From positions 132,577 to 196,576 of the forward strand of contig JBCCYL010000001.1 in assembly GCA_039189765.1 (NCBI GenBank): 64,000 nt of DNA, in the 5' to 3' direction. Positions 1 to 64,000 of this stretch are shown here, piece after piece. Source of the stretch: Cyanobacteria bacterium P01_F01_bin.150 (GTDB taxonomy: Bacteria; Cyanobacteriota; Cyanobacteriia; CAKZMO01). Under the pieces are notes generated by a model, which saw only the letters and a program-made list of their open reading frames with translations, made no database searches and was not told the DNA's origin. The position numbers and the translations under genes are program-made. Each line of letters opens with the position of its first letter. The first letter of the stretch is position 1.

Positions 1-1
1 T

Positions 2-499
2 TTAGACCAAATCGTCTTTTTACCCCAGCGACCCTACATGGCATTGGGAACCCTGCGCCAACAGTTGATGTATCCTGTCACTCCATCTGCTTTAACTGGG
101 GATGAATCTGTGGATGAAGAGCTGCTCCAGCATATTCTTGAGCAGGTGAACCTACCATTTCTAAAAAAGCAGTATGATGGATGGGACTCTATTGAGAACT
201 GGTCGCAGATATTATCGGTGGGTGAGCAGCAACGGTTGGCGATCGCTCGTCTTCTCGTAACACGATCTTTACAAACTTCAATCCCAACCGACAATCAGAC
301 TAAGTCTCTGATATCACCAATAGTTACCAGCACCTATGCGATTTTAGATGAGGCCACCAGCGCCCTGGATCAAGACAATGAAGATCGACTCTATCAGACT
401 CTATTTGAGCATTCCATTACATATATAAGCGTAGGACATCGGCCTAATTTACAGCGCTATCATCACCATATTTTGACGTTGGATAGGCAAGAACCCTAA
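2..499 (+). CDS. C-terminal part of an ABCD/YddA-type ABC transporter (ATP-binding domain), 5' end outside the window
   Basis: The frame is open from base 2 (LDQIVFLPQRPYMALGTLRQQLMYP). It has the Q-loop FLPQRPY, signature LSVGEQQRLAIAR, Walker B/D-loop AILDEATSALD and H-loop SVGHR, typical of fused permease/ATPase ABCD-like transporters. Confidence 0.88.
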   Translation, partial: LDQIVFLPQRPYMALGTLRQQLMYPVTPSALTGDESVDEELLQHILEQVNLPFLKKQYDGWDSIENWSQILSVGEQQRLAIARLLVTRSLQTSIPTDNQTKSLISPIVTSTYAILDEATSALDQDNEDRLYQTLFEHSITYISVGHRPNLQRYHHHILTLDRQEP

Positions 500-630
500 A
501 GGAAAAGAGAGTAAAAGAAGGTGCCATCAGCTGTTTTTCTCCCAAAAAAATGTTATTTAATTTACATATTCTTTAAAAAGGGGACTTCCTCCCAGGAAAT
601 ACGGATGTTATCATGATCCTCAGCAACATG

Positions 631-649
631 ATTGGTAGTGATTCTCAGT
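631..649. promoter_or_regulatory. Putative Fur box upstream of P1
   Basis: ATTGGTAGTGATTCTCAGT matches 14 of 18 specified positions of ATTGAGAATnATTCTCAAT. It lies in AT-rich intergenic DNA about 500 nt before the P1 start. Confidence 0.55.
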
Positions 650-1147
650 AAGAATCACTTTTAGAGAGGTATCGATCGCTTTTTCCGAGCTTTTTTGTAG
701 TTCTCGTATATGTGGAAGGCTTACTCAGGCAGTTTATCTACCTGCTCTAGCTCTTTATTTATGCTTGGTACTTGTAAGAGCAAAAGAATGAGCTTTGAAT
801 GAGCGCTAATGGGATCGGATAGTTTGTTATCCCCAAATCGGAGGAACGTTGTTTTTTCCGAACCGTCATCCTTGAGAGAGTAGAGCGCGGTGAAAATGGA
901 TTGTATCTGTTGATGCTTATGTCCGAGTGTCGCAGTGTAATGGCGTGTGTCTGAGAAGATATCGCGCTGTTTGACATATTTAGTTCTTGGGAATAAGGTC
1001 TGCGAGCTCTGGTGGCGTCCTTAGTTTGAACGCTTCTGATGGCTGTGTGTGTCTGGAGCAATCGCCTCGTCATCACTAATCCCCCAAGAAGCATTAGAGG
1101 TCCGAGTATCAGTTCAGATTTGTGTTATTGCAAGAATAGGAGTAGCA

Positions 1148-4100
1148 ATGCCAGTCGTTAGTTTAAGTACAAGTACCAATTTCAGCGGGTCAGAAAACGC
1201 CCTAATTGAAAATGAAGGTACAGAGCTAACTCTCACATTTAGCCTTGATGAGCCAGCGCCTGCTGGAGGGCTAAAGGTCTACGTTGACAGTGATGTTCCA
1301 GAAATCCTAAATCGCCTCAATCTAATTTTGTTGGCGTTTGACCCTTCCAGATTATCTAATCTGACTGCCAGTCAAGCAGCCTTTACAGATTTTTCTAACA
1401 GTGGATTCACCGCCACCATTAATGCGGGTGCCACTGAAGCTTCGGTCACTGTTCCGGTTTTCGATACAAATGAGTCGACCCCTGATCCCTTTTTCCCGGA
1501 TACTTATGACGGATTAACGACAGCGACCTTTACGCTTAAGACGCGAGACCAGATCGACTCCGTTGACGAAACAAGTCCCAGAGGGAATACCGGAAACGAT
1601 TTGGCGGCGATAGAGAACGATGGCGTTCCCGTAAGTGACTACACCATTGGTACCGCGTCCAGCACCGTTCTATTTGTAGATGATGTCAGTCAGCTGCCTT
1701 CTGACCCCACACCCACACCCCCTCCCACACCCCCTCCCACACCCCCTTCGCCAGCGAACGGCTACGATGAAGCGACCAGTGGCGATATTTCTGATAATCC
1801 TTCTAATCCCATTGAGCTGGATCTTGCAGAAGGAACGACTCAATTGTCTGCAACGACAGGCGGTGGTGATCAGGAATATGTAACCGTAACGGTTCCTGAT
1901 GGCACTCAGCTTGATTCCATTACCGTGGACTCCTATTCCACTGGGGATGTGGCCTTTATCGGTGTTCAGGAAGGCAGCACCTTTACTGAGCCACTAGATA
2001 ATAGTGCTGATGTGGGTGAGCTGCTTGGCTATGCCTTGTTTGATAATGGCGACGAAGGGACTGACATTCTAGACAACATCGGTAGAGGTGATGGCGCAGA
2101 AGGGTTCACAGGTCCTTTGCCCAGCGGTACCTACACGTTTGCCCTTCAACAGTTGGGTGCCAGCAGCGACTACACTCTAGACTTTAATGTCTCTGAAGCG
2201 TCTGCTCCAACCCCCACTCCTCCTCCCACTCCAACCCCTACCCCTCCTCCTTCTGGTCCTCCGGTCGTCAGCTTTGAAGCTGTCCCGGCAACGATTTCTG
2301 AAGAAGCCCCCGCTGAGGATCGGCTGCTAAGGCTGGAGTTTTCTGTTGCTGGAGAAATTCCTGAAGGTGGTCTAGTAGTTCTCTTCGAAAACCTCTTTGG
2401 CATTACCGATCAGGCCGATAGCGAAGCTGAAGGAGCCGCCTTTGAAGGTTTAGGTCTAGCACCACCTTTTGACCAGGAAAATAATATTATCGGTATTCGC
2501 CTATTAGAAAACCAAGCTGCAATCCAGCTACCGATGATTAACGACTTGGTTGAGGAGACAACCACGTTTGACTTCCGCTTGCTTGAGGGCGAGGGCTATG
2601 AGCTTGATCCGGACCAGAATGCAACGCTGTTCACCATCACTGACGACAATGGTGGTCCCGGTGTTGGTCCGACCATCGGCTTATCGGTATCTGAAACCAA
2701 CCTGGCAGAAGGTGATACCTTTACGGTCAACTTTGCAGTTGATGGCACGATCCCAGCCGGGGGCATTGATGTCCTAGTAACAAGCGATGAAAGTGTTGCG
2801 GGTCCCCTTGGGCAGTTTGAATTGTCTAATCTTGAGACACTACAGCTCTCTGGTGTTAGCAACCTGCGCCCCGGAGACGACCGTGGTCAAAGCTTTATTG
2901 CCACTATCACTGAGGCTAATGCATCAATTACCCTATCTGTCTTTGATGACATTATTGCAGAGGAACCGGTTGACATTCCATTTATTTTAGCCAACGGTGA
3001 GCTTTACGAAGTAGACCCCAACGCGGCTGACGTAACCCTAACCATTTCTGATGAACCCCAACCCGTTGGTCCTACGGTTGGTATTTCCCTTGACAAGACC
3101 GACGCAGTTGAAGGGGATTCAGTCACTCTATCGTTCAATGTTGAAGGGGATATTCCTGACGGCGGCCTTACGGTTCTAGTTAACGACACCACTAGTGCTC
3201 GCACTGGTGCCAGAAGTCTAACTGAATTTGATATTGCCGGAGTTCAGCTCAGTGATGGCATTGATGGATTCCCCATTGCGGCTGAAGGCGACAGCGGTTT
3301 CTTCGTTACGTTAACTGCTGCAAATGCCAGCATCACTCTACCCGTAATTGATGACGGTGCAGATGAGGATGAGGCGCTAGAGATGTTCACCTTTGAGGTC
3401 ATTGATGGTGAAGCCTATGAAGTCAGTGCTGATGCGGGTAGCGTAACGCTAAATATCAGCGATGCGGCACCTGTTGCCCCAACGGTCAGCCTGAGCACTG
3501 ATGTGACTACGCTGATTGAATCCGAAGGGACGATTGTCACCTTTACCCTAGAAACATCCGGCACTCTTCCTGAGGTTGTCCTGGATGAGGATGGTGACTA
3601 TGTCTCCGGTGGGTTACCTGTAACATTGCAGATTGATTCGGCTCAACTTGAGTGGTTCTTTGACTTTGACAACAACAGCCGTCCACGGACAAACGCTGAA
3701 ACTGGTAGCTTCAATGAGGTTCTAGTCCTTGGCGATAACTCCACAGGTATTGCTGGCGGTCGCTTGATTGGTACATTGCTGCCACCCGATTTCAACACGG
3801 TGGAGCTGACTCTCACAGAGAGCACTGCGTCCTTCCAGTTTGAAGTCTTTGACGACGTATTTGCTGAAGCGAATGAGGACATTACGTTCACCTTGTTGGG
3901 TGGTGATGGCTACGAAGTCGCAGCAGACGCCACTCCTGTAACCCTGACCCTACAGGATAGTCCTGATGGAACAATTGACGGCACGACTCCTGTTGTTAGC
4001 CTATCCGTCGATAGCACTACTGTTGCAGAGGGAGACGCTCTAACGGTTACCTTTAACGTGACTGGCGATATTCCTGACGGCGGTCTTCTTGTCTTTGTTG

Positions 4101-7100
4101 ACAGTAATGCCTCTGGAGTACTGGGTGAGTTTAATCCAGACGAAGTTGTATTCACAGGCTTGGCGGCACCTCCAGGACCGGATACAGACGCGGGGGGTTT
4201 TGCTGCATTGATCAGTGAGAGCACCGCAACAATTACCCTACCGGTCTTTAAGGATGGTTTGGGAGAAGGGGTAGAGACTTACACCTTCAACATTGTGGAT
4301 GGTGAAGCCTACGATCCCGATCCGGCAGCTAGCGAAGTGACTCTTTCCATTGAAGAGACACCTCCAGTGATTTCCGTTGATTTAGTGGGCGGCGTATTTG
4401 ACGGCAGTGATTTGCTGACGCCTAATCTGGTTGAGGCTCCCGAAGCAGGCACACCCGTTTTGAGCGTTGTGGTTCAGTCTGATGCGCCTATCCCTGAAGA
4501 AGGATTGGTTGTTGATATCAATACTGATCTTGCCGATATCACTGAATTTGTTGAAGGCTCTAACTTTGTCCCCACAGCCTTTGGTGGCGAAGTCCTCGGT
4601 GCTATTTATGATGCCGACGGCAATGCAACTGGCTTGACGGTCAGAATGGATGCGTTTAATACCGTTATTAACTTTGTCGGTGGCTTAGGCCTAGAGGGCG
4701 ACGGCCCCCACGAGGTTAACTTCTCTGTGGAGCCAGGCGCAGGCTATACTCCGGCGGCTGATAGTGCTGGCATTACGGTCTATGACACGATTGACCAGGT
4801 TCCAGCGGTTACATCAGTTCCTGAAGTTGGCATCAATATTGCGGAGCAGCGTCGTCCCCTTTCCGAAGGTAGCGGTGCAATTACCGTGGACTTCACCGTT
4901 ACCGGTGACATTCCTGATGAGGGCGTTATCGTTTATGTCAGCACTGGAGAACGTGCTGGATTGGGCGATTTTGACTTGCTAAATGCAGGGGTTGTTGGCG
5001 GTACGTTCCCACCTCCCGATGGAAATGCAGGCGGCTTTTACTTCAAGATCACCGAGCCGACAGCTAGCATCACCTTGCAAGCGGCTGTGGATGATGAGAT
5101 TGAAGGGATTGAAGACGTTAACATTGCGATTCAGCCTCTATCTGGCTACACCATTGCTGATGGTGCGGGTGAAGCAACTGCACTGCTTCGCGAGGGCCGA
5201 GGCTCTGAGATTCAGATCAGCCTGGACGGGTCTCCCGATGTTCTGGTTGAGGAAGAGGGCACGGTTGCAACCGTTGAGCTGAGCTTGAGTGCTCCCCCTC
5301 CTGCGGAAGGGATAGAGGTCACGATTGATGCGGCTGAAATGATTGAGTTTGATCCTCAGACTCTAACCGTATCAGATGGTGTGATTCCGGTAAGCGCAAA
5401 TGAAGACAACACTAGCTTCACTATTCTTGTCCAGCAGCAGGACGTTAGCCTGAGCGTTGCGATCGCCAACGACGGTGAAGCAGAAGGTCTTGAAACCGCC
5501 ACCTTTAGTTTGGCAGAGGGAGAGGATTATCAAATCGATCCCGAGGCTGGGTCCAGCACCTTTACCATTGTGGATACTGCCGCTGATATTCCGGCTGCGC
5601 CTATCACTGAGAGCACCCGTAGCTCCCGTGATTCCATTGGTGACACCATTGCAGAGGCTGAATCCACTGGTTTAAGTGCTGACAACAGCCGCGTCACGGT
5701 TCAAGCCGCTATTAACGGTAACTTCTTTAATGGCGATCGGGTTCGCACCGATACCACTGAAGATGTGGATATGTATTCGGTGGAGCTATCTGCGGGTGAT
5801 GTATTGCGTCTTGATATTGATGCTCAAATCAACAGTGATGAATCTCCGGATACGGTGCTGCGGCTATTTGACGCCGATGGAAACCAGCTTGCTCAGAGCG
5901 ATGATGATTTTGCTCCCGATGAGCTGTTTGCTCCTGGTCGTCGCGATTCCTACATCGAGTTTACGGCTGAAACTGCTGGAACTTACTATGTGGGCGTCAG
6001 CAGCTTTGGTAATGGTCTCTTTGACTTCTGGACTAACGACGACGGCACGTTTGACAACGATTTCTACGATCCAAACGTAGCGGGTAGTGGTGCCGGTCGT
6101 AGCGACGGTCCATACACCCTAAATCTGTCCCTTAATGAAGCACCTAATGCAGCAGAAACTGAGATTCCTGCCAGCACGGGTGAAGGGCCAACGGTTTCTC
6201 TCTCAGCCACAGCTGCCACCTATGACAGCAGCGACAATCTGATTGCTAGCACTTTGGTTCAGTACACGCCGGAATTTAGAAACGCCTCTATTTTGACCCT
6301 GAGTCTTGATGTTGATGGTGAAATCCCTGAAGGCGGTGTTGAGACCTACATAACCACTGACGTTGACCTTTCTACCCTCTTTAGTACTAGCCAACCCTTC
6401 AGCTCAGAGGGCGTAGAAGTGCTTGGGGCAGTGTACGACGATGCAGGTGCCCCCGTTGGCTTGAAGGTGAATCTCACCACGGCAAGTGGCTTTATTAACC
6501 TCAACCTCATTGATCCTGAGGAAGCACCCACCGATGGTGAAGGGACGATTACCGTTACCCTGGAGCCTGCAGCTGGCTATACCGTGGGTGAAGGGACCTT
6601 CTCTGCCACTATCTACGACACGCTAGACGATGTACCTGATTTGCCAACGGTACCCACGGTTAGTATCTCCGTTAGTGAGACAACGTTAATTGAGTCTGAG
6701 GGCAATACTACAACCCTTACTTTTGAACTCAATGAGGCACCTCCAGCGGGTGGATTGACGATCAACGTCGACAGCGGTGTGCGTGCAGCCTTGGGTGAGT
6801 TTGACGTGTTTAATGCTGAGATTGAGGGCGGTAATTTCCCCTCCCCCAACTTCCGCGCCAGCGGTTTCTTCTTCACCATGACGGAGCAAACCGCAACTAT
6901 CACCCTAGCCGCCTTTGACGAAACCACTAATCCAGAAATCTCGGCTGAAAATGCACTAGAAGGAATTGATGAGTTTACGTTTACCGTGCAGCCAGGTGCT
7001 GGCTATGCCATTGCTCCCAATTCCAATGCGGTGACCGTAACCATCGCGGATAATCCTGACTCGGTTGTCCTGCCTGATGACGATGGTAACGACGACGGTG

Positions 7101-10100
7101 GCTCTGATGCTGGCGGTTTGACTGAGAGCGAATTTAACGACACCATTGCAGATGCGATGGACACTGGTCTTAGCTCGACGAGCCCAATCTTTAGAGTTAA
7201 TGGTGAGATTGATAACAGTCGTCAGACTCGCAACTTTGTTGATGCTACTGAGGACGTTGATATCTACGCCATCACTCTAGAGGCTGGCCAAGTGGTCATT
7301 CTAGACGTAGATGGCGGCGGTACTGGCGATGCGGGTGTAGAAGGGTCCTTGCTTGATAACATCCTGCGGGTGTTTGATGCAGATGGCAACGAAGTCGCTA
7401 TCAATGAAAATGGTGGTGCACCAGATGAAGTCTTCCAAGCTAACGGTGATGCTTATCTGGAGTTTGAAGCACCTGCGGCGGGTACCTACTATGTGGGAAT
7501 TAGCAACCTAGGTAACAACTTCTACGACCCCAACGTTCAAGCTAGCGGCAGCGGCTGGGAGTTTGAAGATCGCTTTGAGCCTGGTCCTTACAGATTTACG
7601 GCAACTCTGAAAGGGGCTGTTGCTAATGATAACGACAGCGTTAGCGGCAACGATGACACCATCGCCAACGCTCAGACTCTAGACCTAACGGCAGACAACC
7701 CCAACATCTTGGTTGAAGCGGCGTTTGAACAGCGCTATTTGGATCGTAGCAACACCGTGGATGCCACTGAAGATGTGGATATGTTTGCGGTCCAGCTACA
7801 AGCGGGTGATGTTATCACTGTCGATGCGGACTCTGTACTGGTTGACTTTGACGGCTTCCCCTCCGGCCCTGCTCCTGATATCACTATCTTTGACGCCAAT
7901 GGCGACAGAGTGGTAATTGGTCAAGATGAGAATGGTGAAGATATCGTTGCTTACTCCCGTATCGGTGGTGCTCCTGATGAGGCCTTTATTGCTGGACGCG
8001 ATGGCTATATCGAGTTCACAGCCCCTGAAACCGGCACGTACTACATCGGTGCATCCCAGTATCGTAACGATAGCTACGATGCAAACGTGGTAGGCAGTGG
8101 TTCCGGTGCGGTCTTTAGTCCTCGTTTCGGCGTTCTAGCGGGTGGTGAATACACTCTAAACATTCAGCTCAACCCCGAAGGGTTTACGGGTGACGTGTAC
8201 GAAGCATTCGACGGTACCCCTGCGGATGATGCACCTACGGTAAGTTTCACGACGACTGGTGGAACCTTTGCCCGTGGTGATGTCCTTGTCTCTGACCAGA
8301 TTATTGAGTCTGAGGATGCGGGTACGGCAATCCTTGACTTTACCTTCAATGTGGATGGTGAAATCCCTGAAGGTGGTCTAGAGGTGTTCGTCACTAGCGA
8401 CACTGACATGACTACCTACTTCGAGGGATTGTCTTCTAACCCACGGGTGGCAGTCGGTGGGGAAATCACTGGTGGTCTGTACAACACGGCAGGCGAACTG
8501 ATTGGCTTCAAGGCAGTATTAACGGCCAGCAATGCCCGGTTCCCCTACAATGCGGCCCATCGTGAAGATGATGACCCTACGGCACCAGAGACGCTGACCT
8601 TCTCCTTGGCAAGTGGTCCTGCTTACCAGGTAGATGACTCCTCTTCCTCTTCTGCGGTTACCTTCTACGACGACCTGACGCAAGTTCAGGCCAGTGGTGG
8701 CCCTGTCCCTGAAGTGGCGATCGCGGTCGATACCAACGAACTGATTGAGTCCGAAGGCACAGAATTGACGCTGACGGTGAACGTCACAGGCGACATTCCT
8801 GCCGAAGGTTTGTTGATCGCCATGGACGGTCAAGTCCCTGGCACAGAAGATTCAGCACGTGGCTTCCTGGGTGAGTTCGACGTATTCAACGCCGAAGTAA
8901 CTGGTGGTCCATTCCCATCTCCCAACGGCAGCGCCAGCGGCTTCTTCTTCCGCGTCTTTGAGAACACTGCAACGATTAAGCTACAGGTATTTGATGAGAC
9001 CACCAATGATCAGATTGCACCGGAAGATGCCCTGGAGGGTGTAGAGGACTTCACCTTCTCTGTATTGGCAAGCGATGCTTACACCATCGACGCAACCGCC
9101 AGTTCGGTAGACATCACCATCAAGGACAACCCTGATTCTGTGCCTTTGACAGATGATGGTGGCGATGGTGGCAACGGTGGTGACGGTGGTGCAACCGATG
9201 GTCCTATCACCGATAACGATGGTCGTAGCACTATTGATGACACCATTGAGACCGCTAATCCGACTGGTTTGAGTCCAAATCAGACTGAGGTTAGTATTGA
9301 AGGCTCCATTGCTGTTCGCTGGCGGAATGCGGCGGAACAACGGGCTGACAACACTGAAGACGTGGATATGTACTCCTTCGACTTGGCTGCGGGTGAAACC
9401 GTATCCATCGATGCGATGTCTGTACCGTTTGAGCTAGATGGCACCACCCAAGTGACGGCTCCTACGCTGCGAGTATTCAACGCTGCAGGTGAAGAGCTGG
9501 CCATCAGCGGTAGTGAAGTAGGTGGTCCTGTGGTAGCAGACCCCTCCCTTGAGTTCACTGCAACTGAAGCGGGTACCTACTATGTGGGTGTCTCCCAGTA
9601 TCTGAACGATAACTATGATCCAGCTGTAAATGCCAGTGGTGATGGTGTTCAGTTAGTGGATGAAGGCATTAGTCCTGGAGAATACACGCTCAATCTGTCA
9701 TTGACCACTGATCAGCCAGCGGTTCCTGTTATCAGCATCAACATTGAGCCAGACGTGCTGTCTGAGGAAGATGCCGATGATACGTTGGTTAGCGTCGGAT
9801 TTAACGTTGATGGCGAGATTCCAGAGGGTGGCCTATCGGTGCTTGTTACCGGCAGCGTCAATATCCTTGACCAGGCAGATGGCGCACGGGACATCGTGTT
9901 TGATAATGCGGTTCTTGGTGAGTTCTTCGATCCTGCTACTGGTACTTTTGAAGTCATTGTTTCCGATAACAGTGGAGCAATCATTCTGCCTATCTTGAAC
10001 GACATTATTCAGGAAGCGGATGAGGATTATACCTTCACCATCATTGAGAACGATGGGTCCATCGACTCCACCTATGCGGTCGATGCAGATGCTAGCACTG

Positions 10101-11758
10101 ATACCTTCACATTGATTGATGGTAACGGTGGCCCTGGCGTTGGACCTACGGTTGGTCTCTCACTCAGTGACACTGAGCTAACGGAAGGTGATGGATTTAC
10201 CATCAACTTTGATGTGGATGGCGAGATTCCTGCTGAAGGATTGACTATTCTGGTGGATAGCCCAACTGTCTTTGCCTTGAGCGAATTCAATATCTTTGAT
10301 GCGGATGGTAATCCTGCCTTTGAGTCCACTGGTATTGCAGGTGTACCTCTTGTTGGCGATACCGGAGCGAGCAGCTTCTTGGTAACGTTGACGGAGCCAG
10401 ATGCCAGTATTACCATCACGACCTTTGAAGATGGTCCAAACGAAGGACTAGAGGAATTCAGCTACAGCATCGTAGATGGAGAAGTTTACGAGGTATCTGC
10501 TGATGCGGGTGAAGTATCCTTCACGATTGATGATGGCGGAACGCCTGAGCCAGAGCCTCCGACGGATTCCATTGAAGTTGTAGTTACTGTCGAAAACTTA
10601 TCTCCCAATGCAGGAACGTTTATAACCCCACTTTGGGTCGGCTTCCACAACGGTGAATTTGATATTTACAATCGCGGGGAAGCGGCTACTCCAGGGTTGG
10701 AAAGCCTAGCTGAAGACGGAAGTGCCGATCTTCTATCCGCAGATTTCGTCAATAGTGGGTTTGGTGCAGTGGATGGCGTTATTATTGGCCCTGAGGGATT
10801 GGGTGGTCCAATCGACCCAGGTGAAGTGACGTCTGCAACCTTTACCCTCGATCTAACTGCTGACAATAGCCAGTTCTTTAGCTATGCATCGATGATTCTG
10901 CCATCGAATGACGCCTTTATTGCCAATGGCGACCCGATGATTCATAGCCTATTTGATGAAGAGGGTAACTTTGTTGGTGTAGATTTCATTGTTGCAGGCA
11001 GTGAGGTTCTCGATGCAGGGACCGAGGTCAATGACGAATTGGCTGAGACGACGGCATTCTTCTCTCAAGCGGCACCGAACACGGGTGCAGATGAAAATGG
11101 AGTTGTCGAACTCCATCCAGGCTTTATTGAAGGAGGTAGAATCCTAAGCGAAGATGGCAGCACGGAGGGGGCACCAGCGGCCTTTACCAATGCTGACTTT
11201 ACCGCAGAGGGCTATCAGGTTGTTCGAATCACGGTAGAGGCAGTGACGTCTGAGCCTCCTGTGCCCCCTGCGCCTAGCACCAGCATCGACTTTGAGGATG
11301 ATACTTTAGACGTTGGCGAAGTGGTCACCGACCAGTTTGACGGATTAAGCGTGTCCGTTGCAGGCGATTTGGAGGCTATGATCTTTGACACGGCTAATCC
11401 AACTGGCGGAGATTACGACCTTCGCAGTGATGATTTAGGTAAGGTCTTGATCATCTCTGAGGATGGTGACTCCACTGACCCGGATGACAATATCAGGGGT
11501 GGTAAAGTGGAGTTTGATTGGAACAGCGGAGTCAGCCTTGATAGCATTGGCTTGCTTGATATGGAAGAGTCCGGTAGCACTATCACTCTGTTTGCTACTG
11601 ATGACACGACAGTGTTGGCAACGATCGAGATTCCAACCCTCGGCGACAACAGCTACCAGAGCCTTGACCTTGGTGTTGATGGCGTGGGTAAGATGGACGT
11701 CTACTTGGCCGGTAGTGGCGCGATCACCGAAATCATTGTTAGCGATAGCAATGCGTAA
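1148..11758 (+). CDS. P1: giant acidic repeat protein (~3536 aa) with Calx-beta/Ig-like repeats, four PPC-like domains, a Spondin_N domain and the shared C-terminal domain
   Basis: Start moved to ATG 1148 because AGGAG lies at 1138-1142 and MPVVSLSTSTNFSG aligns with the P3 start. Repeats follow VSLS..E.G...F.V.G.IP.GGL...ASITL.VFDD...E..E.F.F....G..Y.V. PPC motifs are DVDMYSVEL, DVDIYAITL, DVDMFAVQL and DVDMYSFDL, each followed by a GTYY[VI]G motif. Spondin motifs (TPLWVGFHNG, SMILPSNDAF, LDAGTEVNDE) lie at ~10570-11240. Confidence 0.9.
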   Translation: MPVVSLSTSTNFSGSENALIENEGTELTLTFSLDEPAPAGGLKVYVDSDVPEILNRLNLILLAFDPSRLSNLTASQAAFTDFSNSGFTATINAGATEASVTVPVFDTNESTPDPFFPDTYDGLTTATFTLKTRDQIDSVDETSPRGNTGNDLAAIENDGVPVSDYTIGTASSTVLFVDDVSQLPSDPTPTPPPTPPPTPPSPANGYDEATSGDISDNPSNPIELDLAEGTTQLSATTGGGDQEYVTVTVPDGTQLDSITVDSYSTGDVAFIGVQEGSTFTEPLDNSADVGELLGYALFDNGDEGTDILDNIGRGDGAEGFTGPLPSGTYTFALQQLGASSDYTLDFNVSEASAPTPTPPPTPTPTPPPSGPPVVSFEAVPATISEEAPAEDRLLRLEFSVAGEIPEGGLVVLFENLFGITDQADSEAEGAAFEGLGLAPPFDQENNIIGIRLLENQAAIQLPMINDLVEETTTFDFRLLEGEGYELDPDQNATLFTITDDNGGPGVGPTIGLSVSETNLAEGDTFTVNFAVDGTIPAGGIDVLVTSDESVAGPLGQFELSNLETLQLSGVSNLRPGDDRGQSFIATITEANASITLSVFDDIIAEEPVDIPFILANGELYEVDPNAADVTLTISDEPQPVGPTVGISLDKTDAVEGDSVTLSFNVEGDIPDGGLTVLVNDTTSARTGARSLTEFDIAGVQLSDGIDGFPIAAEGDSGFFVTLTAANASITLPVIDDGADEDEALEMFTFEVIDGEAYEVSADAGSVTLNISDAAPVAPTVSLSTDVTTLIESEGTIVTFTLETSGTLPEVVLDEDGDYVSGGLPVTLQIDSAQLEWFFDFDNNSRPRTNAETGSFNEVLVLGDNSTGIAGGRLIGTLLPPDFNTVELTLTESTASFQFEVFDDVFAEANEDITFTLLGGDGYEVAADATPVTLTLQDSPDGTIDGTTPVVSLSVDSTTVAEGDALTVTFNVTGDIPDGGLLVFVDSNASGVLGEFNPDEVVFTGLAAPPGPDTDAGGFAALISESTATITLPVFKDGLGEGVETYTFNIVDGEAYDPDPAASEVTLSIEETPPVISVDLVGGVFDGSDLLTPNLVEAPEAGTPVLSVVVQSDAPIPEEGLVVDINTDLADITEFVEGSNFVPTAFGGEVLGAIYDADGNATGLTVRMDAFNTVINFVGGLGLEGDGPHEVNFSVEPGAGYTPAADSAGITVYDTIDQVPAVTSVPEVGINIAEQRRPLSEGSGAITVDFTVTGDIPDEGVIVYVSTGERAGLGDFDLLNAGVVGGTFPPPDGNAGGFYFKITEPTASITLQAAVDDEIEGIEDVNIAIQPLSGYTIADGAGEATALLREGRGSEIQISLDGSPDVLVEEEGTVATVELSLSAPPPAEGIEVTIDAAEMIEFDPQTLTVSDGVIPVSANEDNTSFTILVQQQDVSLSVAIANDGEAEGLETATFSLAEGEDYQIDPEAGSSTFTIVDTAADIPAAPITESTRSSRDSIGDTIAEAESTGLSADNSRVTVQAAINGNFFNGDRVRTDTTEDVDMYSVELSAGDVLRLDIDAQINSDESPDTVLRLFDADGNQLAQSDDDFAPDELFAPGRRDSYIEFTAETAGTYYVGVSSFGNGLFDFWTNDDGTFDNDFYDPNVAGSGAGRSDGPYTLNLSLNEAPNAAETEIPASTGEGPTVSLSATAATYDSSDNLIASTLVQYTPEFRNASILTLSLDVDGEIPEGGVETYITTDVDLSTLFSTSQPFSSEGVEVLGAVYDDAGAPVGLKVNLTTASGFINLNLIDPEEAPTDGEGTITVTLEPAAGYTVGEGTFSATIYDTLDDVPDLPTVPTVSISVSETTLIESEGNTTTLTFELNEAPPAGGLTINVDSGVRAALGEFDVFNAEIEGGNFPSPNFRASGFFFTMTEQTATITLAAFDETTNPEISAENALEGIDEFTFTVQPGAGYAIAPNSNAVTVTIADNPDSVVLPDDDGNDDGGSDAGGLTESEFNDTIADAMDTGLSSTSPIFRVNGEIDNSRQTRNFVDATEDVDIYAITLEAGQVVILDVDGGGTGDAGVEGSLLDNILRVFDADGNEVAINENGGAPDEVFQANGDAYLEFEAPAAGTYYVGISNLGNNFYDPNVQASGSGWEFEDRFEPGPYRFTATLKGAVANDNDSVSGNDDTIANAQTLDLTADNPNILVEAAFEQRYLDRSNTVDATEDVDMFAVQLQAGDVITVDADSVLVDFDGFPSGPAPDITIFDANGDRVVIGQDENGEDIVAYSRIGGAPDEAFIAGRDGYIEFTAPETGTYYIGASQYRNDSYDANVVGSGSGAVFSPRFGVLAGGEYTLNIQLNPEGFTGDVYEAFDGTPADDAPTVSFTTTGGTFARGDVLVSDQIIESEDAGTAILDFTFNVDGEIPEGGLEVFVTSDTDMTTYFEGLSSNPRVAVGGEITGGLYNTAGELIGFKAVLTASNARFPYNAAHREDDDPTAPETLTFSLASGPAYQVDDSSSSSAVTFYDDLTQVQASGGPVPEVAIAVDTNELIESEGTELTLTVNVTGDIPAEGLLIAMDGQVPGTEDSARGFLGEFDVFNAEVTGGPFPSPNGSASGFFFRVFENTATIKLQVFDETTNDQIAPEDALEGVEDFTFSVLASDAYTIDATASSVDITIKDNPDSVPLTDDGGDGGNGGDGGATDGPITDNDGRSTIDDTIETANPTGLSPNQTEVSIEGSIAVRWRNAAEQRADNTEDVDMYSFDLAAGETVSIDAMSVPFELDGTTQVTAPTLRVFNAAGEELAISGSEVGGPVVADPSLEFTATEAGTYYVGVSQYLNDNYDPAVNASGDGVQLVDEGISPGEYTLNLSLTTDQPAVPVISINIEPDVLSEEDADDTLVSVGFNVDGEIPEGGLSVLVTGSVNILDQADGARDIVFDNAVLGEFFDPATGTFEVIVSDNSGAIILPILNDIIQEADEDYTFTIIENDGSIDSTYAVDADASTDTFTLIDGNGGPGVGPTVGLSLSDTELTEGDGFTINFDVDGEIPAEGLTILVDSPTVFALSEFNIFDADGNPAFESTGIAGVPLVGDTGASSFLVTLTEPDASITITTFEDGPNEGLEEFSYSIVDGEVYEVSADAGEVSFTIDDGGTPEPEPPTDSIEVVVTVENLSPNAGTFITPLWVGFHNGEFDIYNRGEAATPGLESLAEDGSADLLSADFVNSGFGAVDGVIIGPEGLGGPIDPGEVTSATFTLDLTADNSQFFSYASMILPSNDAFIANGDPMIHSLFDEEGNFVGVDFIVAGSEVLDAGTEVNDELAETTAFFSQAAPNTGADENGVVELHPGFIEGGRILSEDGSTEGAPAAFTNADFTAEGYQVVRITVEAVTSEPPVPPAPSTSIDFEDDTLDVGEVVTDQFDGLSVSVAGDLEAMIFDTANPTGGDYDLRSDDLGKVLIISEDGDSTDPDDNIRGGKVEFDWNSGVSLDSIGLLDMEESGSTITLFATDDTTVLATIEIPTLGDNSYQSLDLGVDGVGKMDVYLAGSGAITEIIVSDSNA

Positions 11759-11898
11759 TTGAGCTGCATTCCATTTCAGCTCACTGTGCTTTGCAGATGG
11801 AACAGACTTGACTGGGGTTATCTAAATGTCCTTTGCATTAAATAGCCTGAGTCAGACTGAACAACCCTCTGCCTAGCATCGTAATAACCACATTAGCT

Positions 11899-11945
11899 GG
11901 GACGTTTTTGCAGGGGGTGCCCCTTGCAGAAACGTCCCTATTTTA
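11899..11945 (+). terminator. Stem-loop, likely the terminator of P1
   Basis: GGGACGTTTTTGCAGGGGG-TG-CCCCTTGCAGAAACGTCCC followed by TATTTT. Confidence 0.65.
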
Positions 11946-12334
11946 ATGATAGGTCTACGGCTATAACCCTTTCACTTGTGAAAAATTTGCACAAATGATA
12001 CCAGTCGTCACACCCATAAGTATTGTTACGTAGGTTAAAATAGTATCCAAGAATTAGAAATCAGCTTTCTCAGTTGGAGCTCAGCAAACGCTAAGGTGGT
12101 TTCTAATATATATATGCAAAACTGTGGTACCGGCGATCGCTCCTTCCCTTTACAAATGGCCATTAGACCTGATACCTACAAATGGCTGGCGATCGCTCCC
12201 ATACCCAAAGTCTTTTGTTCTTGGCAATTGTTTCAAGAGCAAGACTCAGGCATGTACTCCTAAGATTTTTATTCTCTCTCAGTATTTTTACCAGCTTCAT
12301 AGTCTCTTTAAATAAAAAGCATCATCTTGCCAAT

Positions 12335-12389
12335 TCAGTGATGCTACTATATTCAGTGCAACACTATTGATAACGTTATTTCTCAGATA
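12335..12389 (+). promoter_or_regulatory. Putative extended -10 promoter (TGCTACTAT) and weak Fur-like site upstream of P2
   Basis: TCAGTGATGCTACTAT is identical to 31507-31522. It is followed by AGTGCAACACTATTGATAACGTTATTTCTCAG, which carries Fur-like half sites with non-canonical spacing. Confidence 0.45.
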
Positions 12390-12644
12390 GATTTTGATAT
12401 TCGTCAATCTCTTATAAACGTTCTCCTAGATCCCAGCCGAACCTAGTGGCTACCCCCCTGGCAGAATAAACTTTAGTCTGCCGGATTAATTGGCCGTAAA
12501 GCGATTGGCAAGTGGGAGACGAAAAGCTGCTAGTTTGTACTGCGCCAGCATGGGTTTATATGTATGGCGCTAGGCTGATTCGTCAAGCCGTATTGAAGTG
12601 GAAAAGTGTTTTTGCAATCTTGCATATTGGAGCAATAGCAGTAG

Positions 12645-15600
12645 ATGACAATAATTAATCTGAGCGCAAGTCCTACAACCCTAATTGAAGACCAGGGGAC
12701 GCGAGTTACCTTTCAAATCTCTTTGAGTGAGGCACCTCCTACTAATGGTTTACAGGTTAACTTTGGGACAGGTAAGGACAGAGGATTAGCGGACTTTTTG
12801 GTACTTCCTGCGGATGGTGCAGTATATGACGGAGCTTTCCCAGTTGCGTCTTTTCCCGATTTAAGTGGGGTTACTCTTCTGATTACCTCACAAAATCCGA
12901 CTATTTCATTCAACATTTTTGATGATGCTGATCTTCCGGCTGATGATCCAAATGCAACCGTCAATGATGATGTTGGAGAAGAGCAGACTACCTTCTCTAT
13001 TTTGCCTGGTGATGGCTACACCGTTGGTGATAATGGCTCCGTAACGCTAACGCTTCTAGATACGGAAGGTGCTGAAGGCGGTGAAGGTGCTGAAGGCGGT
13101 GAAGGTGCTGAAGGCGGTGAAGGTGCTGAAGGCGGTGAAGGTGCTGAAGGCGGTGAAGGTGCTGAAGGCGGCGAAGGTGCTGAAGGCGGCGAAGGTGCTG
13201 AAGGCGGTGAAGGTGCTGAAGGCGGTGAAGGTGCTGAAGGCGGCGAAGGTGCTGAAGGCGGCGAAGGTGCTGAAGGCGGTGAAGGCGGTGAAGGTGCTGA
13301 AGGCGGTGAAGGTGCTGAAGGCGGTGAAGGTGCTGAAGGCGGCGACGTCACCGTTAGCTTTAGTACGACCTCTGGTACCCTCAGCGAAGTCGATGGCCCT
13401 GCACTGGTACTCAACTTCAGTGTGGATGGCGAAATCCCTGAAGGTGGCATCACAGTCAACCTGGAAGGAGATACTGCCGAGATTCTCCAGCAGTTCTTGG
13501 CTCCAGATGGCGATGGTGCAGTCCAAACTCGAGTTACCGAAGAAGGCACTACCCTTTATCGCTTTGACACGTCGTTTGTCCCTGGCGCGGGAATTGAAGG
13601 CGGAACACTGGATGTGTTCTCCCTGGAAGATGGCGACCCAGCAGAAGACAACTCTAACCCAGCAGCAGCAGGGACTGGCTTCTTAAGCAACTTTAGCTTC
13701 ACCATCACCGAATCGACAGCTAGTATTACCTTGCCAGTGTCTGATGACATTGTCCAAGAGGCGGACCAAACTTTCAGCTACACACTTGTAGCAGGGGATG
13801 GTTACACCGTAGACCCAACTCAAAACTCAGGTACATTCACCGTAACGGATGGGGTCACTCCTGCCACATCCCCAACCGTTGGTGTTGTAGTTAGTGAAAC
13901 CAACCTAGTCGAAGAAGAGCAAACCAGAACAACGCTTACCTTCACCACAGCGGGAGACATCCCTGCTGAAGGACTGTTGGTTCAGTTGCAAGGACCAACC
14001 AGGGCCGTCGCTGAATTTGACGTTAATGGCACGAATAATACCCAGCCTCGTTTGCCGGAAGATGAATTAGAGGTAACTGGTCCGGTTGTCACCGGCGGTA
14101 ATATCGCTGGTACCGATGAAGTAGCCGGTTCGGTATTCTTCCGAATTGCAGAACCCACAGCATCTATAGATATCGCTGTCTTTGATGATGATGTGATTGA
14201 AGGCACTGAAAATCTGACCTTCACCCTAGTTGATGGCGAAGCCTATGAAGTTGACTCTGCGGCCAGCTCCATTGCAGTGACTATTACTGATAGTGATGGT
14301 TTTGAAGGTTACCAGCCTGGTGATGCAGCTAGATTAGTAACTCCCCCTGCTCCTGCTCCAACCAATCCTGGAGAACAAGCTAATGCTGACTTTGTAGATC
14401 AGCTTGAAGGTGAGGAACTTCTTGACGAACTACAAGACGGTGGTTATGTAATCTACTTCCGTCATGCCATGACCGAGCGCGACTTCGCGGATCAAGTCAC
14501 AGCAGATGTTAACGATTTTTCCACTCAGAGGGTACTGAGTGAGTTTGGTATACAACAATCCCTCGCTATCGGTGAAGGTTTTGAACTAGCTGAAATTCCT
14601 GTTGGCTCTGTAACCACTAGTGATTATGGCCGTGCTGTTAAGACTGCTGCGATCGCATTTGGTGAGTACCAGAAAGACTCTGCGCTGAACTTCCTGCCAT
14701 TTGAAGACTACACCGATGCACAAATCGAAGAGATGCGGGCTAATGTACTGCCTTTCTTGACTACAGAACCAGAAGCTGGAGAAAACAGCGTCATCGTTGG
14801 TCACGATGATCTCTTTGAGGCTGGAACGGGCATTTATCCTGATCCACAGGGTATTGCTTATATTCTTGACCCAGACGGTATGGGTGGTTTCGAAATTGTT
14901 GCTAACCTACTGCCTGAGGAATGGGTTGAGCTAGCTGAAGGCGGCGAAGGTGCTGAAGGTGGCGAAGGTGCTGAAGGTGGCGAAGGTGCTGAAGGTGGCG
15001 AAGGTGCTGAAGGTGGCGAAGGTGCTGAAGGCGGCGAAGGTGCTGAAGGCGGCGAAGGTGCTGAAGGCGGCGAAGGTGCTGAAGGTGGCGAAGGTGCTGA
15101 AGGTGGCGAAGGTGCTGAAGGTGGCGAAGGTGCTGAAGGTGGCGAAGGTGCTGAAGGTGGCGAAGGTGCTGAAGGTGGCGAAGGTGCTGAAGGCGGCGAA
15201 GGTGCTGAAGGCGGTGAAGGTGCTGAAGGCGGTGAAGGTGCTGAAGGCGGCGAAGGTGCTGAAGGTGGCGAAGGTGCTGAAGGCGGCGAAGGTGCTGAAG
15301 GCGGCGAAGGTGCTGAAGGCGGCGAAGGTGCTGAAGGCGGTGAAGGTGCTGAAGGCGGTGAAGGTGCTGAAGGCGGCGAAGGTGCTGAAGGCATCACCGT
15401 AGACATTAGCAGCAGTCCAAATGTTTTAGTTGAGGAAGATGGCACAAACCTAACTGTATCCTTTGAACTAAGTGAAGCGGCTCCAGCGGGTGGTCTACGG
15501 GTGTTCGTGGATAGCGATATTCCAGGAATCGTCAGCCGATTGAATCTACCTTTCTTTGCCTTTAACCCTCAGGTGGAGAATGTCGATCCGTCATCCTTCG

Positions 15601-18600
15601 TCACATCCTTTGATAACTCTGGATTTGCCCTCACTATTGATGAAGGATCAACTGGAGCATCTTTTACTATTCCAGTCTTCGATAATGCTGAGCCTGCTGA
15701 TATAGCCCCTGAAGTGTTCGATGGGCTAGTTGAAGCTACGTTCACGCTGCAAACAGAGGTCAGCACTGAAGATCAGACTGATGTTGGTACTCTAGGTGAT
15801 TACAGTGTTGGCGATGGAGTAACAGCCGTTGTTTTCGCAGACACAGCTAGTCAGCTTGAAGGCGCTGAAGGCGGTGAAGGTGCTGAAGGCGGTGAAGGTG
15901 CTGAAGGCGGTGAAGGTGCTGAAGGCGGTGAAGGCGGTGAAGGTGCTGAAGGCGGTGAAGGTGCTGAAGGCGGCGAAGGTGCTGAAGGCGGCGAAGGTGC
16001 TGAAGGCGGCGAAGGTGCTGAAGGCGGCGAAGGTGCTGAAGGCGGCGACGTCACCGTTAGCTTTAGTACTACCTCTGGTACCCTCAGCGAAGTAGATGGT
16101 CCCGCACTGGTATTGAACTTCAGTGTGGATGGCGAAATCCCTGAAGATGGCGTTACAGTCAACATAGAAGGGGATACTGTAGAGATTCTTCAACAGTTCT
16201 TGGCTCCAGATGGCGATGGTGCAGTGCAAACTCGGGTTACCGATCAGGGCACTACCCTTTATCGTTTTGACACTTCCTTCGGTCCTGATGCGGGACTTGA
16301 AGGTGGAACGCTGGATGTATTCTCCCTGGAAGATGGCGACCCAGCGGAAGACAACTCCGACCCAGCGGCAGCCGGAACAGGTTTCTTGAGCAACTTTAGC
16401 TTCACCATCACCGAATCGACAGCTAGCATTACCTTGCCAGTGTCTGATGATATTGTTCAAGAGGCAGACCAGACCTTTAGCTACACACTTGTAGAAGGGG
16501 ATGGTTACACCGTAGACCCAACTCAAAACTCAGGTACATTCACCGTCACCGATGGAGTCACTCCTGCTACATCACCAACCGTTGGTGTTACAGTCAGTGA
16601 AGCCAACCTAGTCGAAAACGAGCAAACCAGAACAACACTTACCTTCACTACTGAGGGGGATATCCCTGCTGAAGGGCTGCTGGTTCAGCTACAAGGATCG
16701 GCCAGAGCCGTTGCTGAGTTTGACGTGAATGGCACGAATAATACCCAACCTCGTTTGCCGGAAGATGAGTTAGAGGTAACAGGTCCTATTGTCACAGGCG
16801 GTAACATTGCTGGTACCGATGAGGTAGCCGGTTCGGTATTCTTCCGAATTACAGAACCTACAGCAACCATAGATATCGCTGTCTTCGATGATATTGTGGC
16901 TGAAGGCACTGAGAACTTGACCTTCAACCTAGTTGATGGCGAAGCCTATGAGGTTGACTCTGCAGCTAGCTCCATTGATGTGACTATCGTTGATGACAAC
17001 GGCGACCTTGACGACGTCACCGTTAGCTTTAGCACCACTTCTGGCATCCTTAGTGAAGTCGATGGCCCTGCCTTGGTGCTGAACTTCAGTGTGGATGGCG
17101 AAATCCCTGACGGTGGTGTCACAGTCAACCTGGAAGGGGACACTGCAGAAATTCTGCAGCAGTTCTTGGCTCCGGATGGCGATGGTGCGGTTCAAACTCG
17201 GGTTACCGATGAAGGCACTACCCTTTATCGCTTTGATACCTCCTTTGGCCCTGATGCGGGACTTGTAGGTGGAACACTGGACGTATTCTCCCTAGAAGAT
17301 GGTGACCCAGCGGAAGACAACTCTGATCCAGCGGCAGCCGGAACAGGCTTCTTGAGCAACTTTAGCTTCACTATCACTGAGGCAACAGCCAGCATTACCT
17401 TGCCAGTGTCGGATGACATTGTTCAAGAGGCGGACCAAACCTTTAGCTACACACTCGTAGCAGGGGATGGTTACATCGTAGACCCAACTCAAAATTCAGG
17501 GACATTCACCGTCACTGATGGGGTCACTCCTGCCACATCGCCAACCGTCGGTGTTGCAATCAGTGAAACCAACTTAGTTGAAGACGAGCAAACCAGAACA
17601 ACGATTACCTTCACCACAGAAGGAGACATCCCTGCCGAAGGACTGTTGGTTCAGCTGCAGGGTTCTGCCAGAGCCATCGCTGAGTTTGATGTGAATGGCA
17701 CAAATAACACCCAGCCTCGTTTGCCAGAAGGCGAATTAGAGGTAACGGGTCCTGTTGTCACAGGCGGTAATATCGCTGGTACTGACGAAGTAGCCGGTTC
17801 AGTGTTCTTCCGAATTACAGAATCTACAGCATCAATAGACGTCGCTGTCTTTGATGATGATGTGGAAGAAGGCACTGAGAATCTGACCTTTACACTAGTG
17901 GATGGTGAAGCCTATGAGGTTGACTCTGCGGCCAGCTCCATTGCAGTGACTATCGAGGATGGTGATAGCTTTGAGGGTTACCAGCCTGGTGACGCTGCTA
18001 GATTAGTCACTCCTCCTGCTCCTGCTCCAACAAATGAGGGAGAGCAAGCTAATGCTGACTTTGTCGATGTATTAGAAGGTGAAGAACTCCTGGATGAGCT
18101 ACAAGACGGTGGGTACGTAATCTACTTCCGTCATGCCATGACAGAGCGCGACTTCGCGGATCAGGTCACAGCAAATGTCGATGACTTCTCTACTCAAAGG
18201 GTTGTCAGTGAATTCGGAGTCCAGCAATCCCTGGCCATTGGCGAAGGATTTGAGGCAGCCGAGATTCCCGTTGGTTCTGTAACCACCAGTGACTATGCTC
18301 GTGCAATTGAAACTGCGGCGATCGCGTTCGGTGAGTATCAGAAGGATTCTGCACTGAACTTCCTGCCGTTTGAGGACTACACTGATGCGCAAATCGAAGA
18401 GATGCGGGCTAATGTGCTGCCTTTCTTAACGGCGGAACCAGAAGCCGGTACAAACAGCGTCATCGTTGGTCACGACGATCTCTTTGAAGCTGGAACGGGC
18501 ATCTATCCTGATCCTCAGGGTATTGCTTACGTTCTTGACCCCGATGGTGACGGTGGTTTTGAGATTGTTGCCAACCTATTGCCTGAAGAGTGGATTGAAC

Positions 18601-19112
18601 TGGCTGAATTTGATGGAGGCGACGCTCCTGCTGACATCGACTTTGACGAGGTCTTGGAAGTGGGTGATGTGGTCACAGACCAATTTGAGGGTCTAACCAT
18701 TTCAACGCCTAACAACGAATTTGGTGCGATGATCTTCGACAGTGCTAACCCCACAGGCGGAGACAAGGACCTCTTAGCACCTGAATTGGGCAACGTTCTG
18801 ATCATCTCTGAGGATGGTGACAGTGCTGATCCGGACGACAACATGAGAGGTGGTACGCTGAGCTTCGATTGGGATGACCTAGTCAATGTTGACAAGGTTG
18901 GTTTCCTCGATATCGAAGAGCAGGGCGGCTCTATCAAGCTGTACGGCGTTGACGATGTCCTCATTCAGGAAATTGCTATTCCTGGTATGGGCGATAACAG
19001 CATCCAAGACGTATCCATCGGCGTATCTGGTGTATCTCGTATGGATGTCATGCTTGCCGGTAGTGGAGCATTAACTGACATCAGCTTCCTCAGCTCAACA
19101 GATGCTGCATAG
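12645..19112 (+). CDS. P2: giant acidic protein (2155 aa) with three (EGAEGG)n tracts, a triplicated Ig-like unit, two histidine phosphatase domains and the shared C-terminal domain
   Basis: GGAG lies at 12629-12632. The PGAM-family motifs GGYVIYFRHAMT, TSDYxRAxxTA and VIVGHD each occur twice. The unit beginning DVTVSFSTTSG occurs three times. Confidence 0.9.
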   Translation: MTIINLSASPTTLIEDQGTRVTFQISLSEAPPTNGLQVNFGTGKDRGLADFLVLPADGAVYDGAFPVASFPDLSGVTLLITSQNPTISFNIFDDADLPADDPNATVNDDVGEEQTTFSILPGDGYTVGDNGSVTLTLLDTEGAEGGEGAEGGEGAEGGEGAEGGEGAEGGEGAEGGEGAEGGEGAEGGEGAEGGEGAEGGEGAEGGEGAEGGEGGEGAEGGEGAEGGEGAEGGDVTVSFSTTSGTLSEVDGPALVLNFSVDGEIPEGGITVNLEGDTAEILQQFLAPDGDGAVQTRVTEEGTTLYRFDTSFVPGAGIEGGTLDVFSLEDGDPAEDNSNPAAAGTGFLSNFSFTITESTASITLPVSDDIVQEADQTFSYTLVAGDGYTVDPTQNSGTFTVTDGVTPATSPTVGVVVSETNLVEEEQTRTTLTFTTAGDIPAEGLLVQLQGPTRAVAEFDVNGTNNTQPRLPEDELEVTGPVVTGGNIAGTDEVAGSVFFRIAEPTASIDIAVFDDDVIEGTENLTFTLVDGEAYEVDSAASSIAVTITDSDGFEGYQPGDAARLVTPPAPAPTNPGEQANADFVDQLEGEELLDELQDGGYVIYFRHAMTERDFADQVTADVNDFSTQRVLSEFGIQQSLAIGEGFELAEIPVGSVTTSDYGRAVKTAAIAFGEYQKDSALNFLPFEDYTDAQIEEMRANVLPFLTTEPEAGENSVIVGHDDLFEAGTGIYPDPQGIAYILDPDGMGGFEIVANLLPEEWVELAEGGEGAEGGEGAEGGEGAEGGEGAEGGEGAEGGEGAEGGEGAEGGEGAEGGEGAEGGEGAEGGEGAEGGEGAEGGEGAEGGEGAEGGEGAEGGEGAEGGEGAEGGEGAEGGEGAEGGEGAEGGEGAEGGEGAEGGEGAEGGEGAEGGEGAEGITVDISSSPNVLVEEDGTNLTVSFELSEAAPAGGLRVFVDSDIPGIVSRLNLPFFAFNPQVENVDPSSFVTSFDNSGFALTIDEGSTGASFTIPVFDNAEPADIAPEVFDGLVEATFTLQTEVSTEDQTDVGTLGDYSVGDGVTAVVFADTASQLEGAEGGEGAEGGEGAEGGEGAEGGEGGEGAEGGEGAEGGEGAEGGEGAEGGEGAEGGEGAEGGDVTVSFSTTSGTLSEVDGPALVLNFSVDGEIPEDGVTVNIEGDTVEILQQFLAPDGDGAVQTRVTDQGTTLYRFDTSFGPDAGLEGGTLDVFSLEDGDPAEDNSDPAAAGTGFLSNFSFTITESTASITLPVSDDIVQEADQTFSYTLVEGDGYTVDPTQNSGTFTVTDGVTPATSPTVGVTVSEANLVENEQTRTTLTFTTEGDIPAEGLLVQLQGSARAVAEFDVNGTNNTQPRLPEDELEVTGPIVTGGNIAGTDEVAGSVFFRITEPTATIDIAVFDDIVAEGTENLTFNLVDGEAYEVDSAASSIDVTIVDDNGDLDDVTVSFSTTSGILSEVDGPALVLNFSVDGEIPDGGVTVNLEGDTAEILQQFLAPDGDGAVQTRVTDEGTTLYRFDTSFGPDAGLVGGTLDVFSLEDGDPAEDNSDPAAAGTGFLSNFSFTITEATASITLPVSDDIVQEADQTFSYTLVAGDGYIVDPTQNSGTFTVTDGVTPATSPTVGVAISETNLVEDEQTRTTITFTTEGDIPAEGLLVQLQGSARAIAEFDVNGTNNTQPRLPEGELEVTGPVVTGGNIAGTDEVAGSVFFRITESTASIDVAVFDDDVEEGTENLTFTLVDGEAYEVDSAASSIAVTIEDGDSFEGYQPGDAARLVTPPAPAPTNEGEQANADFVDVLEGEELLDELQDGGYVIYFRHAMTERDFADQVTANVDDFSTQRVVSEFGVQQSLAIGEGFEAAEIPVGSVTTSDYARAIETAAIAFGEYQKDSALNFLPFEDYTDAQIEEMRANVLPFLTAEPEAGTNSVIVGHDDLFEAGTGIYPDPQGIAYVLDPDGDGGFEIVANLLPEEWIELAEFDGGDAPADIDFDEVLEVGDVVTDQFEGLTISTPNNEFGAMIFDSANPTGGDKDLLAPELGNVLIISEDGDSADPDDNMRGGTLSFDWDDLVNVDKVGFLDIEEQGGSIKLYGVDDVLIQEIAIPGMGDNSIQDVSIGVSGVSRMDVMLAGSGALTDISFLSSTDAA
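13065..13343 (+). repeat. 18-bp coding tandem repeat (EGAEGG), about 15.5 units
   Basis: Unit GAAGGTGCTGAAGGCGG(T/C), with one 9-bp half unit. Confidence 0.97.
14937..15392 (+). repeat. 18-bp coding tandem repeat (EGAEGG), about 25 units
   Basis: Unit GAAGGTGCTGAAGG(T/C)GG(C/T) across 456 bp. Confidence 0.97.
15858..16046 (+). repeat. 18-bp coding tandem repeat (EGAEGG), about 10.5 units
   Basis: Same unit as the other two tracts, with one half unit. Confidence 0.97.
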
Positions 19113-19144
19113 GATAGCTAACTAGTACCGCGTCAGCTTTATTT

Positions 19145-19180
19145 TGAGGGAAAATCCCGTAGGGATTTTCCCCTCATTTA
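19145..19180 (+). terminator. Stem-loop terminator after P2
   Basis: TGAGGGAAAATCCC-GTA-GGGATTTTCCCCTCA followed by TTTATTT. Confidence 0.7.
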
Positions 19181-19202
19181 TTTCCTGACAGAGTACTAGC
19201 AT

Positions 19203-19221
19203 ATTGCAACTATTTGCCAGT
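19203..19221. promoter_or_regulatory. Putative Fur box upstream of the dioxygenase gene
   Basis: ATTGCAACTATTTGCCAGT resembles the boxes at 20418 and 31539 and lies about 180 nt before a piuC-like gene. Confidence 0.5.
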
Positions 19222-19400
19222 ACTCTGGCTAGCTGCAATGGCTACCAATCAGAGGGGCTGATCAACCTTCTAATATGGAGGTCTTGATCAGTCTCTTTAT
19301 TTTTTTATAAAGCGATCGCCTTTTTACCTATTAAGGTGACAAATTGAACGACACTATAATGTAGGACTATTATTTACAACCACTCTATATGTGAAGAAAT

Positions 19401-20063
19401 ATGATTGTTGAAATTCCTAATGTTTTTTCTCAAAATGAAGTAAAAGATATTGTTGATAAACTTTCTGCCTCAGAATTTATTGATGGAAAGAAAACGGCGG
19501 GTTGGAATGCTCGGGCTGTTAAGAATAATGAGCAGCTCAAAGCCAGTGATCCTGCTGCTGCTGCTCTCAAGGAGATGGTGAAAACGAAGCTCAACAAAAA
19601 CTTTCGTTTTCAGTCAACGGTTCGCCCAAAGAATATCCATACTCTGCTGTTTAGTCGGTACGAAGTCGGCATGTCCTATGGGCGACATAATGACAATGCA
19701 ATGATGTCGGGGAAATGGCGAACTGATGTTTCCTTCACCATCTGGCTAACTGCCCCTGAAACCTACAAGGGAGGAGACTTAGTTATTGAAGGCCCAAGTC
19801 GTGAATCATCCTATCGTTTAGCCGCAGGGTCAGCCATTACCTATCCATCCTCAACTCTCCACCGTGTTGATCCAATTACTGAGGGAAGTCGATGGGCGAT
19901 CGTAGGCTGGGTCCAGAGTTGGATAAGAGACCCGGCCCATCGCGAAATTCTATATGATTTGGATACAGCTCGTCGCTCCATTTTTGATACCCATGGCAAA
20001 AATAAAGAATTTGATTTGGTGTCTAAGAGCTTAACTAATCTACTGCGTAGCTGGATGGAGTAA
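19401..20063 (+). CDS. piuC: Fe(II)/2-oxoglutarate-dependent PKHD-type hydroxylase (PiuC/YbiX family)
   Basis: 220 aa with DGKKTAG...VKNNEQL, YGRHNDNA (HxD), RTDVSFT, Y.GG.L, YPSSTLHRV (distal His), SRWAIVGWVQSWIRD and a C-terminal NLLRSW. Confidence 0.92.
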   Translation: MIVEIPNVFSQNEVKDIVDKLSASEFIDGKKTAGWNARAVKNNEQLKASDPAAAALKEMVKTKLNKNFRFQSTVRPKNIHTLLFSRYEVGMSYGRHNDNAMMSGKWRTDVSFTIWLTAPETYKGGDLVIEGPSRESSYRLAAGSAITYPSSTLHRVDPITEGSRWAIVGWVQSWIRDPAHREILYDLDTARRSIFDTHGKNKEFDLVSKSLTNLLRSWME

Positions 20064-20094
20064 AACTAAACCAAAACGCAACTTAATCCCTGAT

Positions 20095-20126
20095 CCCTGA
20101 GCTTTTTATCAGCTTTGGGGTTTTTT
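20095..20126 (+). terminator. Intrinsic terminator after piuC
   Basis: CCCTGAGCT-loop-AGCTTTGGGG followed by a T6 run. Confidence 0.6.
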
Positions 20127-20212
20127 AATATGGCCGTAAGCACTGATGCAAAATTTGCACAAGTGATACTGCCATCTTCTTAAGGCATCGAAATCACTGA
20201 ATGAGTAATATT

Positions 20213-20293
20213 TAGGCAGGTGGTGTGGGCGCGTTGGCTTGCTTACCTCCGCTTTGCCCATAGTGACCTAACCACCGCCTAAAGTTGATCCCC
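20213..20293 (+). repeat. Intergenic hairpin repeat, copy A (expanded loop)
   Basis: Arms TAGGCAGGTGGTGTGGGC...GCCCA...ACCACCGCCTA plus tail AAGTTGATCCCC. Confidence 0.55.
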
Positions 20294-20417
20294 GTTACAT
20301 TAAAAGAGTGGAAACAATAGATAAGCTTCCAAGTAGATTAAGTAATATCACCAATGATCACTATAGGAAAAAAAGAGTGTTCAATCTTTATGGGCAATGT
20401 TAATATACTAACGAGCT

Positions 20418-20436
20418 ATTGCAATATAGTCTCAAT
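20418..20436. promoter_or_regulatory. Putative Fur box upstream of P3
   Basis: ATTGCAATATAGTCTCAAT is a near-palindromic 19-mer of the ATTG(C/A)(A/G)A..T(C/T)TCAAT type, about 480 nt before the start. Confidence 0.65.
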
Positions 20437-20914
20437 AATTTTGTCTTTAAACAGGTTTAACTATTCTGGTCATAAGCTTTCTTCTGTTGTAAGCTAAACT
20501 GAATTGCTTTTTGATTGTGCAACGCCAGAATTCAGTAATGAGAGACGAGTTCAGACGATAAAAAGAGGGTTTGAGGGTTCTCAAGTATGACGGGACAAAG
20601 ATGTAAATAGTTAGTGGCCTTTATAGTCATTTGCTGTTTTAATTTTGTCTTAATTTTATATTGCTATTGCCAGTAGCCTATCCAACGGTTTTCTAACTTA
20701 ATTGATCCTTTTGGCTTTCGAGTCATGCGGAGGGATCCTGTTGTGGCTGGTGCTGCATTTGTGGCGGTGTGATAGCAAGTATGTCGTTAGTCGTGGAACA
20801 GCATTCAACGTTGAGGAAGAGTATTCTTTCTCAATTTGTTTAATGCAATGTTCTATTTGTGATGCTCTACCCTATCTTGTGGCCAGCTAGACAATATCGG
20901 AGATAGTCCAAACT

Positions 20915-23900
20915 ATGGTACAAGTCAATTTAGCGACTTCAACGAACTTTAGCGGTGATGCTAATGCCGTTATTGAGGATCAAGGCAATGAGCTAACGTT
21001 TGAATTTAGCCTAGATGAGGCAGCCCCTGCAGGAGGCTTAAAGGTTTATGTTGATAGCAATGTTCCGGAGATCTTAAATCGATTTAATCTACTAGCGTTA
21101 GCCTTTGACCCTTCTAGGTTTTCCAATCTAACAACCAACCAGGAGTCGTTCACCGATTTCTCCAACAGTGGTTTCTCGGTGACCATTAACGCTGGTGCAA
21201 CGGAAGCCTCAGTCACTATTCCGATTTTTGACACTGATGAGTCAATCCCCGATCCGTTCTTCCCAGAGACCTATGATGGATTGACAACGACAACGTTTAC
21301 CCTCAAGACGCGAGATCAAATTGACTCTGCCGATGAGACAAGCCCCAGGGGGAGCACAGGAAATGATTTGGACTCCGTAGAAGGTGATGGTGTCCAGATT
21401 AGCGACTACACCATTGGTACCGCTTCAAGTACCGTTCTGATTGCAGATACGGTCAGTCAGTTACCTGGGCCTGTACCAACCGATGGCTATGACGAAGCTG
21501 TTAGTGGAGACATTTCAAACGATCCCAGCAGCCCTCTTAGCTTGCCTTTAGCTGAAGGGACGACAAGTCTGTCGGCAACCACAGGTAACGCAGACCAGGA
21601 GTATGTAACCGTCACGGTTCCAGATGGCTTTGAACTTGAATCGTTAGTGCTTGAGTCTTACTCCCCATCCGATGTTTCCTTTATTGGCGTGCAAGAAGGC
21701 ACAACCTTTACCGAGCCACTGGACAACAGCGCAACGCTTAGCGAATTTTTAGGCTACACCCTATTTGGCATTAGTGCTATTGGCACTGACATTCTAGACA
21801 ATATTGGCAACGGCTCCAATGGTGCAAACTTTGGTGGGCAGGGATTTGAAGGGCCACTACCTTCCGGTGACTATACGTTTGCCATACAGCAGCTTGGTGG
21901 TCCTAGCGATTACGAATTAAGCTTCAATATTGCTGCTGTTGATGACGGCGATGGCGGCGGCGATGGCGGCGATGGCGGCGGCGATGGCGGCGATGGCGGC
22001 GGTGGTGACGGCGGCGGTAACGATGGGCCTCCCGTAGTTAGCTTTGAAGTGGTGCCAAACACCTTCTCAGAAGAGTCCGCAAACAATTTAGTCGAATGGA
22101 AGTGGACCGTTACCGGTGAGTTCCCCGAAGATGGCCTCATCGTCAACCTCGATACCTCTGGAGGAGATGAACCCTTTGCCTTTACTGGACAATTTGCCGC
22201 TCAACCCGAACCCGAATTTATCAACGCAGACATCGTTGATTTTGACTTTAGCGGCAGACTCAATATTCAGCTATCCGAGCCTGAAGCATCATTTAAGCTC
22301 TACTTTATTGACGACATCATTGAAGAAGGCACCCAAACCTTTGAATTCCGACTTGTAGATGGCGAAGGCTACACCGTAGACTCAGCCCTCAACGGCAGTG
22401 TCTTTACCATTACTGATGATAATGGGGGTCCCGGTTTCGGTCCCACCGTTGGTCTGTCCGTGTCCGAGACGGACTTGGCCGAAGGCGACCCTCTAACCGT
22501 TACCTTTACGACTGAAGGTGATATTCCTGATGACGGGGTACAGGTCCTGGTTCAAAGTGATGTATTTGGTGCTCTGGGGCAATTTGAGCTAGCCGACCTA
22601 AACAACATCACCACCACTGGCATTGCAGGCTTGCCTGAAGTCGGTGACGGGGGCGGCAGTAGTTTCTTGGTCACCATCACCGACCCCATCGCAACAATTG
22701 ATCTAAGCGTCTTTGATGACATCTTGTCGGAAGACCCTCTCGATATCGCATTCACTCTGGCCAATGGTGAAGAATATGAGGTAGACCCTGACGCTGCCGG
22801 TGTGACCCTAACCATTTCCGATGAAGTTCAGCCTGCCGGACCGACGGTTGGGCTGAGCGTTGATAAAACCACCGTAGTAGAAGGTGAGGCATTGACCCTC
22901 ACTATTGCCGTGGACGGAGAGATTCCTCCAGAGGGATTACAGGTTCTGATTAATGATGTGGACAGCGTGCAAAATCAAGTCAGAAGTCTGACTGAGTTTG
23001 ATATTGCCAGCGTGCAAACGGAAGGGATTGATGGGTTCCCCATCCCTGCAGAGGGCGACAGCGGGTTCTTTGTAACAGTCACTGAACCTACGGCTACGAT
23101 TACGCTAAATGCATTTGATGAGGGTGCGGACGAAGACGAAGCGGCTGAATCATTTACCTTTGCGGTGATTGATGGAGAAGCCTATGAGGTAGACCCAGAT
23201 GCCAGCGGTGTCACGGTCAACATTGTTGACGTAGCTGACGCTTCAGAGACGCCCGTCGTCACTCTCACCGTAACGCCGCTTGCTAGTGAAGATGACAATC
23301 AAACCATAACTCTTACTTTCAATGTTGAAGGGGAAATCCCAACAGATGGGCTACCCATTACAATTGAGGGTGACTTTCTAACCCTGTTTGATCCACAACT
23401 TCGCCTGCTTAATCAAAATATTCCTTTGGCAATTGAACCAGCGACCGGTCTTGTCCCCATCGCCAATCGAGGCAGCGAATTTGATATTGCGCTTACAGCG
23501 CCGGAAGTAACCGTTTCTGTTGTCCTCTTTGATGACATCCTTGAAGAAGAAGCTCTGGAACTAAGTTTCGCGGTATCAGAAGGAGATGGCTATATTGTTG
23601 GTGGAGATGGCCCAGCAACCGTTACCATTGTGGACGGTGATAGTGTGACTCCTGGCAGCGGTCCAACTGTTAGCCTCTCGGTCACCAACACTAGTGTGGC
23701 AGAAGGTGATGAGCTTACAGTTAACTTTGATGTGGATGGTGCCATCCCGGATAGCGGTCTTACTGTTTTTGTAGATGGTCCTCCTGCGGCAATCGGCGAA
23801 TTCGCAATCTTTGATGAGAACAACAATCCATTGGTTACGACTGATGGCGTTGCTGGTTTTCCAGTACCAGATAACGACGCAGGTGGTTTCTTTGTAACCC

Positions 23901-26800
23901 TTGTGGAAGAGCAAGCTTCGCTGACTCTCTCAGTCTTTGAAGATGGCCCTGGCGAAGGTGAGGAAAGCCTGACTTTTGACTTAATTGATGGTGAAGCATA
24001 CGAAGTATTAGAATCGGCATCATCCGTTGATCTCACCATTACGAACGACACCCCCGAAGGCACAGCAATCGTCGGCGTAACGTTAGACCCCGCAGTGGTT
24101 TCTGAAGAGGGTGATGCACCTGCATTTACGGCAACCTTTACTGTTACTAATGCTGAGATTCCTCCAGTCGAATTGGATGCCGATGGCAACTATGTCTCTG
24201 GCGGACTATCGGTGTTCGTGAATGGTGGTCTTGATATCATCAATATTTTTGATGATGCGACTGGGCTTCAAATCCTTGATGGCATTGCCCTGGGCTCTTT
24301 CTTTGATCCTGAACAGCCCGGCCTTGTGGAGTTTATTCTGCTAGAGCCTACTTCTACCGCGACCCTCAATATCCTTAATGACGTGATTGAAGAGGGCAAT
24401 GAGGACTTTACATTCTCCCTCGTCAATGACGATGCGGGTGTGCTGGGTTCCTCCTACGCCGTTAGTCCAGACGCTGCTAGCATTACCGTCACGATCGCGG
24501 ATGATAACGGTGGTCCAGGGGTTGGACCCACTGTTGGCATCACCGTAACTGACACTGAGTTGGTTGAAGGCGAAGAATTTACGCTCAACTTTACCCTTGA
24601 GGGGGATGATGTACCATCTGCGGATAACCCTTTAACCGTTTTGGTTGATAGCCCAACCTTTGCCGCTTTGGGTGAGTTTTTGTTGTTCGATGAAAATGGG
24701 ACTCCCCTCTTTAGCACTACTGGTATTGATGGTGTTCCCGTTGTGGGTGATACCGGAGCGAGCAGCTTCTTGGTTGACCTAATTGACTCGACTGCCAGCA
24801 TCACGCTTTCTGTTTTCGATGATGGCCCAGATGAAGGACTGGAGACGCTCACATTTGATGTGGTGAACGGAGAGGAGTACGAAGTATCTGAAACTAACAG
24901 TTCTGTTACCGTTAACATAAACGATGCTGAATCAACTCTGCCAGTTGTTTCCTTCGTTACGACAACTCCGGTGGTAACTGAAGATGAGCAACCAGTAGCA
25001 GAATTTGTATTCACTATCGACGGTGACATTCCTGACGATGACCAAGGGTTGGTCGTTACCGTTGGTGGTGACGGGATTGAAAAGCTGTTTGCGCCTCGCT
25101 TCCTTGATGGCAGTGTTCCCTTGGCGTTTGATCCAGCAGATGGCGTCATTCCGATTGGCTTTACGGGAACAGAAGTGATCCTCGGGTTTACCGCATCAGA
25201 GGTTACCTCCGCAGCAACCATTTTCAATGACATTGTCGAAGAAGAATCCGATGTCTTAACCTTCGAGATCTTGCCAGCAGACGGTTACACCATTGGTCAA
25301 GGAACGGCTAGCGTTACCGTTGAGGATGGCCCTAGTGCGACCCCTGGAGAGGGTCCAACCGTAAGCCTGTCTGTAAGCGATTCGGACTTGTTCGAAGGAG
25401 ATGAATTCACCGTTAACATTACCGTGGATGAGACGACTGGAGCCATCCCAGAAGGTGGTCTGGAACTCTTTATTGATGGTGGACCCACTGATTTAGGAGA
25501 GTTCAACATCTTTGGTGAAAACGGAATCGACCCTGACACTGATTTAGTTGGGTTAGCTGGATTCCCAGAACAGGGTGATGATCTTGGTGGCTTCTTCGTG
25601 ACTGTAGTAGAACCCCAAGCCTCTATTACCTTATCAGTGTTTGAAGATGGCCCCACCGAAGGTCAAGAGCTGCTTACCTTTGAACTAGCCAATGGTGAAC
25701 TCTATGAAGTGGCGGCGGATGCCGGTAGCGTGGACTTGACGATCAATGATGGCGGTGAGGATGCAGTCTTTGCGGCTAAGTCAGGCGTTACTAGCGTATT
25801 CCTTGACTTCGCTCTGTTGGAGGACGTCGCAGGCCTAACTCTCGTCAGTGCGGATAGTGATGCCGTCCCAGCGACTCGCCCCTCCTTTCTAGATCCGTTC
25901 CAAGTTGGATTTGCCATCACTGATGACACCGACTTTACCTTTGCCCCTGCGCCGTTTACGCCCCTGGGTGGCACCATTGAGCACTCTGGCACCATTACCC
26001 TGGGATTGGGTGGCGCTGAAGCAACCATCGGTGAGTTTTCCATTGGCTTTGATCCGGCGCGGGCGTCCGATACCGCCAGCGGTTTCTTTGTCGCTGATAC
26101 ATTGGATGACGCTTTGGGTCTAGAGGTGCTGTTTGATATCAGCGCCCCTGGAACAGTTATTACCTCTGGTGGCAACCTGGAAATTAGTGCCGCCGATCTG
26201 CTGCTTGCGCCAGAATTGGCTGGGGCATTGGGACTGGATGATTTGGCTGGAGCCGATGTGGGTGATGCCCAAATTGATGCAGTTGTTGCACTTACTGATG
26301 CCCCAGCGCCTAGCGCTAGCCTTGACTTCGAGGGGGATGCCCTAGAGGTTGGGGATGTGGTGACTGACCAGTTTGATGGCTTGACCATTGCGGTTGAAGG
26401 CGAGTTGGAGGCGATGATCTTTGATACGGCTAATCCAACCGGAGGCGATTACGACCTTCGCAGTGATGATCTGGGTCAAGTGTTGATTATCTCTGAAGAC
26501 GGTGACTCTGCTGATCCGGATGACAACATCAGAGGCGGGACCTTGATGTTTAATTGGGATGGCGGAGTTAGTCTTGAGAGCATTGGTCTGCTTGATATTG
26601 AAGAGTCAGGCGGTGTCGTCACGATCTACGGTGAAGATGATATGACCGTGTTGGCCACTGTTGATATTCCTGGATTGGAAAACAATAGTTACCAGAGCCT
26701 CAGCATCGGAACTGATGCTGTCGGCAAGATTGATGTATCGCTAGTGGGCAGTGGTGCCATCACGGAAATTATCCTTGGCGATACCGAAGCTGCATCATAG
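20915..26800 (+). CDS. P3: giant acidic repeat protein (1961 aa) with Calx-beta/Ig-like repeats, a YDEAVSGDI module, a GVTSVFLD module and the shared C-terminal domain
   Basis: GGAG lies at 20899-20902. The N-terminal ~340 aa are paralogous to P1, and the last ~350 aa are nearly identical to the end of P5. Confidence 0.9.
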   Translation: MVQVNLATSTNFSGDANAVIEDQGNELTFEFSLDEAAPAGGLKVYVDSNVPEILNRFNLLALAFDPSRFSNLTTNQESFTDFSNSGFSVTINAGATEASVTIPIFDTDESIPDPFFPETYDGLTTTTFTLKTRDQIDSADETSPRGSTGNDLDSVEGDGVQISDYTIGTASSTVLIADTVSQLPGPVPTDGYDEAVSGDISNDPSSPLSLPLAEGTTSLSATTGNADQEYVTVTVPDGFELESLVLESYSPSDVSFIGVQEGTTFTEPLDNSATLSEFLGYTLFGISAIGTDILDNIGNGSNGANFGGQGFEGPLPSGDYTFAIQQLGGPSDYELSFNIAAVDDGDGGGDGGDGGGDGGDGGGGDGGGNDGPPVVSFEVVPNTFSEESANNLVEWKWTVTGEFPEDGLIVNLDTSGGDEPFAFTGQFAAQPEPEFINADIVDFDFSGRLNIQLSEPEASFKLYFIDDIIEEGTQTFEFRLVDGEGYTVDSALNGSVFTITDDNGGPGFGPTVGLSVSETDLAEGDPLTVTFTTEGDIPDDGVQVLVQSDVFGALGQFELADLNNITTTGIAGLPEVGDGGGSSFLVTITDPIATIDLSVFDDILSEDPLDIAFTLANGEEYEVDPDAAGVTLTISDEVQPAGPTVGLSVDKTTVVEGEALTLTIAVDGEIPPEGLQVLINDVDSVQNQVRSLTEFDIASVQTEGIDGFPIPAEGDSGFFVTVTEPTATITLNAFDEGADEDEAAESFTFAVIDGEAYEVDPDASGVTVNIVDVADASETPVVTLTVTPLASEDDNQTITLTFNVEGEIPTDGLPITIEGDFLTLFDPQLRLLNQNIPLAIEPATGLVPIANRGSEFDIALTAPEVTVSVVLFDDILEEEALELSFAVSEGDGYIVGGDGPATVTIVDGDSVTPGSGPTVSLSVTNTSVAEGDELTVNFDVDGAIPDSGLTVFVDGPPAAIGEFAIFDENNNPLVTTDGVAGFPVPDNDAGGFFVTLVEEQASLTLSVFEDGPGEGEESLTFDLIDGEAYEVLESASSVDLTITNDTPEGTAIVGVTLDPAVVSEEGDAPAFTATFTVTNAEIPPVELDADGNYVSGGLSVFVNGGLDIINIFDDATGLQILDGIALGSFFDPEQPGLVEFILLEPTSTATLNILNDVIEEGNEDFTFSLVNDDAGVLGSSYAVSPDAASITVTIADDNGGPGVGPTVGITVTDTELVEGEEFTLNFTLEGDDVPSADNPLTVLVDSPTFAALGEFLLFDENGTPLFSTTGIDGVPVVGDTGASSFLVDLIDSTASITLSVFDDGPDEGLETLTFDVVNGEEYEVSETNSSVTVNINDAESTLPVVSFVTTTPVVTEDEQPVAEFVFTIDGDIPDDDQGLVVTVGGDGIEKLFAPRFLDGSVPLAFDPADGVIPIGFTGTEVILGFTASEVTSAATIFNDIVEEESDVLTFEILPADGYTIGQGTASVTVEDGPSATPGEGPTVSLSVSDSDLFEGDEFTVNITVDETTGAIPEGGLELFIDGGPTDLGEFNIFGENGIDPDTDLVGLAGFPEQGDDLGGFFVTVVEPQASITLSVFEDGPTEGQELLTFELANGELYEVAADAGSVDLTINDGGEDAVFAAKSGVTSVFLDFALLEDVAGLTLVSADSDAVPATRPSFLDPFQVGFAITDDTDFTFAPAPFTPLGGTIEHSGTITLGLGGAEATIGEFSIGFDPARASDTASGFFVADTLDDALGLEVLFDISAPGTVITSGGNLEISAADLLLAPELAGALGLDDLAGADVGDAQIDAVVALTDAPAPSASLDFEGDALEVGDVVTDQFDGLTIAVEGELEAMIFDTANPTGGDYDLRSDDLGQVLIISEDGDSADPDDNIRGGTLMFNWDGGVSLESIGLLDIEESGGVVTIYGEDDMTVLATVDIPGLENNSYQSLSIGTDAVGKIDVSLVGSGAITEIILGDTEAAS

Positions 26801-26934
26801 GATCCTAGACCTTGTTCAAGCTTTCTAGGAAGATTAGAATGTCAGGATGAAGAGCATTTTAGGGTCTTCTAGCCCCTTTCCTAATATTCTCTTTACCTCT
26901 TGTAAGTTTGACGACTGAGTCAGGAAGATTTCAA

Positions 26935-26970
26935 CGGGATACTGCGGTCTTTGCTACAGTATCCCGCTTT
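26935..26970 (+). terminator. Stem-loop after P3
   Basis: CGGGATACTG...CAGTATCCCG followed by CTTT. Confidence 0.55.
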
Positions 26971-26984
26971 AAAGTAAAAACCTT

Positions 26985-27147
26985 ATGAATCAACCATTTG
27001 TTAGTTTGAGTGCAAAGCCAGATTCAGCTTTAGAAGGCGATCGCACCACAGTTACCCTAACGTTTAGCCTAAATATTATTCCTCCAGAGTCGAGTCTAAC
27101 CCTCTAAGGTAGACAGCCCAGACTTGGGGGAATTTGACGTTTATTGA
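26985..27147 (+). pseudogene. Decayed remnant of one family repeat module directly upstream of P4
   Basis: ATG 26985 reads MNQPFVSLSAKPDSALEGDRTTVTLTFSLNIIPPESSLTL*. After a +1 shift it continues KVDSPDLGEFDVY*. This matches the repeat pattern VSLS..P....E....VT..F.L...PP..GL.V.VD...LGEFDV. Confidence 0.6.
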
Positions 27148-30100
27148 TTCTAGTAATTTACAGGACCCTACTTCCATGACCCTACCCGATCGCGTGATTG
27201 ACGCCCTTGATACGGCCCTTGCGGAAAACCTGCCCCCAGAAGTCCCTGGTGCTGCCGTCGCTATCCTTACCCCTGAAGGGGAATGGTTTGGTGCTGCTGG
27301 GCTATCAGATTTAGAAAACAATGTTGCTTTAGCACCGGACGATCGCTTCGAGGCAGGCAGCATCACCAAAACCTTTGTCGCCACTACGCTACTGCAGCTC
27401 GTTGAAGAAAATCAACTTGAACTAGACGACACCCTGACCGAGTGGCTGCCACCCACGATTACCGATCTGGTTCCCAACGCCAGCGATATTACCATTGAGC
27501 AAATTTTGGGTCACACCAGCGGCATTGCCGATTATTTGGATGGTTTGACCGCCCAAGCTACCCTTAACCCAACCCTGTTTTTACAACAGTGGGAACCCGA
27601 ACAGCTTATTAGCTTTATTGATGGCGTCGATCCATTATTCGATCCGGGAACGTCTTGGGAATATTCCAACACCAATTATATTTTGGCTGGGGAAGTTATT
27701 GAGGCGGTGACTGGGAATAGCTATGGGCAGGAGATCCGCGATCGCATCCTCGACCCCGTCGGTCTCGACAACACCTTTGTATTTGGGGAAGAAGACATTC
27801 CTGGCGACTACATTAGAGGGTACTGGGACTTTAACGGTGACGGCACCCTGGATAACCTACGCGTTACTGACCTGTCCTGGACCGGATCGGCGGGGTCGAT
27901 TATTTCCAACACTGAAGACCTGGCTGACTTCTTTGAGGCGTTACTGGTGGACCAGACATTACTCCAGGACGAGACCCTGGACGAAATGCTGGATACCATT
28001 CCCGTTAACTCCCCCAACTATGATTCCTATGGTTTAGGGATTGGAACGTTGGAGTCACGGAACCGCTTCTGGTACGTTCACCGGGGGCAGACGTTAGCGT
28101 TTCGTTCTAATCTTTGGTATTCTCCTCTGGAAGACATTACCTATGTGGAGCTGCTGAATGGTCGCTCCAGCAGTAATTTAGTCAGCGATCTGCTGCCCAC
28201 CTATCGCCGCACCATTCAGCCTCCCACCCCCGATATCATCACCTACGACTTTTCATGGACAGGGCAGATTGCTGGATTCTCGGTTGAAGGGGAATTTAGC
28301 TACGATTTAAACCAGTCCTACGAGGACGGGATTGTGAGGGAGGAGAATTTGGAATCCTTTGATATCACATTCTTTGATCCGGCTGGAAACTTACTCAGAA
28401 CCTACGAAGATAATCATTTAACCTTTCCTGAATTTAACTTTGCGTTTGATACTAATACCCAAGAAATTCTCCAAGACGGGTTTTTCCTGGGGTCCGATGG
28501 CTTTAATTTTGGTGAAAAGACCGCTGTGGGCGATGGGTTTACGGGGCTTAACTTCTGGTCCCGCCCTGAGTTTAATTCCCAGGGCGAGGTTCCGCCTCCC
28601 CACCTCCATATTGATGATTGGGCCGATGAGTTTGGGTTCCCCTTGGGCTTTAGCTCCCATGAAGACGTGGCATTCTTTACCCGAACTACGGCGGACCTGA
28701 TTGCCACAGGACGCACGGGCGATGCCTATGTAGATAATCCCGTCGCTGGTTTGGATGAATTTGGCGATCGCATCGTCGTTTCCGTTCCCGCTAACCAGGA
28801 CGGAACATTTGAGGTCGAGGCGGGGGTAACGAGCCTATTCCTGAATTTCTCTCTCTTTGAATCCGCAGGGCTAGTTATTCAGGACGCCACACCCACTGCA
28901 ACCCCATTTTCCAATGAGTTCCAGCTTGCCTTTGAAGTGAGTGGTGCTGATTTTAGCTTTGAATCTGTTCCCTTTGCGCCGTTGGGCGGCAGCATTTTCC
29001 ACACTGGAGATATTACATTTTTAGTCGGTGGTGATACGCTCCTTACCATTGGTGATTTCTCCGTCGGCTTTGACGCTAGCCGAGTCAGCGATACCACCAG
29101 CGGCTTCTTTGTTGCCGATACCCTAGAGGATGGACTAGGTATTGATGTTCTTTTTGACGTCAGTAATCCAGACCGCCTGATTGTGGCTGACGATGAGTTG
29201 ACCATCGCAGATGCAGATTTATTGTTAGCACCTGAACTGGCGGAAATCTTGGGGATAAATGACGCTATTGGCGCGGATGTTGGCGACGTTCGCATTGATG
29301 CTGCGCTGATGGACATTTCTGATCCGCCGCCGCCCCCTCCCACCGATACGCCCGTTATCAGCATTTCTGTGGAACCCAGCGTGGTGGCTGAAGAGGGCGA
29401 TACGACTTTCTTCGAGTTTATCTTAAACGTGGATGGGGAGATTCCTCCACCGGAATTTGATGCAGACGGCAACCTGATTTCCGGTGGATTGCCCTTCTTC
29501 TTTGATAGCAGCGTTGGTGCCATTTTTGAGGAAATTGAGGGTGGCCCGATTATCAACGGCTTTACCTTTGGCTCTGTTACTACAGAAACGGGAGGGCTGG
29601 AATTTATTCTGCTGGAAGATGGTGCAACCTCTGGCTTTAATATCTTCAATGACCTGATTGAGGAAGAGGAACAGTTTACTTTTAGCATCTTTAACGATGA
29701 TGAGGGGCTGCTTAACTCCAACTACACGGTTAATCCTGAGGCGTCCAGCGCGACGGTGACCATCATTGATAATAATGGTGGTCCTGGGGTGGGTCCTACT
29801 GTCAGCCTGTCGGTCAGCGAGTCAAATTTGGTGGAGGGCGATCGCTTCACCGTCAATTTCGATGTCGAGGGTGACTTGCCCGAGGGTGGCCTTGACGTCC
29901 TTGTGACTAGCGATATGGAAGGGGCCATTGGTGAGTTTGTTATTTTTGACGAAAACAACAATTTGGCGGTTGAAACAAACGGTATTGCCGGAGTTCCCAT
30001 CGCGGGAGACGGTACGGGCAGCAGCTTTGTGGTGACGTTGGTTGCCCCAGAGGCATCCCTAACCCTTGATGTCTTTGATGATGGTCCAGGAGAGGGGCTG

Positions 30101-31186
30101 GAGAGCATTGTGTTTGAGGTCGCCAATGGTGAACTCTATGAAATCACAGAACTCACCAGTGCTGTAGAGCTGATGATAGACGATGCCACGAGCGTTCCTC
30201 CCCCCGAAGCAGTGGTCACCGTTGACTTTAGTACAACGACATTTATTGAAGAACTAGGCACGCCGTTCCCTGGTGAAGTAGAAAATCCTCAAACCCTTAC
30301 GGTCACCTTTACCGTGGAGGGAGAACTGCCAGACGGTGTATCTCCCGTGGTGAATTTTGCCTCTAGCGAACCCGACGGTTTGACTCGCTTCTCTTTAACA
30401 GAGGCCCAGACGGACGGTTTAATTGCCGTGGCTGATGTTATTAACTTTGAGTTTACCGACGCCCAAATTACCCTGCTGGAACCCACGTCTTCATTGACCC
30501 TTCCTGTCTTTAATCTGCCCGATGATAGGGACTTAGATAGTGACGGCATCATCGAAGACTTTGCGGGGCAAACGGAGATGGTTGACTTTACTATTACCTC
30601 TTTGACGGATGGCGTAACCATTAATCCTGACACGCAGGTCATTACAGGTACCTTCTTTGAGACTATCGCCGATGCCTCACCGACTCCGTCGGCTAGCATT
30701 GACTTTGAATCAGGTAGCGCCGGAGCACTCAGTGCAGGGGATGTGGTGACCAATCAGATTGACGGTCTCTCCATTGAGGCGGCTGATGATTTGGCGGTGA
30801 TGATTTTCGATAGTGAGAATCCAACCGGAGGCGATAAGGATTTGGCTAGTTCCACCCTGGGCAATGTCCTGATTATTTCTGAGGATGGTGATTCCGCAGA
30901 TCCTGACGACAACGCAAAGGGCGGCACCCTTATGTTTGACTGGGATGGCACCGTAAGCGTGGCGAGCTTAGGTCTGTTAGATATTGAGGAAACTGGCGGT
31001 AGTGTTACTCTGTATAGTTCGGATGACACCACTGTTCTGGCAACCATTGATATTCCTGGATTGGGTGATAACAGTATTCAGTCCCTCGATATTGGTACTG
31101 CTGATGTCGGCAAAATGGATGTCTTCTTAGTCGGTAGTGGAGCCATCACGGAAATTATCCTAGCGGAGGACAGCAGCATCGCTTAG
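27134..31186 (+). CDS. P4: serine hydrolase (beta-lactamase/D-Ala-peptidase-like) fused to FSWTGQ and GVTS modules, Ig-like repeats and the shared C-terminal domain
   Basis: SxxK (GSITKTF), LGHTSGI, YxN (YSNTNY) and HxG (HRGQT) are present. The start is uncertain: TTG 27134 or ATG 27176. Confidence 0.88.
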   Translation: MTFIDSSNLQDPTSMTLPDRVIDALDTALAENLPPEVPGAAVAILTPEGEWFGAAGLSDLENNVALAPDDRFEAGSITKTFVATTLLQLVEENQLELDDTLTEWLPPTITDLVPNASDITIEQILGHTSGIADYLDGLTAQATLNPTLFLQQWEPEQLISFIDGVDPLFDPGTSWEYSNTNYILAGEVIEAVTGNSYGQEIRDRILDPVGLDNTFVFGEEDIPGDYIRGYWDFNGDGTLDNLRVTDLSWTGSAGSIISNTEDLADFFEALLVDQTLLQDETLDEMLDTIPVNSPNYDSYGLGIGTLESRNRFWYVHRGQTLAFRSNLWYSPLEDITYVELLNGRSSSNLVSDLLPTYRRTIQPPTPDIITYDFSWTGQIAGFSVEGEFSYDLNQSYEDGIVREENLESFDITFFDPAGNLLRTYEDNHLTFPEFNFAFDTNTQEILQDGFFLGSDGFNFGEKTAVGDGFTGLNFWSRPEFNSQGEVPPPHLHIDDWADEFGFPLGFSSHEDVAFFTRTTADLIATGRTGDAYVDNPVAGLDEFGDRIVVSVPANQDGTFEVEAGVTSLFLNFSLFESAGLVIQDATPTATPFSNEFQLAFEVSGADFSFESVPFAPLGGSIFHTGDITFLVGGDTLLTIGDFSVGFDASRVSDTTSGFFVADTLEDGLGIDVLFDVSNPDRLIVADDELTIADADLLLAPELAEILGINDAIGADVGDVRIDAALMDISDPPPPPPTDTPVISISVEPSVVAEEGDTTFFEFILNVDGEIPPPEFDADGNLISGGLPFFFDSSVGAIFEEIEGGPIINGFTFGSVTTETGGLEFILLEDGATSGFNIFNDLIEEEEQFTFSIFNDDEGLLNSNYTVNPEASSATVTIIDNNGGPGVGPTVSLSVSESNLVEGDRFTVNFDVEGDLPEGGLDVLVTSDMEGAIGEFVIFDENNNLAVETNGIAGVPIAGDGTGSSFVVTLVAPEASLTLDVFDDGPGEGLESIVFEVANGELYEITELTSAVELMIDDATSVPPPEAVVTVDFSTTTFIEELGTPFPGEVENPQTLTVTFTVEGELPDGVSPVVNFASSEPDGLTRFSLTEAQTDGLIAVADVINFEFTDAQITLLEPTSSLTLPVFNLPDDRDLDSDGIIEDFAGQTEMVDFTITSLTDGVTINPDTQVITGTFFETIADASPTPSASIDFESGSAGALSAGDVVTNQIDGLSIEAADDLAVMIFDSENPTGGDKDLASSTLGNVLIISEDGDSADPDDNAKGGTLMFDWDGTVSVASLGLLDIEETGGSVTLYSSDDTTVLATIDIPGLGDNSIQSLDIGTADVGKMDVFLVGSGAITEIILAEDSSIA

Positions 31187-31216
31187 GCTATTTCTATTTC
31201 TAAGTGATTGACCTCG

Positions 31217-31251
31217 AACGGTCTGTGGCTGCGGCTGTAGACCGTTTTTTT
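31217..31251 (+). terminator. Intrinsic terminator after P4
   Basis: AACGGTCTGTGGC-TGCG-GCTGTAGACCG followed by a T7 run. Confidence 0.7.
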
Positions 31252-31283
31252 GTAAAAAGTATGGCCAATGCAACGATGGTCCT

Positions 31284-31347
31284 GTTGGTTAAGACGTTTT
31301 TGTGGAGGCACGTCGCGCTCCCATTAACCAACCACAGTTGATACCCC
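31284..31347 (+). repeat. Intergenic hairpin repeat, copy B
   Basis: Outer arms GTTGGTTAA...TTAACCAAC. The core GCACGTCGCGC is the reverse complement of the copy D core. Tail CAGTTGATACCCC. Confidence 0.55.
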
Positions 31348-31506
31348 ATTAATAAAATATTTTTTTAATAAATACAGCGAGTTAATGCCCTAAATTCTGC
31401 TACAAAAAACAGGTGATTCTGATAGCAAATACGAAAGGAAAACGATTACAGAATGAGTGATGCTTCTTCACATAAAATTTATCAAACTAGCCCATATTGA
31501 CCCAGG

Positions 31507-31557
31507 TCAGTGATGCTACTATGAACTCATGTTTACTTAGTGCAATTAGATATCAAT
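31507..31557 (+). promoter_or_regulatory. Putative extended -10 promoter plus Fur box upstream of P5
   Basis: TCAGTGATGCTACTAT (identical to 12335-12350) is followed by AGTGCAATTAGATATCAAT at 31539-31557. Confidence 0.6.
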
Positions 31558-32283
31558 AAGCTTTCGTAAATGCTACTGAGGCATTGGCGATCGCACCAAT
31601 CTTGAGAATATGTCGCTGTCTTGAGCGACTAGTCAAAAGGGTCTAAAGGTATGTGCCCCTTGTAAGCAGTTTTGCCCCCATTAATTAACAGGAACTCATT
31701 TGATTCTCTAGTTCCTGTCGTATTCTACGTAGAGCCATTTATTTTAGTAGATACCGCCGGTTGAAACATGCGGCAACATGTCTCAACCAGCTCCCTATGT
31801 ACTGGGGCGATATCCGCAACAGTATTGCTCACCACAAGAAACCAGGGTAACCAATCATGCCTATGCCAACTGTAGCATTGTTGACCGTTTCATTGACATC
31901 GGATGGTATTCGTAGTGAAGGTTGCGATCGCGCTTCTCCAAAACCTTTAATTCCCAGCGTAGGCGACATGGTGTAGATTGTCTCCGGTTTAAATGAGCTT
32001 ACTATCGTTTTCGCTGTGTTTGTATTTCCACAAGCTCTGACTTTGTATTCAATATTCGTAGTTTTCAATCCTTCCTTCTCCGATTGGAGAGAGAGACTAG
32101 AGGTTATTTTGCAGCCCATACATTAGAGGCCACTGCGTTTTACCTAACAATTGATGGCTTTTGATGGTTTTGCCCTTAGCTTTGTCCTTAACCTTCCACA
32201 GCAACGTTGAAGGCAAAGCCCAGATCAACCGAGAGATGTTGTTGGCAGCTCAAATCGTTCCAATTATTTGAGGAATTTGTTTT

Positions 32284-35200
32284 ATGTACTCAGAATCAGT
32301 TAGTGGCGACATTACTAACAATCCCAATGATCCCCTGGCTTTGCCCCTTGAAGAGGGAGCCAATTCTCTCTCTGCAACAACTGGAAATGGTGACCAAGAA
32401 TACGTTACTGTTACGGTCCCAGCGGGATTTGAGCTTGAGTCACTGACCCTAAGCTCATTCTCTTCCGGCGGCGATTCAGCCTTTATTGGAGTTCAATCCG
32501 GGACTACTTTTACAGAGCCGCTGGAAGATGGTGCTAACGTTGGCAATATTTTAGGTTATGCCCTCTTTTCTGGGGGACAGGTTGGCACAAATATCCTCGA
32601 CAACATCGGTAACGGAGCAGGGGCGATCGGGTTTGATGGTACTCTACCGGCTGGAGAGTACACCTTTGCCCTACAGCAGCTTAGTGGTCCTACTGATTAC
32701 GAGCTAACCTTCAATGTTGCCGCTGTGGATGAGGGCGGTGACGGTGGCGATGGCGGTGACGGTGGTGATGGCGGCGATGGCGGCGATGGCGGCGGGGGCT
32801 TACCTGTAGTCAGCTATGAAGCAGTACCTGCTGTATTCTCAGAAGAGGCAGACAATAATTTAGTCGAATATAAGTTCTCAGTGGATGGTGAGCTTCCGGA
32901 AGGGGGGCTTGTTATTAAGTTCAAGTCATTTGGCAATAACGACTTTATTGAATGGTCAAATCAGTTTGCAGCGGCCCCTGGTCCAGAACTCGTAAACCTA
33001 GAGTTTGCAGATTTTACGTTTAATCCAGAGACTGGACTACTAGATGATTTTGATCTACTAATAACGGACACCGAAGCATCGTTTCAGATTTATCTGATTA
33101 ATGACATCGTGGAAGAAGGCTCCCAGGTGTTTGACTTCCGCGTTGTCGAGGGAGAGGGCTACATCGTTGATCCAAATCAATCGCCTTTATTTACGATCAA
33201 TGATGATAATGGTGGCCCTGGCGTTGGTCCCACCATCGGCCTGTCGGTATCTGAAACAAATCTGGCTGAGGCGGATAGCCTTACCGTTACCTTTGATGTG
33301 GATGGAGATATTCCACCCGAAGGGGTACAGGTGCTGGTTCAAAGCGACGTTGGTGGCTCCCTTGGTCAGTTTGATTTAGCAAATCTGAACAATATCACCA
33401 CCACTGGGATTGAAGGATTACCTGAAGTGGGGGATGCAGGGGGCGGTAGCTTCTTTGCCACGCTTACGGCATCGACTGCCACCATTACCCTGGATGTCTT
33501 TGATGACATTGTGGCTGAGGACCCTTTAGACATTACTTTTACCCTGGCTAACGGTGAGGTTTACGAAGTGGACCCCGATGCCGCTAGCGCAACCCTAACG
33601 ATTTCTGACCAGGAACAGCCCGCAGGTCCCACTGTAAGCCTAAGCGTAGACAACACTGATTTAGTAGAAGGGGGTGACCCAGTTACCCTCTCTATCGCTG
33701 TGGATGGAGCCATCCCTGACGGTGGGTTGCCAGTGCTCATTAATGATGTCACCAGCGCTCAGTCAGGAGTCAGAAGTCTGACTGAATTTGACGTGGCGAA
33801 TGTTATTACGGCTGGTCTTAGCGGCTTTCCTGAACCGGCGGAAGGAGACAGCGGTTTCTTTGTCACGGTTGTTGAGTCCTCAGCGACTATTACCCTTGGG
33901 GCTATTGATGAAGGCGCGGATGAGGATGAATCGCTGGAAAACTTTACCTTTGAGGTGATTGATGGTGAAGCCTATGAGGTGGATGCAGATGCCGGTAGCG
34001 TAACGGTTAGCATTACCGATGCTGCTGATGCTGGCGACGGTGGCTCTGGCGGTGGTGATGGCATAATGCGTCAAATTGTTGACGGTAACACAAGTATCTC
34101 CCTCGATTTGGATGCCTTGGGATTAACCCTAGTGTCTGAGGATAGTAGCGGTACCCCCGCCGATGGCTTTGCCCTGGGGTTCGATATCCTGGATGACGAA
34201 ACTACGTTTGAAATTGCCACAGATCCAGTTGCCTTTGACAGCGGCACAATCGAGCACTTTGGCTCCGTTACCCTGGGATTGGGGGATGCGGAAGTTACCA
34301 TCGGAGATTTTTCCATTGGTTTTGATCCCGCGCGAGTATCCGATACGGCCAGCGGCTTCTTTGTCTCCGATACCCTTGAGGACGATTTAGGGCTAGAGGT
34401 CTTGTTTGATCTGGGTAACCCAGCCATCAGTTTATCTGAGGATCAAACCACGCTGGATGTGGGCGGAGATCTGCTCCTTTCTCCAGAACTTGCGTCAGCC
34501 CTAGGCTTAGAGGCTGGCATTGATGTGGGTGATGCCTTAGTCGAGAGTCTGGTCAGAGATCCAGCCGAGACTCCAGTGATATCCATCAGTTTTGTCCCTG
34601 CGTCTGAAATCGATCCAGATACGGGGGATACAGTCATTAACGAAGACGATGGCCGAGAGGTGGCACTGCGGCTATCCTATGATGCGGGTGTCATTCCTCC
34701 CGGTGGATATGCTGTTGCTTGGATTCTGGATGTAGACGATTTATTTGCTGTTCCTGGCCTCTTTGATGGCAATCGTCCTGCTGGGTTCGAAGAGAATGCC
34801 TATCGACTTATTGAACCCCGTGATGACGAGAACGACCCCGGTGGCACTAAATTCGTGCTTGCACCCCGACAGCTAGAATCCGATCTGTTCTTCTCCATTT
34901 TTGACGACATTATTGAAGAAGAACCCATTACTTTAAATCTGGGCCTCCAGGCAGAAGAAGAGGGCTATGAACTCGGGACGTCGCTTGTAACGATCAGACT
35001 CCAAGATGGGCCTAGTGCAACCCCTGGTGAGGGACCAACCGTTGACCTCTCTGTCGATAGTACAGAAGTTGATGAAGGCGGTGAGTTTACGGTCAACTTT
35101 GATGTGGAGGGTGCGATTCCCGATGGTGGTCTCACTGTCTTTGTCGATGGGCCGCCTGCGGCGTTAAGTGAATTTAATATCTTTGGTGACGATGGGATTG

Positions 35201-38200
35201 ACCCAGAAACAGATATAGTTGGACTCGCTGGCTTCCCCGAGGCGGATGGAGATGCAGGCGGATTCTTTGCAACCATCACCGAAAATCAGGCGTCAATCAC
35301 TCTATCTGTGTTTGAGGATGGTCCTGGGGAAGGGGAAGAAACGCTCACCTTTGAGCTAGCCGATGGTGAATTGTATGAGGTCGCAAATTCATCGGTTGAT
35401 CTCACCATCAATAGCGACACTCCAGAGGGAACCGCGATCGTTGGCATAACCCTAGAACCCACATTTGTATCTGAAGAAGACGAGGGTGCGTCCTTTACCG
35501 CAACGTTTACGGTTACGAATGCTGACATTCCTGCGGTGGAATTTGATGCGGATGGCAACTATGTTTCTGGTGGACTATCGGTTCTGGTTGATGGAGCAGA
35601 TATTACGCCCATCTTTGATGAGATTACCGGCGGTCCGATTCTTGATGGACTTGCGATCGGGTCTTTCTTTGACCCCGATCAGCCTAATCTTATTGAATTT
35701 GTGCTGTTGCAGGAAGATTCCACGGGAACGCTCAACATCGTTAATGATGTCATCGAAGAAGAGAATCAAGACTACACGTTCACAATCTTAAATGACGAAA
35801 ACGATCTGCTTGGTTCTAACTATGTGGTCAATCCGGATACCGCCAGTGCGACGGTCACATTATCTGATGGTAATGGCGGGCCTGGGGTTGGTCCCACAGT
35901 CGGCATCACGGTAGACAAAGACACCGTGGCCGAAGGAGAGACCGTCACTCTTAACTTTACGGTCGATGGTGAGATTCCGGATGAGGGGCTTGAAGTCTTA
36001 GTTCAGAGTCCGACCCCTGGGGCGATCGGCGAATTTAGTATCTTTGACGCGGACGGCAACTTCCTAATTGAGACCACTGGCATGGCGGGTTTCCCCATCT
36101 CCGCTGATGGGATTGGCAGCAGCTTCTTGGCGACGATTACCGAGCCAACTGCCAGCATTACCCTCTCTGCGTTTGATGATGGTCCTGACGAAGGAGTAGA
36201 GTCCTTGACCTTTGACATTGTCAATGGTGAGGTTTACGAAGTATCGGAAATTGAAGGCTCTGTTACCGTAGATATTGTTGATACGGTGTCTGCTCTTCCC
36301 ACTGTTTCGATTTCTACACCAACTCCAGTGGTCAGTGAAGATAGCGATCCAACCTTGACCGTCGTCTTTACCGTCGATGGTGAGATTCCTGAGGGTGGCG
36401 TGCCCATTAGCATCGGTGGTGATCTAACCAGCCTGTTTGACCCTGAACTGCGACTACTGGTTCAGGCACCCTTTATCGTCGAACCAGAGACCGGTCTAAT
36501 TCCCGTGGCCAACCGCGACCCCGAATTTGATATTGCCTTGACGGCTCCTGAGGTCAGCGTTAGCTTTGAGCTGTTTGACGATATCCTCGAAGAAGAGCCT
36601 CTATCCCTTGACTTTGAGCTGTTTGAAGGGGATGGCTACATTGTCGGCGATACCGTTGCCACGGTCACCCTGGTGGATGGCGATAGTGTGACGCCCGACA
36701 GTGGTCCCACCGTGAGCCTGTCGGTTGATGATTCTGACCTTGCGGAAGGGGATGAATTCACCGTTAACTTTGACGTTGATGGCGATATTCCTGAGGGGGG
36801 TCTCACCGTCTTTGTCGATGGACCCCCTGCGGCCATCAGCGAGTTCAATATCTTTGGTGATGACGGGATTGACCCGGCCACTGATTTAGCGGGTATCGAA
36901 GGCTTCCCCGTTGCAGATAATGATGCGGGTGGCTTCTTCGTTACTCTAGTTGAAAATCAGGCATCTATTACCCTATCGGTGTTTGATGATGGACCCACTG
37001 AAGGACCGGAGTCGATCACCTTTGAGCTGATTGACGGTGAAGAGTACGAGGTCACGTCCGTTGTGACCCGCGAGTTTAGCTGGACGGGCCAAATTGCTGG
37101 ATTTAGCGTCGAGGGTGACTTTAGCTACGATGCCAGCCAGACCTACGAAGCGGGTATTGTGCGGGAGCAGGATCTGCTGTCATTCAATGTGTCTTTCTTT
37201 GACCCGGATGGCAATCTGCTACGCACCTACGAAGACAACCAGGATTTGAGTCAGTATCCGACGTTTAACTTTGCCTTTGACACCCAAACCCAAGAGATTT
37301 TGCAGGATGGCACCTGGAATGTGGATGACAACGTCGATTTAACCAGAAACGGCTTTATGATCGGCGAGGGGAATCCGGATCTCAGAGGCGACATCGGCGT
37401 GCAGTCGGGACTTGCCTTCTGGTCACGCCCCGCAGATGACAAGCTACCACACCTGCATGTGGATGACTGGGATAACGAACTTGGCTTCCCCATTGGCTAC
37501 AGCAGCCATGAAGATGTTTCGTTCCCCACCCAAACCATTGCTGAACTGATTGAGACGGGCAAAGTGGGTGAAACCTACCTTGAGTCTGCTCAAGCCAGAC
37601 CAGAGGAACTGGGTGCTCCTGTCGAGGTCTCGGTATCCGGTAACGGTTCGGGGGGCGTGGTTGAACTCACCATCAATGATGGCGGTGAGGATGCAGTGTT
37701 TGCAGCTGAGTCTGGCGTTACTAGCGTGTTCCTCGACTTTGTGCTGTTGGAGGAAGTTGCAGGACTGACCCTAGTTAGTGCGGATAGCGATGCAACTCCA
37801 GCAGAGCGACCTTCTTTCCTAGACCCATTCCAGGTTGGATTTGCGATCGCCGACACCACTGACTTCACCTATGCCCCCGCACCCTTTACACCCCTGGGTG
37901 GCACCATTGAGCACTCTGGCACCATTACCCTTGGCTTAGGCGGTGCTGAAGCAACCATTGGTGAATTCTCCATTGGCTTTGATCCAGCTCGGGCGTCTGA
38001 CACTGCCAGCGGCTTCTTTGTCGCCGATACGCTGGATGACCCACTGGGTCTAGAGGTGCTGTTTGATATCAGCGCTCCTGGAACTGTTATCACCTCCGGC
38101 GGCAGTCTGGAAATTAGTAACGCTGACCTGCTGCTTGCGCCTGAATTGGCTGGAGCGTTGGGACTGGCTGACTTGGCTGGAGCCGATGTGGGTGATGCCC

Positions 38201-38730
38201 AAATTGATGCAGTTGTTGCTCTTACTGATGCACCAGCGCTTAGCACTAGCATTGACTTCGAGGGTGATGCCCTAGAGGTTGGGGATGTGGTGACTGACCA
38301 GTTTGATGGTTTGACCGTTGCTGTTGAAGGTGAGTTGGAAGCGATGATCTTTGATACGGCCAATCCAACCGGAGGCGATTACGACCTCCGCAGTGATGAT
38401 CTGGGCAAGGTGTTGATTATCTCTGAGGACGGTGACTCTGCTAATCCGGATGACAACCTCAGAGGCGGCACCCTAATGTTTGATTGGGACGGTGAGGTCA
38501 GCCTTGCCAGCATCGGTCTACTAGATATTGAGGAGTCCGGCGGTACCGTTACGCTCTATGGCGCAGATGACATGACGGTGTTGACCACTATTGATATTCC
38601 TGCGTTGGATGACAACAGCTATCAAAGCCTCAGTATTGGAGCTGATGCTGTCGGCAAGATGGATGTGTTGCTAGCAGGCAGTGGTGCCATCACCGAAATC
38701 ATTGTGGGTGAGGATAGCGGCATCGCGTAA
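32284..38730 (+). CDS. P5: giant acidic repeat protein (2148 aa) with Ig-like repeats, two GVTS-type modules, an inserted FSWTGQ module and the shared C-terminal domain
   Basis: GAGGA lies at 32270-32274. The N-terminal ~580 aa are nearly identical to P6. Confidence 0.9.
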   Translation: MYSESVSGDITNNPNDPLALPLEEGANSLSATTGNGDQEYVTVTVPAGFELESLTLSSFSSGGDSAFIGVQSGTTFTEPLEDGANVGNILGYALFSGGQVGTNILDNIGNGAGAIGFDGTLPAGEYTFALQQLSGPTDYELTFNVAAVDEGGDGGDGGDGGDGGDGGDGGGGLPVVSYEAVPAVFSEEADNNLVEYKFSVDGELPEGGLVIKFKSFGNNDFIEWSNQFAAAPGPELVNLEFADFTFNPETGLLDDFDLLITDTEASFQIYLINDIVEEGSQVFDFRVVEGEGYIVDPNQSPLFTINDDNGGPGVGPTIGLSVSETNLAEADSLTVTFDVDGDIPPEGVQVLVQSDVGGSLGQFDLANLNNITTTGIEGLPEVGDAGGGSFFATLTASTATITLDVFDDIVAEDPLDITFTLANGEVYEVDPDAASATLTISDQEQPAGPTVSLSVDNTDLVEGGDPVTLSIAVDGAIPDGGLPVLINDVTSAQSGVRSLTEFDVANVITAGLSGFPEPAEGDSGFFVTVVESSATITLGAIDEGADEDESLENFTFEVIDGEAYEVDADAGSVTVSITDAADAGDGGSGGGDGIMRQIVDGNTSISLDLDALGLTLVSEDSSGTPADGFALGFDILDDETTFEIATDPVAFDSGTIEHFGSVTLGLGDAEVTIGDFSIGFDPARVSDTASGFFVSDTLEDDLGLEVLFDLGNPAISLSEDQTTLDVGGDLLLSPELASALGLEAGIDVGDALVESLVRDPAETPVISISFVPASEIDPDTGDTVINEDDGREVALRLSYDAGVIPPGGYAVAWILDVDDLFAVPGLFDGNRPAGFEENAYRLIEPRDDENDPGGTKFVLAPRQLESDLFFSIFDDIIEEEPITLNLGLQAEEEGYELGTSLVTIRLQDGPSATPGEGPTVDLSVDSTEVDEGGEFTVNFDVEGAIPDGGLTVFVDGPPAALSEFNIFGDDGIDPETDIVGLAGFPEADGDAGGFFATITENQASITLSVFEDGPGEGEETLTFELADGELYEVANSSVDLTINSDTPEGTAIVGITLEPTFVSEEDEGASFTATFTVTNADIPAVEFDADGNYVSGGLSVLVDGADITPIFDEITGGPILDGLAIGSFFDPDQPNLIEFVLLQEDSTGTLNIVNDVIEEENQDYTFTILNDENDLLGSNYVVNPDTASATVTLSDGNGGPGVGPTVGITVDKDTVAEGETVTLNFTVDGEIPDEGLEVLVQSPTPGAIGEFSIFDADGNFLIETTGMAGFPISADGIGSSFLATITEPTASITLSAFDDGPDEGVESLTFDIVNGEVYEVSEIEGSVTVDIVDTVSALPTVSISTPTPVVSEDSDPTLTVVFTVDGEIPEGGVPISIGGDLTSLFDPELRLLVQAPFIVEPETGLIPVANRDPEFDIALTAPEVSVSFELFDDILEEEPLSLDFELFEGDGYIVGDTVATVTLVDGDSVTPDSGPTVSLSVDDSDLAEGDEFTVNFDVDGDIPEGGLTVFVDGPPAAISEFNIFGDDGIDPATDLAGIEGFPVADNDAGGFFVTLVENQASITLSVFDDGPTEGPESITFELIDGEEYEVTSVVTREFSWTGQIAGFSVEGDFSYDASQTYEAGIVREQDLLSFNVSFFDPDGNLLRTYEDNQDLSQYPTFNFAFDTQTQEILQDGTWNVDDNVDLTRNGFMIGEGNPDLRGDIGVQSGLAFWSRPADDKLPHLHVDDWDNELGFPIGYSSHEDVSFPTQTIAELIETGKVGETYLESAQARPEELGAPVEVSVSGNGSGGVVELTINDGGEDAVFAAESGVTSVFLDFVLLEEVAGLTLVSADSDATPAERPSFLDPFQVGFAIADTTDFTYAPAPFTPLGGTIEHSGTITLGLGGAEATIGEFSIGFDPARASDTASGFFVADTLDDPLGLEVLFDISAPGTVITSGGSLEISNADLLLAPELAGALGLADLAGADVGDAQIDAVVALTDAPALSTSIDFEGDALEVGDVVTDQFDGLTVAVEGELEAMIFDTANPTGGDYDLRSDDLGKVLIISEDGDSANPDDNLRGGTLMFDWDGEVSLASIGLLDIEESGGTVTLYGADDMTVLTTIDIPALDDNSYQSLSIGADAVGKMDVLLAGSGAITEIIVGEDSGIA

Positions 38731-38742
38731 AAAGCTTTCGAT

Positions 38743-38772
38743 AAGAGCGGGGGGCTACCTCCCGCTTTTTTT
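38743..38772 (+). terminator. Intrinsic terminator-like hairpin after P5
   Basis: AGCGGGGGG-CTA-CCTCCCGC followed by a T7 run. Confidence 0.75.
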
Positions 38773-38791
38773 CGATGGGTTTCGTTCTAAT

Positions 38792-38856
38792 GCGAAACAA
38801 AATTAACGGTGATGTGGGAGCGACGCGCCCACATCATTCGATTAAAGTTGATACCC
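38792..38856 (+). repeat. Intergenic hairpin repeat, copy C
   Basis: GCGAAACAAAATTAACGGTGATGTGGGAGCGACGCGCCCACATCATTCGATTAAAGTTGATACCC. Confidence 0.7.
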
Positions 38857-38908
38857 GCGAAACAAAACTAATTGATGTTTCAACCATTAAAAATTGAGGA
38901 GATAGTGT

Positions 38909-41900
38909 ATGTATTCAGAATCAGTCAGCGGCGATATTACAAACAATCCTAATGACCCCTTAGCCCTCCCTCTTGAAGAGGGGGCTAATTCCCTTTCTGC
39001 AACAACTGGAAATGGTGACCAAGAATACGTTACTGTTACGGTCCCAGCAGGATTTGAGCTTGAGTCATTGACCCTGAGTTCATTCTCTTCCGGCGGCGAT
39101 TCAGCCTTTATTGGAGTTCAATCTGGGACTACTTTTACAGAGCCGCTGGAAGATGGTGCTAACGTTGGCAACATTTTGGGATATGCTCTCTTTTCTGGGG
39201 GCCAGGTTGGCACAAATATCCTCGACAATATCGGTAACGGAGCAGGGGCGATCGGGTTTGATGGTGCCCTATCCGCTGGAGACTACACCTTTGCCCTACA
39301 GCAGCTTAGTGGTCCCACCGACTACGAACTAAACTTCAACGTCGCTGCTGTTGAGGATGGCGGTGACGGTGGTGATGGCGGTGACGGTGGTGATGGCGGT
39401 GACGGCGGCGATGGCGGTGACGGCGGTGATGGCGGCGGTGGCCTACCCGTGGTCAGCTATGAAGCAGTACCTGCCGTCTTCTCAGAAGAGGCAGAGAATA
39501 ATTTAGTCGAGTATAAGTTCACGGTGGATGGTGAACTTCCTGAAGGCGGCCTTGTCATTAAATTTAAGTCATTTGGCGACAACGACTTTATTGAATGGTC
39601 TAATCAGTTTGCAGGGGACCCTGCTCCAGAGCTTGTGAACCTAGAGTTTGCAGATTTTACCTTCAATCCAGAGACTGGACTGCTCGATGATTTTGACCTG
39701 TTGGTGACGGACACCGAAGCATCGTTTCAGATTTACCTGATTAATGACATCGTGGAAGAAGGCTCCCAGGTCTTCGATTTTCGCGTTGTAGAGGGTGAGG
39801 GCTACATCGTTGATCCGAATCAATCGCCTCTATTTACGATCAATGATGACAATGGTGGCCCTGGCATTGGCCCCACCATCGGTCTGTCAGTATCTGAAAC
39901 GAATTTGGCTGAAGCGGATAGCCTTACCGTTACCTTTGACGTGGATGGAGATATTCCACCAGAAGGAGTACAGGTCCTGGTACAGAGTGATGTTGATGGC
40001 TCCCTTGGTCAGTTTGACCTGGCTGATCTGGGCAACATTACTACCACAGGCATTGCAGGATTGCCTGAAGTCGGCGATGTATTGGGCCGTAGCTTCTTTG
40101 CCACGATTACAGAATCAACCGCGACCATCACTCTAAATGTCTTTGATGACATTATTGCTGAAGAACCCTTGGATATTACCTTTACGCTAGCCAATGGTGA
40201 AGTGTATGAGGTGGACCCAGATGCCGCGAGTACAACCCTAACAATTTCTGACCAGGTTCAGCCCGCCGGTCCCACTGTAAGTCTAAGCGTGGATAACACC
40301 GATTTAGTGGAAGGCGGTGACCCGGTTACCCTCTCTATTTCTGTGGATGGAGCCATTCCTGACGGTGGGTTGCCGGTGCTAATCAATGATCTCGCCAGCG
40401 CTCAGTCTGGGGTAAGGAGTCTCACTGAGTTTGACGTGGCGAATGTAACCACGACGGGTATTGATGGCTTTCCATCACCTGCTGAGGGGGACAGCGGCTT
40501 CTTTGTAACCGTAACTGACTCGAACGCCACGGTTACCCTAGCTGCGTTTGATGAGGGCGCGGATGAGGATGAAGCCTCAGAGATCTTTACCTTCGAGGTC
40601 GTTGATGGAGAAGCCTACGAGGTGGATGCGGACGCAGGCAGTGTGACGGTTAGTATTACTGATTCGTCCGACGCGGGTGGTGGAGATTTGCCTGTCCTGA
40701 GCTTTACCGCATCCACTGACACCCTTAGTGAAGCAGAAGGGACAAGTCTGACGTTCAACTTCTCTGTTGAAGGTGCATTCCCGGATGAAGGCGTCGTTGT
40801 TCGCTTTGACGAAAACTTCTTTGATACGGGCGATCAGATTAACTTCAATATTTTTGATTTGGAGAATCTGGAGTTCTTCGATTTTGAAGAAACCTCTCCT
40901 GGCCTCTTTACCGTTGACTATTTATTGTCTGCGCCCGAAGGCTCATTGACGACAGGCGTCTTTGATGACAACGTGGCGGAAGCTGAATTTATCTACAATC
41001 CCAGCATCTTACCCATCCCTGATGCCAACTACACCATTAATCCTGATGCGAGTTCCGTTAGCATCTCCATTGTGGATGGTGTGGATAGCACGGGTGGTCC
41101 AGTTATCAGTCTTGACATCACTCCTACCGATGTAGCAGAAGGCGATACCCTCACCCTCACCTTTACTGCAGAGGGCACCATTCCCGATGGCGGCGTTGAA
41201 ATAAATGTCGATACCGGCGTTGGTGTTGCCTTGGGTGACTTTATTAGCACTGATGAGAACGGTATTCCCAACATTACAGTCACTGGATTTGCGGGGCTAC
41301 CTGCATCCAATGGTGCAGCCAGCGGCTTTAGTGCCTTTATGGTAGATAGCACTGCCACTATCACCCTTGATGTGGTGAATGATGGCTTTGGCGAAGGGAC
41401 CGAGACGTTTGATGTCGCCCTGCTAGATGGAGAAAACTATGATGTGGCATCCACTGATGCCATTTCTGTGAGCATTAGCGACGCCGATCCTTCCTTACCT
41501 GTAGTAGGTCTAGAGGTTTCTCCCACCGAGAAAACCGAAGCTGATGATGGCCCTGAAATCACGCTTACCTTTACCGTTGAGGGTGAAATTCCCGCTGTGG
41601 AGCTTGATGCTGAAGGTGCGTATGTCTCCGGTGGATTGCCCATTGAATTTGACGGTAGCGATGTAATTGCCATCTTTGAACAGATTACTGGGGGAGCTAT
41701 TCCTGATGGCTTGGAGGTGACTCGTTTCCCGGCAGACGAGACCGACACTACCTATGAATTTACCCTGCTGCAAAACACCGCAACGGTTTCAGTGACGCTT
41801 CTAGATGATGTTATCCAAGAAGAGGCACAAAACTTCTCGTTTAACCTAATTCCTAGCCCTGATGGACCCTATGCGGTTAACCCTGAGGCGATTGGCGGTA

Positions 41901-44410
41901 CGGTAACGGTGACAGACGGTATCGGTGGTCCTGGGGTTGGCCCCACGGTTGGCATCACGGTAACTGAAACTGCCTTGACAGAAGGGGATACGGTCACCCT
42001 CAACTTTACAGTCGATGGTGATATTCCTGATGGGGGTCTTGAGATCCTAGTTCAGAGTCCGACTCCTGGAGCGATTGGTGAGTTTAACATCTTTGACGCG
42101 GATGGCAATTTTGTCATTGAGACCACTGGACTGGCGGGTTTCCCCATCTCTGCGGATGGTCAGGGAAGCAGCTTCCTGGCTACGATCACGGAGCCAAATG
42201 CAAGTGTCACTCTGTCTGTATTTGATGACGGTCCGAATGAAGGTTCGGAAGAGTTAAGCTTCAACATCGTTGATGGTGAGGTTTATGAAGTCTCAGAAAC
42301 TGAGGGTTCTATTACCATCAATATTGATGATGGTGGTCCTATAGCTCCCGACCCCATTGAGGTTGTTGTTACTGTAGAAAACTTGGCCCCCGACGCAGGA
42401 ACGTTTATTACTCCGCTTTGGGTCAGCTTCCACAACGGTGAATTTGATATTTACAATCGAGGAGAAGCGGCAACGCCAGGGTTGGAAAGCATTGCTGAAG
42501 ATGGAAGTGCAGCGCTCCTTGCTGAAGAGTTCATCAATAGCGGGTTTGGTGCAGTTGAAGGCGTCATTATTGGTCCTGAGGGATTGGGTGGTCCAATCGA
42601 TCCGGGCGAAGTTGCCTCAGCAACATTCACCATCGATCCAAGTGCTGATAATAGTCAGTTCTTTAGCTATGCGGCGATGATTCTTCCCTCCAATGATGCC
42701 TTTATCGCTAATGGCGATCCGATGGTTCATAGCCTGTTTGATGCGGATGGCAATTTTGTTGGAGCTGACTTCATCGTTGCGGGGGGTGAAGTGTTAGATG
42801 CAGGCACCGAGGTCAATGATGAGCTCGCTGAAACTACTGCTTTCTTCTCGCAAGCCGCTCCAAATACTGGTGACGACGAGAACGGCACCGTTGAACTTCA
42901 TCCAGGGTTTATTGAAGGCGGTCGCATCCTCAGCGAAGATGGCACCACAGAGGGGGCACCTGCTGCTTTCACTAGCGCTGACTTTACTGCTGATGGATAT
43001 CAGGTTGTTCGGATTACGGTAGAAGAGACGACTCCTCCTCCTACAGGTGATGCCCCTGTCGTCAGCTTTAACATTGAGCCAGATGTGGTGATTGAAGAAG
43101 ACGGTGCAGACGCTGTCTTTAGCCTCAACTTTGCGGTAGATGGAGAAATCCCAACCCCTGAGTTTGATGAGGACGGTAACTATGTTTCCGGCGGTCTGTC
43201 TGTTCTCTTACGAGTCAATGATGCTGAGGTATTTGGACAGTTTGGTAATGATTTCAGCATAGAAGGTCTGACCTTTGGGGAGTTTAGTGAAGTTGGCGGA
43301 ACCGTGTTCCCACCTGATTTCTTTATCCAAGAGTTTATTCTGTTGGAAGAGACTGCTAATCTTACTCAAAACATCGCCAACGATATTCTTGAGGAAGAGC
43401 CTGCATCGTTCAACTTTGAGCTGATTGAAGCGGGTGGCCTAATTGACTCAAACTACACCATCAATCCAGATGAGTTCACCGATACATTCTCCATTGAAGA
43501 TGGCAACGGTGGTCCTGGTGTAGGCCCCACAGTTGGTATTTCGGTAACTGAGACCGAGCTGTTTGAGGGAGACCAAGTTACTCTAAACTTCACCACTGAA
43601 GGTGATATTCCAGCGGAAGGGGTGCAGGTACTGGTTCAAAGTCCAAACGATGCAGCGGTTGGTGAGTTTGTCATCTTTAATGAAGACGGTAGCCCTGCCA
43701 TCGAGCTGGAGGGCATTGCAGGCTTCCCTGAAGGCGATGGCAACAGCTTCTTGCTCACCATTACCGAGCCGGATGCAAGCATCACGCTTTCCGTGTTTGA
43801 TGATGGTCCAAATGAAGGGCTAGAACCATTGACCTTTGAGGTGGTCAATGGGGAAGAGTACGAAGTTGCGGCGGATGCTGGCAGCGTGGAGCTGACCATC
43901 GATGATGGCGGACCAATACCTGGCGGTAGCATTGACTTCGAGGGTGATGCCCTAGAGGTTGGTGATGTGGTCAACGACCAGTTTGATGGTTTGACCGTTG
44001 CGGTTGAAGGTGAGTTGGAGGCGATGATTTTTGATACGGCCAATCCCACCGGAGGGGATTACGACCTGCGCAGTGATGATCTGGGTCAGGTGTTGATTAT
44101 CTCTGAGGACGGCGACTCTGCTGACCCAGATGACAATATTAGAGGCGGCACCCTGATGTTTGATTGGGATGGTGGGGTCAGTCTTGAGAGCATTGGTCTG
44201 CTTGATATTGAAGAGTCAGGCGGCATGGTCACTCTGTATGGGGTAGATGACACCACTGTGCTAGCGACCTTTGATATTCCGGCATTGGGCGACAACAGCC
44301 TCCAGTCCATCGATATCGGCACTGCTGATGTCGGCAAGATGAATGTGCTGTTAGCCGGTAGTGGCGCTATTACCGAAATTGTCCTTGCTGAGGATAGCAG
44401 CATCGCATAA
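38909..44410 (+). CDS. P6: giant acidic repeat protein (1833 aa) with Ig-like repeats, a Spondin_N domain and the shared C-terminal domain
   Basis: GAGGAG RBS. The Spondin domain at ~42356-43025 is nearly identical to that of P1, and the N-terminus is nearly identical to P5. Confidence 0.9.
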   Translation: MYSESVSGDITNNPNDPLALPLEEGANSLSATTGNGDQEYVTVTVPAGFELESLTLSSFSSGGDSAFIGVQSGTTFTEPLEDGANVGNILGYALFSGGQVGTNILDNIGNGAGAIGFDGALSAGDYTFALQQLSGPTDYELNFNVAAVEDGGDGGDGGDGGDGGDGGDGGDGGDGGGGLPVVSYEAVPAVFSEEAENNLVEYKFTVDGELPEGGLVIKFKSFGDNDFIEWSNQFAGDPAPELVNLEFADFTFNPETGLLDDFDLLVTDTEASFQIYLINDIVEEGSQVFDFRVVEGEGYIVDPNQSPLFTINDDNGGPGIGPTIGLSVSETNLAEADSLTVTFDVDGDIPPEGVQVLVQSDVDGSLGQFDLADLGNITTTGIAGLPEVGDVLGRSFFATITESTATITLNVFDDIIAEEPLDITFTLANGEVYEVDPDAASTTLTISDQVQPAGPTVSLSVDNTDLVEGGDPVTLSISVDGAIPDGGLPVLINDLASAQSGVRSLTEFDVANVTTTGIDGFPSPAEGDSGFFVTVTDSNATVTLAAFDEGADEDEASEIFTFEVVDGEAYEVDADAGSVTVSITDSSDAGGGDLPVLSFTASTDTLSEAEGTSLTFNFSVEGAFPDEGVVVRFDENFFDTGDQINFNIFDLENLEFFDFEETSPGLFTVDYLLSAPEGSLTTGVFDDNVAEAEFIYNPSILPIPDANYTINPDASSVSISIVDGVDSTGGPVISLDITPTDVAEGDTLTLTFTAEGTIPDGGVEINVDTGVGVALGDFISTDENGIPNITVTGFAGLPASNGAASGFSAFMVDSTATITLDVVNDGFGEGTETFDVALLDGENYDVASTDAISVSISDADPSLPVVGLEVSPTEKTEADDGPEITLTFTVEGEIPAVELDAEGAYVSGGLPIEFDGSDVIAIFEQITGGAIPDGLEVTRFPADETDTTYEFTLLQNTATVSVTLLDDVIQEEAQNFSFNLIPSPDGPYAVNPEAIGGTVTVTDGIGGPGVGPTVGITVTETALTEGDTVTLNFTVDGDIPDGGLEILVQSPTPGAIGEFNIFDADGNFVIETTGLAGFPISADGQGSSFLATITEPNASVTLSVFDDGPNEGSEELSFNIVDGEVYEVSETEGSITINIDDGGPIAPDPIEVVVTVENLAPDAGTFITPLWVSFHNGEFDIYNRGEAATPGLESIAEDGSAALLAEEFINSGFGAVEGVIIGPEGLGGPIDPGEVASATFTIDPSADNSQFFSYAAMILPSNDAFIANGDPMVHSLFDADGNFVGADFIVAGGEVLDAGTEVNDELAETTAFFSQAAPNTGDDENGTVELHPGFIEGGRILSEDGTTEGAPAAFTSADFTADGYQVVRITVEETTPPPTGDAPVVSFNIEPDVVIEEDGADAVFSLNFAVDGEIPTPEFDEDGNYVSGGLSVLLRVNDAEVFGQFGNDFSIEGLTFGEFSEVGGTVFPPDFFIQEFILLEETANLTQNIANDILEEEPASFNFELIEAGGLIDSNYTINPDEFTDTFSIEDGNGGPGVGPTVGISVTETELFEGDQVTLNFTTEGDIPAEGVQVLVQSPNDAAVGEFVIFNEDGSPAIELEGIAGFPEGDGNSFLLTITEPDASITLSVFDDGPNEGLEPLTFEVVNGEEYEVAADAGSVELTIDDGGPIPGGSIDFEGDALEVGDVVNDQFDGLTVAVEGELEAMIFDTANPTGGDYDLRSDDLGQVLIISEDGDSADPDDNIRGGTLMFDWDGGVSLESIGLLDIEESGGMVTLYGVDDTTVLATFDIPALGDNSLQSIDIGTADVGKMNVLLAGSGAITEIVLAEDSSIA

Positions 44411-44420
44411 AGCGTTCGAG

Positions 44421-44451
44421 AAAAGCGGGAGGTGATTAATCTCCCGCTTTT
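44421..44451 (+). terminator. Intrinsic terminator-like hairpin after P6
   Basis: AAAAGCGGGAG-GTGATTAAT-CTCCCGCTTTT. Confidence 0.75.
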
Positions 44452-44537
44452 GCAATTTCCTCGTTCCCAGCGTCTCGCCTGGAACATCGTGTTTCTTATA
44501 ACGTTGCACTATTTTGGATTCTGGAGAAAATCAATTT

Positions 44538-47315
44538 ATGGTACAGATTAGTCTGTCCACATCAACCACATTTGATGGTGATCTGAATGCTCTCGTTGAA
44601 GATCAAGGGACATTGTTAACAGTTCGATTCGACTTGGATGACGCTGCCCCTGCGGATGGGTTAAGAGTCTTCTTGGATAGTGAGGTTCCAGGCATCCTTA
44701 ATCGTCTCGATTTTGCCGCATTGGTAGCAAATCCCCAGCTTGAAAATATTGATTTTTTCCCACTTCCTCAGAGAAATGATGACCGATCCGGTGTTGCACT
44801 CACCATTTCTCCGGGGGCAGAATTTGCCACGTTTACCATTAATATCCGCGATGATGAAGACACGGTACCGCCGCAGGAACTTTTCGATGGCTTGGTAGAA
44901 GCAGAATTTTCAGTGATTACGGCGGACCAAATCCTGCCTGAAGATCAAGCCTCCATTGTTGGCATTAGTGACTACACGGTCGATGCCAATGCGGCCAGCA
45001 GTACGGTACTGTTTGTCGATACGGAGAGTCAGCTACCAGGTAATTCGCCTGAACCGCCTGATTCGCCTGAGCCACCTGAGCCACCCACACCACCCACACC
45101 GCCTGAGGCACCGAGCAACGTGGACCCTGTGGCGAATAATGATGCCTACAGTGCAACAGCGGGTGAAACCCTAGTCGTTGATGCGGTGACGGGCCTGCTA
45201 GCCAACGACAGCGATGGGGATGGGGATAGTTTAACGGTGGCGATCGCCTCCGATGCCACCAACGGCAGCGTTTCCCTCAACGATGACGGCTCCTTTAGCT
45301 ACACCCCCAATGCTGACGTTGTCGGCGTTGACCGCTTTAGCTACACCGTTAGCGATGGCAACGGCGGCAACGATACCGCTGATGTGTCCATTAACGTTAT
45401 GGCCGAACCAAGTGAGCCACCCGGCGGTAGCTTGGAGACACCTCCGGGCATTCTTCTTTCTGTAAATCCTGATAATCCAACACCTCCTGGTCCTGAATTT
45501 AGTGGGTCTCCTGCTGAATATGCAACGGCATTGGTTGCCAAGGAGATCTCGACTCGAGTGTTCGGGGCAAATGGGGATATCCAACCCACTCTCGCGACCG
45601 AAGTCACACTGCTGGGGCTTGCAGCTTCAGGATTCAATCCCAGTCTTATAGAAGTAACCATAGACGAGATCCAACAGACCGTAACCGTCTCCCATCCAGG
45701 CCTACCAGACCGCACCGCCATCTATACTGAATCCCAGGGGTCTATCATCTTACCGGTCGGCGTGAACGACCTTGCCTTCACGCCCCAGACCATTGAGTGG
45801 TTAGGACCCCCTGAAGATGCCCTCTGGCCGTTGGGAGAGACCATCGTCGAGGGCGACAGTCTGATCGATACAGCAGCTCTGGAGGCAGCGCTCGATACCC
45901 ACATAGAACGGACAGGAATACGGGCGATCGCCGTAGTCCATGAAGGAGAGCTAGTGGGGGAGCGGTACGCACCAGGATACGGTCCATTTGTTCCACAACG
46001 TGCCTGGTCCACGGGCAAGAGTGTGGTCGCTACGGCCATTGGCCGCCTGATTGACCAGGGATATCTCGACCTCGATCAAACGGTTCCAGTCGAAGCGTGG
46101 GCGAACGACGAGCGCCAAGAGATTACCCTTCGCAATTTGCTGAACATGTCCAGTGGGCTTGATCAACAGTTCGACCGAAGTTTAACTGCCTTTTTCTCTC
46201 CCGACAACGAGCATACGTTTATTTACAGCGAAGGATTTGACACCGTCGCTGATGCGGTAGAAGTTCAGCCAGGCGCATTTGCTCCCGGTACCGAATACGC
46301 CTACCGCAACGCCAATCCGCTGATTGCCACCGCTGTTGCCCGTCTTGTCTTTGCCGAAGCGACGTCCCAGGATGAGTTGGCTTTCTTTGCCCGTGAAGTC
46401 TTTGAACCCCTGGGCATGCGGTCGTCTTTTATTGAGACGGATCTCCACGGCAACTTCCTCTCCTCAGGCGCATTCTTTTCAACCGCCCGCGATCTGGCAC
46501 GGCTGGCGCTGGTGCATTTGCAAGAGGGCGAGTTTGGGGGAACCCAAGTATTGTCCGAGGAGTGGACTAACTTTGTATATCAACCCTCACCCGGTCGTGA
46601 GGACTTTGGTGCCTATTGGCGAAACAATATCAATGGTGCATTGGATTTGCCCACCGATGCCTTCTTTGCCAGCGGTGGTTTTGGACAGAGGGCGATCGCC
46701 ATCCCCAGCCGGGATTTGGTGATCTCTCAGCTTGCCTTTGATCCGTTTACGGATGATCAAAATTTTGAGCTTTTCGTAAATGAAGTTGTGGGCATTGTTG
46801 ATGCGATCGCTCCTATCGATGAAGTTGTGTACGACTTCGAAACCAGTAGCCAGGGAGAACTGAAATCAGGAGATGTGGTAACAGATCAATTTGAGGGTCT
46901 AACCATTGAAGCGGCCGATGACCTATCTGCCATGATTTTTGATAGCGCAAATCCCACCGGAGGCGATCAGGATTTGGCCAGTTCAACCTTGGGCAATATC
47001 CTGATCATCTCTGAAGATGGTGACTCTGCCGACCCAGACGATAATGCCAAGGGAGGGACCCTGATGTTTGACTGGGATGGGGTAGTAAATATAGAGAGTC
47101 TTGGCCTCCTGGATATTGAGGAGTCAGGCGGTACCGTTACCCTGTATGGAGTCGATGATGCCACGGTGCTAGCAACGATTGATATTCCTGGACTGGACGA
47201 TAATAGTTTCCAATCCCTCGATATCGGTACCGCTGATGTGGGCAAGATGGACGTATTTATGGTGGGTAGTGGAGCTATTACCGATATTCTAATAGCGGAA
47301 GATAGTGCTTCGTAA
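44538..47315 (+). CDS. P7: N-terminal family module, cadherin-like/Big domain, SxxK serine hydrolase and the shared C-terminal domain (~925 aa)
   Basis: ATG 44538 follows GGAG at 44523-44526. DPVANNDAY...LLANDSDGDGD...FSYTVSDGNGG marks the cadherin-like domain. Hydrolase motifs are WSTGKSV (SxxK), LLNMSSGL, YRNAN (YxN) and ASGGFGQ. Confidence 0.88.
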   Translation: MVQISLSTSTTFDGDLNALVEDQGTLLTVRFDLDDAAPADGLRVFLDSEVPGILNRLDFAALVANPQLENIDFFPLPQRNDDRSGVALTISPGAEFATFTINIRDDEDTVPPQELFDGLVEAEFSVITADQILPEDQASIVGISDYTVDANAASSTVLFVDTESQLPGNSPEPPDSPEPPEPPTPPTPPEAPSNVDPVANNDAYSATAGETLVVDAVTGLLANDSDGDGDSLTVAIASDATNGSVSLNDDGSFSYTPNADVVGVDRFSYTVSDGNGGNDTADVSINVMAEPSEPPGGSLETPPGILLSVNPDNPTPPGPEFSGSPAEYATALVAKEISTRVFGANGDIQPTLATEVTLLGLAASGFNPSLIEVTIDEIQQTVTVSHPGLPDRTAIYTESQGSIILPVGVNDLAFTPQTIEWLGPPEDALWPLGETIVEGDSLIDTAALEAALDTHIERTGIRAIAVVHEGELVGERYAPGYGPFVPQRAWSTGKSVVATAIGRLIDQGYLDLDQTVPVEAWANDERQEITLRNLLNMSSGLDQQFDRSLTAFFSPDNEHTFIYSEGFDTVADAVEVQPGAFAPGTEYAYRNANPLIATAVARLVFAEATSQDELAFFAREVFEPLGMRSSFIETDLHGNFLSSGAFFSTARDLARLALVHLQEGEFGGTQVLSEEWTNFVYQPSPGREDFGAYWRNNINGALDLPTDAFFASGGFGQRAIAIPSRDLVISQLAFDPFTDDQNFELFVNEVVGIVDAIAPIDEVVYDFETSSQGELKSGDVVTDQFEGLTIEAADDLSAMIFDSANPTGGDQDLASSTLGNILIISEDGDSADPDDNAKGGTLMFDWDGVVNIESLGLLDIEESGGTVTLYGVDDATVLATIDIPGLDDNSFQSLDIGTADVGKMDVFMVGSGAITDILIAEDSAS

Positions 47316-47685
47316 CACGATCTATTGGCCTGATATTCAGCTATTCTACAGAGGAGAATTCTAATCGTTTTGCAACTGATGACCGTTTCCATGCTCTTGA
47401 TCTAAATAGAAAATGGTAAAAGCTGTTTGTCTTGACCTTCAAGAGCCATCCCCCTATAAGCAGTCTCAGAGTACTTAACGATGATGGTATTGAGCAGACT
47501 AGCAAAACACTCACTGGGCAAAGTATTTCCTGTGCAAAATACTTGCTGTGCAAAAAGATCATATAAACGCATTAGTTAAGCGTAGCTTTATTGTTTCTGA
47601 TCGGTCTGATTTATCTTGGGCGATCGCACTGTCCTGACTCTAATTTGAAAACTGGAACTGTTCAGTAAAAGAAGTTTACTGTAAG

Positions 47686-47752
47686 GCGAAACAAGATGAA
47701 CGGTGGTGTGGGCGCGACGTGCCCACACCACTCGCCTAAGTTCGATCCCCCC
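47686..47752 (+). repeat. Intergenic hairpin repeat, copy D
   Basis: GCGAAACAAGATGAACGGTGGTGTGGGCGCGACGTGCCCACACCACTCGCCTAAGTTCGATCCCC. Confidence 0.7.
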
Positions 47753-47833
47753 TAGCGACTCGCTTAAAAACTCCGTTAGAAACAGCGTAAAGCTGCCCGA
47801 AACACATGCAACTGTTTAGTAATAAGGACGTCC

Positions 47834-50800
47834 TTGATAATGACAGACGCTCAAAATTCTGAATCTACAGGTGGTCGCAATCTTTCCGGAGCGCTCTATG
47901 TTGCGGACCAAACATTAGACACCCTATTGCTGGTTCAAGACTTAAATGGTGACGGTGATGCCAACGATCCGTCGGAAGCAACCGTGTATTTTGATGGCAC
48001 AAATGCGTCGGGACTTTTAGAGCCAACGGGCAATATTTTTACAGTCCTACAGGCCGCAGATGGTTCTGTACTCTATGGTGACGGCGATAGTGATACTGTT
48101 TATCGGTTGACCGATACTAACCGTGATGGTGATGCTCTAGATGCGGACGAGGCCACGGTTTGGTTCTCCTCAGACAATGCAGAGGGTCTGCCGTTGCTGA
48201 CCCCCAACGGTTTAGCCACAGGTCCCGATGGCGCAGTTTACATCACAGAAGCCGATACAGTCGCCACGCCCAATGGTGATTTTATCTATCGCACCGAGGA
48301 TTTGAACGGTGATGGCGACGCCAATGATGCAGATGAAGCGAGGGTCTGGTTAGATTTAAAGGCCCTAAATCCTAACTCCTCAGCGTTTGAAATTACCTTT
48401 ATCGGAGATGTTGCCTACATTATCGATAGTGCAGGTGGTGACCCCAACGTACTTTATCGAGCGGAAGATGCAAACGGCGACGGAACCATTGACACAAGCG
48501 AAGCATCGGTGCTGGTGGACGAAACCATTGTTCCCGTTGATTTTGGCCTTGCAAGTGACAGTCAAAGTCTTTATGTGGTGGAGCTTTTAGATTTCTCAGA
48601 GGCGCAATCTGTCTTTAGAATTGACGACAATAACGGCAGTGCCACGGTCACTGAAGTGTGGAACAATACGGCAGTGCCTGATGGCTACCTGTCCTCCGTT
48701 GCCTTCTCCATCGCTGCCAGTGATAACGGCATGCTAGCAATCACCTCCAACGGTGTTGATCCTAACGAGGACAATATTTTTCAACTAACGGACCTTAACG
48801 GCGACGGTGATTACTTTGATGAGGGTGAGACCGTGCCCTTTCTCTCTCGCCTAGATACTGACACTGTTCCCGAACGACCAAGGGTGGTGGAGTATGCGGC
48901 GAATCCCACGCCAATAGTTCCTGGCATTGTTCTTACGGCAACCGATGCTTACTATACATTCAGCGGTAGTATTAGCTCAAATAGCACTCGCCTGCTGGGG
49001 GATAAAGCAACGGCTATTGGGCTGGAGGGATTGGACACTATTTCGTTTCTACAGTTTGATCCAATGGCGCTACCAGAAACGCTGCTAGACCAGGCATTTA
49101 GCGCAACTCTGACCCTAGAGCATGACGCATCTTTGGCTGATTCGCTAATTCCCGCCACCGACGATCGCCCGGTTATTCTCAGCATCTATGATCTGGATGC
49201 ACCCTTTGATGACACCAAGCCCGGTGGTAATCTGGCTGACATTGACTATGGGGAGAATGGGGCAAATGCGATCGCCGTTACATCAGTCGGTGATGATGGC
49301 CTATACAGTTGGGATGTCACGGAACTGATAGCAGAATGGGCCGTTGACACAACTCAAAATGACGGCTTGGCCATTAGCGGGATCTTTGGCAACGAAAACC
49401 TGGATGATCGCAACAGCTACGGCATTTTCCACACCGTTGGCTCTACGGATGGACTCGTGCCGACTTTAACGATCACCCCAAAAGAAGACGATTTGCAAGT
49501 TAGTCTATCCACGTCCACCACGTTTGAAGGTGACCTTAATGCTCTGGTGGAAAATCAAGGAACAGCCATCACCTTTCGCTTTGACTTGAGTGGGCCTGCC
49601 CTGGCAGGTGGCCTGACTTTATTTGTTGATGCAGACGTCGAGCAAATGTTGAATCGGCTGGATTTGCCCACGTTTGCATTTAACCCCATCACTGAAAATA
49701 TTGACTTTAGAAGCGTTATTCCCAATCGTGACAGCTCCGGCTTTGTCCTGACTATTGATGAAGGAGCCACTTTTGGCACTGCAACGCTTAACATCTTTGA
49801 CAATAACGAACCTGAGCCAACCCTTCCCGAGACCTTTGATGGCCGCGTCGATGCAACCTTCTCCCTAGTTACGGAGGACCAAGTCGATCGCGATATCGAA
49901 GGACCGATTCCGACCTTAAGCGACTATACGATCGATCCAGCCGCCGCCACCAGCGTTGTTATTTTTGCAGACGATATTAGCCAACTTGAAGATCCGACCG
50001 ATCCTCAGCCTCCCACACCGGGTGACGGCCTCCAGGTTAGCCTCTTTACCGGGCCAAATTACCTGATTGAAGATGAGGGCACCGTGAGCGCCCATGCCTT
50101 TAACGTCACTGGAGGCGTTATCCCTGAGGGTGGCCTGGTGGTTGCAGTAGACGCCCCCAACCTCAACGAGTTTGATCTAGCAGCGATCTCAGTGGAAGGC
50201 GGTTCCATTGAAGCAGTGCGCGATGGCGGCTTTGATTTGCGGATGACCGAGTACACGACTCTGGTCAACCTCCCCATTGCCAATGATGGTGAAATTGAAA
50301 TTGGTGAAACCGCCAGCTTTAGCTTGGCTGCGGGAGATGGCTACAACATTGTCGCCGACTACAGCGGCGGCAGCTTTGGCTTGGTGGATACGCGATTGGA
50401 CATTCCCATGGGCGTGATCAATGAACCCAATAATGCGATCGCCTTTGCCACCGAGACCCAAATCAGCCCTGAAAACCCCACCTTTTTGGGCACGGATTCA
50501 ATCTATTTTGATATCGGTAACCGCTATCTTAACGACGATGGCACCTACACCTATATCGACTACAGCGAGGACGTAGACGTCTTCAAAGTTGATTTAACCG
50601 CTGGGCAGACTATTACCATTGAGACCTTCGACTTTGACACCAACGTTGACGAATTTGGCGTCGGTTTTGCCATTAACGCCTTTGTCTACGATGCTGAAGG
50701 TAACCAGCTTCAGGACTATATCAATACGGGCTTTGATCCGGCGGCGGCCCCCGACAAGCTGTTTGGTGGCCTTGGTCCCTTTGATGTGAATGAAACCGAC

Positions 50801-53800
50801 AGCTACGACGAATTTACTGCGCCCGCAGACGGCTCCTACTTTATTGCTGTCGGTGATGATGGCCAGGTGCAGAACTTCTGGGATGTGGTGGCCCCGTTCT
50901 ATGATCCCAACGTACCGGGTTCCGGTAACGGTAATCGCTCCATCTTTGGTGATTACAGCATTGAAATTAATTTAATCACCGACGACAATCCCCGCAAAGT
51001 CGGTACCCCCACCCCGCCGGTGAGCAACCCTGGTGTAACGAATCCTCCCACCCTGTCCCTAAGCGCGAATCCCACCACCACCAATGGAGACGGCAACTTT
51101 ATTAATGCGGTGGTGGAACATGTAGACGTGGGTGGTGTGTCCAGCGTTACCTTTACGATTCAGGCTGAGGGAGAAATTCCGGACGGTGGTATTGAGTTTG
51201 TTCTTAATAGCGATGCCAATCTGTTTGATTACGTATCATATTTAGGCCAAAGCGCCCTGCCCAGCACCATTGGTGGTCAGTCCCTAGGCGCTTACTACAA
51301 CGCAGACGGCATTCCCACGGGCATCCGGCTGCTGATTGATGAGCCCTTGATGACCGTCACCTATGAATCGGCCAATAATCAGCCCTGGTTCCCCACTTTC
51401 TACGGCAATATTGTGGATCGGTATGAGCCGTTGGAAACTGATGGTGCAGAGGACGTGACCTTCTTCCTCCAGCCCGGTGAAGGCTATACCATTGATGCTG
51501 ATGCCGGATCAACCGAGGTCACTTACTATGATTCCGTGGCCGATGTGCCCCCTCCCACTACCCCTGGAGGCACGGTGCCTGAAGTGGGGATTACGGTCAG
51601 TGAAACAACTCTGATTGAAACCGAACAGACTGAAACAACCTTGACCTTTAGCCTCTCTGAAGCACCTCCCGCAGAAGGGCTAACCATCTTTGTTGATAGT
51701 GACGACGAGCCTGTGGTGGGGAGTCCCCTCAGCCAGTTTGCCGTGCTAGAGGCAGAGGTCAGCGGAGGAAACTTCCCGATTCCCAATGCTGATTCTTCAG
51801 GCTTCTTTTTCACGGTCACTGAACAAACCGCCTCCATTACCCTCGCTGTTTTTGATGAGCTAACGGTTCCCAATATTGATCCGCTGACGGTTCAAGAAGG
51901 AATCGTTGCCCTTAACTTTGCCCTCCAGCCATTGGCAGGCTACACCATTGATCCAGATGCCAGTGACGTTGGCCTAACGATCGCCGACAATCCCGACTCT
52001 GGCATTCAGGTCAGCTTGACGGGTTCCCCAGACACCCTGATTGAATCAGAGGGGACTGCAGGAGTCCATACCTTTAGCTTGAGTACGCCTCCATCCGCCG
52101 AGGGATTAACGGTGAGCGTCAGTGCATCGGCGTTGGATGAGTTTGATTTGGATGCGATCGCCGTCGAAGGCGGCTCCATTGCAGCCGTGAGCACCGATGG
52201 GTTTGACCTTACGATTACCGAGCAGACCGCCACCATTAGCCTGCCAGTACTCAACGATGGTGTGGATGAAGGGAGTGAAACCGCAAGCTTTGCCCTAGAG
52301 GCCAGCGATGACTATGAGCTTAACGCCGCCTTTAATGAAGCCACCTTTACCCTAGCGGATACCCTAGACCAGGCGACTGTTTCAGTGGAGAGTGAGCTAA
52401 TTGGCGATGAAATTAGCAACAGCACAATTCCCGAGGCAAATGCATTAAGCGTCAGCAGCAGTAATCCCACCGTATCCATCAATGGTCTGATTGGTGAAAG
52501 CTTTAGCGACCTTCCAGAGGACGTTGATTTCTTCTCCTTCGATTTGGACGCTGGGCAAACCATTAGTTTAGATATTGACACTGAGGAAATTCTGCCCAAC
52601 ACGATTAACTTCCGGCAGGTCGTGTATCCAGCATTGGCCAATATCCTGCAGAAGCCTGATACTGAACTGCGGCTATTTGATGCCCAGGGCAATGAACTGG
52701 CATCCAACAATGACGGAGCCGCTGAGGATGAAGACTTCTCCCGCGATCCCTTCCTTGAGTACACGGCCACGTCTGCGGGCACCTATTATGTAGGGGTTAG
52801 CCAGCTTGGTAACCGCAACTACGACCCCTTTGTGTCACGGAGCGGTAGCGGCTGGACCTTCCCTGAGATTGGCGTAAACAATGGGTTTTATGAGCTGACC
52901 GCCACCCTGGAAGATAGCGATTTGGAGCCAGGCCCCTTTGAAAACTTGGTTATTTTTGGCGATAGTCTTTCCGATGCAGGCAACGCCTTCCAGATCTCAG
53001 ACGGTGCAGTTCCTCCATCTCCGCCTTATGTTAACGGACGTTTTTCAAACGGTGATTTAATCGTAGATTTTATTGCCGAGGCCCTGGGGTTACCCGAAAA
53101 TGAAAGCTATCTTTTAGGCGGCAGTAATTATGCCTTTGGTGGTGCCCAGACTGGTGAAGGAACGTCATTTACAGGTACGTTGGAAGGTCTACTTAATCCG
53201 GTAGAGGTTCCCAATATTGCCCAGCAAATTGATCTTTACCTGGCCGATCAGACACCCGCCAACACCGACTTATTCTTTATCTACGGTGGTGGTAATGACT
53301 TTATCGCGCCCTTAGCTGCGGGCCAAGGAATACCCACGCCAGAATCAGTCGTTGGCAATATTACTGCCCACATTACAGAACTGGCAGAAGCGGGGGCAAC
53401 AACCTTTGTGGTGCCAAATCTCCCATCCCCAGGCATTAGTCCTCTATTTGCGGGTCAGCCGCCAGAAGTAAGGGGGCTTCTCAATAATGCAACCGATGCG
53501 TTTAATCAACTGCTGGATGTGGAATTGGATGCGATCGCCTCAGACCTAGATGTGACGATTCTTGAGCCTGACTTCAACGGCATTGTGGATGATATACTCG
53601 CCAATCCCAGTCAGTTTGGTCTGACCAATGTCACTGATTCCGTGATCGACTTTAGTAGCGGCACCCTGATTGGCAATCCTGATGAATTTTTCTTCTGGGA
53701 CTTCGTTCATTCCACAACCGCTGCCAACGATATCATTGCGGATGAAGCGATCGAGCTACTATTGGATAACCCTGATCCGGGTCCACCGGCAGGCTTTACG

Positions 53801-54841
53801 GTCTTTGACTTTGAATGGACTGGCCAAATTGCTGGGTTCAGCGTGGAGGGTACTTTCAGCTATGATGCAACCCAAACCTTCACCGACGATATTGTTCGCG
53901 AAGAGGATCTGCTTGGATTTGATATCTCTTTCTTTGACCCCGATGGTAATCTACTGCGGACCTACGAAAATAACCATCTCACGTTCTCTGAGTTCAACTT
54001 TGCCTTCGATATCAATAATCAGCAAATTCTGACCGATGGTATCTTTACCGAACCCGATGGCTTAAACGTTGGGGAGAAGACCGCTGTGGGCGATGGCTTT
54101 ACGGGGTTAAATCTCTGGAGTAAGTCCAAAGAAACCTCCTCTTCGCTGATTCATGTAGATGACTGGTCCGATGAATTTGGTTTCCCCTTGGGCTACAGCA
54201 GTCACGAAGATATTGCCTTCTTGACCCTGACCACGGCAGAGCTAATTGAAACGGGCAAGGTGGGTGAAACCTATCTGGATGATATCCAAGATACTCTGAC
54301 CGAATTGGGCCAGCCGATTCGGGTGGTTCCCGACGGCGGGTTAGAGGCTGATAGCCTTGATTTTGAATCCAACTTCCAGGGAGAGCTAAGCGCTGGGGAT
54401 GTGATTACCGATCAGTTTGACGATCTCACCATCGAGGTAGCGGGTGATTTAACGGCCATGATTTTTGATAGCGCCAACCCAACCGGAGGCGATTACGACC
54501 TGCGTAGCGATACGCTGGGTAATGTTTTAATCATCTCTGAAGATGGCGACTCAGCAGACCCCGACGATAACGCCAAGGGCGGTACCCTAATGTTTGATTG
54601 GGACGGGACGGTAAGCGTGGAGAGCCTCGGTCTTCTCGACATTGAAGAATCGGGCGGCATGGTTACGCTGTACGGAGCCGATGACAATGCGGTGTTGGCA
54701 ACTATCGATATTCCTGGATTAGGAGACAATAGCCTCCAGTCTCTCGATATCGGTATCGCTGATATCGGCAAGATGGACGTATTTCTGGCTGGCAGTGGAG
54801 CCATTACTGAAATAATCCTAGCGGAGGACAGCATCGCATAA
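47834..54841 (+). CDS. P8: giant acidic protein (~2335 aa) with a DxNxDG-repeat propeller-like domain, DNRLRE-like domain, two PPC-like domains, GDSL/SGNH esterase, FEWTGQ module and the shared C-terminal domain
   Basis: Five D[LTA]N[GR]DG motifs. SFLQFD...YSWDVTELI...PTLTI marks the DNRLRE-like domain. Esterase motifs are LVIFGDSLSDAGN, GRFSNG, NYAFGGA, GGNDF and FFWDFVH. The start is TTG 47834 or ATG 47840. Confidence 0.88.
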   Translation: MIMTDAQNSESTGGRNLSGALYVADQTLDTLLLVQDLNGDGDANDPSEATVYFDGTNASGLLEPTGNIFTVLQAADGSVLYGDGDSDTVYRLTDTNRDGDALDADEATVWFSSDNAEGLPLLTPNGLATGPDGAVYITEADTVATPNGDFIYRTEDLNGDGDANDADEARVWLDLKALNPNSSAFEITFIGDVAYIIDSAGGDPNVLYRAEDANGDGTIDTSEASVLVDETIVPVDFGLASDSQSLYVVELLDFSEAQSVFRIDDNNGSATVTEVWNNTAVPDGYLSSVAFSIAASDNGMLAITSNGVDPNEDNIFQLTDLNGDGDYFDEGETVPFLSRLDTDTVPERPRVVEYAANPTPIVPGIVLTATDAYYTFSGSISSNSTRLLGDKATAIGLEGLDTISFLQFDPMALPETLLDQAFSATLTLEHDASLADSLIPATDDRPVILSIYDLDAPFDDTKPGGNLADIDYGENGANAIAVTSVGDDGLYSWDVTELIAEWAVDTTQNDGLAISGIFGNENLDDRNSYGIFHTVGSTDGLVPTLTITPKEDDLQVSLSTSTTFEGDLNALVENQGTAITFRFDLSGPALAGGLTLFVDADVEQMLNRLDLPTFAFNPITENIDFRSVIPNRDSSGFVLTIDEGATFGTATLNIFDNNEPEPTLPETFDGRVDATFSLVTEDQVDRDIEGPIPTLSDYTIDPAAATSVVIFADDISQLEDPTDPQPPTPGDGLQVSLFTGPNYLIEDEGTVSAHAFNVTGGVIPEGGLVVAVDAPNLNEFDLAAISVEGGSIEAVRDGGFDLRMTEYTTLVNLPIANDGEIEIGETASFSLAAGDGYNIVADYSGGSFGLVDTRLDIPMGVINEPNNAIAFATETQISPENPTFLGTDSIYFDIGNRYLNDDGTYTYIDYSEDVDVFKVDLTAGQTITIETFDFDTNVDEFGVGFAINAFVYDAEGNQLQDYINTGFDPAAAPDKLFGGLGPFDVNETDSYDEFTAPADGSYFIAVGDDGQVQNFWDVVAPFYDPNVPGSGNGNRSIFGDYSIEINLITDDNPRKVGTPTPPVSNPGVTNPPTLSLSANPTTTNGDGNFINAVVEHVDVGGVSSVTFTIQAEGEIPDGGIEFVLNSDANLFDYVSYLGQSALPSTIGGQSLGAYYNADGIPTGIRLLIDEPLMTVTYESANNQPWFPTFYGNIVDRYEPLETDGAEDVTFFLQPGEGYTIDADAGSTEVTYYDSVADVPPPTTPGGTVPEVGITVSETTLIETEQTETTLTFSLSEAPPAEGLTIFVDSDDEPVVGSPLSQFAVLEAEVSGGNFPIPNADSSGFFFTVTEQTASITLAVFDELTVPNIDPLTVQEGIVALNFALQPLAGYTIDPDASDVGLTIADNPDSGIQVSLTGSPDTLIESEGTAGVHTFSLSTPPSAEGLTVSVSASALDEFDLDAIAVEGGSIAAVSTDGFDLTITEQTATISLPVLNDGVDEGSETASFALEASDDYELNAAFNEATFTLADTLDQATVSVESELIGDEISNSTIPEANALSVSSSNPTVSINGLIGESFSDLPEDVDFFSFDLDAGQTISLDIDTEEILPNTINFRQVVYPALANILQKPDTELRLFDAQGNELASNNDGAAEDEDFSRDPFLEYTATSAGTYYVGVSQLGNRNYDPFVSRSGSGWTFPEIGVNNGFYELTATLEDSDLEPGPFENLVIFGDSLSDAGNAFQISDGAVPPSPPYVNGRFSNGDLIVDFIAEALGLPENESYLLGGSNYAFGGAQTGEGTSFTGTLEGLLNPVEVPNIAQQIDLYLADQTPANTDLFFIYGGGNDFIAPLAAGQGIPTPESVVGNITAHITELAEAGATTFVVPNLPSPGISPLFAGQPPEVRGLLNNATDAFNQLLDVELDAIASDLDVTILEPDFNGIVDDILANPSQFGLTNVTDSVIDFSSGTLIGNPDEFFFWDFVHSTTAANDIIADEAIELLLDNPDPGPPAGFTVFDFEWTGQIAGFSVEGTFSYDATQTFTDDIVREEDLLGFDISFFDPDGNLLRTYENNHLTFSEFNFAFDINNQQILTDGIFTEPDGLNVGEKTAVGDGFTGLNLWSKSKETSSSLIHVDDWSDEFGFPLGYSSHEDIAFLTLTTAELIETGKVGETYLDDIQDTLTELGQPIRVVPDGGLEADSLDFESNFQGELSAGDVITDQFDDLTIEVAGDLTAMIFDSANPTGGDYDLRSDTLGNVLIISEDGDSADPDDNAKGGTLMFDWDGTVSVESLGLLDIEESGGMVTLYGADDNAVLATIDIPGLGDNSLQSLDIGIADIGKMDVFLAGSGAITEIILAEDSIA

Positions 54842-54849
54842 AGCCTTTG

Positions 54850-54880
54850 AAAAAAGCGGGAGTTGAATCTCCCGCTTTTT
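54850..54880 (+). terminator. Intrinsic terminator-like hairpin after P8
   Basis: AAAAAAGCGGGAG-TTGAAT-CTCCCGCTTTTT. Confidence 0.75.
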
Positions 54881-54923
54881 GCATATTTAGTTCAATTAAA
54901 TTAGCAGTAGGAGAAATCAAAGA

Positions 54924-57900
54924 ATGGTACAAGTTAGCCTTTTTACGGGTCCCGACTATCTAATTGAAAATGAAAGTACGATTAGCGCCCACGCCTTTCT
55001 TGCCACTGACGGCATCATTCCCGCAGGTGGCCTGGTGGTCTCGGTGGATGCGCCTAGCCTCAGCGAGTTTGACCTTGCAAGCATCTCTGTCGAGGGGGGC
55101 GAAATTGTCGCCGTGCGCGATGGCGGCTTTGACCTACGGATGGACGAATACACCACCCTGGTGAATCTGCCCATTGCCGATGATGGCGAAGTGGAAATTG
55201 GCGAAACAGCTACCTTTAGTCTGGCCACAGGTGAAGGCTACGATACCGTTGCCGATTTTAGTGGCGGTACCTTTGAATTGGTAGATACACGAGCCGATAT
55301 TCCTCAGGGCGTGATTACTGAACCAAATAATATTGCTATTGTCGCTACCGATACGCAGATTACCCCGGAAAACCCCTCCTTTGTGGGCAGAGATTCTATC
55401 TATTTTGATATCGGCAATCGCTACCTTAACGACGACGGCACCTTTACCTATATCGATTACTTCGAGGATGTCGATCTCTACAAGCTGGATTTAAGTGCAG
55501 GTAATACGGTTGCGGTTGAAATCTTTGAGGTTGAAGGCAACTTACCCATTGGTATAGCGGAAGGCTTGGCCGTCTTTAATGCCGATGGCGACAAACTGGT
55601 TGCCACTTCGGTTATAACCCCTGCTGCTCCCGATAAGCTATTTGGTGCGGGCGGTAGTCCCATATCTGCATTTAATGAAGATGGTACGGTCAATCTAGAT
55701 GAAACGGAAAATTATCTAGAATTTACGGCTCCCGAAGATGGGATTTACTACGTGGGGGTCTCTAACCTTGCGTCTTCTGTAGTTGAGTACATTGGCGTAA
55801 ATCGCGAGTACGATATCAATATTCCCGGTTCGGGAGGGTCCAATTTAGGCACTTTTGGCAACTACGATATTGAGATTGATCTGCTGACCCCCGATAATCT
55901 CCGCAAGACAGGAACGCCAACCCCGCCGGTCAGTAACCCCAATGTGACCAATCCCCCCACCTTTTCTTTGGCCGCTACCCCTAACACGGTAGATAGTGAC
56001 GGCAACTTAATCAATGGCGTCGTCGAAACCGTAGATCCAGGCAGCGTTTCGACGGTTAATTTCACGATTCGAGCTGAAGGAGACATTCCAGACGATGGCA
56101 TTGAATTTGTGCTTAACAGTAACGCCAATCTGTTTGACTATGTTTCATTTCTGGGTCAAGAAAGACTGCCCCAAACCATTGGGGGCCAATCTTTAGGTGC
56201 GTTTTATAATGCCGAGGGAATTCCTACCGGAATTCGACTGCGAATCGATGAACCGACGATGACAGTCGCCTTTGAAGCGGCTAATCGGAACGAACGATTT
56301 ATTGACCTGCTTGGCCTCAATGTCACGATCGATGTCTACGAGGCTTTAGAAACCGATGGCCCAGAAGATGTCACCTTCTTTATCCAGTCAGGAGAAGGCT
56401 ATGAGATTGCTGCCGATGGGGGCACCGTAGATGTCACCTACTATGACTCAGTCGCGGATGTGCCCCCGTCAACCGGCAGCGGCAACGCGATTCCTGAAGT
56501 TGGCGTGACCATTAGCGAAACGCAGCTAATTGAGACAGAAGAAACAGAAACCACCCTGACTTTTACCCTGTCTGAACCACCACCAGCCGAAGGCATTATT
56601 GTCGCCATTGACAGCGATGACGATCTGCTGGTTGGTGGCCCTCTGGGTCAGTTCGACGTGCTCAATGCCCAGGTTGCTGGCGGTGATTTCCCCATTGCTA
56701 ATGCCGATGAAACGGGCTTTTTCTTCAATATTACTGAGCAAACGGCTACCATTACCTTGTCGGTCTTTGATGAATTGACCACGGGACTTGGCCCCAACGT
56801 AGTGCAAGAAGGCATTGTTGCCCTTACCTTTGAGCTTGAGTCCCAGCCCAACTACACCATTGATCCCAACGCTAGTGAAATCGTCGTTACCATCGCCGAT
56901 AACCCCGATTCACAAATTTTGGTTAGTCCTGCTGCCTCCGGCGCAATCTTAATTGAATCCGAGGGTAGCGTCGGGACGCTGAGTTTAAATCTGGGTGCCC
57001 CACCCCCAGCCGCAGGCATTACCGTTAGCGTGAGTTCAGACTCCTTTGCTGATTTTAACGTGGATGCCATTACCGCAACGGGCGGTACGATTGTCGCCGT
57101 GGGCGACGATGGATTTGATGTCAACCTCACCGAACAAAATGGGACCGTGAGCTTGCCCGTTCTCGATGATGGTGTCGCTGAAGACAATGAAACGATCACC
57201 TTCACAATTGAACAGGGCGACACCTATGAAACAAATCCAGAAGCCGTTGACGTTAGCTTTAACCTAGCGGATACCATTGTTCAAGCCAGTGCCCCAGCGG
57301 AGATCGAACGGAATAACATTCTTTCGCAGGCCAATGAAATTGGTCTAAGTACAGAAAATCCCACCGTATCCCTTGATGCCGCTCTAGCGGGTTACAGCCC
57401 TTTTCTTTTTGACTCAGTTTTTGGTTATGCCGCAGATGTGGATTTTTATTCGGTCAGTTTAGACGCGGGCCAAACCGTCGCGATCGATATTGACGGCGAT
57501 ATCGGATTTGATCCGACTGCCTTTTCGCCGTTTCCTATAGTGTTGCCTGCGCTGGAAGAAGTCTTGCAGACAAGCGACACCGAATTGCGTCTATTCGATG
57601 CCCAGGGCAATGAACTGGCTGCCAATAGTGACGGTGCCGCCCCCGGTGAAGAGTTCTCCCGTGACCCCTATCTGGAGTTTACGGCTGAAACCGCAGGAAC
57701 TTACTATATCGGCGTTAGTCAACTGGGCAACCGTAACTATGATCCATTCGTTGAGGGCAGCGGTAGTGGCTGGACCTTCCCCGAGGTGGGTGTGCATATC
57801 AGCGACTACGAACTCATTGTCACTTTGGAATTAGATCTGGAGCTAAAGGACATCGACTTTGAGTCTAGTAGCCAAGGAGATCTGAGCCTAGGGGATGTGA

Positions 57901-58340
57901 TTACCGATCAGTTTGACGATCTCACCATTGAGGTGGCTGGTGATTTATCTGCCATGATCTTTGATAGCGCTAACCCAACCGGCGGCGATTACGACCTGCG
58001 TAGCGATACGCTGGGCAATATCCTAATCATCTCTGAAGACGGCGACTCCGCCGACCCCGACGATAACGCCAAGGGCGGTACCCTGATGTTTGATTGGGAC
58101 GGGACGGTGAGTGTTGACAGCCTTGGTCTTCTCGACATTGAAGAATCGGGCGGGATGGTTACTTTGTATGGAGCCGATGATACCACTGTCTTGGCAACGA
58201 TCGACATCCCTGGATTGGGCGACAACAGTCTTCAGTCCCTCAATATTGGCACCGCTGATGTGGGCAAGATGGACGTGCTGTTGGCTGGCAGTGGAGCCAT
58301 TACCGAAATCCTCTTGAGCGATAGTGAAACGGCTATCTAA
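54924..58340 (+). CDS. P9: acidic protein (1138 aa) with Ig-like repeats, two PPC-like domains and the shared C-terminal domain
   Basis: AGGAG lies at 54909-54913. The gene is colinear with the central part of P8 (LQVSLFTGP...SGSGWTFPE). Confidence 0.9.
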   Translation: MVQVSLFTGPDYLIENESTISAHAFLATDGIIPAGGLVVSVDAPSLSEFDLASISVEGGEIVAVRDGGFDLRMDEYTTLVNLPIADDGEVEIGETATFSLATGEGYDTVADFSGGTFELVDTRADIPQGVITEPNNIAIVATDTQITPENPSFVGRDSIYFDIGNRYLNDDGTFTYIDYFEDVDLYKLDLSAGNTVAVEIFEVEGNLPIGIAEGLAVFNADGDKLVATSVITPAAPDKLFGAGGSPISAFNEDGTVNLDETENYLEFTAPEDGIYYVGVSNLASSVVEYIGVNREYDINIPGSGGSNLGTFGNYDIEIDLLTPDNLRKTGTPTPPVSNPNVTNPPTFSLAATPNTVDSDGNLINGVVETVDPGSVSTVNFTIRAEGDIPDDGIEFVLNSNANLFDYVSFLGQERLPQTIGGQSLGAFYNAEGIPTGIRLRIDEPTMTVAFEAANRNERFIDLLGLNVTIDVYEALETDGPEDVTFFIQSGEGYEIAADGGTVDVTYYDSVADVPPSTGSGNAIPEVGVTISETQLIETEETETTLTFTLSEPPPAEGIIVAIDSDDDLLVGGPLGQFDVLNAQVAGGDFPIANADETGFFFNITEQTATITLSVFDELTTGLGPNVVQEGIVALTFELESQPNYTIDPNASEIVVTIADNPDSQILVSPAASGAILIESEGSVGTLSLNLGAPPPAAGITVSVSSDSFADFNVDAITATGGTIVAVGDDGFDVNLTEQNGTVSLPVLDDGVAEDNETITFTIEQGDTYETNPEAVDVSFNLADTIVQASAPAEIERNNILSQANEIGLSTENPTVSLDAALAGYSPFLFDSVFGYAADVDFYSVSLDAGQTVAIDIDGDIGFDPTAFSPFPIVLPALEEVLQTSDTELRLFDAQGNELAANSDGAAPGEEFSRDPYLEFTAETAGTYYIGVSQLGNRNYDPFVEGSGSGWTFPEVGVHISDYELIVTLELDLELKDIDFESSSQGDLSLGDVITDQFDDLTIEVAGDLSAMIFDSANPTGGDYDLRSDTLGNILIISEDGDSADPDDNAKGGTLMFDWDGTVSVDSLGLLDIEESGGMVTLYGADDTTVLATIDIPGLGDNSLQSLNIGTADVGKMDVLLAGSGAITEILLSDSETAI

Positions 58341-58385
58341 GCGAGCCAATCGCTGGCATCGTCGTTATGCTACGGCTAATATCTG

Positions 58386-58419
58386 AAGGTGTGTCCCCGC
58401 TGCGCGAGGGACATACCTT
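58386..58419. terminator. Hairpin between convergent genes, possible bidirectional terminator
   Basis: AAGGTGTGTCCC-CGCTGCGCG-AGGGACATACCTT. Confidence 0.55.
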
Positions 58420-58464
58420 ATAAAAAGTCCAGTACTCAGCTATGCAGAGAATAACGCGATCGCT

Positions 58465-59436
58465 TTAGACAAACTCAAACCCTGACGACATATCGGTTAG
58501 AGTCACCCCTACAACCACTCCAATCAGCTCTGGCACATTACCATCCTCTGTTTGATAAATTCCAGTTCCAGCGATGCCTACCAGCTCCTCCGGTATTTCA
58601 ATCAGTTGGTAGGTATCCGCTGACCCATAGAGTTGAATCACATCATGGTTGCCATTAAAGTCCAGAACTGCGGCAAAGTCCGAAAGTCCCGCACTTAAGG
58701 TTTGTCCATCGTTATAAAACGCCTGTTGCTCATTTCCCAACACAAACCGATCCTTGCCACCCCCACCAATCAGCCAGTCAACTTCATCCACACCGCCGTC
58801 AGCGCCTGCTCCTGTCAGCGTATCGTTACCGAGTCCGCCCCAAAGAATATCATCCCCATCGGTGCCAGTCAGGTCATCGTTAGTTCGGGGCAGGTCGGAA
58901 GCATTGGCAATATCTTGCAGATCATAAAAAATGGCGCGGGCTTCTTCGGCAGTTACGCCTGTGGAGTCCACCACTGCGGCAGTCTCTTGGGCGATCGCCA
59001 CTAGTTCCTCCTCGGTCAGGGTGCCGTCACTTAGCGCTTCAGTCAGGTTTGTTTCCAGGTCATCCACCAGTTCTTGATCGGCGGTAGAGTCAACGCTATT
59101 TTGCAGTTCTTCAGTTAGGGTATCGACATTTTGCTGCTGCTCGTTTGAGAGCGATCGCGGTTTCCTCACACCGGCTTCAACGGCAATTTTTTTCAAATCC
59201 GTCAACAGGGTTTGGGCATCTTCCTCGGAAATATCAGCTTCACGGATAATTGCTTTGATATCTTTCCGTATGGAACGAAATTCGCTTTTGGTCAACTTAC
59301 CATCTTCTAAGGCTTCTTTTACTTCTGTTTTGAATGAGGAAAAGTCAATGTCTGAGCGAGAGACGTTAATGCTGGTTTTGACATCTTTGAACAGATTCCT
59401 CATGTTGCGGCGTTGGGTCTTAGATAGATTGTTCAT
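58465..59436 (-). CDS. Putative calcium-binding protein with two helical repeats and RTX-like nonapeptides
   Basis: The motifs EALEDGKLTKSE and EALSDGTLTEEE are duplicated. RTX-like GGxGxD motifs GTDGDDILWGGLGNDTLTG and GGGGKDRFVLG are followed by a DF...DVIQL...F.FV tail typical of cyanobacterial RTX-type proteins. Confidence 0.8.
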   Translation of the reverse strand: MNNLSKTQRRNMRNLFKDVKTSINVSRSDIDFSSFKTEVKEALEDGKLTKSEFRSIRKDIKAIIREADISEEDAQTLLTDLKKIAVEAGVRKPRSLSNEQQQNVDTLTEELQNSVDSTADQELVDDLETNLTEALSDGTLTEEELVAIAQETAAVVDSTGVTAEEARAIFYDLQDIANASDLPRTNDDLTGTDGDDILWGGLGNDTLTGAGADGGVDEVDWLIGGGGKDRFVLGNEQQAFYNDGQTLSAGLSDFAAVLDFNGNHDVIQLYGSADTYQLIEIPEELVGIAGTGIYQTEDGNVPELIGVVVGVTLTDMSSGFEFV

Positions 59437-59584
59437 TGTGGTTGTTCCTTATGTGGTAAATATTGATAAATCAACCCTAACCACTCTTTTTTGCGACCAG
59501 TAGAGCGCATGGTCCCGATGTTAAGGGACTAAAGTCCCATTGCTCAGTCATAACGCCTGAATCATTCCATCTACTCTATTTGAT

Positions 59585-59635
59585 TTAACGTAGTGGGGGT
59601 GCGACGCGCCCCCACTACGTCAATGTTGTAAACCC
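59585..59635 (+). repeat. Intergenic hairpin repeat, copy E
   Basis: TTAACGTAGTGGGGGTGCGACGCGCCCCCACTACGTCAATGTTGTAAACCC, flanked by ATTTGAT on both sides. Confidence 0.65.
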
Positions 59636-59675
59636 ATTTGATAAACTAAAGGCGTTGATTGGGCTACGTTGACCT

Positions 59676-60326
59676 ATGACTATTGCGCTTGACCCACCAA
59701 TCCACCAGAACCCCCTTAGCGTTGAAGAGTTTCTGGCCCGTTATGGTGACGATAACCGCTATGAACTAATTGATGGAGAGGTATTCGATTTGGAACCGAT
59801 AGGGCCGCATGTTCGCGAAGCGTCTCTGAATGAGTTAGAAGTCGCAGCCTTTATCACCGCAAAGCTTTGTGTCCAAATCGATGGCATGGGCGTTCCATGG
59901 TTTGTCTTTCAGCGGGGACTGTTACGGCCTTCGAATACAGATATGACCGCATTTCGACCTGATGTGGCGGTAGTTGATCGGGATGAGCTGGCTAAGGAAC
60001 TGCTTTGGGCTGAACAGTCGATTTTGACGCTGGGCAGTTCGATTAAGTTTGTGGCGGAGGTGGTTAGCAGCAATTGGCAAAATGATTATGCCCGTAAGCT
60101 TGAAGACTATGCGATTTTGGGCATTGCCGAATATTGGATTGCTGACCATGCAGGTTTGGGGGGGACTCGACATATTGGCAAACCTAAACAACCGACTCTT
60201 TCTATCTGTACGCTAGTGGATGGGGAGTACGAGGTTCAGCAATTTCGAGGGAAGCAGACCATTGTTTCGCCAACGTTCCCAAATTTAAGGCTGACGGCAG
60301 AACAGTTTTATCTAGTAGATAGTTAA
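59676..60326 (+). CDS. Uma2-family (DUF820) endonuclease
   Basis: EEFLARYG...RYELIDGE, RPDVAV, VAEVVSSNWQNDYARKLEDYA.LGI.EYWI.D and SPTFP.L.LTAEQ. Confidence 0.9.
   Translation: MTIALDPPIHQNPLSVEEFLARYGDDNRYELIDGEVFDLEPIGPHVREASLNELEVAAFITAKLCVQIDGMGVPWFVFQRGLLRPSNTDMTAFRPDVAVVDRDELAKELLWAEQSILTLGSSIKFVAEVVSSNWQNDYARKLEDYAILGIAEYWIADHAGLGGTRHIGKPKQPTLSICTLVDGEYEVQQFRGKQTIVSPTFPNLRLTAEQFYLVDS
59811..59837 (+). mobile_element. Small dispersed repeat (SDR1-like, about 24 nt) inserted in frame in the Uma2 gene
   Basis: GTTCGCGAAGCGTCTCTGAATGAG forms two mini-hairpins (CGC-GAA-GCG and CTC-TGAAT-GAG). It gives GPH-VREASLNEL-EVAAF where homologues, from memory, read GPHE[EQ]V. Confidence 0.6.
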
Positions 60327-60455
60327 TAGCCAAACGTTTTTGCCAAAGCTAAGGCTTAGAAAATATATTTTAATTTTGTAATTTTTTTAATGAGCAATCG
60401 AGAGGTTTAGGTATTGTGAGATTATGACTTAGAACTATGGGCAACAAAGCAAAGA

Positions 60456-61502
60456 ATGAAGGGAGAAGTATTAAAACGTTTATTTCGTGCAGTTGCCAGT
60501 GATGATCCACAGGTGGTACAAAGCATGCTGGCCATAGTAATAGAGGAAGAACGCAAGCTGGGACATACTAAGCTTGCGAATCAACTTGCAAGCATTCTAA
60601 GTAAACATGCTCATCTTGCTACATCTAAAAACTTATCATCAGCTTGTGTGCAAGATGAGCGCTCAACAGCTTCGGGGCAAGTTGTATCTGAAGCTTACAA
60701 CACTCGCTCTCTTACCCTTTTATCAAGTAAGCATAGATTCAATCATCCGTTCATTGTTACGCTCCCACGAGATAAGTTGCGGCATCATATGATTCTTGCC
60801 GATGCTGTTGAAATACGATTTCGGCGTATTGAACGTGAATATGCCGCTCGTGATCGTCTAGCTCATCATGGGTTGCGCTATCGTCAAAAGATCTTGCTTT
60901 ACGGTTCGCCAGGGTGTGGCAAGACGATGGGGGCTGAGCGTATTGCTTGGAATACAGGCTTAACTTTAGTCAAAGTTCGCTTCGACGCAATGGTATCTTC
61001 CTATCTAGGAGAAACTGCAACCAACTTACGTGAAGTATTTGAAAGTGCTGCTGCCTCGCCGTGCTTGCTTTTTATTGATGAATGTGATGCATTAGCAAAA
61101 TCTCGCGAAGATAGTCAGGAAGTTGGAGAAATTAAGCGTGTAGTCAATACGTTTCTTCAGTTGCTTGATGAATATGAGGTTTCAAATGGATTGCTTGTGG
61201 CAGCAACTAACCTAACAAAGTTTCTAGATGAAGCTGTATGGCGAAGATTTGATGATGTTATTGAAGTCCCAAAGCCGACAGAGCAGGAAGTTAAGGTTAT
61301 TCTAAAACAGACGCTCTCTTCAGTTGAAATTGGTTCAATTGATTGGGATTTGATTATACAGAAGATGCTTAACTTATCGGCTGCACAAGTAGTAAAGGTT
61401 GCTCAAGATGCTGCAAAACGTGCCATCCTAGATCGAGAAGAGTTAGTCATCCAAGAGCATCTAGAAGAATCAATTCAAGACGTTTTAGCTTCTCATGCCT
61501 GA
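60456..61502 (+). CDS. AAA+ ATPase, IetA-like partner of an S8 protease
   Basis: Walker A GSPGCGKT, SSYLGET, Walker B LLFIDECD and SRH AATN...LDEAVWRRFD. It overlaps the next gene by 8 bp (ATGCCTGA). Confidence 0.9.
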   Translation: MKGEVLKRLFRAVASDDPQVVQSMLAIVIEEERKLGHTKLANQLASILSKHAHLATSKNLSSACVQDERSTASGQVVSEAYNTRSLTLLSSKHRFNHPFIVTLPRDKLRHHMILADAVEIRFRRIEREYAARDRLAHHGLRYRQKILLYGSPGCGKTMGAERIAWNTGLTLVKVRFDAMVSSYLGETATNLREVFESAAASPCLLFIDECDALAKSREDSQEVGEIKRVVNTFLQLLDEYEVSNGLLVAATNLTKFLDEAVWRRFDDVIEVPKPTEQEVKVILKQTLSSVEIGSIDWDLIIQKMLNLSAAQVVKVAQDAAKRAILDREELVIQEHLEESIQDVLASHA

Positions 61503-63885
61503 GCCATCGGACCAGTTTAATCATATTTTGTTAAAGCTAACAAAAACAGGAACTGCGTTTTCAGATCCACGAAAGCGTCCAAGGCCTTCTGCCCGTTCCT
61601 TGGATAATCAAAAGAACCATAGCGGACATGGTCGACAGCTCCAGTCCTCTGTATCTTCAATTGTTTCTGGTTGTCAGAATACTCTTAATAAACGTCGACA
61701 ACAAGGCTTGCCAAACATACCTGAATTACCTTTTTTTCTTCTTCAAGTTGATCCGAAATCATTCGATGCAGATATACTTAAGAGCTTTGATATTGAGGTC
61801 ATCCTTGAACTTGAAGACGGCTATATTTTAGGAGCTTCAGCTGATGCTAAGTTAACCAAACTTCAAGAAAAAATTGAGAAGTTTATTGCTAAAGAATATG
61901 GTGGTGGAAAGGTCGCAGAGATTTGGGATATTCTGGAGGGTAAATTTCAACGTTTAGAATATATTCTCTCGCCAGATCTACTTGCTAAATGGGATCAAGT
62001 TCTAGATGGTCAAACTTATACAGTTGACATCAGTATTGCTTGTGTTGGCCTGAATCCCAAATTTGCTGAGTATCCACTGCTAAAGGAAGATGAAGATCCT
62101 AAAAAATACGCCCGTAGAATCGCTCGGTGGACTGATAAACATGATAAAACTTTACAGGAGTGGGATAAACTTCAATATGAAAGGGAATGTGATTTTGAGG
62201 ATTTTGTAAATAATCTTGGCGGTACATTCCTTTTACTTGGTGATCACGATGATCGTTCACATTTTGCACTCCTTCCAGATAACTTCTCTAGTCGAATTGA
62301 AATTTCTGGCAAAGGCTTGAAAGATTTAGTTGCCAACTATCCTTATATCTTCGATGTCAGCGAGTTAGAACAAATTGAGGAACCATTGACTGGGCGAACT
62401 CTAGAGACAACTGGCCAGTCTTCTTTTGTCCTTGAGCCACCATCACCATTGGCTCCGAAAGTGTGCGTTATTGATAGTGGAATTCAAGAAAACCATCGAT
62501 TACTGCATGTGGCCATAGATAATGAGAATTCACACTCTTGGGTTCCCTATGAGTCCGAGACAATGGATCTCGTATCACCTGGAGGGCATGGTACACGAGT
62601 TGCTGGAGCGATTTTATATCCTCAAGAGATTCCACGTACTGGTCGGCAAGTCGCACTTTGCTGGCTCCAAAACGCCAGAGTATTAGGACGAAGATGCCGT
62701 CTTTCAGACAGGTTATACATGCCGGAAGTTTTACAAAATATCGTAGATTTTTATCACAAAAAATTACGTACTCGTCTCTTCAACCATTCAATTACTGGTT
62801 CGGCTCCTTGTCGAAAAGTTTATATGAGTGCTTGGGCCGCTAAGATAGACCATCTTTCTTGGCAAAATGATGTCCTTTTTATTATCTCGTCAGGAAATAT
62901 TGACGCTATTCGACTTTCAGGACTTAGCATAACGAGAAAAACGCTTACAGAACAATTTCAAGAAGGTTGCGCGTATCCAGACTTCCTCTTGAAGGATTCA
63001 TCTCGTATTGCCAATCCTGCCCAAAGTTTTCAAGCTTTAACAGTCGGATCGATTGCTCATTGCACATACAACAATCCACCTCTCACTTCTGTCGCATCAC
63101 AAGATTATCCGTCTGCTTTTTCCTGCACAGGTTACGGCATTTGGGATTCCATTAAACCTGAAGTTGTTGAGTATGGTGGTGATTGGGTCAAAGATGAAGG
63201 AGATCCCCCTAGCTTTTCTACACCCAAAGATGTTTGTCCTGAGCTGGTTCAAACAACAATGGGGGGAGCACCTGCGATCTCCGCAGATAGTATAGGTACA
63301 TCCTTTGCCGCACCTAAAGTTGCCCATATTGCGGCGGCTTTGGAAGCTAAATTTCCTCTAGAAAGCTGTTTGCTCTATAAAGCTTTGATTGTGCAATCAG
63401 CAAGGTTGCCTGAGTGGACTAATTATGAAGCTAATCTTTCGCCAGCTATTCGCATGATGGGATATGGCTTGCCTAACCTTGAGCGTGCCCTTGGTAATGC
63501 CCCTAATCGTGTTACGTTAATCACCAAAGGTGATGCTTTGATTCAAGCACAGCAAGCACATATTTATCAGGTAGCAATTCCCAAAGAATTACAGTCTCCA
63601 GCAGAATCGTTTGATATTTTAGTTGAGATTACCCTTTCTTACAAAGCAGAACCACGTCGAACACGGCGTAATAAACGCAAATATTTATCTACCTGGCTGC
63701 ATTGGGAATGTAGCGAGAAAGGAGAATCACCAGACTCTTTTCTCACTAGAGTTTTGAAGAAAGCTGAAACATCTGATGAAAGTACTGAAGAAACCTCTCA
63801 GGCAGTGGATAGCGATGGAGAGGGGATTTTTGCATGGACTATTGGACAGCAGAAAAATCATACTCCCATCCCGCTCTATGATTGA
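61495..63885 (+). CDS. S8 (subtilisin-like) serine protease, IetS-like; C-terminus probably truncated
   Basis: Catalytic triad motifs VIDSG, GHGTRVAG and GTSFAAP, plus SSGN, KPEVVEYGG and GYGLP. The last codons (TPIPLYD*) come from the putative IS end. Confidence 0.85.
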   Translation: MPEPSDQFNHILLKLTKTGTAFSDPRKRPRPSARSLDNQKNHSGHGRQLQSSVSSIVSGCQNTLNKRRQQGLPNIPELPFFLLQVDPKSFDADILKSFDIEVILELEDGYILGASADAKLTKLQEKIEKFIAKEYGGGKVAEIWDILEGKFQRLEYILSPDLLAKWDQVLDGQTYTVDISIACVGLNPKFAEYPLLKEDEDPKKYARRIARWTDKHDKTLQEWDKLQYERECDFEDFVNNLGGTFLLLGDHDDRSHFALLPDNFSSRIEISGKGLKDLVANYPYIFDVSELEQIEEPLTGRTLETTGQSSFVLEPPSPLAPKVCVIDSGIQENHRLLHVAIDNENSHSWVPYESETMDLVSPGGHGTRVAGAILYPQEIPRTGRQVALCWLQNARVLGRRCRLSDRLYMPEVLQNIVDFYHKKLRTRLFNHSITGSAPCRKVYMSAWAAKIDHLSWQNDVLFIISSGNIDAIRLSGLSITRKTLTEQFQEGCAYPDFLLKDSSRIANPAQSFQALTVGSIAHCTYNNPPLTSVASQDYPSAFSCTGYGIWDSIKPEVVEYGGDWVKDEGDPPSFSTPKDVCPELVQTTMGGAPAISADSIGTSFAAPKVAHIAAALEAKFPLESCLLYKALIVQSARLPEWTNYEANLSPAIRMMGYGLPNLERALGNAPNRVTLITKGDALIQAQQAHIYQVAIPKELQSPAESFDILVEITLSYKAEPRRTRRNKRKYLSTWLHWECSEKGESPDSFLTRVLKKAETSDESTEETSQAVDSDGEGIFAWTIGQQKNHTPIPLYD

Positions 63886-64000
63886 CTAGTCAAATTAAAA
63901 ATATGTTCAAGGGTATTTTTGATCTGCTCTGGTGTTTGTAATTGATGCTTATCCAAATATGTCTCAAGCTCTAATTCAATACTGTCCAGGGTTGCATCGA
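63861..64000 (-). mobile_element. Probable right end of an IS (IS630-like) containing the C-terminus of a transposase (minus strand, stop at 63876-63878)
   Basis: The minus strand reads DATLDSIELELETYLDKHQLQTPEQIKNTLEHIFNLTSQS*, which resembles cyanobacterial IS630-type transposase tails (from memory). The stop is 13 nt from a TA at 63861, the IS630 target dinucleotide. Confidence 0.5.

What the first reader, a model, noticed from the sequence alone, without database searches (positions are those of the whole stretch)
1148..58340. 57-kb array of nine giant modular proteins sharing one C-terminal domain: a candidate undescribed iron-regulated surface or secretion system
Seen: nine co-oriented paralogs total about 17,400 aa. 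They are very Asp/Glu-rich, are built from Calx-beta/Ig-like stalk repeats, and carry different cargo (phosphatase x2, serine hydrolase x2, GDSL esterase, Spondin_N x2, PPC x8, unnamed modules). All end in the same domain. Fur-like boxes and a piuC-type gene lie inside the array. Known: PiuC/YbiX genes are typical of Fur-controlled iron-uptake loci. Inference: this is an extracellular toolkit deployed under iron limitation, in which long Ca-stiffened stalks display metal- or particle-binding and hydrolytic modules to mine minerals or organic particles. I know of no named system with this architecture.
Basis: partly seen in the sequence, partly recalled or inferred. Interest (0 to 1): 0.92.

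Follow-up and report, generated by a model that had tools for sequence, protein, structure and literature searches.

The report
Giant secreted-protein array, shared end domain
A marine cyanobacterium carries nine huge, very acidic proteins in a row that all end in the same uncatalogued calcium-binding-looking domain, most likely an export-and-anchoring tag for enzymes displayed outside the cell; a link to iron is only circumstantial.

Summary
Nine co-oriented ORFs total 17,422 aa. They are acidic, cysteine-free and lack signal peptides. All nine end in one ~155-aa domain.

That domain matches no Pfam, NCBIfam or PDB sequence. It is nevertheless widespread: 2,836 representative clusters, mostly marine cyanobacteria and Rhodobacteraceae. 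This genome has 33 copies; 16 relatives in the same family have 0-9. It folds confidently (pLDDT 94) as a CBM-like jelly roll with invariant acidic loops.

In other cyanobacteria it sits at the extreme C-terminus of signal-peptide-less PhoA, PhoD, PhoX, 5'-nucleotidase and GDPD enzymes. In a sister genus, the homologous stalk proteins end in RTX repeats instead.

Best reading: these are type-I-secretion-style exoproteins whose RTX block is replaced by this domain. They form a nutrient-scavenging display toolkit.

Fur boxes are at chance level. Iron links are indirect:
- a piuC paralog is syntenic with stalk proteins in two genera;
- TonB receptors lie beside 2 of 19 loci;
- IutR/PchR-like AraC regulators pair with paralogs elsewhere in the genome, but not in this window.

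A look-up of the end domain in the scan's index by sequence found nothing on other DNA. Verdict: a new variant of a known kind.

The parts
1148..11758 (+). G1, 3,536-3,569 aa. It has 15 stalk repeats, 4 PPC domains (aa 1572, 2069, 2242, 2771 counted from 1049), a spondin domain (nt 10580-11224), and the C-terminal domain at nt 11273-11755.
12645..19112 (+). G2, 2,155 aa. It has 8 stalk repeats, two histidine-phosphatase domains (nt 14400-14924 and 18033-18602), three (GEGAEG)n linker arrays, and the C-terminal domain at nt 18627-19109.
19401..20063 (+). PKHD-type 2OG/Fe(II) dioxygenase (PiuC/YbiX family), 220 aa. It is a diverged second paralog; the genome's other copy is on C95.
20915..26800 (+). 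G3, 1,961 aa. It has 10 stalk repeats and unnamed modules, with the C-terminal domain at nt 26315-26797.
27134..31186 (+). G4, 1,350 aa. It has an N-terminal beta-lactamase-family serine hydrolase (nt 27242-28171), 3 stalk repeats, and the C-terminal domain at nt 30701-31183.
32284..38730 (+). G5, 2,148 aa. It has 9 stalk repeats. Its first 90 aa are identical to G6. The C-terminal domain is at nt 38245-38727.
38909..44410 (+). G6, 1,833 aa. It has 9 stalk repeats, a spondin domain (nt 42365-43009), and the C-terminal domain at nt 43925-44407.
44514..47315 (+). G7, 933 aa. It has 1 stalk repeat, a cadherin-like/Big_9 domain (nt 45111-45398), a beta-lactamase-family hydrolase (nt 45924-46727), and the C-terminal domain at nt 46830-47312.
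47834..54841 (+). G8, 2,335 aa. It has a DNRLRE domain (nt 49028-49477), 5 stalk repeats, 2 PPC domains, a GDSL esterase (nt 52946-53746), and the C-terminal domain at nt 54356-54838.
54924..58340 (+). G9, 1,138 aa. It has 5 stalk repeats, 2 PPC domains (the second at nt 57435-57719), and the C-terminal domain at nt 57855-58337. Close paralogs on C224, C269 and C202 are each paired with an AraC regulator.
2..499 (+). The 3' end of the second of two ABC_membrane_2/SbmA-BacA-type ABC genes. It is the neighbouring locus and is not judged part of the secretion machinery.

Best explanation
The nine genes are one cluster of a lineage-specific expansion of giant exoproteins that lack signal peptides and resemble type I secretion (T1SS) substrates.

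Architecture. Each protein has a stalk of Calx-beta/LapA-like repeats of about 134 aa. The stalk carries varied cargo: phosphatases, serine and GDSL esterases, PPC modules and spondin modules. Each ends in a ~155-aa jelly-roll domain with invariant acidic loops. This domain sits where relatives have the RTX block and secretion signal.

Proposed mechanism (inferred).
1. The acidic, cysteine-free chain stays unfolded in the low-calcium cytosol.
2. It is exported C-terminus first through a HlyB/HlyD/TolC-type channel encoded elsewhere in the genome.
3. The terminal domain folds first on binding seawater Ca2+.
4. Its lectin-like face then holds the protein on the cell's polysaccharide layer or on a substrate.
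5. The stalk stiffens with Ca2+ and presents the cargo.

Functional theme. The most likely theme is scavenging of organic and particle-bound nutrients, with phosphate esters most prominent in relatives.

What is shown. The architecture, the fold class, the distribution, the absence of signal peptides, and positional equivalence to RTX ends.

What is inferred. The export route, Ca2+ binding, anchoring and physiological role.
For: Composition and N-termini.
- 9 of 9 proteins lack an N-terminal signal, have 0 Cys and a pI near 4.

Stalk.
- The stalk repeat's nearest clusters are LapA/Calx-beta (0.95; 10 of the 10 best family-bearing hits agree).

Terminal domain.
- The model has pLDDT 94.2 and pTM 0.89.
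- Its best structural match is a putative CBM of Aeromonas salmonicida (Z 10.5, rmsd 3.2, 135 aa). Many CBM6/22/32/61 chains score Z 8-9.
- 21 columns are invariant across 45 sequences from two phyla, and most of them lie in two acidic loops.
- In this genome the domain is terminal in 29 of 33 ORFs.

Relatives' cargo.
- Among public relatives of 625-1992 aa, 27 of 104 carry PhoA, PhoD, PhoX, 5'-nucleotidase, GDPD/phytase-like or EEP domains.
- I checked 35 such enzymes. 0 of 35 have a Tat motif or a hydrophobic N-terminal stretch above 2.0, and Cys is near 0.
- In these enzymes the domain's last strand lies at or within 25 aa of the C-terminus.

Positional equivalence to RTX ends.
- In genome G009 the 75%-identical piuC paralog is flanked on the same strand by stalk-repeat proteins that end in RTX repeats (HemolysinCabind, 6 and 5 stretches) rather than this domain.
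- In Rhodobacteraceae and on contig C89 of this genome, the domain precedes RTX repeats.

Export machinery.
- HlyB-type ABC genes score above the curated cut-off on C2 and C46, the latter with an adjacent HlyD. A HlyD on C7 also passes the cut-off, and TolC-like genes are present.
Against: - No T1SS genes lie next to the array. The upstream ABC pair is SbmA/BacA-like.
- The two HlyB-type ABCs are present in 17 of 17 family genomes, whether or not those genomes have the domain. No dedicated transporter can therefore be assigned.
- The domain is not intrinsically a secretion signal. Of the 150 best representatives it is C-terminal in 51, N-terminal in 22 and internal in 77.
- Some relatives carry T9SS tails.
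- The fold matches have middling Z scores on a very common fold. No ligand or metal was tested.
- There is no expression or protein evidence. The only run that holds more than a few words of the stretch is a DNA metagenome, the probable source.
Confidence: 0.55

Rival explanations
1. First reader's reading. This is an iron-regulated (Fur-controlled) extracellular toolkit. It is deployed under iron limitation to mine minerals or particles and feeds TonB-dependent uptake.
For: - A piuC-family gene lies inside the array. Its 75% paralog is flanked by stalk proteins in another genus.
- In Proteobacteria, PiuC/YbiX-type dioxygenases are co-conserved with Fur-regulated TonB transporters and are needed for their function (PMC12004947, abstract and passages).
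- A TonB receptor and an MFS_3 exporter lie 11 kb upstream on C1.
- A domain-bearing gene on C61 sits directly downstream of a TonB receptor, beside FecB and FecCD genes.
- One AraC subfamily sits upstream of 4 TonB receptors and also beside G9-like and stalk genes on C224, C269, C202, C176 and C274. This arrangement resembles IutR/PchR of Synechocystis, an activator of iron-uptake genes (PMC11221513, passages).
Against: - Fur-box matches are at chance: 13/19 at best, with 1 observed against 0.70 expected, and the hexamer model gave 0 against 3.3 expected.
- There is no AraC gene in the window (best E 0.078).
- 0 of 80 related loci in other genomes hold a homologue of the window's PiuC or TonB receptor within 10 kb.
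- The cargo here and in relatives is phosphoesterases and esterases, with no recognisable iron-binding module.
- Only 2 of 19 loci are near a TonB receptor. My rough estimate of the chance expectation is about 0.4.
- Orthology of the AraC genes to IutR was not tested.
Confidence: 0.15
2. The terminal domain is only a carbohydrate-binding anchor or substrate-targeting module. Export uses some other, unrecognised signal or route, and the terminal position is incidental.
For: - The fold is CBM-like.
- The domain is internal or N-terminal in 99 of the 150 best representatives.
- It occurs ahead of RTX repeats and together with T9SS tails, where it cannot be the signal.
Against: - It is the only element common to all nine proteins, whose N-termini differ.
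- 35 of 35 cyanobacterial enzymes that carry it terminally lack any N-terminal signal, although their families act outside the cytoplasm.
- It occupies the place of the RTX end in homologous stalk proteins.
Confidence: 0.15
3. These are mainly adhesins or matrix proteins, like RTX adhesins or Rhizobium Rap proteins. They would serve filament cohesion, sheath assembly or gliding, and the enzyme domains would be secondary.
For: - The extender is LapA/Calx-beta-like.
- Paralogs carry cadherin-like domains.
- One domain-bearing gene lies beside Wza/Wzz-type polysaccharide export genes on C42.
- Rap proteins are T1SS substrates that share one Ca-binding lectin domain and bind acidic exopolysaccharide (PMC9298526, abstract in the search listing).
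Against: - Five of the nine carry hydrolase domains.
- 27 of 104 relatives carry phosphoesterases.
- No retention module, LapG or LapD was looked for or seen.
Confidence: 0.12
4. Assembly artefact. The array would be a chimera produced by the repeated terminal domain in a metagenome-assembled genome.
For: - The genome is 10.6 Mb in 350 contigs with 4.7% contamination.
- Many domain genes lie at contig ends.
- The G2-piuC junction is not bridged by a listed Logan contig.
Against: - Logan contigs bridge piuC to G3 and the end of G3 through G4 to the start of G5 with 0 differences, and depth is even at about 37-55.
- DNA identity between copies of the domain is only 60-89%.
- The piuC-stalk synteny recurs in G009.
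Confidence: 0.03

Closest known systems
RTX (repeats-in-toxin) adhesins secreted by T1SS, e.g. LapA of Pseudomonas fluorescens and the Aeromonas/Vibrio FrhA-type adhesins
   Same: - They are giant, acidic and lack a signal peptide.
- They have a long extender of Ca-stiffened beta-sandwich repeats. The stalk here is nearest to LapA/Calx-beta clusters.
- Ligand-binding or CBM modules lie near the C-terminus. The best fold match is an Aeromonas putative CBM.
- Stalk homologues in G009 do end in RTX repeats.
   Different: - None of the nine has RTX nonapeptide repeats: there is no HemolysinCabind hit and only 0-4 chance GGxGxD strings.
- No adjacent T1SS, LapG or LapD genes were seen.
- Enzymatic cargo is common.
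- There are nine genes in tandem and 33 genome-wide.
Rhizobium leguminosarum Rap/Ply proteins (PrsDE T1SS substrates sharing the Ra/CHDL domain)
   Same: A family of RTX-less secreted proteins defined by one shared Ca-binding lectin-type domain, some of them enzymes, acting on or in the cell's own acidic exopolysaccharide (PMC9298526 and PMC5061743, abstracts in the search listing).
   Different: - The shared domain there is cadherin-like rather than this jelly roll.
- Those proteins are small.
- Neither secretion nor polysaccharide binding has been shown here.
Carbohydrate-binding modules of the galactose-binding-domain-like fold (CBM6/22/32/35/61) and DUF4465/BtuJ surface proteins
   Same: - The same jelly-roll fold: Z 8-10.5, TM 0.4-0.52.
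- Conserved acidic loops in the positions where many CBMs hold Ca2+. That CBMs hold Ca2+ there is recalled, not tested.
   Different: - There is no sequence match to any CBM Pfam family or PDB chain.
- The ligand is unknown.
- Sequence conservation is unusually strong: 46% mean column identity across two phyla.
PiuC/YbiX/CciO dioxygenase with Fiu/PiuA/CciT TonB transporter pairs
   Same: The gene at 19401-20063 is a full-length member of this dioxygenase family.
   Different: - Here, and in G009, it is flanked by stalk-repeat exoproteins rather than a TonB transporter.
- The nearest receptor is about 29 kb upstream.
IutR/PchR-type AraC activators upstream of cyanobacterial TonB transporters (Synechocystis; PMC11221513)
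   Same: In this genome one AraC subfamily sits directly upstream of TonB receptors on C110 and C43. Its paralogs, 34-35% identical over their full length, sit beside G9-like genes.
   Different: - None is in the window.
- Orthology to IutR and the binding sites were not tested.

Membership tests
T1SS substrates of the RTX-adhesin type | No N-terminal Sec/Tat signal; acidic; few or no cysteines | tested here: met
   9 of 9 meet this: Cys 0, K at most 0.6%, pI near 4, and N-termini that start directly in a domain.
T1SS substrates of the RTX-adhesin type | Block of GGxGxDxUx nonapeptide repeats before the C-terminal signal | tested here: not met
   There is no HemolysinCabind hit in any of the nine. 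Each protein has 0-4 GGxGxD strings.
T1SS substrates of the RTX-adhesin type | Long extender of tandem Ig-like/Calx-beta-type repeats | tested here: met
   65 repeats of about 134 aa. The nearest Atlas clusters are LapA/Calx-beta at 0.95.
T1SS substrates of the RTX-adhesin type | Cognate ABC/MFP/OMP genes adjacent, or shown to export it | tested here: not met
   The upstream ABC pair is SbmA/BacA-like. HlyB/HlyD/TolC-type genes exist only elsewhere in the genome. Actual export is not testable here.
Calx-beta (PF03160) | Score above Pfam's gathering threshold | tested here: inconclusive
   G2 as a whole scores 25.9 bits against a cut-off of 27. 3 of 24 single repeats match at E up to 1. The Atlas search supports the clan.
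Carbohydrate-binding module (galactose-binding-domain-like fold) | Jelly-roll beta-sandwich fold | tested here: met
   The model has pLDDT 94.2. The best VIA Z is 10.5, and several CBM chains score Z 8-9. Foldseek probability is 1.00 with TM 0.4-0.52.
Carbohydrate-binding module (galactose-binding-domain-like fold) | Binds a glycan | not testable with these tools
   No assay is available. There is no sequence membership in any CBM family.
Fur regulon | Fur box in the promoter region, above chance | tested here: not met
   The 19-mer consensus matches 13/19 at best, with 1 observed against 0.70 expected. Three NATWAT hexamers gave 0 against 3.3 expected. The Synechocystis weight matrix (PMC8634477, in a figure and supplements) was not available to me.
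PiuC/YbiX PKHD-type dioxygenase | Full-length match above the NCBIfam cut-off | tested here: met
   NF003974 scores 291 bits against a cut-off of 143, covering residues 1-219 of 220.
PiuC/YbiX PKHD-type dioxygenase | Adjacent Fiu/PiuA-type TonB transporter | tested here: not met
   The flanking genes are G2 and G3. The nearest TonB receptor is at C1:120341-122749.
Pho regulon | Three tandem 8-bp Pho-box units at 11-bp spacing (motif recalled) | tested here: inconclusive
   One site scores 20/24 at 20638 upstream of G3, against 0.11 expected. Only two of its three units are good.

The most novel reading that the evidence does not exclude
The ~155-aa terminal jelly roll would be a new class of C-terminal export-plus-anchoring domain. 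In a lineage of marine filamentous cyanobacteria it would have replaced the RTX block of T1SS substrates. It would also have captured enzymes that elsewhere use Sec or Tat (PhoA, PhoD, PhoX, 5'-nucleotidase). One conserved Ca2+-triggered module would then both drive secretion and hold a whole 'exo-toolkit' on the cell's polysaccharide coat. The embedded PiuC-type dioxygenase and the IutR-like regulators beside paralogs would tie part of this toolkit to TonB-dependent nutrient uptake.
Probability: 0.3. Interest if true: 0.8.

Novelty: new variant of a known kind. Interest (0 to 1): 0.62.

Why it matters
How cyanobacteria export large proteins and exoenzymes is poorly known.

A conserved, uncatalogued terminal domain that marks signal-peptide-less phosphatases, esterases and giant stalked proteins across marine cyanobacteria would give three things:
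- a testable secretion or anchoring tag;
- a way to predict exoproteomes from sequence;
- an explanation of how benthic or mat-forming cyanobacteria hold nutrient-scavenging enzymes at the cell surface.

It would also show that PhoA, PhoD and PhoX can be rerouted from Sec/Tat to a C-terminal-signal pathway.

The recurring neighbours (a PiuC paralog, IutR-like AraC regulators, MFS_3 exporters, TonB receptors) offer a lead on coupling surface capture to TonB-dependent uptake.

Tried and rejected
Searches for a named family for the terminal domain.
- Pfam at E up to 10 gave one spurious hit at E 0.038.
- NCBIfam gave none.
- A PDB sequence profile search gave none at E up to 1.
- The ESM Atlas gave 0.88 at best with no family.
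- The first structure model, from 9 close paralogs, was poor (pLDDT 71). It was replaced by a model from 45 sequences.

Stalk repeat against PDB sequences: nothing below E 0.18.

Search for a dedicated transporter by phyletic pattern. Both HlyB-type ABCs are in 17 of 17 family genomes, so the test is uninformative.

Regulatory sites.
- Fur boxes were sought by two models and are at chance.
- The Pho-box scan gave one weak site.
- No AraC remnants are in the window.

Expression. No RNA holder is listed. Three runs of one study are listed, all DNA marine metagenomes. One holds 0.98 of the sampled words and is probably the source; the other two hold next to none.

Other scan findings. A look-up of the domain by sequence and a look-up by words returned nothing.

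Literature. Eight searches found no description of this domain or architecture. The library lacks most subscription journals.

Supplements of PMC8634477 (Fur matrix) and the figure-only IutR motifs of PMC11221513 were not read, so those motifs were not tested.


Full report
OBSERVATION

The window holds nine + strand ORFs of 933 to 3,569 aa between 1049 and 58340, totalling 17,422 aa. G1's likely ATG is at 1148. All nine are extremely acidic: D 8.9-11.4%, E 6.5-11.8%, K 0.3-0.6%, computed pI about 4. None contains a cysteine, and each starts directly in a domain with no hydrophobic leader.

- two histidine-phosphatase domains in G2;
- beta-lactamase-family serine hydrolases in G4 and G7;
- a GDSL esterase in G8;
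- spondin domains in G1 and G6 (NF038123, 150 and 143 bits);
- eight PPC domains (G1 x4, G8 x2, G9 x2).

G7 also has a cadherin-like/Big_9 domain and G8 a DNRLRE domain. The gene at 19401-20063 is a full-length PKHD-type 2OG/Fe(II) dioxygenase of the PiuC/YbiX family (291 bits, cut-off 143).

An HMM that I built iteratively finds 65 copies of a ~134-aa stalk repeat (15, 8, 10, 3, 9, 9, 1, 5, 5). Pfam recognises it only weakly: Calx-beta in 3 of 24 repeats, BatD in 5 of 24. The language-model search places it among LapA/Calx-beta clusters (0.95).

ASSEMBLY

The window is the last 64 kb of contig C1 of a 10.6-Mb, 350-contig genome. The only public run that holds the stretch is a marine DNA metagenome, which is probably its source.

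Logan contigs of that run bridge piuC into G3 (19171-21975). They also bridge the end of G3 through G4 into G5 (26584-32400), with no differences. Depth is even at about 37-55. The G2-piuC spacer is broken at a high-copy repeat at 19118-19203. I see no sign that the array is a chimera.

THE SHARED END DOMAIN

The last ~155 residues of all nine proteins align with 78% mean column identity. The copies are 60-89% identical at the DNA level, so they are diverged paralogs and not recent conversions.

The domain matches nothing in the curated resources:
- Pfam, even at E 10;
- NCBIfam;
- PDB sequences;
- no named ESM Atlas cluster.

Yet it is common. A profile search of 1.84 billion representatives gives 2,836 clusters at E up to 0.001 and 1,668 at E up to 1e-10. 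Of the 80 best genomic loci, 41 are cyanobacterial (Elainellaceae, Leptolyngbya, Halomicronema, Okeania, Crocosphaera and others), 38 are Pseudomonadota (mostly Rhodobacteraceae) and one is Pirellulaceae.

This genome has 33 ORFs with the domain at 19 contig loci, and it is terminal in 29 of them. Sixteen genomes of the same family have 0-9 matches, and 14 genomes from other families of the class have none. The array is therefore one cluster of a genome-wide expansion and not a closed system.

FOLD

With 45 diverse sequences, AlphaFold2 gives pLDDT 94.2 and pTM 0.89. The domain is an all-beta jelly roll.

- Foldseek's best hits are CBM32, the CBM of Ape1, CBM6 and CBM61 (E about 1e-4, TM 0.4-0.52).
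- An exhaustive structural scan ranks a putative carbohydrate-binding module of Aeromonas salmonicida first (Z 10.5, rmsd 3.2, 135 residues).
- DUF4465/BtuJ proteins follow (Z 9.8-9.9), then many CBMs (Z 8-9).
- These scores show the fold class only.

Aeromonas RTX adhesins are described as having CBMs that emerge from split domains (PMC12077191, abstract in the search listing). I did not confirm that the PDB entry belongs to one.

Twenty-one columns are invariant across the two phyla, and most of them lie in two acidic, glycine-rich loops. I read these loops as calcium sites. That is inference from motif resemblance and is not tested.

WHAT THE DOMAIN GOES WITH

Across the 150 best representatives the domain is C-terminal in 51, N-terminal in 22 and internal in 77, sometimes in several copies. 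In Rhodobacteraceae, and in a 504-aa protein on contig C89 of this genome, it precedes RTX repeats. It is therefore a mobile extracellular module and not in itself a secretion signal.

In cyanobacteria a different pattern stands out.
- I examined 104 public relatives of 625-1992 aa. These are 120 listed rows minus 16 that are this genome's own.
- 27 of the 104 carry phosphoesterase domains: PhoA 5, PhoD 5, PhoX 2, 5'-nucleotidase 9, GDPD/phytase-like 5, EEP 1.
- Five more carry vanadium-haloperoxidase-like domains.
- Some Pfam accessions I name from the sources' own protein names or from recall.
- I inspected 35 such enzymes. None has a twin-arginine motif or an N-terminal hydrophobic stretch above 2.0. 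They begin in the catalytic domain, have almost no cysteine, and are 13-21% D+E.
- The domain's last strand lies at or within 25 residues of the C-terminus.

These enzyme families work outside the cytoplasm, so these proteins need an export route that does not use an N-terminal signal.

POSITIONAL EQUIVALENCE TO RTX ENDS

The window's PiuC has a 75%-identical homologue in G009, a genome of another genus of the same family. All other family homologues are 47-56% identical, including this genome's second copy on C95.

On that 6.3-kb contig the dioxygenase gene is flanked on the same strand by two ORFs that contain the stalk repeat. Both end in RTX nonapeptide repeats (HemolysinCabind, 6 and 5 stretches). 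One starts with DUF4347. Neither has the jelly-roll domain.

Homologous stalk proteins in a sister genus are thus classical T1SS substrates. In the window's genome the jelly roll stands where their RTX block and signal stand. None of the nine giants has RTX repeats.

SECRETION MACHINERY

HlyB-type ABC genes above the curated cut-off lie on C2 and C46, the latter next to a HlyD-like gene. A HlyD above the cut-off lies on C7, and TolC-like genes score below the cut-off. None is near a domain-bearing array.

Both ABCs are present in 17 of 17 family genomes, so their distribution says nothing.

The two ABC genes just upstream of the window are ABC_membrane_2/SbmA-BacA-type and follow a TonB receptor.

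THE IRON QUESTION

Against:
- Fur-box matches in the ten upstream spacers are at chance.
- No homologue of the window's PiuC or TonB receptor lies within 10 kb of any of 80 related loci.
- The cargo points to phosphate esters and lipids, not iron.

For:
- The PiuC paralog's synteny with stalk proteins in two genera.
- The array begins 11 kb after a TonB receptor-MFS_3 pair.
- On C61 a domain-bearing protein (DUF4347 + CHRD) lies 0.7 kb downstream of a TonB receptor, beside FecB, FecCD and a second receptor.
- That makes 2 of 19 loci close to one of nine receptors. My rough expectation by chance is about 0.4.

The strongest lead lies outside the window. One subfamily of ~337-aa AraC regulators gives 20 matches in this genome.
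- Four sit directly upstream of TonB receptors (C110 x3, C43).
- Nine lie within about 5 kb of G9-like PPC/terminal-domain genes (C224 x2, C269 x2, C202 x3, one each on C176 and C103), and two more beside a stalk-repeat giant on C274. In three places an MFS_3 exporter is also present.
- The receptor-linked arrangement is that of IutR/PchR in Synechocystis, an activator of iron-uptake genes (PMC11221513, passages; PMC8634477, passages). I did not test orthology.
- The window contains no such gene.

A Pho-box scan gave one weak site upstream of G3.

In sum, some members of the family may be wired to TonB-dependent uptake. Iron regulation of this array is not shown.

MECHANISM I COMMIT TO (confidence 0.55)

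These are T1SS-style exoproteins. The chain is exported C-terminus first. The terminal jelly roll folds on seawater calcium and replaces the RTX block as folding nucleus. It then acts as a lectin-like anchor on the polysaccharide coat or on substrates. The Calx-beta-like stalk stiffens with calcium and presents hydrolases and binding modules for nutrient scavenging.

Shown: architecture, fold class, distribution, absence of signal peptides, positional equivalence to RTX ends.

Inferred: export route, calcium binding, anchoring, physiological role.

COMPARISON AND NOVELTY

The closest known kinds are RTX adhesins (LapA type) and the RTX-less Rap/Ply family of Rhizobium, which shares one lectin domain and one T1SS.

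The array fails one defining RTX-adhesin feature, the nonapeptide repeats, and lacks adjacent T1SS genes. I therefore file it as working like, but not a member of, that family.

Eight literature searches found no description of the domain or of this architecture. I rate it a new variant of a known kind, interest 0.62.

Noticed in passing
window 60456-63885: An AAA ATPase (348 aa) followed by an S8 peptidase (796 aa). Their best NCBIfam matches are the anti-phage pair IteA (229 bits, cut-off 510) and IteS (112 bits, cut-off 900). Both are below the cut-offs, so this is a distant IteAS-like pair.
   Followed up: no
window 13028-16053 (inside G2): Three long arrays of an 18-nt unit encoding (GEGAEG)n acidic linkers between stalk repeats. 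The scan also flagged these as e1-939662.
   Followed up: partly
window 19118-19203: A dispersed high-copy element in the G2-piuC spacer. Depth in the source run is about 465 against about 45 around it. Logan contigs end here with many different continuations.
   Followed up: partly
window 11899-11938, 38810-38836, 47703-47731: GC-rich perfect or near-perfect palindromes upstream of G2, G6 and G8. The G6 and G8 copies are 88% alike over 42 nt. They are not AT-rich and do not resemble Fur boxes; they could be terminators or small mobile repeats (compare e1-939667).
   Followed up: partly
window 20638-20667: Two good and one poor tandem unit of a Pho-box-like 8-mer at 11-bp spacing, 277 nt upstream of G3. 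It scores 20/24; 0.11 such sites are expected in shuffles.
   Followed up: partly
G000 contigs C224, C269, C202, C176, C274; C110 and C43: Repeated cassettes of an AraC regulator (~337 aa), sometimes with an MFS_3 exporter, next to a G9-like PPC/terminal-domain gene. The same AraC subfamily sits directly upstream of TonB receptors on C110 (x3) and C43.
   Followed up: partly
L116 (G009:C406:1-6278): A 75%-identical PiuC paralog flanked on the same strand by two stalk-repeat proteins that end in RTX repeats. One of them begins with DUF4347.
   Followed up: yes
L093 (G000:C61:4500-24499): A 1,353-aa DUF4347 + CHRD protein with the terminal domain lies directly downstream of a TonB receptor, beside DJ-1, FecB-like and FecCD genes and a second receptor.
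   Followed up: partly
window 32284-32553 and 38909-39178: G5 and G6 have identical first 90 residues. This shows recent duplication or conversion of an unnamed N-terminal module.
   Followed up: no
L096 (G000:C89:1100-21099): A 504-aa protein with the jelly-roll domain at its N-terminus followed by RTX repeats sits between two ~1,650-aa proteins with TPS (two-partner secretion) domains.
   Followed up: no
window 58465-59436 (-): A 323-aa ORF just after the array with one weak RTX nonapeptide match (23.2 bits, cut-off 23). Two clearer small RTX proteins lie upstream of the window at C1:124297-126759.
   Followed up: no

What the first reader, a model, noticed from the sequence alone, without database searches (positions are those of the whole stretch)
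11283..11758. Invariant ~150-aa C-terminal domain on all nine proteins: a candidate export or anchoring tag
Seen: [ILY]DF[ED]..GDV[VI]T[DN]Q..L.I....AMIFD[ST]xNPTGGDxDL....LG.[VI]LIISEDGDSxxPDDN..GG...FDW......G.LD[IM]EE.G....L......IP...[DN]NS.Q.......V.[KR].[DN]V.L.GSGA[IL]T[ED]I occurs exactly once per protein and always at the end. Copies lie at about 11283, 18633, 26318, 30695, 38248, 43928, 46826, 54350 and 57850. None of the nine has an N-terminal hydrophobic signal or canonical RTX nonapeptide arrays. Inference: the domain is a non-RTX C-terminal secretion signal (type I-like), or a dockerin- or S-layer-like attachment module. The acidic loop EDGDSADPDDN may bind Ca.
Basis: partly seen in the sequence, partly recalled or inferred. 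Interest (0 to 1): 0.85.

Follow-up and report, generated by a model that had tools for sequence, protein, structure and literature searches.

The report
Calcium-type beta-sandwich end module on secreted proteins
The shared tail of these nine giant cyanobacterial proteins is a real folded domain shaped like a sugar-binding module; related bacteria carry it at any position in secreted proteins, so it is probably a binding part rather than a dedicated export tag.

Summary
All nine large + strand ORFs end in one copy of a ~157-aa block (53-74% identity, 60 invariant columns).

It is a domain, not a linear tag. AlphaFold2 gives an all-beta jelly roll (pLDDT 91.4). Its structural matches are carbohydrate-binding modules, DUF4465/BtuJ and a putative CBM from Aeromonas salmonicida. 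Pfam, NCBIfam and PDB sequence searches do not cover it.

The family is large: 2868 cluster representatives. Among the best 150, 51 are C-terminal, 14 N-terminal and 85 internal, and 65 carry two or more copies. Some also carry T9SS tails or RTX repeats.

Locally the picture is different. In this genome 29 of 33 copies end their protein. The hosts lack signal peptides, are almost cysteine-free and hyper-acidic, and never carry the RTX-type tail found on 57 other ORFs.

I read it as a Ca-binding, CBM-like passenger module of type I secretion (T1SS) substrates. Its terminal copies may also supply the export signal (inference). Interest is moderate.

The parts
11285..11755 (+). Domain copy 1: the last 157 codons of ORF 1049-11758 (likely ATG start at 1148).
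   Evidence: Profile i-E 9.7e-86, 1 residue before the stop. Motif start. This copy was the AF2 query: pLDDT 91.4, first strand at residue 17 of 11231-11755.
18636..19109 (+). Domain copy 2, at the end of ORF 12645-19112.
   Evidence: i-E 6.3e-76, tail 1.
26321..26797 (+). Domain copy 3, at the end of ORF 20915-26800.
   Evidence: i-E 4.8e-89, tail 1.
30698..31183 (+). Domain copy 4, at the end of ORF 27134-31186 (a beta-lactamase-family enzyme).
   Evidence: i-E 1.7e-86; Pfam Beta-lactamase at residues 37-346.
38251..38727 (+). Domain copy 5, at the end of ORF 32284-38730.
   Evidence: i-E 2.7e-89.
43931..44407 (+). Domain copy 6, at the end of ORF 38909-44410.
   Evidence: i-E 5.2e-90.
46830..47312 (+). 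Domain copy 7, at the end of ORF 44514-47315 (cadherin-like plus beta-lactamase-family domains).
   Evidence: i-E 1.9e-85; Pfam results.
54356..54838 (+). Domain copy 8, at the end of ORF 47834-54841 (PPC plus GDSL lipase).
   Evidence: i-E 3.1e-87; Pfam results.
57852..58337 (+). Domain copy 9, at the end of ORF 54924-58340 (PPC).
   Evidence: i-E 7.5e-87; Pfam results.
1049..58340 (+). Cluster of the nine host genes, all on the + strand. The products have no Cys from the first Met, K+R of 0.9-3.5% and D+E of 17-21%.

Best explanation
The block is an autonomous, all-beta jelly-roll domain of about 155 residues. It has the fold of carbohydrate-binding modules (galactose-binding-like). Two loops carry nine conserved acidic residues (around FD..NPTGGD.DL and SEDGDS.DPDDN) and most likely hold Ca2+.

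It belongs to a large family that Pfam-A and NCBIfam do not model. Members occur in secreted or surface proteins of marine cyanobacteria, Rhodobacteraceae, Planctomycetes, Verrucomicrobia and T9SS-bearing bacteria. They sit at either end, internally or in tandem, and next to genuine sorting signals.

As a family it is therefore a passenger module, not an export tag. Its most likely role is Ca-dependent binding to a glycan or surface.

In this cyanobacterium and its family it became the terminal module of adhesin-like giants and exoenzymes. These hosts look like type I secretion substrates. Because they have neither a signal peptide nor the usual RTX-type tail, the last strands of the terminal copies probably also act as the C-terminal recognition element. 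[quoted passage not shown]

Shown here: that the domain is real, its predicted fold, its distribution, its variable position, and the composition of its hosts. Inferred: Ca2+ binding, ligand binding, the T1SS route, and the signal role.
For: Fold
- AF2 on a 50-sequence alignment gives pLDDT 91.4 and pTM 0.83, with strands only.
- Foldseek against PDB finds 62 matches at E<=1e-3. The 50 rows shown are mostly CBM or discoidin-type jelly rolls (Ape1 module, CBM4, 6, 11, 22, 29, 32, 61).
- VIA-align's top match is 9q5u_A, an Aeromonas salmonicida putative CBM (Z 11.8, rmsd 3.2, 133 residues). DUF4465/BtuJ follow at Z 11.0, 10.4 and 10.1.

Conserved acidic residues
- Across 50 diverse members, D53, D61, D63, D85, D86 and D110 are invariant and E77, D78 and D80 are at least 90% conserved. 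All lie in loops of the model.

Passenger behaviour
- Among the top 150 representatives, 51 are terminal, 14 N-terminal and 85 internal, and 65 carry two or more copies.
- Of 91 representatives scanned, 3 carry Por_Secre_tail and 5 carry RTX repeats. LysM, VWA, choice-of-anchor I and Hint_2 also occur.
- Own-genome C89 has the domain at residues 23-177, then five RTX stretches, then an RTX-type tail. Its domain copy nests inside a 61-tip clade in which the other 60 copies are terminal.
- In relatives, non-terminal copies are followed by Gly/Asp-rich RTX-like sequence (by eye; L071, L080) or an RTX-type tail (L045).

T1SS context
- Counted from the first Met, 23 of the 33 host ORFs have no Cys. 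Overall Cys is 0.046% against 0.896% in other ORFs of at least 300 aa. K+R is mostly 1-4%.
- Paralogues on C176 and C141 have RTX repeats roughly 100 residues upstream of the domain.
- HlyB-type ABC genes (C2, C46) and a HlyD gene (C7) score over the curated cut-offs.
- Acidic, Cys-free proteins with an uncleaved C-terminal signal of about 60 residues are the described traits of T1SS substrates (PMC3034196, passages read).

Exclusivity with the usual tail
- A tail profile finds 57 ORFs at E<=0.01 (16 of them the training set). None carries a terminal copy of the domain.

Precedent
Against: - No sequence-level link to any CBM family. Pfam found nothing over the domain in 5 window copies or in the 50 alignment members at E<=5. 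The only trace is a sub-threshold CBM_6 hit on P0092 (E 9.4e-4; 19.9 bits against a cut-off of 28.9).
- Fold matches form a continuum. Z falls smoothly from 11.8 to 8, Foldseek TM-scores are 0.32-0.48, and this fold is very common. A shared fold does not show a shared function.
- The conserved residues are acidic loop residues and glycines, not the aromatic platform typical of many CBMs.
- The ends of terminal copies do not resemble the genome's RTX-type tails. 0 of 29 terminal copies in the genome and 0 of 109 terminal homologues score.
- No T1SS gene is linked. Both HlyB-type ABCs occur in 17 of 17 genomes of the family, whereas the domain was found in only 11 of 17, own genome included.
- Absence of a signal peptide rests on a crude rule of my own.
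- Nothing has been tested experimentally.
Confidence: 0.55

Rival explanations
1. The whole domain is a dedicated, non-RTX type I secretion signal, and export is its primary function wherever it occurs.
For: - 29 of 33 copies in this genome end within 16 residues of the stop.
- About 33 of 40 loci fetched from relatives do the same.
- The hosts lack signal peptides and the RTX-type tail.
- RTX repeats sit just upstream of the domain in the C176 and C141 paralogues.
Against: - 99 of the 150 best representatives carry it away from the C-terminus, many in tandem.
- It co-occurs with T9SS tails and Sec-type N-termini.
- It also co-occurs with separate RTX repeats plus a tail (C89).
- It is a well-packed 155-residue fold, unlike the described signals of about 60 residues.
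- No transporter is linked.
Confidence: 0.1
2. A pure retention or anchoring module. It binds the cell's own sheath, exopolysaccharide or lipopolysaccharide and so keeps enzymes and adhesins on the producer. It plays no part in export, and the export determinant lies elsewhere or is unknown.
For: - CBM-like fold.
- Its partners are largely nutrient-scavenging exoenzymes that benefit from staying at the surface. About 23 of the 120 listed homologues carry phosphoesterase-type families: alkaline phosphatase, PhoD, GDPD, 5'-nucleotidase, metallophosphoesterase and Exo_endo_phos.
- The domain's position is variable.
Against: - It leaves unexplained how 29 signal-less proteins without the usual tail leave the cell.
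- For a T1SS protein whose N-terminus stays at the cell, the C-terminus is the distal end. That would favour binding to foreign targets. This point is inference from RTX adhesin architecture.
Confidence: 0.2
3. A Ca2+-triggered folding unit with no ligand, functionally comparable to an RTX block. It would stay unfolded in the low-Ca cytoplasm and fold outside, driving or capping export.
For: - What is conserved across phyla is mainly acidic loop residues and glycines.
- The nine window hosts have no RTX repeats.
- Hosts are hyper-acidic.
- The folding role of RTX repeats is described in PMC3034196.
Against: - The domain also occurs in Sec/T9SS proteins that fold in the periplasm.
- It occurs alongside real RTX blocks.
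- Tandem arrays of up to six copies look more like multivalent binding.
Confidence: 0.12
4. No function of its own. The shared tail is a by-product of recent duplication or gene conversion among tandem paralogues.
For: The genes are tandem paralogues.
Against: - Nucleotide identity is only 58-83%, with differences concentrated at third codon positions.
- Copies sit on 19 contigs of this genome.
- There are 2868 cluster representatives elsewhere.
Confidence: 0.01

Closest known systems
Carbohydrate-binding modules at the tip of T1SS-secreted RTX adhesins (AhLap CBM of Aeromonas hydrophila, PMC12077191; PDB 9q5u, Aeromonas salmonicida putative CBM with split domain)
   Same: - Beta-sandwich module in giant, signal-less, acidic surface proteins.
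- 9q5u_A is the best structural match: Z 11.8, rmsd 3.2, 133 aligned residues.
- It lies at the C-terminal, distal end of the protein.
   Different: - Only 8% identity, with no sequence-profile link.
- Those CBMs project from a split domain and are followed by an RTX block and the secretion signal. Here the module is the last thing in the protein.
- That 9q5u comes from an RTX adhesin is my recollection. The entry title says only 'putative carbohydrate binding module and split domain'.
DUF4465 (PF14717), including BtuJ, the vitamin B12-binding proteins of Bacteroides
   Same: - Similar jelly roll: Z 11.0, 10.4, 10.1 and 8.1 for four entries, with 139-145 aligned residues.
- One of the two nearest named clusters in the ESM Atlas (score 0.78, lead only; a PEP-CTERM cluster scores 0.84).
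   Different: - The PF14717 model finds nothing in this genome despite its 33 domain copies.
- It finds nothing in 50 family members at E<=5.
- Those proteins are lipoproteins of about 220-260 residues (chain lengths; 'lipoproteins' is recalled).
CBM families 6/35, 32, 4, 22 and 29 (galactose-binding-like fold)
   Same: Fold class. Foldseek E-values run from 2e-5 to 9e-4. The [module]-[GDSL/SGNH] architecture of several homologues parallels Ape1.
   Different: - TM-scores are only 0.32-0.48 and identity 7-17%.
- There is no Pfam match.
- The two long acidic loops are specific to this family.
RTX block plus C-terminal T1SS signal
   Same: Position at the very end of acidic, Cys-free, signal-less exoproteins, with a presumed Ca2+ dependence.
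   Different: - No nonapeptide repeats in the nine window proteins.
- A jelly roll, not a beta-roll.
- No similarity to this genome's 57 RTX-type tails.

Membership tests
T1SS C-terminal secretion signal (RTX type) | Located at the extreme C-terminus of the substrate | tested here: inconclusive
   Met in the window (9 of 9) and in 29 of 33 copies in the genome. Not met by 99 of the 150 best representatives.
T1SS C-terminal secretion signal (RTX type) | Preceded by Ca-binding nonapeptide (RTX) repeats | tested here: not met
   0 of the 9 window proteins hit HemolysinCabind at E<=1e-3. The GGxGxD matches are (GGD)n linkers. Two paralogues (C176, C141) do have RTX repeats upstream.
T1SS C-terminal secretion signal (RTX type) | Sequence resemblance to the tails of this genome's RTX-type proteins | tested here: not met
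   A tail profile finds 57 ORFs at E<=0.01, none with a terminal copy of the domain. 0 of 109 terminal homologues score.
T1SS C-terminal secretion signal (RTX type) | Substrate lacks an N-terminal signal peptide and is acidic and Cys-poor | tested here: met
   Hydrophilic N-termini. 0 Cys in 23 of 33 hosts, and K+R mostly 1-4%. The signal-peptide test is a crude rule.
T1SS C-terminal secretion signal (RTX type) | Genetic linkage to, or co-occurrence with, an ABC/MFP/OMP set | tested here: not met
   The adjacent ABC pair is ABC_membrane_2/SbmA-BacA type. 1 of 80 loci elsewhere has a HlyB/HlyD-like gene in its flank. The HlyB paralogues are in 17 of 17 genomes of the family, whether or not the domain is present. 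TolC was not searched.
T1SS C-terminal secretion signal (RTX type) | Necessary and sufficient for export | not testable with these tools
   Needs reporter fusions and deletions.
Carbohydrate-binding module, galactose-binding-like beta-sandwich | Beta jelly-roll fold | tested here: met
   AF2 pLDDT 91.4. 62 Foldseek matches at E<=1e-3, mostly CBMs among the 50 rows shown. VIA Z up to 11.8. This rests on a predicted model only.
Carbohydrate-binding module, galactose-binding-like beta-sandwich | Sequence membership of a curated CBM family | tested here: not met
   No Pfam CBM family over the domain. One sub-threshold CBM_6 hit on P0092. CAZy was not available.
Carbohydrate-binding module, galactose-binding-like beta-sandwich | Binds a carbohydrate | not testable with these tools
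   Needs glycan arrays, ITC or pull-downs.
Carbohydrate-binding module, galactose-binding-like beta-sandwich | Structural Ca2+ site | tested here: inconclusive
   Nine conserved acidic residues sit in two loops.
DUF4465 (PF14717) | Match to the family HMM | tested here: not met
   No match in the own genome, while the control rang in Bacteroides thetaiotaomicron. None among 50 members at E<=5. The similarity is at fold level only.
Dockerin | Module of about 70 residues with duplicated Ca-binding loop-helix motifs (definition recalled) | tested here: not met
   The model has about 155 residues, strands only and no helix. No dockerin hit in Pfam.
SLH (S-layer homology) anchor | Match to the SLH profile | tested here: not met
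   No SLH hit in Pfam at E<=10 or E<=5.
T9SS C-terminal domain (Por_Secre_tail) | Match to PF18962 at the C-terminus | tested here: not met
   No hit on the window copies. In homologues PF18962 is a separate domain downstream of this one.

The most novel reading that the evidence does not exclude
In one cyanobacterial lineage, a folded CBM-like Ca-binding domain has taken over the role of the type I secretion signal. Its last strands would be what a HlyB-type transporter recognises; the orphan C2 ABC and the C7 HlyD are possible candidates. One module would then both target and arm at least 29 proteins in this genome, and many exoenzymes (phosphatases, nucleotidases, lipases) in related marine cyanobacteria. 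That would be a new, portable, non-RTX class of T1SS targeting domain.
Probability: 0.33. Interest if true: 0.75.

Novelty: new member of a known kind. Interest (0 to 1): 0.48.

Why it matters
- The family has thousands of members and no Pfam or NCBIfam model. It marks a large part of the secretome of some marine cyanobacteria and Rhodobacteraceae, so a name and a fold for it would improve annotation of many 'hypothetical' exoproteins, including phosphorus-scavenging enzymes.
- How cyanobacteria export the many exoproteins that lack signal peptides is poorly understood. This genome offers a clean natural contrast: 57 proteins with the usual RTX-type tail against 29 that end in this domain, plus one (C89) with the domain at the front and the usual tail at the back. 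That makes the question directly testable.
- If the terminal domain proves sufficient for export, it would also be a candidate secretion and display tag for cyanobacterial biotechnology.

Tried and rejected
- Searches used out-of-frame coordinates and returned errors. They were repeated in frame.
- Sequence libraries gave nothing for the domain: Pfam (one sub-threshold hit, E 0.0076, on 1 of 5 copies), NCBIfam (0 of 5 at E<=10), and PDB sequences (0 hits, then 3 hits at E>=0.16).
- The first AF2 run, with only the nine window copies, was unusable (pLDDT 57.7). The 50-sequence alignment fixed this.
- The ESM Atlas gave only unnamed clusters at 0.88. The nearest named ones, a PEP-CTERM cluster (0.84) and DUF4465 (0.78), are leads only.
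- A dedicated exporter was not found. The neighbouring ABC pair is importer-like. Clustering of neighbours within 8 kb of all copies in the genome found only AraC-type regulators and other giant proteins recurring. Both HlyB paralogues are universal in the family. 1 of 80 foreign loci has a T1SS gene nearby, though many of those contigs are short.
- The RTX-type tail profile, built from 16 own-genome tails, recognised only 4 of 139 non-terminal homologues. It is therefore too lineage-specific to classify foreign tails.
- By eye, terminal copies often end in an acidic residue followed by small or hydrophobic residues, or in ...TFA/NFA/NFF. I could not turn this into a test and give it no weight.
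- By eye, two foreign homologues (L131, L148) end in a hydrophobic stretch plus a basic tail, like PEP-CTERM or similar anchors. This was not tested with a profile.
- Literature searches found no description of this domain. Three full-text searches are weak evidence that it is not in print. No supplements were read.
- Complex prediction, sequencing-run look-ups and read laying were not used.

Full report
1. THE OBSERVATION

The window holds nine large ORFs on the + strand. Translating their ends shows the same block of roughly 157 residues immediately before each stop codon.

- The last 175 residues align with 53-74% identity to the first copy and 60 invariant columns.
- I searched a profile of that alignment against all 22,555 stop-to-stop frames of at least 80 aa in the genome. 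It hits each window ORF exactly once, at i-E 6e-76 to 5e-90, ending one residue before the stop.
The quoted 11283 is out of frame, which explains the stops.
- Copies differ mostly at third codon positions (0.21/0.17/0.53 differences per site) and share 58-83% nucleotide identity. So this is a selected protein feature, not a recent duplication.
N-termini are hydrophilic, with at most 36 residues between the upstream stop and the first Met. Pfam finds no RTX repeats in the nine, and the few GGxGxD strings are (GGD)n linkers.

2. WHAT THE BLOCK IS

Sequence libraries do not know it.
- Pfam: no family over its cut-off; one sub-threshold hit on 1 of 5 copies.
- NCBIfam: none at E<=10.
- PDB sequences: none, then three chance-level hits at E>=0.16.
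- Pfam on all 50 members of a broader alignment at E<=5: no recurrent family over the domain.

The structure prediction needed a deeper alignment. With only the nine window copies AlphaFold2 failed (pLDDT 57.7). I added paralogues from the genome and short homologues to make 50 sequences. The model then reached pLDDT 91.4 and pTM 0.83, with nine strands and no helix.

The fold matches carbohydrate-binding modules.
- Foldseek against PDB gave 62 matches at E<=1e-3. The 50 rows shown are mostly carbohydrate-binding modules or discoidin-type jelly rolls: the Ape1 module and CBM4, 6, 11, 22, 29, 32 and 61.
- The Foldseek-independent search put an Aeromonas salmonicida 'putative carbohydrate binding module and split domain' first (9q5u_A: Z 11.8, rmsd 3.2, 133 residues). 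Three DUF4465/BtuJ entries followed (Z 11.0-10.1), then many CBMs at Z 8-10.
- The scores decline smoothly and the fold is common. I therefore claim the fold class, not a family.
- DUF4465 membership was tested and not met. PF14717 finds nothing in this genome, while its control rings in Bacteroides thetaiotaomicron.

Across the 50 diverse members, the invariant or nearly invariant residues are mainly acidic residues and glycines in two loops (D53, D61, D63, E77, D78, D80, D85, D86, D110). This fits Ca2+ sites but does not prove them.

3. HOW THE FAMILY BEHAVES ELSEWHERE

- An exhaustive profile search found 2868 cluster representatives at E<=1e-3 and 1711 at E<=1e-10.
- In the best 150, the domain is terminal (25 residues or fewer to the end) in 51, N-terminal in 14 and internal in 85. 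Sixty-five proteins have two or more core copies, up to six.
- Profile positions 63-168 can recur alone. The N-terminal part (13-63) is often separated from this core by an insert of about 20 residues.
- I gave Pfam 91 of the 150: those of 900 aa or less, taken in id order up to the residue cap. No family covered the domain itself, apart from a sub-threshold CBM_6 hit on P0092. Partner domains included Por_Secre_tail at the C-terminus (3 proteins), RTX repeats (5), Hint_2 (2), LysM with a subtilase, VWA, choice-of-anchor I, SdrD_B, DUF7507, GDSL lipase and others.
- A word-indexed search named the sources: cyanobacteria (Elainellaceae, Leptolyngbyaceae, Nodosilinea, Pleurocapsa) and Rhodobacteraceae. 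About 23 of the 120 listed proteins carry phosphoesterase-type enzymes.
- A scan of species genomes confirmed 458 of 582 candidate stretches. The best 80 include Adonisia, Halomicronema, Waterburya, Okeania, Crocosphaera, many Rhodobacteraceae, Planctomycetes, Verrucomicrobia, a Caldilineales genome and a gammaproteobacterium.
- In those loci, 31 of the 72 domain-bearing ORFs with a known end are terminal. By record title, 29 of the 31 are cyanobacterial.
- On a FastTree of 281 domain copies, the label 'terminal' changes 18 times, against 85-109 in 100 shuffles. Relatives share labels, so this shows only that position is inherited within lineages.

4. THE LOCAL PICTURE

The genome has 33 ORFs with the domain. 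Twenty-nine end within 16 residues of it, one of them an 83-aa fragment. Relatives carry fewer copies:
- 10 of 16 other genomes of the same family have 1-9 matches each.
- 0 of 24 genomes from 24 other cyanobacterial families have a match at E<=1e-10.

I fetched 40 loci from these relatives. About 33 are terminal. The non-terminal ones are followed by Gly/Asp-rich RTX-like sequence (by eye; L071, L080) or by an RTX-type tail (L045).

The host proteins are unusual in composition. Counted from the first Met, 23 of the 33 have no cysteine. Overall Cys is 0.046% against 0.896% in other long ORFs. K+R is mostly 1-4% and D+E 15-22%. A review of RTX proteins describes S-layer and lipase T1SS substrates as acidic and Cys-free, with an uncleaved C-terminal signal of about 60 residues (PMC3034196, passages read).

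T1SS parts exist in the genome.
- Two HlyB-type ABC genes score over the TIGR01846 cut-off (C2, C46), and one HlyD gene scores over the TIGR01843 cut-off (C7).
- The C46 ABC sits in an operon with a HlyD gene, next to an RTX protein.

Among 59 acidic, Cys-poor ORFs I noticed a second kind of ending, the familiar RTX-type tail. A profile of 16 such tails finds 57 ORFs at E<=0.01, training set included. None is a terminal-domain protein. The two endings are therefore mutually exclusive in this genome.

One natural exception is informative. The ORF on C89 has the domain at residues 23-177, then five RTX stretches, then an RTX-type tail. Its domain copy sits inside the otherwise terminal clade of 61 tips. 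Two paralogues (C176, C141) have RTX repeats roughly 100 residues upstream of a terminal domain.

5. LINKAGE TESTS

All were negative.
- The ABC pair that runs into the window start is ABC_membrane_2/SbmA-BacA type, beside a TonB-dependent receptor.
- The only recurrent neighbours of domain genes in this genome are AraC-type regulators (11 on 7 contigs) and other giant proteins.
- Both HlyB paralogues occur in 17 of 17 genomes of the family, so they do not track the domain.
- Only 1 of 80 foreign loci has a HlyB/HlyD-like gene within the flank held. Many of those contigs are short.

6. READING

The family is a passenger module with a CBM-like, probably Ca-binding fold, used by proteins that leave the cell by several routes. 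CBMs at the distal, C-terminal end of T1SS adhesins are an established arrangement (PMC12077191, abstract and passages read).

In this lineage the hosts look like T1SS substrates that have lost, or never had, the usual tail. The one thing they share is this domain. That makes it the best candidate to carry their export determinant as well. This is an argument by elimination. I found no sequence resemblance to known tails and no linked transporter.

I give the composite reading 0.55 and the stronger 'new class of T1SS targeting domain' reading 0.33.

7. NOVELTY AND SCORE

This is a new, unmodelled family of a well-known fold class and functional kind, with a lineage-specific twist that can be tested. 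Three literature searches found no description of it. For most papers I saw listings and abstracts only, plus passages of two papers. I read no supplements. Interest: 0.48.

Noticed in passing
window 1049-58340 (all nine ORFs): Extreme composition. From the first Met there is no cysteine, and K+R is only 0.9-3.5% against D+E of 17-21% (for example K+R is 0.9% of the 1833-residue product of ORF 38909-44410). The depletion of basic residues goes well beyond ordinary acidity.
   Followed up: partly
window 1148, 20915, 44514 (and C141, C224, C269); window 54924 (and C202, C224, C269); window 32284 and 38909: Subsets of the proteins share conserved N-terminal modules that begin right at the Met: types MVQVSLSTSTNF..., MLQVSLFTGP.YLIE... 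and MYSESVSGDITNNPNDPL... A fourth type on C103 and C176 starts M.S.PL.L.EIESNDT. By analogy these could be retention modules of T1SS adhesins. Not tested.
   Followed up: no
G000 C89:10381-11907 (L031): A 509-aa paralogue with the domain at the N-terminus, five RTX stretches and an RTX-type tail. It is a ready-made natural control for the terminal copies.
   Followed up: yes
G000 genome-wide; two lie just upstream of the window at C1:124294-125310 and C1:125335-126756 (L082:11298-13760): 57 ORFs end in an RTX-type tail (pattern roughly G.NTLI....LA.L.GV.A..L...DF.), so this genome has a very large presumptive T1SS substrate set.
   Followed up: partly
G000 C224:5159-6184 and 10173-11207, C269, C202, C176, C103 and others: AraC-family regulator genes of about 345 aa (HTH_18 confirmed on one) sit immediately beside many domain-bearing genes: 11 copies on 7 contigs. 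None lies in the window.
   Followed up: partly
window 19401-20063 (+): A PKHD-type 2OG-Fe(II) oxygenase gene lies inside the cluster, between the second and third giant genes. A possible protein hydroxylase for its neighbours. Untested.
   Followed up: no
window 32284 and 38909 ORFs, residues ~151-190; 20915 ORF ~348-390; 1049 ORF ~2707: (GGD)n low-complexity linkers that mimic the RTX consensus in a regex search but are not nonapeptide repeats.
   Followed up: yes
window 58465-59436 (-), 59676-60326, 60456-63885: Downstream of the cluster lie a short ORF with one weak RTX hit on the minus strand, a Uma2-family gene, and an AAA ATPase followed by an S8 subtilase.
   Followed up: no
G000 C2:163822-166464 and C7:19125-20363: An orphan HlyB-type ABC gene with a C39-like domain and an orphan HlyD gene, neither next to a substrate or to each other. 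They might form a second T1SS.
   Followed up: partly
L148 and L131 (loci from other genomes): By eye, homologues in a gammaproteobacterial and a Caldilineales genome end in a hydrophobic stretch plus a basic tail, like PEP-CTERM-type anchors. This echoes the PEP-CTERM cluster named by the ESM Atlas.
   Followed up: no
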